A DNA stretch of 63,765 bases, the filler included, from Reclinomonas americana ATCC 50394 (taxonomy: Eukaryota): the NCBI GenBank assembly GCA_048213135.1. It is 8 parts of 8 records of this genome, joined end to end, with 100 filler letters (N's around TTAATTAATTAA, not from the genome) between each part and the next. Parts side by side here need not be neighbours in the genome. Positions count along the whole stretch, not along the records: positions 2,159 to 8,209 come from AFZH01020920.1; positions 8,310 to 11,100 come from AFZH01020921.1; positions 11,201 to 14,244 come from AFZH01020922.1; positions 14,345 to 44,185 come from AFZH01020924.1; positions 44,286 to 51,468 come from AFZH01020925.1; positions 51,569 to 61,071 come from AFZH01020926.1; 2 more parts are not named here. The stretch is one strand, 5' to 3'. Positions within the stretch are counted from its first letter, which is position 1, and each line of letters opens with the position of its first letter. The notes beneath the pieces are model-generated. The model was given only the letters and a program-made list of their open reading frames with translations. It was not told the DNA's origin and made no database searches. Positions 1 to 63,765 of this stretch are shown here, piece after piece. Position numbers and translations under genes: made by a program.

Positions 1-72
1 CACCAATTGCAGAACCACCATTCCCATTGTTCCTTGCAGTATTCGACGTGAAGATGCAGGTGCTGATGGTCT

Positions 73-108
<36 letters not shown>

Positions 109-537
109 CGAAGAAGACGCACACAAAGTCAGAGTGACACGAAAACAAACAATCTCTCAACTCCTTCCAAGCGCTAGCGTGTGCCAACATACAACCGACA
201 ATAGGAAAGACAGAGAGAGAGAGAACACACCTGATTTGTAGAGCCACCGACGTCGATCAGCATGACACCACCACCATTCGTGTTACCGCTGCTATCCGCA
301 CTCGCACCGTATTCTGCAAGCAAAGAGCGCACATCGATCAGGTCAACTGTACGTACAATCAACCTCACACATACATTCACTCTCATACACACATCTTAGA
401 TAAACCGCAACATAAGAACAAGATGCACCACACGAACACACACCAAGTGTCGTTCATGCTACTCACCGTTCGAAGAACCACCATTTCCATTGTTGCTTGC
501 AGTATTCGATGTGAAGGTGCAGCTGCTGATGGTCTGC

Positions 538-620
<83 letters not shown>

Positions 621-1546
621 AAACACGAAGAAAACGCACACAAAGTCAGAGTGACACGAAAACAAGCAGCCTCTCGACTCTTCCAAGCTTGTGCAAACAT
701 ACAACCAACAATAGGAAAGAGAGAGAGAGAGAGAGAAAGAGAGCGAGAGAACACACCTGACTTGTAGAGGCACCGGCGTAGATCAACATGACACCACCAC
801 CATTAATGCTGCTCTTGCTATCCGCACTCGTCCCACCTACAAGCAAAAATCACAAATCAACCAGGTCAACCGTACGTGCAATCAACCTCACACACACATT
901 CACTCTCATACACATATCATAAACCGCAACATAAGAACAACATGCACCACACGCACACACATCGAGTGTAATTCATACCACTCACCATTCGCAGAGCCAC
1001 CATTCCCATTGTTGTTTGCAGTATTCGATGTGAAGGTGCAGTTGCTGATGGTCTGCAACAACAACCACAACAACAACAACAACAACAACGACGACAACAA
1101 CAACAACAGTAACAACACAAAGAAGACGCACACAAAGTGAATGTGACGTGAAAACAAACAATCTCTCAACTCTTTCCAAGCGTGTGCAAACATACAAACA
1201 ACAATAGGAAAGAGATAGAGAAAGAGAGAGAGAGAGAGAGAGAGAACACACCTGAGTTGTAGTACCGGCGTTGATCAGCATGACACCACCACCATTCCTG
1301 TAACCGCTGCTATCCGCACTCGTACCGGCTGCAAGCAAAGAGCACAAATCAACCAGGTCAATCATGCGTGTAATCAACCTCACACACACACATTCGCTCT
1401 CATACACACATCTAAAACCGGAACATAAGAACAACGTGCACCACACGCACACACACCGAGTGTCATTCATGCTACTCACTGTTCACAGAACCACCATTTC
1501 CATTGTTGCTTGCAGTATTCGATGTGAAGGTGCAGTTGATGATGGT
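1..1546. repeat. Tandem genomic repeat (~460-520 bp unit, ~3 copies) containing (CAA)n and (GA)n microsatellites
   Basis: Near-identical exon+intron blocks; the TIxxCxFTSN exon boundary recurs at 70, 533, 1052 and 1546; pure (CAA)n run at ~537-620. Confidence 0.95.
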
Positions 1547-1979
1547 CTGGGTGAACTATGAGAGTTTTCTATTAACAATTTTGCACCGATAACAACGAGG
1601 CATTCTCGTGACAACACACAGACCTGACTTGAAGAATTGATCAATAAGGCGCCGCCTCCAGCAACGAAGGCAGAACTTGACGAGTCGGAAGAAACGGCGT
1701 TCCCCGTGCCTCCGTTTGAGTTTTGATCAGCTTGGTTGAAAACGAAAGATGACCCACTGATCTGCCAAAGCCAAGCAACGTTTTTAGGCATCAAGCGACG
1801 CTCAACATGTCATCACAACCCACACTCACTGTCTGCGTGGCTATACCAGCTCCTGCATAGTACGACCAAATCGCCCCTCCACCGACTTGTGAGCCAACGG
1901 CATTTCCAGATTGCTGATTGTTGTTCCCACCATTGGCATTCGCCGACGCCGTGTTGTTGAGGAAAAGACTATTCGTGAT
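1..1979 (-). CDS. Partial multi-exon protein with Pmp/autotransporter-like right-handed beta-helix repeats (FxxN ... GGA(I/L)/GGV)
   Basis: Exon 1979-1830 = ITNSLFLNNTASANANGG...VGGGAIWSYY; exon 1761-1624 = ISGSSFVFNQAD...AGGGALLINSSSQ; then repeated exon pairs TIxxCTFTSNTAxNNGNGGSxN / xxxSADSxxxxNGGGVMLI...Q, all GT-AG and in frame. Open at both ends (window edge, gap). Confidence 0.75.
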
Positions 1980-2058
1980 CTGTAAGAGGGAAAGAGGGAA
2001 GGAGGATAAGGGGGAAGAGAGGGGGTAAATGTGCCAAGAGTGGGGGGAGGGAATGAGG

Positions 2059-2158
2059 NNNNNNNNNNNNNNNNNNNNNNNNNNNNNNNNNNNNNNNNNN
2101 NNTTAATTAATTAANNNNNNNNNNNNNNNNNNNNNNNNNNNNNNNNNNNNNNNNNNNN
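2059..2158. other. Assembly linker (44N-TTAATTAATTAA-44N); also at 8210-8309, 11101-11200, 14245-14344, 44186-44285, 51469-51568, 61072-61171
   Basis: Identical 100-nt spacer with stops in all six frames; most copies are flanked by microsatellite or low-complexity sequence. Confidence 0.99.
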
Positions 2159-2283
2159 CAGTTTGCAAGTAGTGGTGCACGTGGTAACACCGCACGTGAA
2201 ATGTGAAGCAGGTGAGAATAAAGCGACGGATACACTCAACAGTTTTAACTCATGCAATGGCGTCGTGCGCGGCGCGCAAGTCG

Positions 2284-5200
2284 TCATTGTCGACTGGTGC
2301 TGGCCATGAACGGAAGTGTTGCTCGGCACCGGTGGTGCTGGCATGCACAGTACTGCGTCAGACTGCACATATATGCACACAGACCGTCGTCACTGCCGCC
2401 GCTGATCACACCGAATTCGAATGTGCTGACTGAGCCACTCTGCAACGAACCCGCTGTCGTCACACTCGGGCTTGTAGTCGTGCCCGACACACCAGTCATA
2501 GCCTGACCAGAGATGGCAGTCGACGCGCCAGTGGCAGTCGTCCACGAGAACGCAATCGCCGTGCCAGTGTTGCTGGTCACCGCAAAGTTGGTCTGGTCGT
2601 TCGGCACCTGGCCCGTCAGCACGTTGTTGTTGAGGCCGTTGCCGATGATACCGTCACCGAAGGTGGCCTGAGTGGTCGACGTGCCAATGCCGTTGATGCC
2701 GCGCACATCGACAAAGTAGTTGGTGGCGTCGGTGAGGCCGCAGATCACAGCCTGCTGCACCGAGGTGGTGTTCTGCGTCAGCGTGCTGGCCGTAGCCGCG
2801 CGCCACGACACCTGCCACTGGGTCACGAAGCCCTGGCCGCCAGTCTCCTGTGGCTGTCCCCAGCTGAGCCAGATCGTGGTCGAACGCTTGAGCAGAAGGT
2901 TCGAAGACAGCGACAAGATGCCGCTCGGGCGCTGCGGCGACGTGGCCGTGGTGATGGTGATGGCCGTCGCAGACCAGGCAGCCTGGTAGCCGTCGTACGA
3001 CGCCACGCCAATGCGGTACTTGGTGTTGGAGTTGAGGCCATTCACCAGCAGCGACGAGGTAGTCGAACCGAGCGAGCCAATGATTGGTTCACGAACGAGT
3101 CCGGCACAAAAGTGGTCGAGGTGACGTTGGTCAGGTTCTGCACCAGCACTTGCACGCCGACAAAGTTCGCGAAGCCGTCCGAGGTGTTGAGCGAGTACTG
3201 CGTGCCCGACACAGTCGACGGGGTCGACAGCGTAAAGGTGGCGTAGCCGGAGCCAGTCGTGCCAGCCGAGCCGCCAGTGGTCAGAGCCGGCAGCGGGTAC
3301 GGGCGCACAATCGAGTTGGCAATCTGCGACAGAGTGCCCGACTGAGCACCATTCTGCGTCGAGGTCACGCCAGAGTCCGAGCGGGTGTTGGTGGCCTGCA
3401 CGGCGTAGGTGTACGACTTGCCCGGAATGGTCGGGAAGTTGAAGTTGGTGGTCGTGGTCGTCCACGTGTACGTGCGGTTGCAGTTGTTGGTGTTCTGCGT
3501 CACAACGTAGCCGTTGATCAAGGTGCCGCCAATGCCAATCGGCGACGCCCACGAGATGCTGGTGATGGTATCCTGGTAGCAGTTGCCAGAGAAGCCCACA
3601 CCGAGGGTACCAGCCACAGCAGCGCAGCCGGCGCTCGAGTTGGTGCCCTGCGAGTTCGCAATGCCAGCAGCGAGCGTCGGGGCGGCCGGGGCGATCGGTG
3701 CGTCATCTGTGGTAGGGGAGGGGAGCCGTGGTGGATGAGATACTGATAATAATAGAAACTTCACTGATCCATACACAACAATGAGCATCTACCAGTGATC
3801 GCCAACAAGTCTCTATTCAAAAAACAAGCAGATGGTTCCCTTCTCCCTCTCTCACTACCACTCCCCTCTCCTCTCCTCTTAATCTTTCCCTTTCCCTTCC
3901 CGCCTCCCTCCCCTCCTTTCCCCCCTCCACGCAACTGGTGTTGTGAGTGGTCTGAGTCAGCGGGCCAGCAGCCGTGGCCGAGTTGGTCGACGTGGCAGTG
4001 GCGTACACCTGGTACGTGTACGACGTGTTGGCCGTCAGCGTCGTGTCGGCAGTGTAAGCGGCAGTGGTCGCCCAGCCAGCCGGCAGGGTCACCGTGGCCA
4101 CAGACACCGGGGTCGCGCTGCCCTGGCCGCGGAAGATCGTGAACACCGTCACCGAGCTGGAGCCAAAGTTCTGCGGGATGACCCACTGCAGGAAGATGTT
4201 GTTGAGGCCGTACTGCGTCAGCGCCAAGTTGGTCGGCGGGCTCGGCACGACACCGGTGGCAGCCGGAGTGGTGAAGTTGATGGCAGTGCTGAACACGCAC
4301 GTCACCGGGTTGGCGGCAGTGCCAGCCGGGTTGAAGGGCGAGGTCGGGAAGGCGATCGAGAACTGGTTGCTGGCGCAGATCTGCAGGTTGACCGAGGTGC
4401 CAGCCGGCAGGCCGGTCACGTCAATGTAGTAGGTCGACAGGTTGTTGTTCCACGACGCCGCAGCGCCAGTGCCATTGGTGGCCGGGATAACGCTGGTGTC
4501 AATGTTGACGGCGGAGCCGGCAGTGGCAGCAGTCACCGACGAGGCGCTGGTGGTCGAGTACACCACACGGTAGGCGCTCACGTTCGGAGTCGGCGTCGTC
4601 ACGTTGCCCTGCGTGGCGCTCGAGGTGGCAGTGTTGGAGCCGCCGACGCTGATCGGGGTCGAGAAGTTGAGGCGCACGCCAGTCGAGAACAGGCGCGAGT
4701 ACGCCACACCAGTGGGCGCAGCCGGCACGGAGCCGTTGTTGTCGGCGGTGGCCTGGACGGAGCCGGCCGCCGAGGCAGTAGTGTTGTTGCTCACAGTGAC
4801 GCGGATCTTGGTCGTGTACTGCGTGGCAGCCACAAAGTTGTTGGTGGTGCCGCTCACAGTGAAGCCGGTAATCTGCTGGTAGAAGCCAGAGGTGTACGAG
4901 AACAGGCCGAAGAACGAGGTGGCGAGCGTGCCGTTGCCAGTCGCGCCAGTGGTGATGGCAGGCTGGTCAGTGCTGGCGTTGGTCACCGTGTAGGCGGCGG
5001 TCGGCGCAGCGGTGGTGTCGCCCGTGCCAAAGGTGGCCGGGTAGTTGAAGGCGACGACAATCGACGTCGAAGTGACCTGGTCCACAGAGCCAGTGTACGG
5101 AGCCACAGTGTAGGCAGTCGGTGCCGCCGGGGCGCTCATGGTACTCTGCAGTGTCACCGCCACGGCCGACGAGAAGGTCAGGTTGGCACCGTTGGTGCCA

Positions 5201-6040
5201 GGAGTGCCGTTGCCGTTGTTGTAGGCCACAGACACAGCGCAGCTAGTACCAGTCAGGCCAGTGACCTTGACGAGCACGCGGTTGCGCGACAGACCAGAGC
5301 TGCCGACCGGGATGCCAAAGTCGGTCAGGTCGCCAATGGTGGTGGCCACCGTCACCGCACCGGTGCCGCAGTCCGACTTGACGTACCACGACGGAGCACC
5401 GCCAATCACACCCACATTGGCCGCCACACCCTCCCACTCCACCCACGCCGAGGTCGATGTGACGCAGCGCAGGGTGGACGACAGCGTCGGCGCCGCAGTC
5501 GACACCTTGGTGGCATCAGTGCCGCTGGTGGTCAGAGAGCCACTCCAGGGCGCGGTTGAGCGGTTCACCTGCGACTCAGTCCACACGTTGATGGTGTAGC
5601 CCTGGCCAGTGGAGGCGTCAGCGGCGGCGAGCACACCGATCGTGTAGCCGCCAGACGACACGCTGGCGGCGGTCATAGTGGTGGGACCGGCGTCGCCAAT
5701 CACGAACGCGCGGTAGGTGGTGCCGGTGGCGGGGTTGGTGGTCTGCAGCACGGTGAGCGACGTGTTGATGTCCTGGAAGGTGCTGGCAGTGGCACCGGGG
5801 GTCTGCGACGAGAGACCGCCCTGGCCGATAAGGTCGGTCGGCAGCTGCAGCCAGATGGTGGCCTGGGTGCTGCCAATGTAGTAGATGGCGTTCGAGGCGG
5901 CGGTGGCGGCCGGGGCGCGGGCTGTTCAGGAGGAAAGAGGGAAACGATGATGAGTATCTCTGTGTGTGTCTGTGTGCGAGACACACACGCACACACTCAC
6001 ACATACCACAGCTGGAAAGAGAACGCCGCACCAAGGACAT
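2284..6040 (-). CDS. Thr/Ser/Ala-rich fibronectin type III repeat surface protein (~1150 aa), one apparent frameshift near 3086
   Basis: FN3 signatures (PSPPTNLALTQ...LQWVIP...LTANTSYTYQVYA; LPAGTSVNLQICASN; LTDATNYFVDVRGINGIG). ~2-kb exon 5921-3936, intron 3935-3707, next exon continues through a 1-nt frame change. Start (ATG 6040) and 3' end are uncertain. Confidence 0.75.
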
Positions 6041-6412
6041 GCCTGAGGAATGATGAAAGAGTGTCGACTTCGACCGCGGCCGCGAACTAGGGGTACGGCA
6101 GCACCCCAGAAGCCAATGTTGGGAAGCACCCCGTCCCCTTCTTTTTCTGGTCGACAGTACCCCGCACCCGGTGGGGAAAAAAGTACTGCACCCCGACACC
6201 CCAACCTCCGTCGGTGCCCCCCCTCTGTGGGGGACAATGAAGTCCCATAGATTTTGCAATGGCCAGGCGTTCGCTTTTTTACGTTTTCCGGAGCCTGCTA
6301 GCTGAAGCATTTGTTTGCGCGAGTGCGCGTGAGTCTGCCACTGCTGTGGAGGCACTCTCGACGTCGGGAATATGAAATTTCCGCATCTCCGAACCGTGCG
6401 TGATCAAAGTCA

Positions 6413-6488
6413 ATGGCAGCCGAGGCAGGTCTGTTCTCGCACATACACACACGCATCACCGTCCATTCCGCACGCTCGCTGTGCTGTT

Positions 6489-6519
<31 letters not shown>

Positions 6520-8101
6520 CTCAATGTCTATTTTTTGCGGCCAGGGCGATGGTGGAAGCGCGCGGGTAGCAAGGACCTGGGCGCGCCCGGTGCACGCGCA
6601 AGCATGGTGCTTCCGTCGGGGAGCGTGGTGATTCCGAGTGCAATGGCGGCGTCGCTGTCGGCGCTTCCGGCGGGTGCGCGCACCACAGTCACCTTTGCCA
6701 ATCCGCCACTGATGACGGCGCCGGCGGTCATGTCGTCGCCGAGTGTGGGCCTTGGAGGTGGTGAGAGGGTGGGTCAAGGCGGGGCGCAGGGACCGGCGCC
6801 GGATGATTTGACGACGCCGCTGTTGGCGGCGGGTGATCGGATGAGTGCGTCGTCGCCGCAGTCGCAGCAGCAGCAGCAGCAGCAGCAGGCGGGTGGGGTG
6901 AGGCATAATGCTGGTGTTTCGGCGGGGTTGTCGGCTTTGGCGCAGGGTGAGTGAGAGGGAGGAGGGGTTCGAGGGAGGATTGAGTGGAGTTCGGGATGTT
7001 GAGTGAGGATGTGGAGAACCTGAGAGCAGAGAGTGGCGATGGAGGAGAGATTGGAGTGTTGAGGCTGGCGTGTGAGGATGTGGAGAACGAGCGAGAACCG
7101 AAGAGTCAGAGAGCAGAGAGTGATGAAGGAGTGTGCTGAGGGAGAAGGATGTGGAGAGCGAGCGAGAGCTGAAGAGTCAGAGAGAGCAGTGAACAAGGAG
7201 AGGAGTTCGGAGTGTTCATGCTGGCATGTGCTGAGGGAGAAGGATATGGAGAGCGAGCGAGAGCTGAAGAGTCAGAGAGCGCAGTGGACAAGGAGAGGAG
7301 TTCGGAGTGTTGAGGCTGGCATGTGCTGAGGGAGAAGGATGTAGAGAGCGAGCGAGAGCTGTGGGTCTTCTGGGAGCGTCAAGTGTCGGGGCCAGAGCAA
7401 GAGGAAGAGAGGCACGATGTGGACAGGCTGTAGACGGCTCGTGAGTGGCGACTTCCTGTTGCAGCGGCATGATTAAGAACAGAGCCGAGGAGAAGAAGGA
7501 GGAGTGAGTGGTTTGGAAGCGCGAAGTGTGAGCAAGAAGATGGAGTGAGATACTCGAGAGGAACAGGCGTGGTTAAGAACAGCGGCGTGAAGAAGAATGA
7601 AAGGTATGTGGCTTGAGACAGATAGTGCGCACAACGAACACAAGGAGGTCCAAGGCATACTGCAGATTGAGAATGATGGGGTTCGAACCGTGCAGAGAAC
7701 GCGACGGAGGAGTGCTGAGAACTCTCAGCTGTCGTCCGTTCATCACTTCACTCATCCCTCTTCTTCCGCTTCACAGCCGCCACGCACATGTGTGAGCACG
7801 GCATTCGCATGGATGAGCTGAGGCCATCGCGCAACCGTCCGTTTTCGCTGATGGGCAACGACACTCCGGATGCGGAGGCGGCCTCGTGGAACAAGATCTT
7901 TCGAGTTGCGTGCTCGGTGGAGCCTCCTCGATCGAGATACGCACCCGGCCCTCACTCATCCATCCACCGTAGATGGGCCCCTTTTTGGCGCTCCTGCCAG
8001 ACGGTATGAGCGCGGTGGACCCCGATCGGCCCATGTACTTGACAGGGAATCCGCGACGGGCCTCGTTTGTGGACCAGACACTGGTTGAGCAGGTGTGTGG
8101 G

Positions 8102-8147
<46 letters not shown>

Positions 8148-11035
8148 GGAGGGAGGAGAGAGGAGGAGGAGAGAGAGAGAAGAGAGAGAGAGAGAGAGGA
8201 GGAGAGAGANNNNNNNNNNNNNNNNNNNNNNNNNNNNNNNNNNNNNNNNNNNNTTAATTAATTAANNNNNNNNNNNNNNNNNNNNNNNNNNNNNNNNNNN
8301 NNNNNNNNNTGAGGGAGAGAGAGGGAGCAGAGCGATGAGGGAGAGAGAGAGGGAGAAGAGCGAAGAGAGAGAGAGAGAGCTGAGCGAGTTGAGCGATGAT
8401 AGGGAGAGATTATCAGAATCTGTCCGCCGAGCTATGTCTCACAAACAGACTCACTAACTCAGCGAATCCCCCCTGGGTACAAAGCCATTCTCTCCGCCAA
8501 TCTCTCTCTCTCTCTCTGTGTGTGTCCCTCTCTCTCTCTCTCTATCATGCGTCTTATTGCTTGTGTCGGCCAACAGGCGGTGCGCGAGCCACAACCGGGT
8601 GAGAGTCTCATGTTCCGCATCACACAAGTACTGGAGGTGTACGAGAGCGTGACATGGTTTGGTGACTCCTCCAAACCCGACGCGGTGGATGGCTTGCCTC
8701 CCGTGGCACTCGTGTTGGTGGAAGTGACAGAGGAGTTCAAGCCGGCTAGCGGTGCGTCGTCTCTGCATTCTTTTGTTTGTGTGTGTGTGTGTGTGTGTGT
8801 GTGCATGAATTGAGTTCCTGTCCACCCGCAGCCCTGGTGCGTGAGCATTACAGCCAGCAAGTGGAGTTTATCTTGCGCGTTCTCGCCAAAGGTTTGCAGT
8901 GCGACATGTGCGAGTCTGAATCGTTCTCGGAGCTCACTCCTTGGTGCCCCCCGTGCAGGATCGCTGCGCATCGAGACATCTGGGCGCGATAGTTACGCGT
9001 TCCCTCCTGTCTCTCGTTTTTTCAGAGGAGTATCGTCGTCGCTGACTTGCGCTCATGAAAAGGTCTGCGCAAGCGCTTGTTGGCCGCCCTCGATGCCGCG
9101 CTGTCGGCGCACAGTGGAGGCGCGCGCTCCGTGTCACACTTTGAGTACTTGCGAAAGCTGATCAAGGTACGCGCTGGGTTGACAGGGCGCTCTTCTGAGA
9201 CGATGGCCTTGACTCTTTGCCGCAAACAGGTGTGCTTCCCGCTCGTCGCGCAACACCTGCTGATGGAGCCGCCAAACCAGCCCGTGCAAATGGTTCGTGT
9301 CGCTTGCTGACACTCTCAGTCGGCTCGTTCTTACCGATGCGCTTCTGCAGATTTACAAGTATAGTGTGCTGTGGATCTCCGGCCCCGATCACAACAACGA
9401 GACCTTTATCACGCTGCGGAGAACATTCTCGTCGTACGCGGCAGCCGTTGATTTTGTGCAGGAACGAAGGAGTGCCGATGCGGCCTTGGGAATGCGTGTG
9501 CTCTGGTTCGACTTGGTGGATCCGACGCCGGAGACGCTGCTGAGTCTGTGGGAGTTGTCGGCCATTGAGTGCCAGACACCGCTGCCGACGTATCCTGCCG
9601 ACCACTGGGGCTTCTCAGAGCGCAGCATCGAGACGGGCTTCCGTGCCTCCCTGCAGCGGTGAGTGCAGGGGAGAGGGAGGGATGAGAAGGAAGGGCGAGG
9701 AGTTGATAAGCCTCTCACCTCTGTGCCTTTCTCAAAGCGCACTCGCCGATGTTGTGCGTATTTAACTCACATGCATTTTGATATCCGCACACAGCTTGCC
9801 GGAAGACAATGTCGGCCCACTTGGTACGTGAGCCGTCGTTGCCACATGCACGCGTGGTGGTTCTCACTGAGGGGATGTGCGCACAGATCGACTCGATGTG
9901 TACTTGGTGGACCCAGAGGGCTCCGATTTTGCTGTGACCGTGCACAATTCGCCGTGCTCGGTGGTGGAGGACGTGGTCCGAGCTGCGCTGGAGGTGCGTG
10001 TGCGCGTAGTTCTCTTTCCATGTCTTGCTGTAAGATGCTGAATCGGTGCCGCAGAACGAGCGCGAAATCGACGACCCGTGCTGGGTGCTGCGCAAGATTG
10101 TGGAGCGATACGTGGAAGACGATAAGGAGCAGCTGCAGTTGCTGCGCGAGGAGGTCAGCCAGTTGCAAGATGTCGCTCTGGCGCTGCCGGCCGAAGACTA
10201 CGACACGAGTGTGCGACGAGTGGAGGATCGACTTGGTGCCCTGCGTCGCGTGTCGCGTGAATTCGAGTGTGTGGCCTCGGCGCGCTCGCACATTATTCTC
10301 GCGCTGCGAAACTGGCGCGATCGCGTTGCACACGGATCTTACAAGGTGCCGTTGCGCAATTTGTTCGTGTTGCTGCCGGTGGTGATGCATGCTCACGCGC
10401 CAGCCGTTGGTTGCAGGAATTGCTCGGGCTGGAGTTGTCGCTGCAGCAATCGCGCGTGTTGTACAAGTTGCGTGCTGCCACGATGAGTGAGGCAGTGCAG
10501 GATCGATGTTGTGGTCTCATGTGATCTGTGTGACGGCAGTCAATTGGAGGAGCTCATCAAGGAGACATTTTCATTATTCCAGTCAAAGCGTGATTACGCG
10601 GTGCGTGTATTATGCTGTGGTGTCTGATCTGGTGTGCTGTGGCTGACATGAACACACGCAGCTGAATCAACGGATGAACATTCTGAGTAAGTGGACAGTG
10701 GTGTTCCTGCCGCTGTCTCTCATCACCGGTATTTTCGGCATGAACATTCGGGTTCGTCTGTCGTGATGCTGCTGCTCTCTCGTCTGTCACCTGCATGCTG
10801 ACTTGACTGTGTAGCTGCCTCTCGAGGCGGATGCGACATTCATTCCGTTCTGGTGCATCATGACTTGGTTTGCCTTGTCGATTTTCTTCTCCTCGTGGCT
10901 GTTGCGTGCCGAGATCATCGTATTGGTGTGCCTGTCCTTTGAGTTGTTGCTCACTGTTTGTGTCGTCGTTTGCAGCCGTGTCGACAAAATCATCGGGCCC
11001 ATCTACTCGGTTCTGAAAGCCATTCGCAATCGACT
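6413..11035 (+). CDS. CorA/Alr1/Mrs2 (2-TM-GxN) Mg2+ transporter with long N-terminal extension; spans gap 8210-8309
   Basis: Spliced C-terminal part reads LNQRMNILSKWTVVFLPLSLITGIFGMNIR|LPLEADATFIPFWCIMTWFALSIFFSSWL (GMN motif between two TMs), preceded by helical stalk exons and VLWFDLVDPT. Joining of the 6413-8092 exons across the gap is inferred; the 3' end may continue past 11200. Confidence 0.8.
6985..7360. repeat. Purine-rich ~95-bp minisatellite inside CorA-gene intron 6947-7621
   Basis: gtgctgagggagaaggatRtRgagagcgagcgagagctg recurs at 7133, 7228 and 7323, with degenerate copies upstream. Confidence 0.9.
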
Positions 11036-11046
11036 GTTGCGTGTCG

Positions 11047-11082
<36 letters not shown>

Positions 11083-11235
11083 AGTATTCTGCGCTCTCCT
11101 NNNNNNNNNNNNNNNNNNNNNNNNNNNNNNNNNNNNNNNNNNNNTTAATTAATTAANNNNNNNNNNNNNNNNNNNNNNNNNNNNNNNNNNNNNNNNNNNN
11201 TCATCATGCAGCTGCTGCTGTTTGGATTAGTAAAG

Positions 11236-11278
<43 letters not shown>

Positions 11279-11845
11279 CGAACTGCGATCTTCACCGCAC
11301 AAGCGCGCACTGTAAAGCAATGGATGTGACGAATGCGTGATGCACAGCGTTTTCTGCGATCACGTACGGCACATCGAATTCGGGAAAAGGCCATTGCCAG
11401 GCAAACAAATCAAAGCCGGATCCGGATCCGTGAAGCAAGGAAAGCAGTGGAGGCGTCAGCGTTGGTGGAGAGGTTGAACACAGGAGATGCTTTCTGGTGC
11501 TCACTCAAGATGGCGATCATCATGCAGCTGTGTTGCTGTTTGGATTAGTAAAGTTGTTGTTGTTGTTGTGTTGTTGGCGAGGCTCATATCGGTGGTTACA
11601 TCATCAAAGTTCGAATACATCGCTTCATCTATCATCATGTTCATGCACTGCCTCATGCTTTCGCGTTGGCGACAATTTCTATCCAAGAAGTGCCGACGCT
11701 GCAAACCGCAGCGTACTTGCAACTGAGCCTTTCTCGTGCTCACTCAAGATGGTGATTATCATGCAGCTGTTGTTGTAGCGAGTGGTGTCGTTGTGATTGT
11801 TATTCTCACCATCTCGGGACGGCAAGTCACGTGCCATCGCCTTGC

Positions 11846-14172
11846 TCATCTCGCAGTGTGACGCTTGTCAACATCCATGGAGGCAGGTCGGGGTCCATTC
11901 GGCACACTTATCGCAGCATCTGTGAAATGTAGCGGAGCGTTGAGAAGAGACAATCAAGAACCATGCATGCATCGGCATTCAAACGCACCGTACGCCGCCA
12001 AGTGGAAGAGCGCAGCCGTCGTCTGCAGATCGCGCGGCACCTGCAGCAACGCCGGCTGCACCTGTCGCTGCTGGGGGGTTATGGCCACTCGGGAAACGCC
12101 AGCCACCACAGCCGTGAACACTGGCGACATGGCGGCGGCCGGCAGACCACCGAAACACGTCGACACCGCGTTGTGGCCACCGGCAATGAGCAGGAGGGTG
12201 GCTCCTGTCGCCAACCGGTAGCTGGTCACCTGCAATCCAACAGAACATCATCAGAGGAGAAAAGTGGGAGACAAGAGCGTGATCGTGACGCACAAACGGT
12301 GACAGTTTGGTGGCAACGACACGAGCAGCCGACTGCAGGGCTGCCACCTCAATCTGTGCGCAGAACATAAGTACTTGGGGGCGAGATTTGTTGCACACTG
12401 AGTGCACCAACTCACTTCTGTCCGACAGTCGCTCTGTCACATAACATGGGGGCAAACACATGCGAGCAAATTAGTGGAAGCACACGCACTGCACGCAAGG
12501 AGAGATGTACCATGTTGACTGCAGCACACGCAGTCAGCGACGATACACATGGAATACAGCAAGGCATCAAGTGTGTTGCGCAACGGATGATGCTGCCCGA
12601 CTGCATGCACGCCATGTGCCACGCCGTGAGCACCGCAGTGTTGCCGGTCGTTGTTACAAAAATATCGCAAAAGGCCACGACATCTTCCACTTGCACCACC
12701 TCGAAGCCTGCAATGCTGATGAGCACACTCACCACAACACGCGCACGTATGAATCGGCATTTGCCGCATACCGTCTGCACACGCCAACAGTGCCTGTATG
12801 GGATCGCACTCGGAGACAAATACGCGACACCGCTCCTCCTGCACACGCGATTGACGTCAGTGCGACATACACAGCCAACTTCCTCACACCAGCAAGCTTG
12901 CAACTCACATGCAACACTCGCGCTGCGGCGCGACCTGTGGCACCGTAACCACACACCATGACCCTCTTGCCGGCTATGCAGAGGGAGGTCGAGCGGCGCA
13001 AGATGTCTGTGAGGCGTGAGCCGGCACCCACGGAAATCGCCATTTTCATCAGCTGCGACGAGTTCTGCGCACGGCAATTCAGCATCGAGCGCAGACGTTA
13101 CGGGGGAGTTCACAGAGGGTGAATGGGGTTCGCAACGTAGTCAAACACAGGCAGCAGGAGCGCGCGATGTCGCAGCAGCTGCCAGTGGCCAGTGAGATTG
13201 CCGTTCTTCTTCTTCAACACACACACACACACACGGCTGCTCACCATGCGCGCGGCTCTCAGGGCTCCCTCTCCGACAACCACGGCTCCACGCAAGCGTC
13301 GCACCAACTGTGCAGATTGAGTGTCATGAACTCTTTTTCCACGCCCACTTTCCACCACCACACCCGCCTCACCTGCTGCCACAAGTTGGTGATTCCTTGC
13401 CGTACTCTCTCCTGCAGGAAGCGCGCAAGTGACGGGTGGTTGGCAGGCAGCACAGGCCATGCGCCTCGTACGGGGCGCGGAGCAATCGCCGTCACCTCGG
13501 CCAGAAATCCTCTGTGAGCGATGCACATGCATGTGAGTTGCAGCGGTATTCACTCATGTCGCTCAGCGGACGCACCGGTGAATCATGTGCAGCAAGAGGC
13601 CCTCGTCGTCTATGATCATGTCGGACCCGACACTGCCGGAGGCGTCGGCCGGCCATGTCAACGAATCCGTTACTGCCTGCCAAACATTCTCTGCCACGAG
13701 CAAGGCGCGCGGTATATCGTTGGTTTCTCTGAATATATAGCCCGTGAAGACGACGACCATCGCTCACCCGTGTCATCGCGCTTACACAGGACCACGGTCG
13801 CCAAGCGGCGCGCCTCCAAGGCACGCCACAGGTCGGTCACAGACACGGCGCGCCACATGTGCTGCCTCGGTGGTTGTTGTTGCACTGGTGCTGGAGGCTG
13901 CTCCTCAGGTGCCGGCACATCAATACCCATGCGCTCCAGTGCGTGAGCCGCAAGATCCACCGGTGGCAACTCGGCAGAAGGCCCGGCAAGCCGATCGCCT
14001 TCCAGCACCATCGACACGTCCTTCGCGCTCTCCTCTTCTTCATCGCTCTCCTCGCTGCCGACGTCGTCGTCATCGTCCTCATCTGTCAGCCACACCAGCC
14101 ACTGTACACTGGCACCAAGCTCATGCAGTCCCTCAATCAACACCGCCGTGCTTGTCGTCAGCGGCAAGGCGC
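11846..14172 (-). CDS. Adenosylhomocysteinase (AHCY/SAHH)-like protein, highly divergent; N-terminus lost in gap
   Basis: Colinear AHCY landmarks: TAVLIEGLHELGASVQW, DMIIDDEG, IAGKRVMVCGYGATG, VFVSECDPIQALLA, CDIFVTTTGN, LLIAGGH, VPRDLQTTAALFHL. The frame stays intact through GT-AG introns. Confidence 0.85.
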
Positions 14173-14437
14173 CTATATTCACTTGCGTGAATCATGGATC
14201 CCACTCACTCACTCACACTCTCGCACACACACACACACACACACNNNNNNNNNNNNNNNNNNNNNNNNNNNNNNNNNNNNNNNNNNNNTTAATTAATTAA
14301 NNNNNNNNNNNNNNNNNNNNNNNNNNNNNNNNNNNNNNNNNNNNTGTGTGTGTGTGTAAGTGTGTGTGTGCAGCCCTCCGTTGCTCTCACTCTCTGCACA
14401 CAGAACGCGGCGTGTCTCTACGAGGAACGAGCATTCA

Positions 14438-14732
14438 TTATGATGAAGATGGAGGCGCCGCTGTTTGCACACACACACACGCACGCACACAGACAGCGTG
14501 TGAGTCTCCCCACTCTCGCGTCCACTCCCAGTGCACACACGCAACTCGCTGCACCACTGTTGCTGCGCTGCCGCTCCTCCTCCTTGCGCATCTTGTCTTG
14601 CACGTAGTACTCGCCGAGGTAGATGCCGAGTTGGTGGCCGCACACCAACGCCGCCGACACAAAGGCGAACTTGGTGGCCAGTCGGTAGCGCGGAAGCACC
14701 CATGGGCGCACCTCCAGACTCCTCTTCTCCAT
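14438..14732 (-). CDS. Small (69 aa) two-exon protein with one hydrophobic segment, unknown function
   Basis: MEKRSLEVRPWVLPRYRLATKFAFVSAALVCGHQLGIYLGEYYVQDKMRKEEERQRSNSGAA|TAPPSSS*; intron 14545-14461; GC-rich codon usage. Confidence 0.6.
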
Positions 14733-14829
14733 TGTAACAAAGAAACGACGAAAGACGAAGGACGGAGGACTGCTCTCATTTATTCAACGAGCGTCGCCAC
14801 AACGCAACAACAACACCACCGACGCACGA

Positions 14830-16363
14830 CTACTGTGGGCCTTCCTGATTGGCACGCAGCCACTGTTGGAACAATCTGCATGTGGGAGTGAGGCGGCAAA
14901 CGAGACGACGAGACATCAGTATATGTGCGCATACCGTTCCTCCTCCTCGGCCGAGATGCCCGACGCTTGCGGCTGTGCCTCGCGGTCAAACTGGCGCTGC
15001 AGCTCGAATGCCAGGCGAAGACTCTGCGCGTTGATTCGTTGTGAGCGAGGTGGAGGGCGAAGGGAGGAACAAGCCCTGCTCGTGGTCACGCACCTTGGTC
15101 TCATCGTCCTCGACCACTTGCAGGAATGTTTGACTGCGACAAGTGAGCATTCTCTTTCTCTTTCCTGCAATCAAGAACAGCGAGTGACGCAACGGCAACG
15201 GCGGTGGCTCCACTGGCGGCGGGCCCTGCACAACATCGGGCACGTGGTGGGCATGTGTGGCCGACGCGGCGGCGGGATGATCCACCACGGCCAGGAACGA
15301 GCCCTCTCGCTGGTGCTGTGGCGCTGGCGCTGGCGCCTGTGGCGGCGGCTGCGGCAACGCCACGTGTGGTACCGGCGCTGGCACCGGCATCGCCTGTGGA
15401 TGCGCGTGCGGTGTGACCTCGGGGTAGGCCGGCAGCGGCTGGTGCGGTCTGCAGTGGCGACGGTGAGACGAATGTGGTCAAGGGAGTAGGAGAGACTCGC
15501 TACGCAACGCGTCGTATGCTGGCGGTGGTGTTGGCGGCACGTAGCCGGCCACCGGGTACGGAGCAAACGGTGGCGGTGGCGCCGGCATGCTGCAAAGCAG
15601 AGGTGAGTGAGGCGCGCTTGAACAGGCAAGCTGAGGAGAGAGAGAGCTACTCACGCAGGGGCGTACATGGGTCCCGGTGGCGGCGGCTGATGCGGCACGT
15701 AGCTGTGGTGGAGCAACAACAAGAGTGAGATCGAACAAACAAACGATATGGAAAAGTGCAGCAGGAGAGCGCGCGTACCTCACTTGCGGGTACGGTTGTT
15801 GCGGTGGCTGTGCCACGTAGCTGCGACGCACAAAGGTGATGAGCAGACGGAGAATGACAGTGACATGACACGATGTCATGTTCGCATGTGTGTGTGTGTG
15901 TGTGCGTGAGAGAGAAAGCACGCTCACCTCACTGGCGGGTACTGTGGTTGCGGGGGCTGCGGCACATAGCTGCGACGCACAAAGTATTGATGATCCTCAT
16001 GAGTGTGAAAGACGACACACGCACAAAGTGAGAGAATGCTCACCTTCCTGCGGGGTAGTGCGCCTGCGGTGGCTGCTGCACGTAGCTGCGAAGGTGTGCA
16101 CACGGTTGAGTGAAAAAGCGGAGAAAACGAACACACTCAAGTCTCCCCTCTCTCTCTCTCTCGCGCGCGTGCACTTACCTCACTTGTGGCGCATACTGAG
16201 GCTGTTGTGGCTGTTGTGGCACAGGTGCGGGATAGTGTACGGCCACAGGCGCGGGCGGAAGTGGTGCGTGTTGTTGTTGAGGCGGGTTTGACAGGCACGC
16301 ATCCACGTGCTGCTCGATAATCTCTTGCGGGAAGTAGGCTTCACACACGGGGCACTGTTGCAT
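14830..16363 (-). CDS. Pro/Gln-rich protein with N-terminal UBZ4 (Rad18-type) zinc finger, PY motifs and C-terminal MIU-like helix
   Basis: MQQCPVCEAYFPQEIIEQHVDACL (CxxC-x12-H-x3-C); PPPAY and LPAY motifs; EDDETK|SLRLAFELQRQFD; GT-AG introns, almost all phase 2, ending ...ANQEGPQ*. Confidence 0.75.
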
Positions 16364-16568
16364 TCTCTTGGCTCTCACAACAAACTAAACTGTGACTGCG
16401 AGCGACGGACGGAGCGTTTGCGACAAATGCATGACTCGCCCCAATGCGAGCATTGGTCGCTTCAAGTTCGTGCAACAACCCCTTGTCACTGCTGATGCAT
16501 GCTCATACTACGTACGCCTACATTTCATGTACACATATACGAGGAGAGAAAGAGTTGCGCACGTTTGC

Positions 16569-19500
16569 TCAACAGTAGTAGCTGGGCGCGATCATCAGCT
16601 CGCTCAGCACGTCTAATTGCTCCTCGGTGAATAGCTCCTTCTCCTTGGCCCAGTTGTCGCGATGCGTCTTCCAGAAGTCGCTCAGCACCTTCTTGACGGC
16701 CGTCTGCATCATAGGAAAAGTCAGCCTGCAAACTTCATGCACGCCAAACGGAAGGAGCGAGACGAACCGGCACGGGCGACGGATCGTTGATGTGCTTGGC
16801 CACGGTCACCAGCACGTGCGGCGTGTACGGGCGTATCTCATGCGGGAAGGCGCGCACGATGGAAGCCAGACCGAGGATACCACTCTGACGCAGCGACGTG
16901 TGTTCGCGCACTGCACTCCGCGATGAGTCGCAATGGAGAGTGAGCGAAAAAGCAAGGGCGACGCAACAGAGTGGATCGGTGAGGTCGTACTTCTTGCCCT
17001 TTTTCCTGATCGGCGAGTTCGCCAGTGCCTCGAAGCGCTCCTGCGACACGCGAAGTGAGTGATCGTGACTGGCACGAGTGGAGCGGGGGGCGTCACGCAA
17101 CAATCATCGCGGGCAGCTTCCCTTCAGCGTCCAACACTGAAATGTAGCCCGACAGGGTGACTGAGGCCGCCTCGCGCACCTCCAGCGTCTTGTCTGACAG
17201 CGCCGCAATGATCGCATCGAAGAATTGATCCCACGAGGCCTCGGTCAGCATGAACCGGTTGCGGAAAATGAGTGGCCTGCGCACAGTAATGCTCGTTCAG
17301 TGCCATCATCGACGGGAGGGGGAGACGACGCCACGCAACTGCAGCATGCTGAGCACAACGTGTCTGTGCAGCCAGGTGACATCCTTGGCGTTCTCCATCA
17401 GCAGTTGTTGTGCGTACTGGATGATGAGGTCCGAGCAGTTCGAAGGCGCTGCAGCGGGCAGGGGAAAGAGAGGAGTGAGGCATGGGGAGACGTGCAGAAG
17501 AGACAGAGAGAAAGGGAAGAGGAGAGGAATACAGGCATAGGCTGAGGGGGAAACCGACAGACAAACATAGAGACGGCCTCATTTCTCTATTTCTCTCACT
17601 CACACTCCACAGAGAGATTACATGGCAACACAGAGGCAGAGACTTGATGTAGACAGTGTTCGTCTCTCTTCCCTTCCTCACTTCTCCACACTCTTCCCCT
17701 CCCCCTCAGCGCACCATACTCCGCGCCCCACACGAGGGCCGCATCGGGCGGATACCGTGCACCGACAAACACAATGTGCGCCACGCCGCTGAAAATGGAC
17801 AGCGACAGACGCTTCACCGACTGCAAACCGTACACAGCATGGAGTGAGCGTCCATCGCTGTGAGACAACAGTACACACACGAGAAGCACGCACCTCGTCT
17901 GGAATGGATTGCGCCTTAAACAGCACAGGCATCAGCACAAACGTGTACATAAAGTACGACCGATTGCTGCACGAGCTGCTGCTGCGCGCGACAAAATCGA
18001 GCGCTGTCTTTAGCGTGTTCAGCAAACGCAGCGTCTGCTGCATCTCCGCCGGCAGTCGTCGGTGCGAATCCGCCACTTGCAACGTGGCTGTGGGCGGTGT
18101 TACCGCAGTGAGTACACAGCAAAAAAAAGACAAGGAGCAGCACTGTGCCTCCCATTACCTTCGTTGGCGGCCGCGTGATCGTCTTCCTCACTCTCATCCA
18201 GTTCGGCTTGGTCCTTTAGCGCCACAATGTCAGCTGGCATGATAAACACTGGGGAAATCAAGCATCTTCACTCACCAGACTGGCGAGCTCTGTCACACTG
18301 GACTGCAAGGCGCCGTGCAAGTGCTTCAGCATCATCTCTTGCAGCTCCACTGGCACAGTCACATCGGGCAACTGCACGACACAACATGCGACGTGAGGAT
18401 CAAGGAAATCCGCGCAGCAAAGCACACCTATGCATCAACACACACCAGGTTCGACAAATCGTCCAGTGTGCGATTCTCGGACGCCAGGTACTTTTCGAGT
18501 GCATCCTGCAACTCCTCCGGCAACGAGCGGCTCTGCGCCAGCGCCACCAGGCGCGCCGGATCAATGTCGATCAAAGCCGACCGTCCGAGCCCGGCGGGAG
18601 GCGGCGGTGGTTGCACCGATGCACCCTCGCCTGCCGCTGCGGTTCCGGCCGTCGACGTTGCCTGCCCGAACCAACTGTTATTTTCTCGGTTCCTTCCACT
18701 TGCGAAAATGCCAAAGAGAGGCAGACGCAACTGACTCGACCTGCAGCGTCTGCTGCGCGGCAATCACATCCATCGCAGTACCCATGTCTAGCATCTCCAA
18801 ACTCGCCGCCCACTCACGAATGAACTGCATGATCACCGGGTCCACCTCGTTGCCGGAGGCATCTGCCGACAGCAGGAAGCCACCAGAGGCGCGTAGGAAG
18901 GCCGGCTTCCACATGTTGCGCACCACCTGCGCGAGCGTGAGCACTACAACGAAAAAGGGGCGAAGTCGGCGCTTCTCCTCCCCACGCAACTCGAACGAGC
19001 AGCGACGAAATGCGTCCGCGCACTTGCTGGTACGGGTGGCCGAGATGCGCACGCACCAAGTCGAGTGCCCGATCTGCAATCGCACATCACAATAGTGAGA
19101 TACATGTGAAGTCTATTCGTCAACGCCCATGTCTGTTTCCTTCTCCTCCTCCTCCTCCTCCAAAACGCAACAGTCCAGTCGCGGACTGCGCCAGCTCAGC
19201 TCGCCAATCACCGGCCCGAGGTACGTCAGCCGCCGCACATGCAGCGACGATGGTACCGATGCGTCGCCCAGGTCGAGGTCCTCGAACAGCAAGTCTGCGA
19301 GCGCGCGAGCCAGTTAATTCTCACACACATGAATGATGGCGAGCGAGAAAGTTGCAGCGACGCACCAACAAGCCACTGGATACGCCGCGGATCCTTGTCA
19401 TAGACGCAGTCACGAAGGCAGTCGCTCCAGTCGGCAGCACACTGCAACGAGCTGTGCTTCAAGCAGTGTCGCAGCACTTCGCTAACCTCACGCCACTTGA

Positions 19501-22500
19501 AACGCACACACAACAAATGAGCACCAACGAGACCGTTCATACAACAGGTGAGATGGCGGTCGACGCACGTATTGTACTTGGTGAGCATACGGCCAGTGCT
19601 TGCAGCCGCGCGACAAGCCACCAATGATCTCGGCGGTGGCGCGCATCTTGGTGCGCTCCTCCGGGATGGTCTGGCCAGCAATGGCCTTGAAGTCGTGCAG
19701 GATCGGCTTGAGCTCGTCCCACAGCTTGAGGCCGAGAATCTGCGCCCAGCCCTTCCAAATGTTGGCTAGCGAGGTGCTGTACGGCACCGGCTGTGTACAT
19801 CGATGACGATGAGCAACACGCACGCGGTGCACAAGGAGGGCGGGTGCGGTGCACGCAACGTTCGAGTCGACCTCCAGCAATGACATGTCAATGTATTTGC
19901 GAATAAAGTTCACGCTCTTGCCATCGTCCGCCGCTGCACACAGCACAGGAAGTGAGCATTACACCCGGTGGCAAAGGAGGTGATGATGCCCTGCACGCAC
20001 TGTGTTGTTCGTGGAACAGGTTCGTGAGCAACACCGCCAGTGCGTCGACAGTGGCCACACGCTCCTGCCCCTCGGGTGTGCTGCGCACAGCCTGAATCAC
20101 TTCATCGCGGTACGAGTACACGGGGAAGCGTCGTGGGAGCTGGTAGAATCCAAAGCAGTCTGTGTAGGGGAGGGTGAGTGCATGTGATACACACGCGTAC
20201 ATCGCGCAATCGAATCACGCACTTCGCTCCATGAACTCGCAATCCTTCCATTCGCTCTCCGTCTGCGGCACACGGGCGAACACTTCGATCTGATGGTATG
20301 GCGACGGCTTGTCCAGTGCAGGTCTGTGTGCCGACAAACATAGGTGAGACACGAAAAAGGCGGGGGATTGGTGCGATGGCAGCGACGCGCAGCACCGATC
20401 AATCATGACTCGCGGCGAAGGGTACTTGAAGTGGGACAGCATGAGATTCATGGCATGCGATCTGTGTGAGAGGGGGGTGAGCAGACAAGCTGCTGCATAC
20501 GCTGACCCTGTGGCGTGCAAAGCTTACGCACGCAGTGTTGCGAATCGACAGAATCTCCGATGTCATCTGCCTCGTGAGGAACACCACGGCGGCGGCCGAC
20601 GGGCGCACATCGGTGCGCACCAGCGCGGCCAGTGAGCCCACCACCACCAGCTGGAACTTCCAGTGATGCACAGGAATGCTGGAATGGCGATACGAGGTCA
20701 AAAAGAGATGGCAAACAGATGCGACGGGGTAATGAACGAAACTTGCCGGCCATGTAGTCGTCGCAGAACACACGATATGCCGCTCGCAGATCGGCATCGG
20801 TGGTGGAGTCGGGCGGCACCAGCGGTGCATCTGGGTTCGGAGCACGCACCGACTGCAGCAGGAAGTCCATCTGCGCGTCATTACAAGGTTAGCATGTGGG
20901 AAGCAATCGGAGTGTGGATCGGTTAACAACAAACCACTGCATCGATGCGCGACACCGCCACATTGCCTGTGCGATATGACAAGAAAATGAGTCAGCGGCA
21001 CGGTGTGCACACATGATGGTGCGCGAGCCAACGCAACGAGTGGCTGTGCTCAGCGGACCGCCACCCGCCAGACGCTCACGAGCAATGACCGACATGGTGA
21101 TCTCGTACATGCCAAACAGCGAGTGCACGAGTGTGTTGACCAGGCGTTGTACGGACACCTGCGATGCCAAGGGTGCACGTCAACACGTGCAACAGCATTC
21201 TTTATCTCTCTCTCTCTCCTCACCTTTTCGATGTGCATGGACGACAGCAACGCCAACAGGAGGTACTGAATGAATGTCCAACTTTCGAAAATGCGGCGAA
21301 TCAAACTTGGAGACAGCAGCGTGAAAATGGCACCCTTCAGCTGCGCGTCCTTGGTCTCTGTGCACACAAGAGTGTGTAAGATTCCCAAGCCTGACGTAAA
21401 CGCCTGTGCGCACACAAAGCAAACCTCGACTCGACAGCACACGGAAGAAACGCGGCAAGTAGGCACGGATGCGCTTGGACGGAAGGAAGCGCGACATTTT
21501 CTGCAGCGTTTCTTGCGCCACTCTGCACATCACAACGCCGTCAGCCATTGTGTACGACGACCAACTCAGCAACACACACGGACGGACGACACTCACCCCC
21601 TCACAACGGCGAAATCGTGCAAGCAGAGGTTGATGGTGTCCTCCAGCAAATCATCGTACTCCTTCTCCAGTGTCACCGACGCCCACGTTACCGCACGCAT
21701 GCGCTGCATGTGCTGCGAGTAGACGCGATCGACTGGAAACAGAAAAAAACGGTCGTGGTGAATCACTGTCGATACACACGCAGTGCAGGGAGGCCAACGA
21801 AACTCGCATCAGCGCGGTGATAGCGGTTGCGCTCGTGGTACGCATCGTAATAGTTGCTCTTGTGCGACTGCACTGTGCTGTCCAGCGCGGCGGCGTAGCG
21901 CATCGGAATACCGCGGTACGTGATCAGCGCTTCCGTGACCTTGGCCACCGACGTCCACAGTTTCGGGAAGTCACGCAGCGACGACGAAAGGTCAGAGCAA
22001 ATGTGATGCAATGTGACGGCCACGCGCTGCCGGATGCTGCTGATCCGAGCTGTTGTCAAGCCGGAAAGAGTGAGCATGTGAGTGCGAAGAGGCAGCTGAC
22101 AAGATCGCAAACAAACCATGCAGCGCAGGATTGTGCTCAGCGATGCTCAGGCGACCGCGATCAACCTCTACCGGGAGGCGTGGGTGACTGCGCAACACAA
22201 CAAATTTGTGAATCAGCGTGCCCCACAAGTAGTGACAAACAGCTGACTCACGTGTGCTCGTCAATCTCCTCCGCGTCGTCTCCAATGCCGGGGGTGTCGT
22301 CAGGAGCCGTGGCAGCGCCGGCGGCCGACCGCAACTCTGGAATGGTCATGCTGGCGCCGCGCAACACCTCGCGCAGCATGACGAGTGACTGGATGGCGCG
22401 ACCGCGTCTATCACTACAATACCCACGTGAGACAACGGGAGAGAGAGAGGGAAACGCACAGAGCACGAACGCACGTGACGGACGACGCTCCGCTCGGCGA

Positions 22501-25500
22501 GCGGCTTGACGTGGGTGCTTCGACCTGCAGATGGGTGGATGATGACGGCGGCGCTGCTTCGGCCGCTGCGCCGCTGCTGTCCACTGTGGGCGGTGCCGAC
22601 ACTGAGCGCTGTCTTCCGCCCGGCAGCACACTGAACTCCACAATGTACTCGTCCAGCAAGTCGAGGTGGGTGTCGACCACGGTGGCGGCAATCTGGCACG
22701 CGCACTCGACCTCCTCCACGCTCTGCACGTACGCGATAACGATTAGCCATACACACACGCTTCCACACTGGGCAGTAGATACACCACGGAATGCGTACCG
22801 GAACGTGCCACTGCACTTGCAACTCGTCGTACGAGTACGTGCGAGCCCAGTACTTCCAGCTCGCCTTCTGGAAGTCTGCGTGTCACACAATAGGTGAGTG
22901 GTTTGACGACGACGACGACGACGATTACAGGTGTTGCTGTCCTCCCGCGTTCCCGCTCACCAGCCGACTCAAAAACGCTGGGCGGCACACAGCGCCACTC
23001 AACCGGGAAGGTAGTCGTCAGCGTCCACAGCAGCTGTGTTGCAAGGGGGGAGAAGAGAGGTCGGAACACGAAAAGAATGCGGGGGTGTTCATGTCAATTC
23101 CAAAAAGCCACGCACCGACTTGCACAGGCGCGCAGCGCGGCTGCGAATCTTGCGGTTGTCGCTTTGCGAGCAAGCCTCGACAATCTCCATGATCTTGCGG
23201 CTGTGCAAGGGAAATGAGAAACTGAGGGAGTTTGGAAGTGGCGACCCGAAAACCAACAAGGACGCACGCATGAGGGAGCGCAGCTGCACCGGTGGGCGAC
23301 ACGCAGTCGGAGAGGATCTCCAGATTCCACATGAACTCACTCTCCGTCGCGTGGTTCGGAGCGAGACCACTTGCCGTGCGTCGTACCAACAGCGAATGCG
23401 CGTGCTCCACGAACAGGCGCAGTGTGGCCGCACTGCGCACCGAGGCCACCAGACCGACAATGATCGAAGCCGTGGTCACAATGTCCATGTTGATGGCTGC
23501 CGACAGTTTGTCAAACACGTGGCGCACCAATCGCTCGGCCACCGCCTCCGTAGTGTGCGACAGCAGCAGCTTGACCAGCAGCTGGAGGGGATCCAATGCA
23601 CGTCAGGACGACGGCGCTCATCCACATTCACAACAATAACGACGAATCTCACCTGACACCGCGGACCAACCACGACGTCGCCCTTCTTTGGTGGCAACAC
23701 ATTCTTGATCTGCACGCTCGGAAAGTGAGGTTGCGTGTCGCATGTCTGACAAGTAACATCGAAATCGCACGCAACAAACTCCATCAGGCTGTTGAAGAGC
23801 GAGAAAGACCACTCCTCCCAGTTGGCCGAGAGCAGAACAATCGCCTCCCTGCGCCATTGTCAGCTCACCCATCCACCCAGTTTCTCACGTTCCCGATCTT
23901 GGACGTTACCTGTGCTCCTCGGGAAGCTGCGACAAGTCCGGATGCGACGAATCGCACGGAAGCATGGGCACGATGCTCAACAGTCCTGACAAAACCAATG
24001 AGGATGCCGCAGGACTGTCACGTGATCGACAAACGCGATGCACACGCACCTGAGGCGAAGCGAATCACCGAGTTCGACTTGGACATGTTGCTGGCCATGA
24101 GCGAGCCCGGCAAGTGCGGCAAGATCGACAGCAAGCGCATGGCTGCCGGTCCGGGTGGACCAGCGGCCAAGCTGCGGTACATTTGCCCGCATACGTTGAA
24201 GGCAGCGGGCGCGCGGTGTACCTGCATACATGCCAGGTCAACACACACACACACACACGTGCGGCAACAGAGCAGGACAAGACGCGAAAGTACCTCGGTA
24301 AGCGTCTCGAGCGACCCGGTAATGTTCTCCATGAATGCCGGGAATGTAAGTTCGGGTGCAATGACTGCACAGACGCGCTCCCTCGTTCAGCGATGCCACC
24401 GCAGGATAAAAGTAAAAAACCAACAAAGTGGTGGACGCAACAGGAAATGTACTTGAATCCCTGCTGTGCAAACTTGCGCATGCTTCCGTTCTTCGAGTAC
24501 ATGGACTTGAGCAGAAGCGGCAATACAATGCGCACAAACTCCTCCTTGTGCGATGCCTGTGAAAAGCACCCGCGTCAGAAGAGGCACCAAGCCAAAAAAC
24601 AGTGAGACTCTCGGGTTCTGCGAGCAAACCTCCAAGAACAACGACGAGCTGTACACAGCACGGCCTTCACTCTCTGTGGGGGGAGGAAGAAGAAGAGCAC
24701 TGGCGAATCAGCCACTCCTTTTCTCACAGCAACAGCAAACAGCAACACCAACATCATCGTAACCTTCCAGCAAGCGATCGGAGAAGCGCAGACACAGCCC
24801 GTCCATCAGCGACATGAGGTTGCCGTACGAGCCGGCCGTCTGTGCGGGATGGTAGAATCTGGCGCAGCGACAAGGTGAGCAGAGACGCACGACCTTCCGT
24901 CACATAGCCGAGGCGGGGACGCACACTTCCACCGAGTTGATGAATCGGCGCAAGAAGACAAGACCGGCCGGATCCTGCGGCGACAACAGATGCACCAACA
25001 GCGAGGCGCCGCTGCGAATGGCCACATTCTGCGACGGGAAACAACATTCGGCGTGTGAGGGCGTGGCCGACATGCACGTGCGCAACATCAGGCAGGCGCA
25101 ACTGCGGCATCCTGCACTTGCATGAAGATACTGCAGAGGCTGTGCGCTGGGTTGCGAGCCACCGTGTCGGGCAGCGTGCCGATACGTAAATCTGTTCACT
25201 CTGGGTCAGCGAGCGACACATCGAGAGCTCTCTCTCTCTGTCTTTCTCCCTCTCAGTACACACCGAGAATCGCCATCAGCTTGGTGAAGATCAGGTCCAG
25301 GTACTTGGACCAGTTGATCTGGTCACCGCAGTGGTTCGACATGCGACCGAAGATCATGAAAAAGTTGGCGTCCCAAAAGTTATCGTGACCTGCGCCAGGC
25401 GCCAGCACGATCAGCTCCCGCATTCTCCTCCACACGCAACGCTCACAAGCACCAACACACCATCCCATGCCCACAGCTCCATCAGCTCGTCGACAATCTT

Positions 25501-26546
25501 GGCGGGGTTGGGCGGGTTCGGCGGCAAGAAGGCGCCGAGAACAGCCTGTCACCAACGTGAGACCGAGGCGAGTGAACAGAAGAGAGTGTACAGACACACA
25601 AACACAAGCGCACCACCGCCAGCGAGCAATTCATGTCAGTGGGGCACAGCCACTGGCGACACTGGTCGAGAATCTCTTCCGACGCCTCGGGGGCGAAGAA
25701 GCGCCTTGACATTTGCACGACCTCGACCAGCCAGCTGCCAATGCTCTTGGACGTCGCTGTGCGCGCGAGCGAGATCAATGTGATGAGCGAGACGCGACTT
25801 AGGAGGAGGGAGGCGACATATCTGTGAGCAATCTCCGAAATGCGCACAGGCAGCAAGAAATCCTTCACAATGCGATCAAAGAACGGTCGCCACGGCATCA
25901 CAAAGCCGGTGAGTCGTTCCGGCCTGCACGTGGTCGCGTGAGCCACCAAGCAAGCACTGTCATTGCTTTCCAACCAGATGCACTTTCACGCAACTTGAGC
26001 AGGCGAGTGACCATCTTCAAGAAACGGCACATGATGTACGAGTCGATCTCGGGCACGAGCGATGCATGCACATAGTAGTTGAGCAGCAGCACCCGATCTT
26101 CGTCGCTGAGCTTGTAGTTCCAGTTGAGGTAGCGCTCCAAACTGCGGCAGCTGCGCAGCGCGTCGTACACGTTGATGGAGTCTGCGTGCATCCGTTGTGA
26201 GAAGCAATCAGGTGCTCCAGGTGGACGAAAGCAGCTCACCAGAGCCGGGTTTGTAGTCGGCCCGCACACTGGTCAACACGCGTTGGAGGTACTCGTGACG
26301 CTCCGCATGCAGCGCCGCCGCGTACGGCAACGCCTGCGAGCGCCCAATGCCCTCCGGATCATACGACGCCGCACGACTGCTCGCACTCGTCATTTGCAAC
26401 GACAACTTCTTGCGTCGCCGATTCCACTTGTCGCTCTTGTCGCCGCCGAGAAGTGCAGAGACAAAGTCAGAATCGCCACCGTCGTCGCCAGCACCCTGCA
26501 GGAAGCGATGCGCCAGCTGGCGGAACTGAGCAATGCCGTCGGCCAT
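16569..26546 (-). CDS. PSME4: Proteasome activator PA200/Blm10 (>40 introns)
   Basis: Family motifs in order: LPY, PWRPFF, RRFF...EEIL...WLCP, FYHP, MYSKNG, LKGAIFTL, HWKFQL, GFYQLP, GGLSRGCKHWP, LGHPYQQVR, LEVREAASVTLSG, VRAFPHEIRPYTP, VKKVLSDFWKTHRDNW...IAPSYYC* (HbYX-like end). Confidence 0.95.
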
Positions 26547-26993
26547 TGGCGCCAATAATCACGCGTGCGAGATGATGCCACGAGATCGAGAGAGCTTTCC
26601 TCACAGAACACCGATGCGCACACGCACGTACACACAGAAGCGAGAGTCACACAGAGAGGAGCGAGTGGCAATGGCGTGCACGCAGAGACAACGCGCGCGG
26701 GAACACACACACACAGAATGCAGATATCGAGTGGGTGCTCGCCTCGGCGGTGTGACGACGTGTAAAGGAAGAACAAGGGAGGAGGCGCATCCCGACAAAG
26801 CGAGCGAGCAATGCTCACTTCGTGCGGCGGAGTCGACTCCGAATGCTCTCACTTGGCATCAACGAACGCGCCGCACACACAAACCACTCACAGAGGCACA
26901 CACACGCACACACAGAGACACATCGTCGACACGACGTACCTGCAACAAAGCTCGACGATGAGTGTGTCTGTCTGTGATTGACGAGCCGAAACA

Positions 26994-27775
26994 ATGAACC
27001 AACTTGACTCGCAAATGACCGCGGCGACCGCGCTGTCTCTGCTCATTGCCCTGTGCCTGCTCAGTGCACTGCTTGTGGGTGCGTATCACCATCACGTCAT
27101 TCTTTGGTGCATTGTAGACACTGACGATGCGTGTTCTTCATGTCAAGTCGGCAAGACACCGCCACTGACCGATGCCGAGTTCAGCGCCGCCTTTGTCGAG
27201 CAGCGACACGGTACGCATCTCTCGCCACTCCCCACTCTCTCTGTGTTGCCTCCTCACCATACAGTGTAGAGTACACGACGAACTTTTCATCGGAGGTGGT
27301 CGGGTGGACGTACTCGTCGACTGCGCTGCTGTGCACGCGCTCCGACATTGCCGCGTACATGGGCACGGTGCGCGTGGTCGACAACTTTCGCACTCGGCAC
27401 GCCATCGAGATGGACTTTATGCAGCGCAAGTGTGCGACATTTGAGCCCGAGTCCAGCTTCTTCCCGAACGCGCCCGACGTGCTGCAAAAGATCTTTGCGT
27501 ACCAGCGCACCGGTGCGTTCCCGCCAGTCGTCGGCACCGTAGACGTGTACACGTATCAGCCGCCGGATGATCCGCCAAATCGCACCAATTCGACGTACAC
27601 GGTGCTGCTCGAGGCCGACACCAATCGACTGGCCATGTATCGTTACGAGGGCAACGAGGCCAGCAGTGGGGTCTTCCAGCACGTGCAGGACTCGGTGTAC
27701 TACTCGTCGTACAAGCCGGCGCAGGTCGCCGACTGGCCCGCCGACTTTTTCTCCGTCGACTGTCCCTTCCAGTGA
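26994..27775 (+). CDS. Secreted/lysosomal protein, probable ependymin-related (LolA-like fold)
   Basis: Signal peptide (ALSLLIALCLLSALLV); two phase-1 introns; N-terminal Cys+PP, central KC, C-terminal DFFSVDCP; several NxS/T sites; ~215 aa. Confidence 0.55.
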
Positions 27776-28275
27776 TATGTGTGGTCGAGGCTCCTTTTGC
27801 TTGCCGTTGCGCAGTAAACGTGCAGCGACATGTGTGTAATGTGCGTGCGACGGGCTAGGCTGGGAAGGGGGATAGGAGGAGGGAAAGAAGGGAATAGAGA
27901 GTGGCAGGACACAAGACGTTGCTTCAACATCGACGTGTGGGTGAGAAGCCACACCTTCCTCTCTCTCTGTCTCTCTCTCCACACACAATCACACATGTCT
28001 CTCTCACCTTTACTCTGGTGATGATGCGCTTAGCATGCTCTCCACGCACCACATCAGTGCGACTTCTCGCGCCCTTGTACTCTCCTTTCTCTCTCTCTCT
28101 CTCGCACACACGCATGCACTCATCCCTCGCGCACATTTCCTCTGACTCTCACGACACCCAGTGAGGCTGATGAGACACACGCACACACACTCACACACAC
28201 GCGCAATTTCCCGTTGTTGACGATGTCTTCTTCTCTTCCTCCCTCTTTTCTTGTGATTGATTGTGTGCAGCAGCA

Positions 28276-29396
28276 ATGCTGTGTGTGCGAAGACCGCTGC
28301 AGCCGCCTTGGTCACTCATAAGATTACGACATTCACTGTGCAACAACAACAACAACAACGCGCCGCTCATTAGCAGGAGGCCTCCATTACTGTCACTCTT
28401 CTCGTCCTCCACAGCATCCACATCATCCTCCTCAAAGTCACCGCCTTCCTCCTCATGGCGACGCATGTATGACGCGCCATCGTTTGCGCATTCCGATCAC
28501 ATGCTGGCGCCACAGGTGAGCAGCCACTCGTCTTCTCCTCTCTCGTTCTCCTCACTGCGCTCAATCGTGATTGCAGGCGCCGAGCGACCGCGGGCGTCTG
28601 TGTGTGGTGCTGGATCTCGACGAAACGCTGCTGCATGCACGCTACTTGCACCATCCAGTGCCCGCCACCATGCGTAAGCCCGATGCGCAGGTGTTTGTCC
28701 GCGACTCATTCAGTAACGTGCGTGTGGCGGGCCTTCATGTGTGTGCTCTTGTGCTGACGATTCTGGTGTGATGCAGCGCGAGGAGCCGGTCAAGATATGG
28801 GTCCGCAAGCACGCGATTGCGTTTTTGGAGGCTGTGAACGAGTTTGCCGAGCCGATTCTGTTCACGGCGTCGGACTCGGCGTATGGCGCCGAGGCGGTCT
28901 CCCTCATTGACAAGAAGTCGCGCATCTTTCGAGCCTGTTTGTTTCGCGAATGCACCAGGTCTCTCTTGCTCCCTCGCTGTCTCCTCCTTCTCTCCGTCGC
29001 TCATCGCCCGCGTGCAGTGGCCACCCGTACTTTGTAAAAAACCTGCACATTCTCGGGCGAGATCTCCGGCGTACCGTGCTGGTCGACAACTCACCGCTGT
29101 CGTCGGCGCTGCAGCCGGAGAATGCCATTCTGGTGCCAGACTACTGGGGCGAAGTTGCGTGTGTGTGTGTGTGTGTTGCAAACGAACTTGCGGTGACTTG
29201 CCACTGACCGCTCGTGTACATGCAGATTGACGAATCGTACTCGCTGATGGATCTGCTGCCGTTCCTGCACGAGCTGGACAAGGCAGAAGATGTGCGACCT
29301 GTGATCCAGGCGCGCTTTCCCACCGATGCGGCCTCCACCGAGACGCTTGAGGACATACGAGAGCACTTTGGCGACTCGGCACCAGGCGTCTCATGA
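28276..29396 (+). CDS. FCP1/SCP (NIF-domain, HAD) small CTD phosphatase-like protein
   Basis: CVVLDLDETL (DxDxT), LFTAS..YG, LFRECT, VKNLHILGRDLRRTVLVDNSP, QPENAI, LMDLLPFL, DVRPVI; four GT-AG introns. Confidence 0.92.
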
Positions 29397-29499
29397 CGAG
29401 CGTGCGCCCCCTCGGCAAGAAGTTGGTTAATGAACATTTCGTTGTACAAGACGCGGGGTGGTGAGAAAAAAAAGGAAACGCATGATAAATCCGCTTACA

Positions 29500-32400
29500 T
29501 TACAAGACAACGCAGCAGCCGCTGTTGCCAGTGGGAGTCGTGTTACCGGGTGTGACGGCAGTGGAGGAACGAGTGCGGAGAGCAGTCAACTCTTGAGTCA
29601 CTTGATCGTGCCTCGTCTGTGAAGCCGTGCGCAGCGGTGAGAGAGAGCGAGCTCGGCTCTACGAGAACAACAACAGCGCACAGACCTGCAGAGTACGGTG
29701 CGAATCCTGCAGTTCGGTGAGCGCGGCATCCTTGCTCTGCAGCTCTCGTTGCAGCGTGTGTCGCTCACGAACGGCCGTCTGTGCCTCCTTCTCCAACCGT
29801 CGAATACGCGAGCGCAATTCCTCGGCCTCCTCGTCCCGGTCGACAATCTGACGCTGCGCCTTTTGCAGTGCCTGTCGTGCGGCCGTCACCTCCGTTTGCA
29901 ACTGTGGCGCGACCGAAGGTGTCAGTGGCCAAGAGATTGAGAGAGAGAGAGAGAGAGAAAAGAAGAGGACACCACAGCACCTTCATCCGCTCTTGACTGC
30001 CGCGCACGAGCTCCATGGTCAAGTCGTTTGACGGACCGGCGTTGCGGTTCTCCAGCGCCTTTTGTAACCTCTCCACTTCGGCACGCAGATCGGTGCGCTC
30101 ACTTCGCAGACTGTCGACCATGGACGCCACCGCTACGAGCACGCACACAAAGAGTCAGCCAAGCAGGGGCATGAGCAAGGCACAGACATGACCACAAACC
30201 TCGTGGTGACGCCATGGACCGCGGTGTGGTCGCAGCGGCGGCGGCAGCGGCAGCGACTGTGATGAGACGCGTGAGCTCCCGTCAGAGGGAAGGAATGGAA
30301 TGGTGACTCTTAGCACGCAACTATTGGTCACTGCCGACGCGTTGCCGAGGCCACGCACAGTCGGTGCTGGCGACGTTGGAGAGTAGCCGACACGAATGGG
30401 TAGCGGAAGTTTCGCCGTGTCCGACGGAGACTTGCCCCACACTTGCACATTGACGACGCCGTTCATCATGTACTCCGACATATCCTCCGTCATCACGATG
30501 GCAAAATTGAACGTGTCGCCAAAACGCGGGTTGCGATTGGCGCCCTCCACCGTCTGTGTGCATATGTGTGGTGTAAGGAATCCAACTACTCTCAGGAGGG
30601 CGATCAGAACACCACGTCACCTTGGTGCGATTCTCGCGCGGATCGCGATGTAGTCTGAATGAGCAGTACACGTCGGTGGCGAGGCTGGTCGGCAGGTTGC
30701 GTGCGCACAGAATGGTAATGGAAAACTTGAGCTCGGTGCCGATGGGCACCGGCTGTGGCTCGAAATCCGAGGCATCCGAATCCATCGATGCCAGCGGGTC
30801 GTAGTCACATTTTCTGTCACGATAGGAGGTGAGGGGGGTGTCGGTCTCAATTAGCAAGCAGCAACACGCACAAGACATAAGCAATGTGCCCGAGGTCCTG
30901 CGTGCCACTCTGATCGGACATGATGGGCAGGATGCCGTCGCCAGATTCCTCGTCGGGTGGATCCGTGTCGTCGTTGACACCGACACCCATGCGCAGCGAC
31001 ATGAGGTAAAGGGGAGCAAAGCCGATAAGCTGTCGCTCAGCTCTAACAATAAAAGGGTCGTCCTCCAACGGAAGCTCGTACGTCTGCACAGCACCTCGTC
31101 AGTGTCACGCGCATGCACGACATGAGAGACAAGGGGGCACGAGGCAACACACCGAGTGCTTCTGCAAGGCCTCGTGCACGTCGCGATAAACTTGATCCAT
31201 GACCGCAAAGCGATCACGGAAACTCTCAAAATCCCAATGCGCCACCGTGGAGTTCCACAGCGAGCGCACCTCTACCATGGCGTCCACCTGTGTGCACAAG
31301 TGTGTGGTCAGCCAGGTCGCAGGGGGTGATAATGAGATGAGCGGAGAGTGACGAACATCGGACTGGAATGTGCCGACATCGTCGCGCACCAGCCGTGCAA
31401 TGGCTTCCGGGCGCCTTCTAAGCACGCCGTTGAATGCGACAGGCCGCTTGAGATCTTCGGCAATGAGGTTGGCCTGCCGAACGAGCGGCAGGAGCTACAC
31501 ACAGAAAAAGTGATAAGGGAGAAGCCATGTGAGCAGCGGACGAGCTCAGGCACGCGCACCGCCGTCAGCTTGTTGTCCAGTCGTATTCTGTGAATCTCCT
31601 CCTGCGCGCGCTGCTCCTCTCGAATAACGCTGACCTGGAGGGCGGCGGCGATCTGCTGCTCCAGTTCTTGGTTCTTGCGCGCCAATCGCTCGCGCTCCAA
31701 TTCCAGCTCACGTCGGGCGGCATGCTGCGAGGCACCAATGTCACTCAGGGAGGAAAGGAGAAAGGAGGAGCAAGACAACGTACCACAGCTGGAATGTCTT
31801 CCTGCACTTGGCGAATGCGTTCCTCGTAGCGTTGTTGCATCTGCGGAAGGATGAGGGAGGGGATTGAGTAAGAGGAGAATCGAGGGAGAAAGGAGGGGAA
31901 GAGAGGAGAAGGGAGGAGAAGGGAGGAGAAGGGAGGAAAGGGAGGAAAGGGAGGAAAGGGAGGAAAAAGAGGAAAAGGGAGGAGAAGGGAGGAGAAGGGA
32001 GGAGAAGGGAGGAGAAAGGAGGAGAAAGGAGGAGAAAGGAGGAGAAAGGAGAAGAAAGGAGGAAAGGGTGGAGAAGGAGGTGGAAGTGAAGGAAGAGAGA
32101 CAGAGGGTCGAGCGGAAGGAGGAAAAGAATGTCGACAAAGAGAAAGAACGGGAAGGAATTGAAGAGGGGAAAATGGAGTGGGAAAGAAGAATAGGAGAAG
32201 GCGAAGGAAAGACAACCGGCAAGAGAGAGGATATAAGGAAAGTCCGCCAGTAACGGCCGCTCTTGTTAAACCATTACTCACCTCACGCTCGAGCTCAACA
32301 CGTTCGTGCTGGGCCTGCTCGCGCTCCTTCTGGAATTTGGCTTCCAAGCGCTTGCGAACGCGCGCTGTGTTGCGTGCCACCTCACGCTTGACTTCCTCCG

Positions 32401-35400
32401 GGTCACGGTAGCCCTGGTTCTTGAGCAGTTCCTGCGAGACGGCGATGCGATCAGCGATGGAGTTCGCGCAGCCTCAAGGGGCGGAGACAGACTCACCATG
32501 TACGCAAACCGGTACGTGATTTCTTCTGAGGGAGCGCCGCATGTGGGATCTTCGAAACGGAACAGGTGGCTTGAGCCGATCCAGATGCGCGAGTCCTGTG
32601 TACCATCGTGATAAGATACGGGAAGAGAGGGGCAGCAACGACGCATATACATACACCGAAGGGAGAACGAAATGCGACAAGTACAAAAATGCATGACATT
32701 CATCGTCCTCTGCTTCGTACCTGAGTCAACTCGGTGCGCTCTCGCACTTCGGCACCATTCACAAACGTCTGATATCTCGCATCGGTGGTCAGTGGCGTGA
32801 GCCACACTTGACCGCCTGTGGACAGAAGAATTGATGAGACGAGCGTGGGGGTAAGACTTTCGCCGAACGAGATACGCACCCACGTTCTCCAGTATGCAGT
32901 GCTTGTGATCGACGCTGGCACCCACCAGCACAATGTTGGCGTGTGATTGCTGCTCGCGGATGGTGAGCAGACGGCGAGTAATTCAACAATACACACAACA
33001 ACTGCGCACCGTAGAGGCGGACTCGTCGAGGCGTCCGACAACCAGCGACTCGCCCGGATTGATGCCGTACTGCAGGCGGCCATCCAGGAATGGATCCTCA
33101 CTCATGTTGACGATGCGCGGCACTTCTGGCGGGAGCTCACTCAGCGTGATGCCCATTTCCTGTGCAGGTGGCGATCAGACGGCCAGCACGATGAAGCAAA
33201 AATTCACCAGCAGAAAACGCACCCGCAAGTACGCTGCACGCTGCGCGTCGAGGACCTTGCTGTGCTGGTGGCGTTCGTTGAATGTCTGCGTCATTTCTTC
33301 GATGAGGCGCAGCTTCTCCTCGAGCTCGTCTTGCAGGTCCTGCAACATGGCCGAGTTCATCTCGTCCTTGCGCGCTGCACGAGAGAGAGAGAGAAAGCAC
33401 CACGGTCAGACGCCAGATATTTTCGAGTCGATGATCGTGACACTCACCGAGCTCCTCTTGCAGCTCGACGATACGCGCTTGTGACTCTGCGCAACAAGGG
33501 AATGATGATGCTGAGGACAGCGCACGGAGGAAGAACGGATGGAAATCTCACCTTCTGCAATCCGCTTCAACTCGGCGTCGGTACGCTGCTGCTTCACGGC
33601 CTTGACTTTGACGGTGGACACGGTTTTTGAGAACCTGGATGGGCATTGAGGGTGAGGGAACGGGTGGCGCCAGCTCGATTTCTGTGGCACGCAACTCGAG
33701 CGTGGAAACCGATTCCTCGTAACAGGCGGACGTTGGCGAGATGGTGGCAATCATGATGGTCTTGCTGTTTTCTCCCAGCGATTCTTGGAGCATCCTGCGA
33801 GGCGTAGAGTGAGGATCCACAGACGACTTGGGGGCGCAAACGTGCTGCGGTCACGCAACTCGGTGAGTTTCGAGTCACGGAACGAGGCCGACTGGCCGCG
33901 CGCCAGGTCACGAATCACACGGCCGAGTGTCATGAGCGAGAGGTTGATCTTGGCTCCCTCCTGTGGTCACCCAGGATGAGAATGTAGTCGACGCCGAGCG
34001 AAAAGACAGTAGACACGCACCCTCAGCGCGATACCCTCCGTCTCGGCCTTGCCGACGCGCTCGGAGCCAGCCAGATCGACCAGGTTGATTTTGGCCTCGG
34101 TGGAGGAGCCAGCACGGCGGTCCTTCTACGAAATCGAAGCAACGTCCACGTGAGCGGGCGTGAAAGAGACATGCTTCTGAAAAATAAGGAGGACGGCACC
34201 TTGCTAAAGAAGATGGTGATGACGGTGTGCGCCCTCGACGACTCCAAATTCATGGCGGTGGTGCCGAGAATGCTGTAGTGGGTGGTCAGGTCACGCAGAG
34301 TAGATGAAGAGAACGTCATAGGGGGGTACACACCGCAGTTGGAGTCCTTGATTCATGTGGTGCATCATCTCATCGTACGAGGCGACAAATACTCTGCACG
34401 CACAGGTGAGCGAACAGAAACAGAGAAAGAGAGAGGCACGGGGTATGCAGCGAGCGCGCCACGCAACTGGTTGGCGCCAAACACATACGTGCCCTTTTTC
34501 TTATCATGGGCAACACGGATGCGCTTGTCACTCTGCACACCGAGAAATACGAGAAGTGAGCGACCTCGGGCACGCACATCTTTCTGCACGGCGAGCGCGA
34601 AAATAACCTGCTCCTGGCGACCGACAACGAGCAGGTCGCTGAGACGCTCCATGTAGATTTGCACCATGGTGAGCGAGAATTCGAACTCTAGGTCGGGATT
34701 GTCGCTCATCTCCGCCTCGCAGCGGTTGAAGAGGTCGCGGCATAACTGTGCGCGGGGTGAGAAATTCGTGGATGCGCAAAGACCTTCTGATGGTCCACGC
34801 TGCGCAACTCTCGGTACAATGCCTCGCGTGTGCTCGTTGTTGCCACCAATCATCGAGAACGACTTGCCGGAGCCACTCTATGGGATGTTGCGCGAATTGA
34901 GCGAATGCACGCACAAACGCACGCACACTACCGCATGCACACCTGGCCGTACGCAAACAATGTCGAGTTGTAGCCTGTCACAAGAAGGAAAGTGAGACTT
35001 GGGGGCAACCATGAGGACATCAGCACACAGAAAAATCGCACCCTGCAGAGCATTCTCCAGCACGACATTGCCGAGGTCTTCGTAGACGCGCTTCTGGTCC
35101 GCAAAATTTGGGTCTTCGGGGTTGTGACTCCAATACGCGTAGTTGTACACGTATTCGCGTGGCATCGCATCCGGGTTGGACGGATTGGAGATGGTGACCA
35201 CGTTGCCGTCCATGGCCACGATGCATTGCTCGCCGACCTCGCTGCGCCACAAGAAAGAGGATTGAGCCAAAATGCAGGCGAAGGGAAGAGAGAATGTAGC
35301 GAGAAGGAATGTCTGTCGATGTGCGTCGCCTGCCAGCCTCACAAATGCAACACCGGGTGTAGGAAATGCCCGCATCGATCTCACGAAGTGCGAAGAGCAA

Positions 35401-36880
35401 CGCACAACACCCCACATGCAAACGTATGTCAAGTGTCTCTCGAAACGCATCGTTCGCCAGCCTCGCAAGTGCAAACACCCCAACGCACACAAGACATGCA
35501 AACGCACGAGAGAGCGTGGACATCCTATCTCTGGATACGCATCGCTCGCAAGTGCATACACGACACGCAAACGAAGGCGAAAGCGCTGGCAAACACGCCA
35601 TTCTCACAGCGCAAAGGAAGTCCAGTCTCTGGATGTGCATCGCTCGCAAGTGCACACACTCCACACACGCACAGTGCACGCCACGACATGCAAACCCACG
35701 AAACAACGTCGGCAAACTCTCTCGCACGAGTCTATCTCACAATGCAGAGGAGGTCCAGTCTGCAGCAGCCCATCGTTCCCAACCTCGCCAGTGCACACAC
35801 TCCACACATACACACCGCGCATCCACACGCAAGAGCGCGAACACGCCACGACATGCAAGCGGATGTGAAAGCGATGGCAAGCTCTCTCGCACGAGTCTAT
35901 CTCACAATGCAAAGGAAAGACAGCCTCCAGCAATCCCAAGCTCTCGCCAGTGCACAACCACATGCACAATGTGCATCCACACGCAAGAGCGCGAACACGC
36001 CACGACATGCAAACGCACGAAAACGCGTCGGCAAACTCTCTCGAACGAGTCTATCTCACAATGCAAAGGCGGTCCAGTCTTCGGCACGCATCACTCGCTA
36101 ACCTCACAAGTGCACACGTACACAGCGTGCACCATGTACATCCACACATGCATGAGCACATACACACATGACATGCACGTTTCAGACGACGACAAGGCAC
36201 AAACCAATCACACTCTCTCATGCACATGCATGCATGTCTCCCTCCCTCTCTCCCTCCACCTCCCTCCCTCTCCAACTCACCGCTCCAACAACGTATTGAA
36301 CGGGCGCACGCGCACGGCGACTTTGATGTTGTCTTCCGAGGGCCCCGTCGACTTTTTGAACCAGCGCGCCACCATTGACGAACCGCGCCTTCCCGACGGC
36401 GAAGGCGACGGCGCAGTCGGCGAAGGCGACGGCGAAGGCGAGGGCGGACCCGCTTTTTAAAACACACACACACATGATGATGAGCGCAAACAAAATGCAA
36501 CATTCGCGTGAAAGTGCGTGTGTGTATGTGTAACTTGGCACGTCGATGGAGAGCGAGGAGAGTGGCGAGTAGGCGCGCGGGGAGACTGCGCGCGGGGAGA
36601 CGGGTCGAGTGCTTCCGGCGGAGCGCGGTGAGGGAAGTGGCAGCATGAGGTGCTCGGCGAGTGGCGACGGCGACGATGAAAGTGCGAGTGGAGGCACAGT
36701 GAGCGAGGTTCCGTTGAGAAGAGGAGGCGGGTGGTGGCCATTGACGGTGGTGGAGGATGAAGAGGTGGCGGAGGAGACGACAATGGAGGGTCGTGGAGAG
36801 TGGCCGCTGCGGCGGACTTGGCGCGGGGAGACCGAGGAGCGGTTGCTGCGGCTGGTGGGTGAGGGCGGCGAGTCGCTCAT
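29500..36880 (-). CDS. Kinesin-3 family motor (KIF28/KLP-6-like architecture: motor, FHA, C2-like, coiled coil, CaaX)
   Basis: IKVAVRVRPFN, YNYAYWSH, GYNSTLFAYGQ|SGSGKS, NLESSRAH, INLVDLAGSER, INLSLMTLGRVI, SLGENSKTIMIATISP; FHA (VNMSEDPFLDG...RIWIGSSHLFRFEDP); C2-like (ILCARNLP...NPRFGDTF); ends GCCVVL*. Start at 36880 or 36907. Confidence 0.93.
31860..32240. repeat. Homopurine GGAGAA(A/G)GGA low-complexity tract in a kinesin intron
   Basis: Almost pure G/A run on the + strand built from 10-nt units. Confidence 0.85.
35420..36130. repeat. ~155-165 bp tandem repeat in the long kinesin intron
   Basis: ctctctcgMacgagtctatctcacaatgca at ~35717, 35882, 36036; cgccacgacatgcaa at ~35679, 35844, 35998. 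Confidence 0.9.
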
Positions 36881-36985
36881 GGCCGGGCGGCGACGGGAGC
36901 TGTGCATTTGGGAAGGGCGATCGCCACCACCACCGACACGCGAAACACCTGACTGGGACACGACGCTCTTTGTTTTTTTCTTTTT

Positions 36986-39900
36986 TCACAACTCGTGCCC
37001 TGATTGCTCCTCTGCAAACGCAGAGATGCTGTCCATGGCCTCGAGCTCCTGCATGGCGATGCTGCAGGCGGCCTCGTATTGGTCGTCTAGCTTGCGATCC
37101 ACGAGGTCCTTGCGCGTGATCATGCCTTGCACGCGATTGTGGCGGTCCACTGTGGTGGGCGTGAGAGGCAGCGGCGAACGAATATTAACTGCAGGAGTGA
37201 AGTCTGCGCACCGACGACCATGTGACGCAGTCCGAGGGTGCGGAAGATGCGGAAGGCCAGGTCGGCGTTCCACTCGCCCGACACCACCAACTGCGACACG
37301 TTCATATCTGCAGGCATGTGTCAGAGAGTGTGACTCTCAGGGAAAATGGAGACGGAGCCATGCGCACATTTGTACAGGAGGACTATCTTTGGCGAATCGT
37401 CCGGCAGGAGGCCGAGCGCACCCAGACTCTTCTTGGCCTTGGAGTTCAACAGGTGCTGGAACTCGGCCGGTGTGCCGACAAAGTCCACGTCGAACACACG
37501 CAGCTGAAGCAGCAACATCAAGTGCGCACGCAGGATGAGACTGCATGCAGGCAATAAAGTCAGCAAGACGTCACACCGACAAGGAAGGTGGCTTTTGGAT
37601 TTTGCGTACGCACCCGCGGGACAGACCCTCGTCGTCCACGATCGGGAATCCATTGTGCGTGGTGTTGGTGAGTACTTCGCAGATGCGTGCCACGGTCTCG
37701 CGGAGTCGAAGCGTGACGGCCGGACACTTGGCCACATCGCGACATCGCATGCGCCTATCGGGGGCGCATTCACGTCAGAAGAAGAAGAATATAGAAGACG
37801 TCGGAAGTGAAAAACGGCAGCCTACCGAGCCACAAATGGCGGATCTTGCTCGAGGAAAGGCACAAACTTGAGCACGAGCATGCTTTCATACAGCGGGTGC
37901 GTGAACAGGTCGCCGACACCCTTGGAAATCATAACTGCGTGGAGATGACGAGTGAGCGAGGCACGGAAATACTGTCAGCGCACGCGTGTCGTCGCAACTG
38001 GCCAGAATCACGGGCAGCAAGAAAGCGAGATCTGCACAGGGAGAGTGCATGAGCGACGCGCATGTGCAGGAAGCGGTGGGCAGAACAACGTTACCGTCGG
38101 TAATCTCCACAAAAATCACACAGAGCGCTGCGCTTAGTCGAGAGACGCCGCCAAAGAACGAGGCGGCGCCGACCTGCATCACACACATCGGTAAGGAGAG
38201 GCTATCTCTGTCAAATCTCAACCGTGAAGAATACCCACCAGTGCATAGACGCCCGGTTCGATCTGCAACAAGAAATTGGGTGAGCGCACGAAACGTACGT
38301 GCAATCAGAAATCAAGATCACGTACCGTGCCTGGCCACCATCTGTTGAGGAGCACACCAAAGAAGCGTCCGTATGCACCACCCACGACAAGCATCTGCGT
38401 GTCGGGTGCAGAGAGTGAGAGTGGGTGTGCGACGGTGCGGCATGAGAGCCGACGCACCGGAATGACAAGGCCGCCGGAAATCGCCGAGCCGGCCGTGAGG
38501 CACGACAGGATGGCGTACGCAAAGAACATGATGGCCAGCGAGGTCAGCGAGAACTGCAACAAGCAACAATGGTTGGCGGGCAGACGAGATCAGGCGGCGA
38601 AGAGCAATCCGCTCACCATGTCCGGCACATTGGTCAGGAAGAGGCGACGCACACTTGCTTCTTGCGTGTCGAAGGAGAGCGAGGCCATTTCTGCATGAAC
38701 GTGGGTGAGTCCATCAGGCAGCGGCGACGTGGAGAGAGAGAGTGAATGGCACATCTGCGTACCATTGTAGTACCCGTTCGGGCACGTGTACTGCGTGATG
38801 AGTCCACTCAGAAAGTTGGGAAGATTGTTGGGATTTTGAATGTTGGGTGTTGGTCTGCGGTTGCGCAACATGTCGGCAATGCACACAAACACGCGCCGGG
38901 AGCAGCAAGGCGCGCACACACGCTCCACGCAACAGGCAACCGAAGCTGGCAGGCACGAGGGAGAAAACCGCCGAGCAGATCACCATAATCACGAGGACCT
39001 CGGTGAGTCGCGCCCACCGTTTCGAGTTAATGTTGTCTCTCCGCCAGCGATTGAGTTGCACATTGAGCCAGGTGAACAGGGCGCCAAGGGTGCCACCTGC
39101 GCGAGCCAACACATGCAGGCGTGAGCCAGATGAAGTGCAAAGTCGTGGCGAACGCAAGCGACAAACCGATAAAGCCGAGGATTGAAAACGGAATCAACTC
39201 AGCGATGTGGTACTGTGACGCAGAGAGCTGAGGAGGACGTGCACTGGCGATGAGAGGAGCGCGTTGAGAGACATACCTCATCCGTCGTCTGACCGAGTTC
39301 GAACATGACAGTGGCTGCATCAAACACACTCAATGTTAGACGAAGCGAGGAGTACCGCGAGACGAATCACTGTCGTCACGCAACACGTCTTGTTGAGCGT
39401 CCCATTGAAACCGCTGCGTCGAAGATGGTGAGTCGGTAAGAGCAAATCTCCGGGAGGCCTGTCAGCCCTGAAACACGCACCTCAGGAAGAATCCGTATGC
39501 GAGTGTGGCTGACGCGGCAGCGCACAGACTCAACACGGTCAACTCGTTCGAGTGGAACGATGACGTCTCTTCGATGGCGAACAGCGTGCCGCCGACCGGC
39601 GCACCGAATGCAGCCGACACACCGGCCGCTGAACCGATGTGAATAAAGTCTCGTCTGCACAAGAGGTGAATGAACAAGGGAGGGAGGAAGGGAAGGAGGA
39701 TTGTCTATGCCTGGCGGACCGATCACGAGGATTGCGAAAGCGCGTGCGGGGATTGCAGCCGATACTCTTGGAGCCGAGTGACGACAGACCGCCACCCACC
39801 ATGGCTCCGGCGTGAATCATCGGTGCCTATGGTGATGGAGTGAGTAGCCAGACAACAGAAAATCAAGTGGGAGGGAGACGAGGGGGCGATCACACCACAC

Positions 39901-41443
39901 CTCTGGACCGCAGGGCAAGCTGGAGGCCACAGCCAAGATCATGGCGGTCACCTTGGCGACGAATGTGCGCACATTCATGGCTCGCGGCAAGTGTACGCCA
40001 TTGAGGTAGGCCTGCGTGTGGCACTGCGGTTGGGAGACGATGGGGAGGGAGAGTATGAGTGGCGGCATCGACTGACCTTCACATCGGGAATGCCACCGCC
40101 AGCCGCCGCCGGCTCCCAGAAGAGCACAATGGAGACGGAGGCGAAGGCCAGCACCAGATTGCAGCTCATCCACACCAAAAAAGCCACTGTGATTCTGTCG
40201 TCCGCGAGGACTGTGGGTGGGGGAGAACGATGAGAGGCGAGAAGGCGAAGGGGGAGAGGGTGACAAAAGACATCGGGCGATGAAGGCAATACAAAGGAGG
40301 AAGAGGAGGGGAACGGTGCAGGGCGAGAGATGATGCAGAAGGGAGAGGAGTGGATCATGGCGGGCAATAAACGAGCAAAACTGGTGGCTGCAGGGCGTTG
40401 AAAGGAAAACGCGACGAATGGGAGAAGAGAATTCTCCGCTGCAATCGCAATATGGACGGTGCGGTCCAGGCGCGAGTGCGAGGAGGTGGGCGAGAACGTG
40501 GTAGGGAGGAAGAATGTCACGCCACAGCGAAGCAGCTGCGGGCATGCAATCGGCGAGAAAGAAAGCAGGCGATGCACGAGCTGGGATGACGTTGTCGTGA
40601 GGGGAAGAGAAGAGTGATCATGCAACGAAGCAGGCGTAGAAAAAGAGCAGGAAGTGCATGAGGTATGGATGATGTTCTCACGACGGCGAGAGAAGAGTGA
40701 TCCACCGCGATTGAAATCGAACACAAGCTGATGGATGGCGTCGTCCAGGCGAAAGAGAGTGACGGGGAGAGGAGAGCATGCAAGGAGGCCATCGGAACAC
40801 GGGAGTCGGAGGAAAGGTGAAGCAAGAAAGCAGGTGATGACGGAGGCAAGGGAGAGTGGAAACACAAAGTTGTCATCCTTGTCCGCGTGCTGTGCCTTTC
40901 TCCATCGCCACGCAACAGGTGCTCGCCCACTCGTTCTTCCACCCTTGCAGCCGATCGATGGTCCAATGCACCCCGAAAGACAACATGCCGACCAGCAATC
41001 CAATGAGCACACTCATCGCGTACCTTTGCCCATTGGTACTCATGACCGACTGCGCACGTGAGCTGCACACAAGAGAGAGAGAGAGAGAAGAAGAGGATGA
41101 ACGCAACAAAACGCGTCTCCATGCTGACATTGGCGCGGAACAAGTCATTGTCGACGCGCGTGTAATCAATACTCTGCTGCAACAGTCAGTGTCTGTGTGT
41201 GGCAAGAGAGAAAGACAGGCACACACACACACCTCATACTTGGAGTACTTGGCCTCATCCGCGCTAGTGAGTCGCTCTGTGTGTCTCTGGTAGCGCACCA
41301 CCGGCACTCGGAACGCTTGCAGAATGATACTCGAGTGTGCCGACGATGATTTCTGCACTCGTTCACGCGCGAGTGAGAGAGAGAGAGAAAGCAAGCGACT
41401 ACATAACAGCGGAGCAACGAACCCACGTTGCATAGTCGTCCAT
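36986..41443 (-). CDS. CLC anion channel/transporter, CLC-6/7-like, with two CBS domains
   Basis: KYE|SIDY, EPAAAGGGIPDVK|AYLNG, GPE|APMIHAG, FRNPRDR|RDF, AAGVSAAFGAPVGGTLFAIEE, SGGLVIP, GAASFFGGVSR, HNGFPIVD, FRTLGLRH, GMITRKDL. Confidence 0.95.
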
Positions 41444-41500
41444 GACTGTGACGAAGGGCAAGTCGTGTCCGCTGGCAGGCAGGACGACAGAAGGGAACGA

Positions 41501-43487
41501 ATGCGACTCTGCGCCAGCACTCTCCTGCTCGTGGCGCTTCTCGTGGCCATCATCGCCGCAGCTCCATCGCTCTCCACACTTGTCGCCTCCTCCTCTTCAT
41601 GCTCCGATCGCTTTCCATGGTCGCTCATCGAGGCATCATCGTCATCCGAGGAGGGCATAGGCGCGGTGGCTTACGCCACAGCACCGTTTCAGCTTCGTCG
41701 CGAGTGCACTCGCGCCTTCTCCTCGTGGCTGTCGCTGCGTGCGGAGGCCTTGTCGGTGCGAGCCGGTCGCCTGCGCAAGTTGTTTGCCAGTGAGTTGTAC
41801 GATGTGGTGTCGCAGGTGCAGTCGCCGGCGTATGTGCTGCGACGGCATCCGCAGTTTGATCAGGTATAGTGGTACAGTGTAGGTGTGCAGTGATTGTCGG
41901 GTGCATGATGCGTTGCATGCAGGCGTCGTCACAGTTGGATATCAATGTGCGTGTCACGCCCTCGCGCGTCGACGAGAGACTGTCGATGGTGGCGGAGAGA
42001 TCGTTCTCGCCGTCGTACTCGCTGGTGGTGGAGAATGCGGTGCGTCTTCCGCCATCCCCTTGACCGAGTCTCTTGAGCTCACTTGTGTGTCGCGCAGGTG
42101 ATTGCCGCGAATGACTTTGTGTACACCGCCGACTACTTGCTGATTGCCCGCTCGTGTGAGCCGCACGGGCATGTCGAGTCGCGCTGGTGGTCCGCCACAG
42201 ACACTGTGCTGCTGGCCGATGCCGTGCTGCCGCTCCTGCAGTTGCACGCCGACAATGTGTTTCACATTGTGGCGGACTCGCTGGCACGCCTGCTGCAAGT
42301 GTGGAGCGAGGTGCATGCGGATCGCAGCATTGTGATTCTCACACGTGCCGGGCGCTACGGCGACGAGATGACGTACGACTTGTTTGCCACTGTGGGCATT
42401 CCACGCGAACGAGTTGCGCCTCGATATGTGCGCTTTCGAGTCTGTCGAATCATCCCTCACGACATGTGTGTGTGCACAAGTTGATCCTCGGGCCACCGCC
42501 TGTCATGGCCCGGAAAGTGTACTTCACCGCCGGCATGTACTGCACGCAGCCGCAACCCTCCATCATTCGTGAACTGCATCGCGTGTTCATGTTGCTGCAC
42601 GGCGACATGGTGCGTGCCGCGCTGCGCGAGTACTGGGCACGTTGCGTCACGTGCATCTCTCCTCCTTCTCCTCGTTCTCCTCCTCTCACCGCAACGATCT
42701 GCGCAGCCCGACGATCCGTGGCACTGCGAAGGCTGGGTGCGACGCAGCGACCGGTGCGTCGTGTCGTGTTGCTTCAACGCGACGGTGTGCGGGTGCTGGC
42801 CAACCATGAGCAGGTCTCGTTTGTGACACTGCGCGCGCAAAGCGCAGCGTCTTCCACTCACTGCGACAGGGCAGGTGGTGGACGTGATGCGACGTGAGTT
42901 TCCACACTTTGATGTGGCCGTCATGCCACCGCTGGCCACGGCGGCGGAGGCCGTATTGCACTTTGTGGACGCCGACATTGTGGTCGGTCCGCACGGCGCC
43001 GGCTTTGTGTTTCGCATGTTTTCTGCGTCGAATCGTCCGTGTGCCCACGTGGAAGTGACGCACACCGGTGGGCTCCCTTCCAGCATGCCGTGGGATCCGT
43101 GTTTGGCCGCACTCGCTGTGGTGCAGGTGAGGCGGGGGGATGGGAGGGGGGAGAGGGAGAGATGGGAGAGGGAGAGGGAGAGGGAGGGACAGAGAAAGGG
43201 AGGGAGGCAGGCTGCACGGCTGTTCCAGCTCCGTGCTCTCGATGGAGATGCCAGTTGTGTGAGACATGCGAGAGAGAATGAGGAAAAAGGGGGACAGGGA
43301 GAAAGAGAGACAGGGCCACCCAAGACTGAGCTGTGCACATGTGTAGGGCTGTGTGGCCTTTGTGCACATGGATGCGCAGGGATCGCGCGAGTCGTCGCTG
43401 ACAGCGCCGCTAGACGAGGTGCGCTGGCTCCTGCAGCAGGCCGACGAGTATCTGGACGGCAAGGATACAGTGCGCAGCAGGCATTGA
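41501..43487 (+). CDS. Glycosyltransferase family 61 (DUF563), with signal anchor
   Basis: MRLCASTLLLVALLVAIIAAA; HADNVFHIVADSL; VVLLQRDGVRVLANHEQ; ADIVVGPHGAG...MF...HVE. Confidence 0.8.
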
Positions 43488-44285
43488 GCGTGGGAGAGAA
43501 GAAATGCAGCCTTGACACAGACATCTTGGCCTTTGTTGAGGCGCGATGCATCGCTCTGCCGATCTCTCTGCGTACCCGTGTCCTTCTGGATTCCTGGTTC
43601 ACCGTCCGTCGTGAATCTGGATGCAACTCAGCTTGTTGTGCAGTCCGGCTGTGACGGCAGAAAAGCGCTGGACGACTACGCAGGAGCGAACGTCGCAAGC
43701 CAAGGTGGCTGAGGCTGTCTGGTTAGTGAGGGTGATAGCTGGCACGACGTCGGGGTTTCTCCACTTGCTGCAGTTCCAACACACGACAAAGCCTAGTCGT
43801 CAACACAGCTGCTGTTCCGTGTTGCTCGAAGCATTGAATGCGAACCGGACTGAACAGATGACGAATTCGGCGAATTGGTTTTCAGCAAAAAGCGTGCGTG
43901 AGTGCTGGGTGCCGCTGTGCGTGCACAAGCACATCGATGCTGTGTCGTAGTGGCGGGTGCGAAAGACACTCTGCCATTCACAGCCCATGTGTTCCTCGTG
44001 GTGAGAAATTAGACAACGCATCTGTGTACACACTCTCACACACACACTCTCTCACGCACTCAGCACTCTTTCACATTCGTGTGCACGAGTGAGTGAGTGA
44101 GTGTGGACGGAGCGAATGACCCAAGTTGATTGCGACTCTCTTCCTCTCTCAGTCACTCTTCCTTCCTCCTCTCTCCTCTCTCTCTNNNNNNNNNNNNNNN
44201 NNNNNNNNNNNNNNNNNNNNNNNNNNNNNTTAATTAATTAANNNNNNNNNNNNNNNNNNNNNNNNNNNNNNNNNNNNNNNNNNNN

Positions 44286-44833
44286 GACGCAGCCGTCAGT
44301 GCAGCTACTGGACGCCACCGGCGTTGCGGTCAGCGGTGTCGTTGTTACGGCGTCGATTCAGAGTGGCACGGGTTCTGTGAGCGGCGGTGTGTCGGCCACG
44401 ACGAATGCGTCGGGTGTCGCCACATTCTCGACTCTGGCAGTCACCGGCACTGGATCGTTTACGCTGTTGTTTACGGTGCCTGGGTCTACTGTTGGCCCGA
44501 TCAGCACCACGATTGTGGTAATTCCGACTCCGGCCTACAACAGCTTTTCACCCGCGTCCATTGCATCCTCCAACGGAGTGTTATTGACGGTCACCGGCAC
44601 CAACCTGCAGAACTCATCTGGCGATTCTGTGGGGTACATTATCTCCAGCACGACGTGCACATCACCAACTCCAGTTGGTACCACGAGTTCTGTGGCGCCT
44701 GTGAGTCCGTTCACGAGTGTCGTGTTGACAATCAATGCGGCCACGGTGCCCTCTGGAATAAGCTACAAAGTGTGTGCAAGATGGTACGTGCGATGTTCTT
44801 GTTACTTCTTCACAGAGAGGCACTGCTGGCTGA

Positions 44834-44881
<48 letters not shown>

Positions 44882-47800
44882 CGCAGGCCATCTTCTGCGT
44901 CGTACCAGACTGTGGGTGCTACAAATTTGACCATTGGTGTGTACTCTATGCTCCGTCAGTTGAGTTCCTCTTCTGAACGGGAGCTGTCTGTCGTGCAGTG
45001 AACACCGCTCCAACCGCTCCCACGCTCTCCTCGTCCACCTATCCGCCACTACTAGCTCTGAATGGCGTTATTGGCACACTGTCTTCGACGGACATTAACA
45101 CGGGCCAGACGCTCACGTTCTCCATCTCCGGCGGCGCGAATCAGGCCTCTTTCAATCTTAGCGGAACAAGTCTGCGCTCGAGTGTGGCGGGGTTAACGGG
45201 CAACACGTTGCAGGTGACGGTGCAAGTAAGCGACGGTGTCGGAGGAACAAGCAATACGACATTTTCAATTAGCGAAGGTGCATTGTGCCGTGAGTCATGT
45301 GCTTCATTCTTTCTTCTCACCATTTTCCGCCGGTGGCAGCCAATGTGCTGCCCACGGCGCCGACACTCTCCACATCATTATACTCACCACCCTTGGCCCT
45401 TAACGGCGTGATTGGCACGCTGACGTCAACGGATGTCAACACGGGCCAGACGCTGACGTTCACCATCAGTGGCGGCACGAACCAGACCGCATTCAACATC
45501 AGCGGCACGAATCTGCGTTCAAACGTGGCAGGATTGACGGGCAACGGACTGCAAGTAACTGTGCAAGTGAGTGACGGGGCTGGTGGGACAGCCACGGCCA
45601 CATTTTCAATCAGCGAAGGTTCGTCGTCAGCGAGCGTGACCCTGCCTAATGATTGGTTGGTGTCTCATTGTTCGCTCGTTGACAGCTAATGTGGTGCCGA
45701 CGGCACCGACTCTGTCGCCGTCAACGTACATTCCACCGCTTGCGCTGAACGGAGTGATCGGCACGCTGGCGTCGATCGATCCCAACACGGGCCAGACGCT
45801 GACCTACACCATCACCGGTGGCACAAGTCAGGCCTCTTTCAATCTTAGCGGAACAAGTCTGCGCTCCAGTGTGGCAGGATTGACGGGCAATGTGCTGCAA
45901 GTTACAGTGCAAGTGAGCGATGGCGCTGGAGGAACAACCAGCACGACGTTCTTGATCAGCGAAGGTGATGTGATCTCCGTTCTCCATCTGTCTCTTCACA
46001 CTCACGTTTCTATTTGCTGATCCTGCTCGCGCTGCTTCACAGCGAATGTTCTGCCCACTGCGCCGACGCTCTCCTCATCCACCTACGTGCCGCCGCTGGC
46101 GCTGAATGGCGTGATTGGCACGCTGTCTTCGACGGATCCAAACACGGGCCAGACTCTGACATACATCATCATCGGCGGCACGAACCAGGCTTCTTTCAAC
46201 ATTAGTGGCACGAATCTGCGCTCCAATGTGGCGGCATTGACAGGCAACATGTTGCAGGTGACGGTGCAAGTGAGTGACGGTGCAGGAGGAACGAATAGTA
46301 CCCCGTTTTCCATCAGCGAAGGTGCGCTGTGCGCCGATTGTCTGTCCTAGTCCTGCTTCTCACCTTCTCTGCTTTGGTGACAGCCAATGTGCCACCTACC
46401 GCGCCGACGCTCTCCTCCTTGACGTATACACCGCCACTGGCTTTGAACGGAGTGATCGGCACCCTGTCGTCGACGGATGTCAACACGGGTCAGTTGTTGA
46501 CGTACACCATCACTGGCGGTACAAATCAGGCCTCGTTCAACATCAGTGGCACAAGCTTGCGCTCCAATGTGCCAGGACTGAGTGGCAATGGACTTCAAGT
46601 GACAGTGCAAGTGAGCGATGGAGCAGGTGGCACGGCAAGCACAACGTTCACCGTTAGCGAAGGTGTGAGAGAGAATCTGGATATTTCCGTGCGTGATTCC
46701 GTGAGTTTCTCACTCCTGCTCTTCCTCCTGCCAGCCAATGTGCTGCCCACTGCGCCGGCCCTTTCGGCGTCTACCTACATACCACCGCTGGCCCTGGACG
46801 GCGTGATTGGCACGCTGTCCTCGATGGATCCAAACACTGGACAGACTCTCGCGTTCACCATTACGGGCGGCACGAGCCAGGCCTCATTTAATGTCAGTGG
46901 CACGAGCTTGCGCTCAAGTGTGGCTGGCCTGACTGGTAATGGACTGCAAGTGACTGTGCAAGTGAGCGACGGCGCCGGAGGAACAGCCAACGCGACATTT
47001 ACTCTCAACGAAGGTGAGCTGTTTGTTGAAGTCAGCGAAAATTGCTTTGCGTCGAGTTTCTCATTGTTTTAATTGTGGACAGCTAATGTGCTGCCGACCG
47101 CACCAACACTCTCTTCGTTGACGTACCCACCGCCACTGGCACTGAACGGGGTGATTGGCATGCTGGCTTCAACAGATGTCAACACGGGACAGACGCTCAC
47201 CTTCACTATTACTGGCGGCACGAATCAAGCTTCGTTCAACATCAGCGGCACGAATCTGCGCTCCAATGTGGCAGCGTTGACGGGCAATGGACTGCAAGTG
47301 ACTGTGCAAGTAAGCGACGGCGCTGGAGGAACGAACAGTACCACATTTTCAATCAGCGAAGGTGTGTCGCTGTTCTCGTGACTGTGTCTTCGTGTTATTT
47401 GGTCTCATTGTTCGTTCTTTGACAGGCAATGTGTTGCCGACGGCACCGACTCTGTCTTCATCGACGTACATTCCGCCTTTGGCTATGAATGGCATCATCG
47501 GCGTATTGTCGTCGACCGATGCCAACACGGGCCAGACGCTGACCTACACAATCACCGGTGGCACAAGTCAGGCCTCGTTCAATATCAGCGGTACGAGTTT
47601 GCGCTCCAGTGTGGCGGGACTGACCGGAAATCTGCTGCAAGTGACGGTGCAAGTGAGCGATGGCGCTGGTGGAACAGCGAGTGCGACGTTCTCGATCAGC
47701 GAAGGTGCACTGATCTATACTTTCTTCACGCTCTCGTTTCCATTGGCTGACGCTGCTCGCGTTGCCTCACAGCGAACGTGACACCAACTGTGCCAACACT

Positions 47801-50800
47801 CTCCTCGTCCACATACCCGCCGCCGCTGCCGATGAATGGCTTGATTGGCACGCTGTCTTCCACGGATCCAAACACTAGCCAGACGCTCACGTTCACTATT
47901 ATCGGCGGCACGAATCAGGCCTCTTTCAATATCAGTGGCACGAATCTTTTCTCGAATGTTGCTGGACTGATGGGCAATGGGCTGCAAGTAACTGTGCAAG
48001 TGAACGATGGAGCTGGCGGAACGAATAGTACCACATTTACAATCAGCGAAGGTGCGTCGCGGTTCGAAGTCAGTTTCCCATTCTTGCTTCTCACCTTCTC
48101 TGCTATTGGTGACAGCCAATGTGCTACCCACCGCACCGACACTCTCCTCGTTGACGTATACGCCACCGCTGGCTCTCAATGGAGTGATCGGCACGCTGGC
48201 GTCGACAGATGCGAACACAGGCCAAACCCTCACGTACACCATCACTGGCGGCACGAATCAGGCCTCGTTCAACATCAGCGGCACCAGCTTGCGTTCCAAT
48301 GTGGCGGGGCTGACGGGCAACGGGCTGCAAGTAACCGTGCAAGTGAGCGATGGAGCAGGTGGCACGGCAAACACGACATTCGCCGTTAGCGAAGGTGAGA
48401 GGGAGTCTTGTACTCTTGAGCTGCGTGTTTGATGAGTTTCAAACTCACTCCTGCTTCTTCATCCTGCCAGCCAATGTGGTACCTAGTGCGCCGGCCCTCT
48501 CTACGTCCACCTACATACCGCCGCTCGCGCTGAACAGCGTGATCGGGACGCTATCCTCGACAGACCCCAACACGGGCCAGACGCTCACGTTCACCATCAT
48601 TGGCGGCACGAATCAGACCTCGTTCACCATCAGTGGCACAAGTTTGCTGTCGAATGTTGCTGGCCTGACGGGCAATGGGCTGCAGGTGACTGTACGAGTA
48701 AGCGATGGTGCTGGCGGAACCGCTAGCACGACGTTTACTCTCAACGAAGGTGAGAAGGCTTCCACATTGTTGCCATAGATCTTGTCGTTCTATAATATTA
48801 ACATTGAGTTCTCTTGTCTCACCAGCAAACGTGATACCCACTTCGCCGATCCTATCGGTGTCCGCCTACATTCCACCGCTGGCCCTGAACGGAGTGATTG
48901 CCACTTTGTCATCGGTGGATCCGAACACTGGCCAGATGCTCACGTTCACCATTACGGGCGGCACGAACCAGGCCTCATTCAACATTAGTGGCACGAGCTT
49001 GCTCTCCAATGTGGCGGGCTTGACTGGCAACGGGCTGCAAGTGACCGTACAAGTGAACGATGGAGCTGGCGGAACGAACAGCAGTACATTCTCAATCAGC
49101 GAAGGTGTGAAGAAGTCTCGTTGTTGCGTGTGTGATACTGTGAGTTGCTCACTTCTGCTTTTCTGGTTGTGCCAGTCAACGTGTCTCCCAGTGCACCAAC
49201 TCTCTCCGCGTCCACCTACATACCGCCGCTTGTGATGAATGGCGTGATTGGCACGCTGTCCTCGACGGATCCCAACACTGGACAACCGCTGCTGTTCACC
49301 ATTGTCGGCGGCACCGATGCGTCGTCATTCAACATCAGCGGCTCGAGCTTGCGGTCGAACGTGGCTGCGCTGACCGGAAACGGACTGCAAGTCACCGTGC
49401 AAGTGAGCGATGGTGCCGGCGGCGTGGCCAGCAGCATGTTCACCATCAGCGAAGGTGCGTATGTGTGTGACTGTCGCCCTTCTTTGGCACCAACTCACCT
49501 TTCCTGCAGCCAACGTCGTGCCCACTGCGCCGACCCTTTCTTCTATCACGTACATACCACCGCTGGCGCTGAATGGCGTCATTGGTACACTGTCGTCTGT
49601 GGACCCCAACACCGGACAGACGCTGACATTTACGATCACGGGCGGGGCCAACCATGCCTCGTTCAATATCAGTGGCACCAGTCTGCGATCGAATGTTAGC
49701 GGCCTCACGGGAAACGGACTGCAAGTAACTGTGCGCGTAAGCGACGGAGCCGGTGGAGTGGCCAATACTACGTTCACAATCAGCGAATGTGAGAGACTTC
49801 TATCGTCAACAACCTCTTGTGGTTGGATGACTCAAGTTTCTTGTTGCGCAGCAAACGTCAACCCTACCGCGCCAACTCTGTCCTCCACTTTGTACGTACC
49901 GCCGCTCGCCCTCAACGGCACGATTGGCACTCTGTCGTCGACCGACGCCAACACGGGTCAGGCCCTGACGTTCACTATTGCTGGCGGTACACACTCGACG
50001 CGCTTCAACATCAGCGGTACGACGCTGCGCTCCAACGTGGCCGGCCTCGCCGGCAACAGCTTGCAGGTGGTGGTGCTGGTGAGCGATGGTGCGGGTGGAT
50101 CGGTCAGCAGCACGTTTTCGATTTCCGAGAGTTGCGTGCATCACGAAAATGCTGTCGCGTACCTACCGTGTGGCTGACAAGAGTGAGCAGGCAACGTTAT
50201 ACCGTCGGTACCGACGTTGTCGACCAGTTTGTACACTCCACCGCTCGCCGTGAATGGCATCATTGGAGCGCTGTCATCGAGCGATCCCAACACTGGCCAG
50301 ACGCTTGTTTTCTCGATCGCGGGTGGCGCGAATCAGGCGTCCTTTGTTATCATCGGCTCGAATCTGTGCTCGAATGTGGCGGGATTGACCGGTAATGGTC
50401 TGCAGGTGTCGGTGAGCGTCAGCGACGGCGCCGGCGGAGTCGCCAGTTCCATGTTCACCATCAGTGAGGGTGAGTCTCATGGCAGGCTGTTGCTCGAGCA
50501 CGTCGTTGCGCTCATCCCTTCTGTATGTGTGCAGTGAACGTGCTGCCGACGGCTCCTGTTCTGTCGAACAACCTGTTTGTGCCGCCGCTGCCGCTGAATG
50601 GTGTGATTGGCGCGCTATCGTCTGTCGACCCAAACACGGGACAGATGCTGGTGTTCAGCATCACCGGCGGCACCAATGCAGCTCTGTTCGACATCAGCGG
50701 CTCGTCGCTGCGGAGCAATGTGGTGGGCTTGACGGGCTACAATCTGCAAGTGACGGTGCAAGTGAGCGATGGAGCGGGCGGCACGGCGAGCGTAATGCTC

Positions 50801-53800
50801 TCCATCAGCGAAGGTACGCACGATTTTCAGAATGTGGTGATTGGATTGTGCACGACTCTCAACATGATTTCCATCTGCACAGCAAACGTGGCTCCGAGCA
50901 GCATCACACTGTCGTCGTTGCTGTACGATCCGACACAACTGCCTCTCGCACTGGTCGGCACGCTCAGCTGTGCCGACGTGAACACGGGGCAGACGTGCTC
51001 CTTCACGGTGCTCCCCATTGGCGACGGTCCTCTGTTTCGAGTGACGAACGGCAATCAGTTGTATATCAGCAGCGCTACCGAGACGACCACGCCACTCAGC
51101 GTCAGCATCCAGACGACCGACAGTGGTGCGCCACCTCTGTCTTTCACGCAGTTGTTTACCATCAATGCTGGTGAGTCCGGCTCATGGCAGCGTGCTTCTT
51201 GTTTTTCCTAAAATACTCATTTTCTGTCTCTGTTCACCGCAGCCAATCTCCCGCCCACGGGTCTCACACTCTCTCCGACTGACTATCGCCCGCCGCTGGC
51301 CCTGAACTCCGTGGTTGGCACACTGTCGGCCACGGATGCCAACTGCTGCCAGACGCTGACATACCGGCTGGTGGGTGGCGCTGATCAGGCCAAGTTTGCG
51401 ATTGTGGGCAATCAGCTGCGCAGCAACGTGGCTGGCGGGCTCACGGGCACAGGATTGCAAGTGAGTGTNNNNNNNNNNNNNNNNNNNNNNNNNNNNNNNN
51501 NNNNNNNNNNNNTTAATTAATTAANNNNNNNNNNNNNNNNNNNNNNNNNNNNNNNNNNNNNNNNNNNNGGAGGTGGCGGACGGCGCTGGAGGGACGCAGG
51601 TCAGGTCGTTTGTGGTCAACGAAGGTGCGAGGCGGAGAAGGGGGGAGATAAGGGAAAGGGTAAAGGGGGAAGAGAGAGACGGAGGGAAAGAGGAGAGGGG
51701 GAGAAGAGTCGAGATCGTGAAATTACTTTCGTGGTTTCAATCTGTAGATAAGACTCAAGCAGAGTGTATGAGAGAGAGAGAGAGACAGAGATAGATGCTA
51801 TACAGTGCGAGAAAGAAAACAAAAATGAGCACGAGTGAGAGAGAGAGAGAAACAGAATGAGACATCGCATGAGACAACGAGGGAAGGAGAGACAGAGACG
51901 AGGGATATTAGATAGCTGCCCCTTTCCATTGCTCTCTCGTTTTATGCTTCCCTCCCTAAACATTCTCTTGCTGCTTGTGACGCAGTGAATATCCCCTCCA
52001 CTCGCATCGTGCTCTCTGCCGCGACATACTCCCCGCCAACGGCGGCGGCGAACCAACTCATCGGCTCGCTGTCCACTGTGGATCTCAACTGCTGTCAATT
52101 GTTTTCGTACACGATTGCCGGTGGCGCAGACGCCGCGCTGTTCGACATTATCAACGGCAACCAATTGGTGCTGCGCCTTGCCGGTCAGCGCGGAAGCAAC
52201 TTGTCAATCATCATTCAGTCGACCGATAATGCCATGCCTGCGCTCTCGATGCAACAATCGTTCAGTGTCAACGAAGGTGAGCTGTCTGGTTGTGGAACTT
52301 CGTATTTGATGTACGCTTCCTCACCATCTTCGCATGCAGTCAATGTGCCACCAACTGACATTACACTGTCGTCGAACACATACGCACCGCCGACTGCGAT
52401 GACTGGCGTCGTTGTCGGCACGCTTTCGACGGTGGACGGCAACAGCAACGAGTCGTTCACGTACTCGGTTGTTGGCGGTGCTGCGGCTTCGTATTTTTCG
52501 ATTGTCAACAACAATCAGCTGGCTCTCTTGCCGGTGGGACTGGTGGGCAATGGATTCCGTGTGATTGTCCGAACTGCGGATCGATTTGGCGTCACGTTTG
52601 ACAAGATGTTTACCGTGAATGATGGTGTGGAGGGAGGGAGGGGAGGGGAGGGGAGAGGGAGAGAGGGATATGGAGAGGGAGAGGGGAGAGGGGACAGGGG
52701 AGAGAGAAGAGGGAGAGAGAGAGTGAGAGAGGGAGAATGGGCCAACGGATGAAGCTGCAACCTGTGGCTTCAGTCTTGTATCTGATTTTATCCTCATTCT
52801 TCCTTTCCCTTGCTCACCTTTGTTGATTCGAGCTTCGGTGGGTGTTTTTCAGTTGTACTCTCATTCATTTCTCTCTCTCTCTCTCATGCGTCTGGCGTTC
52901 GAGCGTTGTTTGGTTGTAACGTGCTGCACATGCCCTGTTTCATTGCCCTTGTGGTGTTTTGCTCGGTGAGGTGGTGGCCCTTTTTCGCTCCCTTCCCTCC
53001 CTGGCCTTCTTCTCCCTTCCATGGCCACCTCTGTCAGACATTGAGCTTTCGTACGTTCCCTGTTATTTCCTGCTGCTCACTCTTTCTCATCGAATGTGCG
53101 TTGTATTCACTCTTGTCCTCCCCCTCGTACAGCGAATGTTCCGCCGACCGACATGGCGCTGTCGACCAATGTCTACACGCCCAACTGGCCCCTTCCCAAC
53201 CTGGTTGTCGGTGTGCTGTTAGTGACCGACGCCAACATTGCCGACACGTACACCTTCAGTGTCACCGGCGGCGCCGATGCTGCGAGCTTCACGATCAATG
53301 GTTCCTCACTAGTCACTCGTGTGGCTCGCGTCACCGGGAACAGGCTTGTTGTTGAAGTTACTGGCACGTGTGCGGCCAGCGGCGATGTGATTACGCGGAC
53401 ATTCACCCTGGATGAGAGTTTCGTGACTCGACGAGCCAGAGCTTGTTGTAGTAGCACGCTCTGTTGACCCCCTCTCTCTCCCTTGCTTTCCAACACACAG
53501 GAAATGTGTTCCCCACCGCGGTGCAACTTAGCAACACGTCGTATGTGCCGCCTGGCACGACTGCCAACGTGGTTGTCGGAGCACTGACGGCTGTGGACGA
53601 CAACTGTTGTCAGACATTCACATTTACTGTGGTCGGCGGCATCGATGCCATGCGTTTCTACGTTGGCTCGGATTCGATGCTGTATCTGCGCTACGACACG
53701 ACGATTGTGTCGCGACTGCAAGTGCAGATTCAAGTGAGCGACGGACTGGGTGGACAATGCGTCAGCTCGTTCACCATATCGGAAGGTGCGTTGGAGAGAA

Positions 53801-56800
53801 GGGCGACGCACTCAGAGATAGAGGAAGAGGGAGAGACGATCCCATGTTGTCGTCCGCAATCTCACGCTCCTGCTCTCCATCTGTCACAGCCAATGTGCAA
53901 CCGACGGACATATTACTGTCATCCTCAACGTATGTGCCGCGGAGTGCCGTCGGTAACATGATCATCGGCACGCTGTCGACGGTGGACGCCAATGTCGGAC
54001 AGGATCATGTGTATGCGGTGGTCGGCGGTGCGGCACAGGCTCAGTTTACCGTGACCGATTCCAACAAGCTGCTCCTCGTACCGGCCAACGTCGCCGGCAA
54101 TGGACTCGAGGTGGTGGTACGCACCACGGATGCTGCGGGTCTTGTGTTTGACAAGACGCTCCTGATCAACGAAGGTGTGTCTCGATGATCCCAATCGGTG
54201 CTTGATGTGTGCTGATGATGTGGTGGGTGCATGCAGTCAACGTGCCTCCCTCGAACATCCGGCTGCTTCCCAACGCAACCTATACGCCCCCGACAGTGGC
54301 ACCTAACACGGCTATCGGCACACTGGCCACGGACGACGACAACACCAACGACACATTCACGTACACGCTCCTGGGTGGGCCCTCTGCTTCCCTCTTCCGG
54401 ATCATCAATGGCTCGACATTGGCGCTGCGCAACGCGCAGCAACGTGGCGCCCGGTTCACTGTCACAGTGCGCTCGACGGACTCGGGAGGGGCGTTCTTGG
54501 ACAAAGTCCTGACTATCACCGATGGTGTGCGGTTTGGCGTTCACTTACTTTTGTGTTTGTGGATGTGTGCTTTGCTGATCGTTATCAATCTGGACAGTGC
54601 CTGTCGCGCCGACGGACATTGTGCTGTCGAATGCCGTGTACACGCCACCTGTTGCCGCGGTGAACACGCTGGTTGGCATCTTGTCGGCAGTGGACGACAA
54701 CACCGAGGACACGTTCACGTATGAGATTGTGCCGGGAATGGATGCGGTGAGTGTGGGGGACGGAAGAAGAAGAAGGGAAAGCGACGAAAGAGAGTCGAAC
54801 TGGCTGCAAGAACTCTTGAAGGAGGAAGAGTAGTCGATCAAGTGACAAGAGTGAGAGAGCAAGTCAACAGACGTTGTGCGACAGATTGGATATGGGGGAA
54901 GAAGGAGGGGGGAGGGCGACGATTGAGAGTCAATCTGGCTGCAAGAGTTCTACAAAGAGGAAGAGTAGTCGATAAGTGACAAGGGCAAGACAACAGAAAC
55001 TGTGTGAGAGAATGAAAATGGGGGACGGAAGAAGAAGGGAGAGAGACAAAAGGTAGTCGAACTGGCTGCAAGAATTCTTGAAGGAGGACGAGTAGTTGAT
55101 CAAGTGACAAGAGTGAGAGAGCAAGACAACAGATGTTGTGCGAGAGTGTAGATTTACTGTCTGGAGAGTGAGAAAAGAGAGGGCACATGAGGTGAAAGAG
55201 AGGCAGTCAGTGAGCGTACATCTGTGTGTGACAGAGAGAGTGGCAGAGGGGGTAGCGCTGCGTGAGGAGTCAGCATCTGAGCTTTGCACCCACTGTCTCC
55301 TGTTCCACTCATTACTCTGTCTTTCCTACAGTCACACTTCGCCATTGTCGACGACCAGCTGCTGATGACGCAAGTTGGTGACACGGGGACGCTGCGAGTG
55401 CGGATCACGGTCACGGACTCGACAGAAAACACGTTCACGAAGCTCTTTGTGATCGGCGAGGGTGCGTTGAAGGAAACCCGACTCGCCAGTTCATCGTACG
55501 TTATTCTCAATCCTGCACAGCGCATTTGATGCCCACGGCACTGACGATGAATCGCACCACTTTCCCACTGGGACTCGTACTCGGCGGCACCATTGCAACC
55601 CTGCATACCGCCCATCCGAATTGCTGTGTCAGCCTGGTGTATTCGATTGTCGGAGGGGCGGATGCGGTTCGTTTTTCCATGCCTGTTCTTCTTCGTTGGT
55701 CTTCTCGGCTCTCACGCCATATGTGCGTTTGCAGACCAAGTTCCGCATCCAAGGAGACAAGCTGGTGTCAGATGTGTCTCCGCTCGTTGGCATAAATCTG
55801 GAGGTGGTGATACAGACCGACGACCAGCAGGGTGGCGTGCTGCAGAAGACGTTTTTGATTTCCGAAGGTGATTTTGCATGCCGCTTTGTGCGCTCCTCTG
55901 CCACTCATGGTACTCACCGGACATGTGCATGCTTTCGTTTTACAGAGGCCGTCGCACCCAGTGCACTTTCCCTCTCGGCCACCACCTACGTGCCACGCAC
56001 GCTGATACCCAACTATGTTGTCGGCACGCTGACGACCACCGACGCCAACTGCTGCGATTCGTTCACATATTCGATTCGGGGAGGCGGTCAGGCGGCCCTG
56101 TTCAACATTGCTGGCAACAAGCTGCGCTTCACGAAGGAGAACATTGGCGGCCAACCGCTGGAGGTAACGGTGCGCACAACAGATTCGGGCGGCTTGTGGG
56201 TGGAGAGGAGCTTTATTATCATGGAGGGTGAGTGCGATGCAACGAATGCTTGTCGATGCCACTTTTGCCGCTCATCAATTCGTCTCTTGGCAGCGAACGC
56301 GGTGCCGGTGGGCGTGGTGATTGAACCGCTGCTGTTCAAGGGGCCGGCGTCGCGGAATGGACTGGTGGGGCGTCTTCGTGCGCTGGATGCCAACTGTTGT
56401 CAGTCGCACACATTTACGTTGGTTGGCGGCGCTGCTCAGGTTTTTTCATTGTCCACTTGTTGCTTTTTGCTTGTTCGTTTGTTGTGATAAAGATCGCTGA
56501 CTCCTGGCTCGCGTGTTACAGGACAAGTTCTACATTGCTACCACGGAGCTGAGGGTGAATGTGGATCGATTGTCGGGCAGCGGAATGGAGGTGGTGATCT
56601 TGGTGGATGACGGACAGGGTGGTCGAGTGAACAGCACGCTGGTGATTGGAGAAGGTGAGGAGAGGAGAGGGAGGGAGAGGGGAGAGAGGGAAGGAGGGAG
56701 AAGGTGAGTAGAGGGAGAAGGAGGAGGAGGCTAAGGAGAGGGAATGGGAGAGGGAAGAGGGACGAGAGAGGGAGGGAGTGGAAGAGGAATAGGAGAGAGG

Positions 56801-59800
56801 GAAAGGGGAAGGAGAGGAGAGGGAGGAGAGGGAGGTAGAGGGAGGGAGAGGAGAGCGAGTGATCGGCTAAGCAGTTGCTGACGTTCGTGCCAAAGTAAGA
56901 TGAGTGTGTGTGAGAAAGAAGACGGCAGGAGGAGATGAGAACAACATAGTGCGCAGCAGAAAGAAGGTTGTCTTTTGATTATCGCGGAAAGGAAGAGTTT
57001 GTTGATATGTATCCGCTGTCTGTGCTAGATTTAGAGGGATAGGTTATTCGATTCCTCCATGTGATGGAGATCGTATTAATGTGCATGATCGTGTCACTCA
57101 CCCCGCCACTCACAGAACCACCGCCGCCTCCGCCTCCTCCCTCCGTCTCCCTCGCCCCTGGCGTGGCAACAAGTGTTCCCTCCGGCACCACAACGCTGGC
57201 CACCAGTGTGGTGTATGCCAACTCGGGCAACGCGGTCAACTGGCTTTCCTCTGCCGTGATGACAACCAAAGTCAATGTGGAGCTGTGGGTGCTTGTGAAT
57301 GGTGCGTTTGTTTGCAACTTGACACAAAGAGCTGGATAACTTCTCATCCTTTCGCGTCCCAGGCACCTTTGTAAAACAAGCAGAATTGGCCAGTGGAGTG
57401 GACAGCACATTGTCGACCGCCGAGCTGGATGCGTCGCTGAAGGCGGTGAGAGGCTTGGTGTCGTCGAGCACCACGCTTCGAGTGGTGGTGACGGAGGCGT
57501 CGACGAATGGCACGGTGGTGGGGTTGACGGATCCGTTTATGCTGAAATGTTGAGGAGGGGGAAGAGGAAAGGGGGAAGGGGAGAGGCGGAAGTGGAACGA
57601 GAAGGGGAGAAGAGGGATAGAAAGGAAGTGGAGAAAGAGGCGGGAACTTGTTGAAAAGAAAGTGGGTTCACAATAGAAAGCGGGAGAAAGTGCAGAAACG
57701 TAGTGGCATTGAGATCAGGAAAGAGAAGAGAGAGGGCGGGGGGAGGGGGACGGTGCGAGACAGAGACAGAGAGAGACTGGAAGTAAGAGAGTGAGAGAGT
57801 TTAATGGCGGAGGAGAGAGAGATATGAGGGGACGAAGAGAGACAGAGACACAGAGAGATAGGAAACAGAAGAGTGAGAAAGGAGTCTAGTGGCAGTGGCG
57901 AGAGAGAAATGAGAGGACGATGAGAGACAGAGACACAGAGAGAGACAGAAAGTAAGAGTGAGAAAGGAGTTTAGTGGCAGAGGAGTGAGAGGCGAGAGGG
58001 AGAATTGATGTGTGAAAGCACAGAACGAGAATCAGAGAGAGCTTAAACAGGGTCTCAAAAGCTGAGATATAGAGTGTCATCATAGACGGTTGTGCGAGGA
58101 CTGAAGGGGAGCAAAGATGAAGACAGAGAAAGAGAAATGCAGCGGATTCGTGCACAGAACAAGAAACGGAGAACTTATTGGGGAATGGAGCGAGATTGTG
58201 AGGAACGTGAGTGGAGCGAGAGAGCACGAGAAACGCAGTTGCCAGATGAATGAGAATGGCATCGAGCAGTTGACTGCGTACTCACTATTTCTTTCACCAT
58301 TGCAGATCCGAGCATTGCAAGTCGTGCATCGGCCACTCAGACGGAACCAGCGTCAATCATTGAGCCGCTGTTTGTCACGTGGATTTGTGACGGACCACCC
58401 AAGGCCACCAACTTTACCATAAGTGTGAGTCTTGCATGACCGTCTGATTGAGAAGCGACAGCCAGCACTTACACAAGCTGCAGTTGCAACAACGGTCCAG
58501 CTCTGGTGGCTCGCTCGTGTCACTTGGGCGTGTGGCGACGCACGTGCTCGGCGCGTGTACTGCCGGTGCCAGTTCCACGGTCTCGACGTCGCGTGATGCA
58601 ATCAGCGGCACGGCCGCCGAGCTGGCTCGTGCGTTGAACGGCACCAACACGGCTGCGCTGACGTTGTCCACGAGTGCCAGTGGGCTGAGACTGCAGAGTG
58701 GTACGGACTACGTGTTCGAGGTGACACCAGAGGTCGACGATGTGTCGTTGTATGACATCTCGCCGACGTCGGCGTTTCGAGTTTTTGGTGAGTGGCGGAA
58801 GGGGGGCAGGGGGCGGTGGAGAAGATGATTGATGATGAGAGTGGAGGTGTCTTTACTGACAGGTGGCTGTGAGGGGAAATTAGCGATAAGGAGAGACAGT
58901 TGTTGAGAGTGAGAGAGAGAGAATGTGTGAGAGATGTGGTGTTTGATGAGATAATGAGCAAGTGCACCTCGCTTGTGAAGAGAACCTGTGAGTGTTGGTG
59001 AACGTGCAAGACCCTGAGTAGTGCTGCAGTCGTCTGAGTACCATCGTTGTGGCATTCGAATCATGCTTGCACGTGACCTGTCATTTTCATCTCTAGATCT
59101 GTTTTGTGTGTCGGCAACTCTCACTCACCCTGGTTGGGCTACAGATCCCACCTCCGTGTTCGCGACATCCACGTGCCCATCCTCCATTCGATGCTGGTAC
59201 TGGATTGCGCTGATGGCTGCTGGAGGCACTCTGCTGTGCATGATCACCACCTGCTGCTGCATGTTTGCCTGCTACCGTCGTCGGCAACGACGTCGTGTCG
59301 GGGGCGCGAAACTCGGTCCGGGCGCCAGCTGGCTGCTGGATCGCGATGCGACTTTCGTGCAGTTTGTCGTGTCGCCAAGTCTGTGGTGTGCTCGACGTGC
59401 TGGTCGAAAGGCGGATACAAAGGCAATCACCACGCTGACGATGATTGATTTGCCGGCGACTCGTTGCGTGCGAATCCGTGCTTGCAGCTCAGCATGCGTT
59501 CCGCTTACCTGCGATATTCACAGCCATCAACTTGGCCACTGCGCCGCAACCTCGTTGCGTCTCATTGTAATCGCTTCTACTATCTGCCTCTCTGAGTTTT
59601 CGTCCAGAACTCCATCACTTCGCGGTGATCTCTTTCTCTCTTTTTCTTTGTTTCTGTCTCCTTGTCTCTCTCTCTCTCTTTGTCTTTCTCCGTCTTTCTT
59701 TGTCTCGGTCCCCTTATGTATCTCTCTGTTTCTCTTCCCTTCTCTCTCTCTCCCCTTCTCTCTATTACACTTGATTTTCTCAATTGCTACTCCTTGTCCT

Positions 59801-60795
59801 TTGCTGCAGCGCCGTCACCGTCTGTCACTTCCCCAACATCACCGCCAGCGAAGCTTCCCGCCGTCCACTTCTTCAGCCCTGCTCCACCACCACCCTTGCC
59901 GCCACAGCTGCCATCGCCGTCTGCGAGCACGGTGTCGCCAGACAGCGTGCGTGTACACGTCGATGTGCCGCGGCAGCCCGTGTTGCGATTACCAAACCTG
60001 CCCACACTGTCGGAATTCACCATGCGCACTGGCGTCCATCTACCAATGTCACTACCTGGCGTGGTGCCGCGGCTGCCACATACGCTAAGCCATACCCGCA
60101 GCCACATGGCACTGGCGCTGGCACCACCACCACCGCCGCCGCCGATACTCTCCCGATTGCCTGTGGCGACAAGGAGCGCAAGTGAGGTGGATGAAGTGTT
60201 GTTGGTACCGGCGAAACCGAGTACTGTTGGCGAGATGTCGATACCGCAGCTGCCACCGCCACCGCGAAACCCATTGCTGCAGGTGCCGCCACCGCTGTCG
60301 GTAAGTGCAGTGGGCAGGAACGAGAATGCTGGTAGAGCTGGCAGGAGAGAGAGAGAGAGAGGAAGCTGAGGGACGCAGTCTCTCTTTTGCAGTCGTGTTC
60401 TTTGTCGTTGTGCGACAGGCTGTGAAAGATACATTGCCGTCGTGGTGGTCTGTGTTGGAAAGCCAAGAATACGCTGAGCAGGCAGTGATTTCTCTGCAAC
60501 TCTTTATCTTACACAACGTTCTCCGCAGATTCCGCTTCCACTGTCACGCGGAGGAGAGACGACGAGGACCCTGGGGGCCCGACGACCGAGTCTGTCGTTG
60601 CAAATGGCGGTTCCATTACCGCCGGCACGAGTGCGTATGCCAGTGGTGTCGTGGGTTGTGCGTGCGCAGGAGTTGACCATTGTGGTGTGCGTGCAGCTGC
60701 AACGGGCACAACTGTCAGAGGCGAGCGGTGGCGCGACGGGTGCACGCGAAGAGCCAGTGGGCAGGCAGAGCCAGGTTGCAGGAGGCAGCGACTGA
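44286..60795 (+). CDS. Giant type-I membrane adhesin: bacterial Ig-like + IPT/TIG-like + ~29 cadherin-like repeats + two further beta domains + TM + Pro-rich tail (5' partial)
   Basis: ~93-aa repeats (NVxPTAPTLS...IGTLSSTDPNTGQTLTFTIxGG...FNISG...VTVQVSDGAGG...FxISE) between 45000 and 56654; TM WIALMAAGGTLLCMITTCCCMFACY followed by RRRQRRR; tail exons run to TGA at 60793-60795. Confidence 0.88.
54756..55143. repeat. ~130-bp tandem triplication inside an intron of the adhesin gene
   Basis: ggggacggaagaagaa...ctggctgcaagaa...caagtgacaagagtgagagagcaag at 54756 and 55021, with a degenerate copy between. Confidence 0.85.
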
Positions 60796-60992
60796 CAGTG
60801 GGATTGAGGTGTGTGTGTTGCAAACAGTTCGTGACGCGAATACAACCGTGCGCGTGCTTTGGAATGTTTTACACACAAGTTTCGCTCACAATGGATGGGA
60901 TGTCGTGGCCTTCGGTCTGCGAACCAAGAGGTGAGACACTATAGACAAGGCACGTGCATTTTGGTACTTCACTATGCACATGTTTGGTGATG

Positions 60993-61030
<38 letters not shown>

Positions 61031-61842
61031 GAGAGAGAGAGTAGTAGAGGAGGACGGTAGTAGTACGTCTANNNNNNNNNNNNNNNNNNNNNNNNNNNNN
61101 NNNNNNNNNNNNNNNTTAATTAATTAANNNNNNNNNNNNNNNNNNNNNNNNNNNNNNNNNNNNNNNNNNNNCTTGCTGAATCTGTAATAATAGAAACTTC
61201 ACTGATCCATACACAATAATAAGCATCTTAGAGATAGATACCAGTGATCGCCAACAAGGTGCTTTGTCCTTCTGCAACTAATACTTTGAAGTGTGTTATC
61301 GATGTTGAGAATAAAGCCCCTATTCAGGACGCACAGCCTCCAGGCCAGGAAGACGACTGCCAACAACTACAGATCTACAGCAACAACAACAACAACAACA
61401 ACAACGACAACAGCATCACTAACCCCAACAACTTCAGAGCTACACAGCTGCATGATGATTTAGATCTCTTCCTGCATCCCTAGGCCTGTTCGTCGCATCC
61501 ATCCGTCTCACGAGTTGTTGTTTCTCTTGTAAAAACTCCAGCATGAGGCACTGAAGATGGATCCATGGAGATCAACACGCAGCTAGCTGTGTTGCTGTTT
61601 TGATTAGAATGTTGTTGTTGTTGTTGTTATTGTTGTACAATTGTTGTTGTTGTTCAATTGCAGTTGCCAAGCAGGTCGGGGTCTTGTGGTGTGCATTGTC
61701 AGGCCCAGTCCAGTTGCAGTGTGAACACATGCATGCGCAGAAGAGGCAGCAATTCCCAACACTTGCCCATCTGTGGCAACATGTATTCTGCAAACTGCTT
61801 CATTCGCAACACTGACAGCTGTCAATGTGAACACCTGTCACG

Positions 61843-62561
61843 TTAATGCGTTGGAACAATGATCAAGACGGCGGGCACCTCCGACGTGCAACGCGTGTGG
61901 TGCCCCTTCCCAGGCTTGTCATCGAGAATCAGAATGTCGCCTGCGCTGAATACCCGTTCTTCTCCATCAGAGGCGGTGATGCTCAGCGACCCGCGAAACA
62001 CAAACGCATACGATCTCTGTGTGCATGTGAAATGAGCGTGCTCTCATGTAGATGCCATAGCCCCGTGGGCGACAGATAATGCACTCACATGGGCCGTGGT
62101 GTGCAGCGGAAACTTGTCAACCTCGGAGGAGATTTGCAGTACTCGCGGACCAGGGATGGGCGCCGACGATGGCACCCTCACTCTGGTGCTCAGCGACGGA
62201 TGCCGACTCGCAAGGTTGTCGGTGAGAAACGACGACCACCGCGCTCCAATGGCCACACCGTCGCCATACGTGCTGTCGGTGGTCAGCAGTGGCTCCACCA
62301 CTCGAAAATGTGAGTTGCCGGCGGCGTCGGACTCGAGAGCTGTCACTGACAATGGCTGTACACGTGGTGTGTGTGCGTGCACCATCTGCTCAGGATGCAC
62401 ACCACGGCGTGACACGAGTCGCTCCAGCTCACCTGGATAAGTTGCGTACTTGCAATTGCACCGGTGACATTTGTTGTGCACGTGCTCCTCCACTCACACC
62501 CGCCGGCAAATCGCCGACCACAGAATTGGCCGACCCACAGTCTGCGCAGGGCAAGAAACAT
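61843..62561 (-). CDS. Bacterial-type small cupin with putative mitochondrial presequence (last exon absent from the ORF track)
   Basis: ALESDAAGNSHF...FPLHTTAH|RSYAFVFRGSLSITASDGEERVFSAGDILILDDKPGKGHHTR...PTH*; first exon MFLALRRLWVGQFCGRRFAGG; two GT-AG introns. Confidence 0.75.
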
Positions 62562-63397
62562 GCGGATGTGTCTGAGCGCAAAAAAGAAAGGGAAAAAAGG
62601 TGAAAGGTGCGACACTCAAAAGATTCGAATATTCGATGTCATTGTGCGCATAATGAACAACGATTAGCAAAACAGGATTATCGATGAGGGTGCACGAGGT
62701 GGTGGTGGTAAGAGGCCGCAGAGCGAAAGAGAGGAGGGAAGACTGCGTCTGAAGTGACGGGCACAGCATGGTGGACATGCTGAGAAATTGAAAAAGGGCA
62801 AGATAGAAATTCGAAAAGGAGAAGAGAGAAGAAGAGCGAGAAAGAGAGAGAGAGTGAGTGAGTAGAAGAGAGAAAGAGGAAGACTGCTGCCCTGGAGGCG
62901 CTACATCGAAACAGCGAGATGGCCGCGCAACACCAGTGAGACACTGAGATACGGGAAGAGAAACAGGATGTCGTGGTACTACGCATTGAGCGAGTCATCG
63001 TGCACACGTGGGCTGCTGTGGCAGACAGAAAGCGGTGAACGCCACGAGGAGGAATGAGTGGACTGCGACGGATGGAAAACGCAACGCAACGGACGGTATG
63101 GCTAAGAGGGAGTGGGCAAGACGGGTGATCAGAGAATGCGAGAGAAAGGAAAGGGTTGGTGATCTCGTACGACGGACAGGGAGGGGACACGCGAGCGGGT
63201 GAGGAGGAGAACGGAACAATGTGTGTCGAGAGGATGCAGAAAACGGACGAGCGATAGACACGGTTGTGCGAATTCGCCCGTTCGACTGCCCCTCCTGGCA
63301 CTCTCGTACACCATTCCTCCTCGATGTGAACAAAACAACCCGGAAAACTATTTACTTCACGACAGGTAACAAAACGAGAGTGGCACTGGCTTCTCAC

Positions 63398-63765
63398 CAA
63401 AAAAGACTGGGGTCGACGAGACTCCGATGCACCACAACCTCGGCCTCCTCCACCATGAAACACCGCAGAACAAGCTCGGGAACGCATCGTGAATCCACTT
63501 CCTCCTCGGTGGCCCTCTCCTCCTCCTGCATCTCCTGCACGGCGCGCATGGCCGAGCGCGCAGCGTCGAGTTCGAAGTGAGCGAGGCCACGCGGCGTGGA
63601 CGACACTCGGATCGTCTTGTCAGTGCCACCCGAACTCACAATGTGGAGACCCTCGGGAGAGACGGCCACGGACGAAACCCATCCGTCATGACCCTCCAAC
63701 CGTCGCACTTCCTCTCCACTCTCCAGAGACCACACCCTAATGGTGCAGTCTCCACTCCCACTAAG
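63398..63765 (-). CDS. Partial WD40-repeat protein (last repeats plus following helix); downstream exons unresolved
   Basis: SGSGDCTIRVWSLESGEEVRRLEGHDGWVSSVAVSPEGLHIVSSGGTDKTIRV. Confidence 0.85.

Follow-up and report, generated by a model that had tools for sequence, protein, structure and literature searches.

In a 63,765-nucleotide stretch of DNA from Reclinomonas americana (the window), introns begin with two principal forms of 5' splice site. The usual donor is G/GTGCGT, where the slash marks the exon–intron boundary. The second, H/GTTGCG (H = A, C or T), is a major class here: it occurs in excess over chance, depends on the last base of the exon, and carries the intron-side preferences of the usual donor displaced by one base. 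We consider it probable, at roughly 60%, that introns of this class are ordinary U2-type GT–AG introns in which the U1-pairing core lies one base downstream (the +1 register). A shifted register is treated as an established mode of U1 pairing at human sites in PMC4856993. In humans it is known from rare sites; in this window it would serve a major class, about one intron in five.

Gene models and the GTTGCG class

All gene models are predictions, and the sample is one 64-kb window from an intron-dense eukaryote with GT–AG introns. The gene finder was self-trained, and the exon side of donors was never scored. Its final run predicted 171 introns, 33 of which (19%) start with GTTGCG, and these occur in all 11 predicted genes. 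The original prediction was right to call the class a major one; its rough figure of one in seven was somewhat low. It had placed GTTGCG at 28 intron starts, preceded by A in 12, T in 9, C in 7 and G in none. The hexamer is present at all 28, at the very base given (6 on the + strand, 22 on the −), with exactly those preceding bases, and +7 is T in 24. Intron starts were recovered at 23 of the 28. The remaining five (7905, 14545, 34808, 40916 and 41107) were not recovered in the final run owing to weak coding signal or the choice of another in-frame donor; at 34802..34808, for example, the gene finder joined the same acceptor to GTACCG, an in-frame donor lying 9 nt upstream, and a good acceptor lies 45 or 58 nt downstream of the site at 41101..41107. 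Ten further GTTGCG donors emerged beyond that list, all with a base other than G at −1 (Table 1).

The motif also appears when almost nothing is asked of the donor. In a donor-agnostic run, whose sole donor requirement was GT or GC, with the exon side unscored, the commonest intron-start hexamers among 216 introns in sense regions were GTGCGT (27) and then GTTGCG (23). GTTGCG started none of the 87 introns predicted outside sense regions or on the wrong strands. Over both strands of the window, HGTTGCGT occurs 39 times against 12.11 ± 3.64 expected from dinucleotide shuffles, and none of 100 shuffles reached 39. GGTTGCGT, by comparison, is at chance level (3 observed, 2.99 expected), and all three copies are antisense to the predicted gene at their location. 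Contigs of other eukaryotes that carry PSME4, 484,311 bases in all, have the motif at background frequency, with 24 copies of HGTTGCGT and 7 of GGTTGCGT.

Table 1. Donors of the GTTGCG class and related donors in the window. Introns are predicted. Status: listed, in the original prediction; new, found beyond it; motif, listed donor of which the motif alone is given; related, donor of similar form.
Gene	Positions	Strand	Donor	Status	Remark
PSME4	16911..16967	-	T/GTTGCGTCG	listed	
PSME4	17041..17101	-	T/GTTGCGTGA	listed	
PSME4	17277..17339	-	A/GTTGCGTGG	listed	profile contiguous, 1615 to 1616
PSME4	18662..18731	-	A/GTTGCGTCT	new	
PSME4	18927..18990	-	A/GTTGCGTGG	new	
PSME4	19074..19171	-	T/GTTGCGTTT	listed	profile contiguous, 1439 to 1438
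PSME4	19791..19859	-	C/GTTGCGTGC	listed	
PSME4	20967..21037	-	C/GTTGCGTTG	listed	
PSME4	23710..23775	-	T/GTTGCGTGC	listed	
PSME4	24365..24441	-	T/GTTGCGTCC	listed	profile contiguous, 408 to 407
PSME4	25029..25102	-	A/GTTGCGCCT	listed	
PSME4	25924..25994	-	A/GTTGCGTGA	listed	
PSME4	20679..20742	-	A/GTTTCGTTC	related	mirror of canonical GTTCGT
PSME4	21733..21803	-	A/GTTTCGTTG	related	
Kinesin	33635..33695	-	A/GTTGCGTGC	listed	Pfam match stops at split codon
Kinesin	33795..33859	-	A/GTTGCGTGA	listed	
Kinesin	34394..34467	-	A/GTTGCGTGG	listed	Pfam match stops at last full codon
Kinesin	34802..34808	-	A/GTTGCGC	motif	present
CLC channel	37935..37998	-	A/GTTGCGACG	new	
CLC channel	38855..38933	-	T/GTTGCGTGG	listed	
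CLC channel	39315..39384	-	T/GTTGCGTGA	new	
SAHH-like	12519..12584	-	C/GTTGCGCAA	listed	
SAHH-like	13065..13136	-	C/GTTGCGAAC	listed	
FN3 protein	3707..3935	-	A/GTTGCGTGG	listed	229 nt
Big_9 array	49123..49175	+	T/GTTGCGTGT	new	ambiguous
Big_9 array	50131..50190	+	GAGA/GTTGCGTGC	listed	
Big_9 array	53418..53500	+	GAGA/GTTTCGTGA	related	homologous to GAAG/GT introns
	7905..7911	+	A/GTTGCGT	motif	present; no intron in final model
	10467..10539	+	A/GTTGCGTGC	new	
	10901..10975	+	T/GTTGCGTGC	listed	
	14539..14545	-	A/GTTGCGT	motif	present; no intron modelled; adjoins contig linker
	15134..15193	-	C/GTTGCGTCA	new	
	15449..15508	-	C/GTTGCGTAG	listed	
	28941..29017	+	T/GTTTCGCGA	related	
	29154..29225	+	A/GTTGCGTGT	listed	
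	30257..30321	-	A/GTTGCGTGC	new	
	40910..40916	-	T/GTTGCGT	motif	present; no intron in final model
	41101..41107	-	T/GTTGCGT	motif	present; outside predicted genes
	42413..42549	+	A/GTTGCGCCT	new	137 nt
	42641..42869	+	C/GTTGCGTCA	new	229 nt; less certain
	59463..59523	+	C/GTTGCGTGC	listed	
	59554..59809	+	C/GTTGCGTCT	listed	256 nt; acceptor uncertain

The spliced model of the PSME4 gene has 46 introns, 12 of them GTTGCG, and encodes an open protein of 2029 amino acids. Compared with a profile built from 26 full-length homologues, this protein reaches 927 bits, its closest relatives being those of holozoan protists, and profile coordinates run on unbroken across the donors at 24441, 19171 and 17339.

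GTTGCG introns resemble standard introns in branch motif and length, consistent with removal by the same spliceosome. A CTCAC-type branch motif is found at the same distance in 23/30 GTTGCG and 60/80 standard introns, and median lengths are 67.5 and 65 nt. Similarity among the interiors of GTTGCG introns is no higher than elsewhere (7.40 versus 7.36 and 7.41), and so they are not a repeat family.

The last exon base and the register of the donor

For comparison of donors we used predicted introns of 45–140 nt and took GT[GA]NG as the standard class. G occupies −1 in 60 of 80 standard donors and in none of 30 GTTGCG donors (p = 5.6e-14). With the array repeats removed, since these are paralogues and hence non-independent, the counts are 43/60 and 0/28. 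On the intron side, preferences recur one base later: T at +7 in 25/30 GTTGCG donors mirrors T at +6 in 50/80 standard donors, and G at +8 in 18/30 mirrors G at +7 in 30/80. The exon of a GTTGCG donor often has C at −2 (12/30) and A at −1 (14/30), and so resembles a classical CAG end whose G is supplied by the intron. Canonical variants have mirrors of their own, GTGCGT in GTTGCGT and GTTCGT in GTTTCGT. GTTCGT donors, whose G and T stand at +5 and +6 as in the canonical form, have G at −1 in 5 of 6 cases, and GTTTCG donors in none of 4. Base +3 is T in every GTTGCG and GTTTCG donor, as expected if it pairs in the manner of U+2; a bulged base would not be so constrained.

When a matrix of standard intron positions +3 to +8 was applied to each predicted donor, once per register, donors with G at −1 divided 76 canonical to 10 shifted, and those without it 25 to 40 (p = 9e-11 for the association). 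That GTTGCGT follows only exons ending in a base other than G suggests a register displaced by one base at these sites, as the original prediction had proposed. The absence of −1 G, the displaced preferences, the constant T at +3 and the mirrored variants, sequence statistics all, are consistent with that proposal.

Under the shifted register, an exon unable to end in G would be followed by the second donor form, H/GTTGCGT(G), in which the TGCGT core, the partner of the U1 5' end, would lie one base farther from the cut. The intron's G+1 would face U1 C9 in place of the G that normally ends the exon; U+2 would be mismatched opposite C8; and U+3 would stand in for U+2, opposite A7. Later steps, involving U6 and U5, would still cut before the only available GU. 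One missing G pair would thus be tolerated per donor, at C9 in H/GTGCGT and at C8 in H/GTTGCGT, and G/GTTGCGT would not be seen because the canonical donor, matched throughout, is used after exons ending in G. We infer the cut itself from reading frame, homology and the GT–AG rule, and the pairing register from the base preferences above.

Two results fit less easily. G occurs at the standard −2 position in 16/80 donors, and a simple shift therefore predicts about 6 GTTGCG donors in 30 with G at −1; none is seen (p = 0.0012). The deficit calls for the extra assumption that coding fixes the exon base and the intron adapts. Calculated by nearest neighbour with the standard U1 5' end, the mean duplex energy of GTTGCG donors is −1.19 kcal/mol, whereas standard donors average −7.33 kcal/mol when −1 is G and −3.80 when it is not; for only 12 of the 30 GTTGCG donors does the shifted register come out as the best predicted pairing. 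Pairing this weak means that thermodynamics alone cannot explain why GTTGCG donors are at least as common as H/GTGCGT donors (30 versus 20).

Alternative explanations

Such weak pairing by a sequence more constrained than the standard donor could point to a dedicated U1 variant, or a changed U1 5' end, that pairs with GUUGCGU without mismatch, so that two donor codes operate in parallel. A hypothetical 5' end with one base changed (a construct, not an observed RNA) would bring the class to −11.95 kcal/mol and standard donors to about −6, and co-evolved U1 recognition sequences are reported in Entamoeba and Mastigamoeba (bioRxiv preprint 10.1101/2022.06.08.495308). We nevertheless regard a variant U1 as possible but unlikely. 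The same source gives standard U1 pairing sequences for Thecamonas, which prefers C at +4, and for five Mamiellales, with GYGCGY donors; a C-rich donor core alone therefore does not predict a changed U1, and by analogy this weakens the original suggestion of altered or duplicated U1 or U6 snRNAs or associated factors. An Rfam search found no snRNA gene within the window, and a variant U1 would leave the absence of −1 G unexplained.

GTTGCGT is also GTGCGT with one extra T, and G+1 and U+2 might pair canonically with U1 C8 and A7, with U+3 looped out and GCGU pairing as it does in GUGCGU. For human sites, registers with a bulge at +2/+3 are validated, and 68 are predicted (Table 3 of PMC4856993). 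At 55252, 38094 and 30620, predicted donors with −1 G look as though one further base, A or G, stood between G/GT and the core. Judged by their intron side, 7–10 of the predicted donors that have −1 G agree with the +1 register as well, so that a bulge-type reading exists beside the shift. For the GTTGCG class itself a bulge seems improbable: the last exon base would still face C9, and the preference for −1 G should then equal that of the standard class (75%), whereas −1 G is absent (0/30). Any base could bulge, moreover, yet in the non-G class it is always T.

Recognition might instead bypass the U1 register altogether, a protein factor or U6/U5 reading the UGCGU core, with cleavage at the closest GU upstream of it. 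Neither standard U1 nor U6 pairing explains C at +4; species donor preferences have been tied to the U6-side factors METTL16 and SNRNP27K (PMC10581693); and GCAG acceptors are enriched in GTTGCG introns (23/28 versus 31/60 standard, p = 0.009, uncorrected). We think this quite improbable, because reading of the core alone does not predict the mutual exclusion of −1 G and the extra T; the window has no bearing on such factors.

A cut 3 nt later (GTT/GCGT, a GC–AG intron) preserves the reading frame, and frame alone therefore cannot exclude it. It is nonetheless very improbable, as is a cut at the internal GT (+6), the exons then ending in GTT or GTTGC. With the GC cut, 11 of the 12 PSME4 donors give a lower profile score (by 0.1 to 6.4 bits) and one a higher score (by 0.4). 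GTTGCG donors occur in all three phases (9, 11 and 10), and an exonic GTT would need to be kept in every codon phase. With the GT cut, the Pfam Kinesin profile is contiguous around the intron at 33795..33859 (250–287 before, 286–319 after). The internal GT is absent from 5 of 33 donors, and in 16 of the other 28 its use brings the next exon to a stop.

That there is no splice-site class at all, only chance, the terminus of a repeat or mobile (introner-like) element, or an artefact of intron placement, is hardly credible: introns were indeed placed by inference, in the original prediction and the gene models alike, but against this stand the excess over shuffles, confined to non-G contexts, recovery by the donor-agnostic model with wrong-strand predictions free of the motif, dissimilar intron interiors, background levels in other eukaryotes' contigs, and homology with standard introns in paralogous repeats.

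Related donors and the Big_9 array

The further donor forms that had been proposed fared unequally. A/GTTTCGT begins predicted introns at 53418, 21803 and 20742, and T/GTTTCGC begins another at 28941; T/GTTGAG and A/GTTAC were not confirmed in the final run. Its sole GTTGAG donor, probably spurious, coincides with the stop codon of PSME4.

The Big_9 array offers homologous introns with different donors. Alignment bears out the contrast drawn in the original prediction: the intron is GAAG/GT in most paralogous repeats, and the class is switched in two where −1 G has become A, to GAGA/GTTGCGT at 50131, which shares its alignment column with GAAG/GT, and to GAGA/GTTTCGT at 53418. This suggests that array introns changed donor class in place, by evolution of homologous introns. 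The intron at 49123 has a possible rival donor 18 nt upstream and in frame: a canonical-looking GAAG/GTGTGA, which occupies the site homologous to the donors of the other repeats.

The GTTGCG motif and the exon base before it

Introns that begin GTTGCG form a class of 5′ splice sites (donors) in the window, H|GTTGCGT, in which the last base of the exon is A, C or T. Within the window, this motif class and its rule at exon position −1 are well supported. We infer that the pattern reflects a +1 shifted register, in which the core that pairs with U1 lies one base downstream of its usual place, and we give this explanation a probability of roughly 0.6. GTTGCG is present at all 28 positions (6 on the + strand, 22 on the −) at which the original prediction had placed such donors, and the preceding base is, as it had stated, A in 12, T in nine, C in seven and G in none; T occupies +7 in 24 of the 28. 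On both strands of the window together, HGTTGCGT occurs 39 times, compared with 12.1 ± 3.6 in shuffles, a number reached in 0 of 100 shuffles, and GGTTGCGT is found 3 times where 3.0 are expected, so that the whole excess follows a non-G base. All three GGTTGCGT copies are antisense to the local predicted gene.

A metagenome scan with an alignment of PSME4 (the PA200 gene) located 75 loci of other eukaryotes, which were not close (best match 61% over 44 residues) and served as a negative control only. The motif was at background in the 484,311 bases of these 75 PSME4-bearing contigs, with 24 HGTTGCGT and seven GGTTGCGT, which rules out a motif general among eukaryotes. A metagenome scan that used the C-terminus of PSME4 yielded no relative.

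Evidence for the intron starts

Introns were predicted with a self-training Viterbi gene finder that drew on codon log-odds and open frames and on an acceptor matrix and intron length. It had no start or stop model, and at no point gave a score to the exon side of the donor. The first freely self-trained run over-predicted: it called 303 introns and fused genes of opposite strands; it was used for a donor-agnostic tally only, GT or GC being the sole donor requirement, and the later run was made under stricter settings. The analyst assigned the sense regions for the tally on the basis of the first runs and of the orientation of Pfam matches. Among the 216 donor-agnostic introns in sense regions, the commonest starts were GTGCGT (27) and GTTGCG (23), and GTTGCG began none of the 87 predicted on the wrong strand or outside the assigned regions. 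A table of positions +3 to +7 was learned from this run, and the model then converged on 171 introns, of which 33, distributed over all 11 predicted genes, begin GTTGCG.

This final model recovered 23 of the 28 original donors as intron starts. It did not recover those at 7905, 14545, 34808, 40916 and 41107, which are in weakly coding stretches or have a competing in-frame donor. It added 10 others, on the + strand at 10467, 42413, 42641 and 49123, and on the − strand at 39384, 37998, 30321, 18990, 18731 and 15193. Protein homology bears on the same starts. The PSME4 exons of the window are colinear, from 26.3 to 16.6 kb, with a profile of 26 full-length homologues; exon matches stop beside the donors at 24441, 19171 and 17339 and are taken up in the next exon, with profile coordinates that run on. 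The kinesin Pfam profile is likewise contiguous over the donor at 33859 (250–287, then 286–319). When spliced, the PSME4 model, with 46 introns of which 12 begin GTTGCG, yields an open protein of 2029 residues with a profile score of 927 bits. Taken together, the predicted exons support introns that would begin with GU and be cut in front of that GU. T|GTTGAG donors had been proposed as well; the one predicted falls on the PSME4 stop codon, is probably an artefact, and was excluded from the evidence. At 16385–16573 (−), the gene finder, having no start or stop model, fused PSME4 to the next downstream gene through two doubtful introns, one of them the intron that begins at this T|GTTGAG; both are probably artefacts and were left out of the evidence.

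Displacement of the intron consensus by one base

Counts for the −1 rule were taken from predicted introns of 45–140 nt (151 of the 171). The 30 GTTGCG donors among them follow A (14), T (nine) or C (seven) but never G, whereas 60 of 80 standard donors, GT[GA]NG, follow G (p=5.6e-14). When the paralogous repeat array is left out the figures are 0/28 and 43/60 (p=1.7e-11). The intron side is displaced by one: where standard donors prefer G+5, T+6 (50/80) and G+7 (30/80), GTTGCG donors have G+6, T+7 (25/30) and G+8 (18/30). Variants of the core are mirrored in the same way, GTGCGT by GTTGCGT and GTTCGT by GTTTCGT. The six GTTCGT donors have T at +3 and yet G and T at the canonical +5 and +6, and follow G in five cases; the four GTTTCG donors never do.

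Every predicted donor was also scored in both registers with a matrix of standard positions +3 to +8. Donors with G at −1 fitted the canonical register in 76 cases and the shifted one in 10; those with another base did so in 25 and 40, respectively (p=9e-11). All 30 GTTGCG donors scored higher in the +1 register. Their exons lean to C at −2 (12/30) and A at −1 (14/30), which, with the G of the intron, resembles the classical CAG. Intron phases are evenly used (9, 11 and 10), which rules out a codon-bound motif.

The 3′ ends of the two classes also differ in some respects. Outside the array, GTTGCG introns end GCAG in 23 of 28 cases, and standard introns in 31 of 60 (p=0.009, uncorrected), and CT-rich 5-mers such as TTCTC occur near the 3′ end in 1/30 and 19/80, respectively. 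The donor class may be coupled to the 3′ end, or the contrast may be an effect of paralogues.

The repeat array

The array at 44287–57544 (+) is built from Big_9/cadherin-like repeats that recur about every 345 nt, and offers a convenient natural set of paralogous donors. Each repeat has one phase-1 intron in the same column, after ...ATCAGCGAAG. Alignment bears out the description given of this intron in the original prediction: it is GAAG|GT in most repeats, GAGA|GTTGCGT at 50131 and GAGA|GTTTCGT at 53418. Donors of different class thus stand in the same column, and the class changes in place with the loss of the −1 G. At 49123 the assignment is ambiguous, there being a canonical-looking donor 18 nt upstream, at the homologous column.

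The proposed shifted register and its rivals

In a shifted register, all pairs of the helix between the 5′ splice site and U1 are displaced by one position, according to the available part of PMC4856993. If GUUGCGU is read in this way, G+1 would lie opposite U1 C9 and replace the exon −1 G, which would not be needed; U+2 would be mismatched with U1 C8; U+3 would pair with U1 A7; and GCGU would pair, or fail to, exactly as it does within GUGCGU. It follows from this register that +3 must be T, that downstream preferences move by one, and that the exon G becomes dispensable. The exon base would be set by coding, and the intron would adapt to it. Exons that end in G would have a fully matched canonical donor available to them, and those that end in A, C or T would lose one G pair, that with C9 in the 20 H|GTGCGT sites and that with C8 in the 30 H|GTTGCGT sites. 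With the exon base fixed by coding and the intron adapting, G|GTTGCGT would be absent.

Some observations sit less well with this register. Nearest-neighbour duplex energies, calculated with a standard U1 5′ end, indicate very weak pairing of GTTGCG donors, averaging −1.19 kcal/mol for them, −3.80 for H|GT[GA]NG and −7.33 for G|GT[GA]NG; the same calculation favours the shifted register in only 12 of the 30 GTTGCG donors. G at −1 is also rarer (0/30) than the standard −2 position predicts (20%; p=0.0012). A changed or second U1 that reads GUUGCGU, a hypothetical construct, would remove the weak-pairing difficulty; however, Thecamonas and the Mamiellales, which also have C at +4, are reported with a standard U1 in the portion available of 10.1101/2022.06.08.495308. 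The same reports make less likely a hypothetical U1 with G–C opposite +4/+3 to explain the GCGU core. A further reading is that of two donor codes side by side, about one-fifth of introns being read by a dedicated snRNA or factor that matches GUUGCGU (hypothetically, a second U1 altered at the base that faces +2), and the choice being made by the last exon base; we regard this as improbable. No Rfam family reached its gathering score in the window. As an alternative to a change in U1, donors may be read by U6-side factors, of the kind discussed in the accessible part of PMC10581693.

Cleavage at the GC 3 nt downstream would keep the reading frame and make these GC-AG introns. With this cut, 11 of 12 PSME4 donors score lower against the profile and one gains 0.4 bits; the scores, and the even use of the three phases, speak against it, and the donors are probably not of this kind. 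Cleavage at the internal GT is ruled out, since this GT is absent from 5 of the 33 donors and the next exon runs into a stop in 16 of the remaining 28.

An extra base could also be accommodated as a bulge. Human bulged and asymmetric-loop registers resemble the present class in that a single additional nucleotide separates GU from the remainder of the consensus, and the available part of PMC4856993 gives, in Table 3, 68 predicted bulge +2/+3 sites among about 10,000 predicted non-canonical sites. Such a register keeps the exon −1 base opposite U1 C9 and predicts a preference for G there; the window has no such enrichment, the observed figure being 0/30. Four other predicted donors, at 55252 (+), 38094 (−), 30620 (−) and 45965 (+), do have G at −1, and resemble G|GT followed by an extra A or G and the usual core (G|GTAGCGC, G|GTAACGT and G|GTGACGT). 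In addition to the shifted class, the window may thus hold a few predicted donors that would be read in a true bulge register.

The minor spliceosome can be set aside. U12-type introns have distinct donor and branch consensus sequences; here the donor is GTTGCGT, and a branch-like motif, mostly CTCAC, is present in 23 of 30 GTTGCG introns and 60 of 80 standard ones, at an equal distance in both. Nor are these introns an introner-like or repeat family: interior local alignment scores are 7.40 among GTTGCG introns, 7.41 among standard introns and 7.36 when the two are compared, lengths are alike across classes, and in paralogous repeats the introns occupy positions homologous to standard ones.

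Relation to known splice sites

The original count of human shifted-register sites is said to have been a few dozen. These sites (Roca and Krainer 2009, cited within PMC4856993) begin with GUU and carry the consensus one base late, as do those described here; they place G+1 opposite the partner of the exon G and are cut at the GU, as the present class would be. They are, in the part of PMC4856993 available, rare and atypical, whereas in the window the class makes up 33 of 171 predicted introns; their core is AAGU rather than GCGU, and the exclusion of −1 G is absolute in the window sample. Entamoeba, with its GUUUGU-type donors, offers another lineage-specific 5′ splice site with U at +3, and raises the same question of change in snRNAs. 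From what is available of 10.1101/2022.06.08.495308, these are single atypical consensus sequences of intron-poor genomes, in canonical register and with a modified U1; the window, in contrast, appears to hold two registers side by side in an intron-rich genome. The GTGCGTG donors of Ostreococcus have the same atypical core as the standard G|GTGCGT(G) here, but the portion of PMC2483917 available does not mention a GTTGCGT class, and the PSME4 of the window is nearest to holozoan sequences, not to green algae. Two-class 5′ splice sites that balance exon and intron contacts, as presented in the available parts of PMC10581693 and PMC11842720, likewise trade −1 G against intron-side strength; they share one register, whereas in the window the consensus on the intron side has itself moved by one base.

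Searches of a full-text literature library brought up no description of GTTGCGT, GUUGCGU or GTTGCGTG donors, or of a lineage in which the shifted class is major, and there was none in the available part of PMC5560861, a paper on holozoan genomes. Both shifted and bulged registers have been described before, as rare exceptions; what would be new here, judging from the sequence, is a lineage with a major shifted class. Human shifted and bulged U1 registers have so far been studied site by site. A major, rule-bound +1 shifted class, used only after a non-G exon end and there about as often as the canonical form, would if true provide hundreds to thousands of natural test cases that bear on the way U1 binding, the hand-over to U6 and the choice of cut are uncoupled from one another, and it would bear on the co-evolution of donor consensus and snRNAs. 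Splice-site models and gene finders that assume one register would mis-score one-fifth of donors in such lineages, and the immediate consequence for annotation is that this organism needs donor models conditioned on the −1 base.

Genes of the window

The DNA of the window is eukaryotic, intron-dense and 57% G+C, and its predicted introns are short (median about 65 nt), with CAG at the 3′ end. Genes were placed by Pfam scans of open frames. Seven identical artificial linkers of 100 bases (N44-TTAATTAATTAA-N44) join the eight contigs; genes and introns that adjoin them are possibly cut, and the contigs on either side need not follow one another in this order or orientation.

Genes placed in the window, and the artificial linkers between its contigs
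Feature	Position	Strand	Basis
FN3 protein gene	2.3–7.2 kb	−	Pfam
S-adenosylhomocysteine-hydrolase-like (SAHH-like) gene, divergent	12.0–14.2 kb	−	Pfam
PSME4/PA200	16.6–26.4 kb	−	Pfam
Kinesin	about 33–36 kb	−	Pfam
CLC channel	37.8–41.7 kb	−	Pfam
Big_9/cadherin-like repeat array, long	44–57 kb	+	Pfam
Artificial linker	2059–2158		
Artificial linker	8210–8309		
Artificial linker	11101–11200		
Artificial linker	14245–14344		
Artificial linker	44186–44285		
Artificial linker	51469–51568		
Artificial linker	61072–61171		

The nearest source-named relatives of the PSME4 are those of Amoebidium, Corallochytrium and Mylnosiga, an affinity from which the organism was judged to be probably a holozoan protist. 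None of the protein collections searched contained proteins of the organism itself. Protein searches found no homologous proteins for the CLC exon region, nor, when word-based, for the SAHH-like open frame, also with region 141–185. The hexamer ratio, pooled for both strands over the whole window, was uninformative. The SAHH-like gene is matched by the Pfam AdoHcyase models in short pieces only, and has an acidic stretch rich in Asp and Glu at 13900–14100 (−). At 12440–12585 (−) in this gene, the exon that follows the donor at 12584 is very short under any reading: 29 nt in the gene-finder model or, by eye, possibly a micro-exon of 8 nt with a GTACAT donor after it. Adjoining the FN3 domain, at 3820–5925 (−), is an open frame of 702 codons in which Thr, Ser and Ala abound and third codon positions are 83% G+C, far above those of the other genes of the window.

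Follow-up and report, generated by a model that had tools for sequence, protein, structure and literature searches.

The window analysed here, by which the whole stretch of 63,765 nucleotides (filler included) from Reclinomonas americana ATCC 50394 (assembly GCA_048213135.1) is meant, contains an AHCY-like gene on its minus strand. The gene has 13 exons running from 14172 to 11846, with a terminal TGA at 11846, and 12 introns which are all GT-AG and 62–77 nt long. The spliced frame encodes 502 amino acids and its sole stop is the terminal one, so that the coordinates and the intact frame claimed in an earlier note on this DNA are borne out by the 13-exon model. The features are given below by window position and strand; residue numbers are mammalian and were transferred via the alignment to mouse 5AXA.

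14245..14344, no strand: assembly gap, spanning the contig C5456 (1302 bp, outside the window) and unsequenced DNA
13768..14172, minus: first visible coding exon, 405 nt; LPLT for LHMT, then an insert of ~78 residues; PF05221, E 0.0028
14030..14083, minus: Asp/Glu-rich run of ~18 residues at the start of the insert, identical in nucleotides between the haplotypes
13576..13690, minus: exon with DD; Asp130 and Asp131 kept, G132>E, D134>L
13373..13511, minus: exon encoding the ~40-residue insertion of plant/protist/bacterial type
13245..13307, minus: exon with VVVGEGA for SEETTTG
13137..13178, minus: short exon; its 3′ boundary is common with canonical intron 2 (between NV and ND in the host AHCY)
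12909..13064, minus: hinge and Rossmann glycine-loop exon; K186, D190, N191 and C195 lost; PF00670, E 2.5e-6
12933-12950, minus: GYGATG glycine loop within the exon above, whose end is the canonical intron 3 position
12772..12838, minus: exon with ECDP (12800-12811); E243, D245 and P246 kept; best-conserved segment
12585..12707, minus: exon with TTTGN (12640-12654); T276, G277 and N278 kept; PF00670, E 1.1e-7
12511..12518, minus: inferred 8-nt microexon (N298), from intron geometry; splice sites present in the second haplotype
12416..12433, minus: inferred 18-nt microexon with SDC replacing the GHF gate, from intron geometry and the second haplotype
12294..12353, minus: exon for the distal part of the cofactor domain
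11989..12229, minus: exon with N346>V, GGLP for TGHP, M358 and F362 kept, and the C-terminal helix (P..L...A..HL)
11846..11919, minus: last exon, diverged tail, 6 residues shorter than the host AHCY; final Arg at the Lys426 column, no Tyr430

The motif NMSDC in the product rests on the inferred 8-nt and 18-nt exons. The gene is 5′-incomplete: about 55 N-terminal residues are missing because it runs into the assembly gap, and its 5′ exon or exons should lie in or before the gap at 14245-14344; in the second haplotype they likewise fall into a gap. A recognisable 5′ exon was found in neither haplotype, and when 3.3 kb upstream of the second-haplotype copy was scanned with a profile, the scores did not rise above those of 20 shuffles. 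Just before the gap, an AG...GT-flanked segment (C3313:32772-32814) resembles in one frame the motif preceding AHCY intron 1, and is a by-eye candidate for the 5′ exon, not above the shuffles. An apparent match to the AHCY N-terminus was rejected as 5′ exon as it falls within a dispersed repeat.

This repeat of ~200 bp occurs in the window at 11280-11298 and genome-wide, with one 19-mer having 225 exact copies in the assembly. Some copies stand in opposed pairs 400-600 bp apart and are putatively MITE-like; one copy lies upstream of the AHCY-like gene in the C3313 haplotype (~32380-32580) and is absent in the other haplotype. An ORF of 61 residues with two WxCIHRP motifs is present in both haplotypes, on C5456 (1302 bp, in the gap) and on C3313. 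Conserved blocks resembling exons, with a strong donor on the opposite strand, are also present on C5456 and may belong to a divergently transcribed neighbour. A small gene upstream (14420-14735, minus) has one hydrophobic segment, is conserved in the second haplotype and gave no Pfam match. The convergent neighbour (~10660-11090, plus) encodes a hydrophobic helix ending in GMN, without a Pfam match in the scanned ORFs, which by its motif we take to resemble a Mg transporter of CorA/Mrs2 type. The Pfam scan of the window covered 150 ORFs and gave the following matches:

2287-3702, minus: fibronectin type III
16738-17103, minus: PSME4/Blm10 C-terminus
34368-34877, minus: kinesin motor
42827-43651, plus: glycosyltransferase 61, match below cut-off
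45294-50174, plus: run of Big_9-like Ig repeats

Residue inventory against canonical AHCY

Few enzymes are as conserved as AHCY. The spliced product was compared with an HMM of 102 canonical AHCYs, made of 100 out of 120 proteins picked by a length of 440-520 together with two AHCYs modelled from the same assembly, and scored 190.7 bits (E 3.9e-60). Apart from the ~78-residue insert it is colinear with canonical AHCY from His55 to the C-terminal helix, and in a single-exon Pfam scan three of five exons matched PF05221 or PF00670; its colinearity with the domains AdoHcyase and AdoHcyase_NAD places it in the AHCY/SAHH superfamily. Identity to the canonical AHCY of the host is 29% (120/413), and 70 of 181 near-invariant AHCY positions are retained. 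By segment, identity to the host enzyme is 13/18 at 243-260 and 18/38 at 261-298, and falls to 7/49 at 146-195 and 10/53 at 299-351.

Seven residues are named in PMC4647836 as the substrate-ribose and catalytic set (His55, Asp131, Glu156, Thr157, Lys186, Asp190 and His301), and only Asp131 is kept here, the other six being replaced as had been claimed. The replacements read H55>P, E155/E156/T157/T158/T159>V/V/G/E/G, G300/H301/F302>S/D/C and H353>L; K186, D190 and N191 are also lost, in a stretch where the deletion of a single residue leaves one position of uncertainty in the register. The substrate adenine pocket (Leu54, Thr57, Glu/Gln59, Leu347, Met358, Phe362) keeps four of its six residues, namely L54, T57, M358 and F362. 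At the C-terminus Y430-R431-Y432 is absent and the Lys426/Tyr430 clamp is missing, the Arg at the 426 column being the last residue.

The substitutions listed in the earlier note (LPLT, VVVGEGA, LMKMAIS, NMSDC, GGLP and the loss of KxxxYRY) are all present in the HMM and 5AXA alignments, which also agree with it on the retention of DD, GYGATG, ECDP, TTTGN and the ~40-residue insertion. Its description of an acidic insert in place of SCNIFSTQ holds for the replacement of the loop and not for the acidity throughout: the insert is of ~78 residues net, acidic and Pro-rich, with the acidic part confined to the first ~18. With the residues for hydride transfer and for the later elimination missing, SAH hydrolysis by this protein would be very unlikely under the established mechanism.

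Selection and origin of the copy

A second copy of the gene at ~95% identity is present on C3314. It is adjoined by C3313, which is syntenic with the window upstream, and for this reason the second copy is best read as the other haplotype. The two differ by 27 synonymous changes (386.7 sites) and 7 non-synonymous ones (1119.3 sites), which gives a dN/dS of 0.086 (Fisher p 5e-11) rather than a value near 1. In the 12 introns the haplotypes differ by 11 indels in 775 nt, a rate that would predict ~21 for the exons, whose 1511 nt have none. Every splice dinucleotide is conserved. Strong purifying selection acts on the frame and on the splice sites, in line with the earlier claim that the gene is selected. 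In the insert, no constraint is apparent from the two haplotypes (1 synonymous and 3 non-synonymous changes, the latter 3 of all 7 replacements), though the numbers are small, and the canonical host AHCY has 5 synonymous and no non-synonymous changes over the 944 bases compared.

That the gene is a decaying pseudogene, or that its model is mis-spliced, is suggested by the missing 5′ end and by the two inferred microexons. The low dN/dS together with the contrast between exon and intron indels argues that the gene is not a pseudogene, and the uniform intron lengths speak in the same direction; this reading is nearly excluded. A fold that appears from its sequence to be kept under purifying selection, with the catalytic residues lost, is what is generally understood as a pseudoenzyme.

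As had been supposed, the genome has a canonical AHCY at another locus, and the AHCY-like gene is thus not its only AHCY. The canonical gene contains introns, has all motifs intact and lies on C80, with its second haplotype on C2851; since the dispersed repeat of the window is also present on C80, this contig is assigned to the same eukaryote as the window. No further AHCY paralogue was found in the own genome. An insertion-free AHCY on C2 (2.05 Mb), a co-assembled bacterial-type contig of intronless genes, was rejected as the host enzyme as it is itself intronless and surrounded by bacterial-type genes.

Three of the four canonical AHCY introns match introns of the AHCY-like gene in codon and phase, among them intron 1, which corresponds to the acceptor of the exon at 13768..14172; nothing in the AHCY-like gene corresponds to the fourth canonical junction, which reads N. 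These shared positions point to a DNA-level duplication within eukaryotes, not to retrotransposition or bacterial transfer, and the copy would have arisen from the lineage's own AHCY. The Cys in ECDP is found in 2 of the 102 canonical sequences, which are the host AHCY and its closest database relative. In a quick tree of 36 rows the AHCY-like protein grouped with the host AHCY and P0002 (SH-aLRT 99) on a branch of length 10. In a placement test with 23 canonical rows and 43 positions the best three placements all touch the host lineage and lie within 0.13 log-likelihood units, and the remaining ones are at least 2.9 units worse; only 12 of the 43 are rejected, so the host placement is the best one without being significant.

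Known relatives

The inactive eukaryotic AHCY paralogues treated in PMC12955632 are the animal AHCYL1/2, which are reported there to be absent in plants. AHCYL1/IRBIT and AHCYL2 (PDB 3MTG, 3GVP; Drosophila dAhcyL1/2) resemble the present gene in being inactive paralogues beside an active enzyme, in having an acidic low-complexity addition and in their proposed dominant-negative role. They differ in lacking the 40-residue insertion, which is absent from 3MTG and 3GVP, in aligning with an insertion-free AHCY over nearly the full length (E 4.5e-141) and in retaining EESVTG (PMC7060199), whereas the AHCY-like protein contains the insertion, is much more strongly degenerate and has its acidic patch internally. 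AHCYLs also carry an N-terminal IRBIT domain, a region that in the AHCY-like gene would fall within the missing 5′ exons. It thus departs from the insertion-free animal-type domain of the AHCYLs. An origin separate from AHCYL/IRBIT, as the earlier note had it, is supported by the insertion type and the shared introns, and with the Cys of ECDP these indicate that the protein is not an AHCYL/IRBIT, the trees being without AHCYL rows.

Canonical insertion-bearing SAHHs (PF05221 with PF00670; e.g. PDB 3OND and the host enzyme of C80) share with it the two-domain colinearity, the ~40-residue insertion, the adenosine-side residues of the Rossmann domain and Asp131, and the host gene also three intron positions; unlike it they retain the catalytic set, the nicotinamide-side contacts and the Tyr430 arm, and are without the acidic, Pro-rich insert. 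The short SAHHs and SIHHs of archaea and Thermotoga likewise have no C-terminal Lys/Tyr clamp (PMC13406329), but they are active with the catalytic core kept and have no insertion, whereas the AHCY-like gene is an intron-rich eukaryotic duplicate.

Searches for closer relatives were made with single exons, which are weak queries. Word-index searches with the first visible exon and the glycine-loop exon gave no scored match, an HMMER library search with an 80-residue exon gave two matches, neither AHCY-like by eye, and a metagenome scan gave one locus, an ordinary bacterial AHCY. In the ESM Atlas one exon matched AdoHcyase clusters, all below 0.9, and the other had no match. Full-text searches of a library with few subscription journals turned up no paper on a protist AHCY pseudoenzyme.

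Nucleotide site and proposed function

The NAD contacts of AHCY are divided by moiety in PMC13406329, which numbers few of them; most of the mammalian numbers used here are our own mapping. The glycine loop GxGxxG, E243, D245, T276 and N278, all on the adenosine side, are kept. On the nicotinamide side none of six contacts is kept, T157, T159, N191, C195, V224 and N346 all being replaced, and T158 is changed as well. The claim of an intact NAD fold therefore stands for the adenosine half and is overstated as a whole, every nicotinamide-side contact checked having been replaced. The kept half-site suggests that the protein may bind an adenine nucleotide (AMP, ADP or ADP-ribose, or NAD(H) loosely).

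Judged by its sequence, the gene is a real and selected AHCY paralogue, presumably dead as a catalyst, with the nucleotide site half retained, and we hold with high confidence that it is under selection and devoid of SAH-hydrolase activity. As nearly all of the chemical machinery is lost and the gene is yet strongly protected from mutation, the product is probably a non-catalytic regulator, separate in origin from the animal examples. A neofunctionalised NAD- or ADP-dependent enzyme with another substrate, built on Asp131 and new residues (e.g. Asp at 301, His at 343, Glu at 158), could account for the strong selection across both domains and the kept GxGxxG/E243 signature, and archaeal SAHHs function without the Lys/Tyr arm (PMC13406329); the replacement of T157, T159, C195, V224 and N346, mostly by small or hydrophobic residues, argues against hydride transfer, and we consider such an enzyme improbable.

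The C-terminal arm of AHCY completes the adenosine half of the NAD site in the neighbouring subunit; D245 (rat D244) pairs with the Lys of the partner, and K426A/E abolishes NAD binding (PMC12955632). Our preferred model, held tentatively and at slightly less than an even chance, is that the AHCY-like protein co-assembles with the canonical AHCY. It would fold like an AHCY protomer incapable of the 3′-oxidation chemistry, and its best-kept surface (243-278) would receive the Lys426/Tyr430 arm of the partner, while its own arm is cut short. With an arm received and none returned, the mixed dimer would fill the nucleotide site of the dead subunit and leave the NAD of the active one unclamped; the weakened active subunit may then damp SAH clearance and methylation potential, and the acidic insert may be a site for docking or phosphorylation. 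In animals a lowering of activity by AHCYL1-AHCY heteromultimers has been reported (PMC7060199), but one group did not detect an AHCY-AHCYL1 interaction (PMC12955632), so that the animal precedent is disputed. Against co-assembly stand the degraded oligomer-stabilising tail and the low identity to the host enzyme, and the retention of E243, D245-P246, T276 and N278 could be explained by generic Rossmann or helix-cap roles without any AHCY partner.

Nearly as likely as co-assembly, and more so than a new enzyme, is a pseudoenzyme that makes no contact with AHCY and works as an adenine-nucleotide sensor or as a structural scaffold for other proteins, by means of its acidic, Pro-rich insert and of the N-terminal part that is not seen, in resemblance to the non-metabolic roles of IRBIT. 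The low identity with its very long branch, the lost oligomer tail and the new surface insert of ~78 residues are in keeping with this plausible reading, and the best-documented AHCYL functions are independent of AHCY according to PMC12955632; it is less easily reconciled with the arm-receiving segment being the best kept and with the apparent lack of constraint on the insert between the haplotypes. The co-assembly model may be taken further to an asymmetric regulatory subunit, evolved separately in a non-animal eukaryote, in which the half-site was reshaped from NAD to adenylate and takes the AHCY arm while returning none, so that the adenine-nucleotide state would gate SAH clearance and methylation; this we regard as unlikely.

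AHCY normally clears the methylation by-product SAH, and the single-celled eukaryote studied here has retained, besides it, another copy that is much changed. If true, a dead AHCY of separate origin, far more degenerate, under measurable purifying selection and with a cleanly split NAD site, would mean that the fold has been recruited repeatedly for non-catalytic work, and the AHCY-like protein with the host AHCY would offer a simple two-protein system for dominant-negative control of the methyl cycle.
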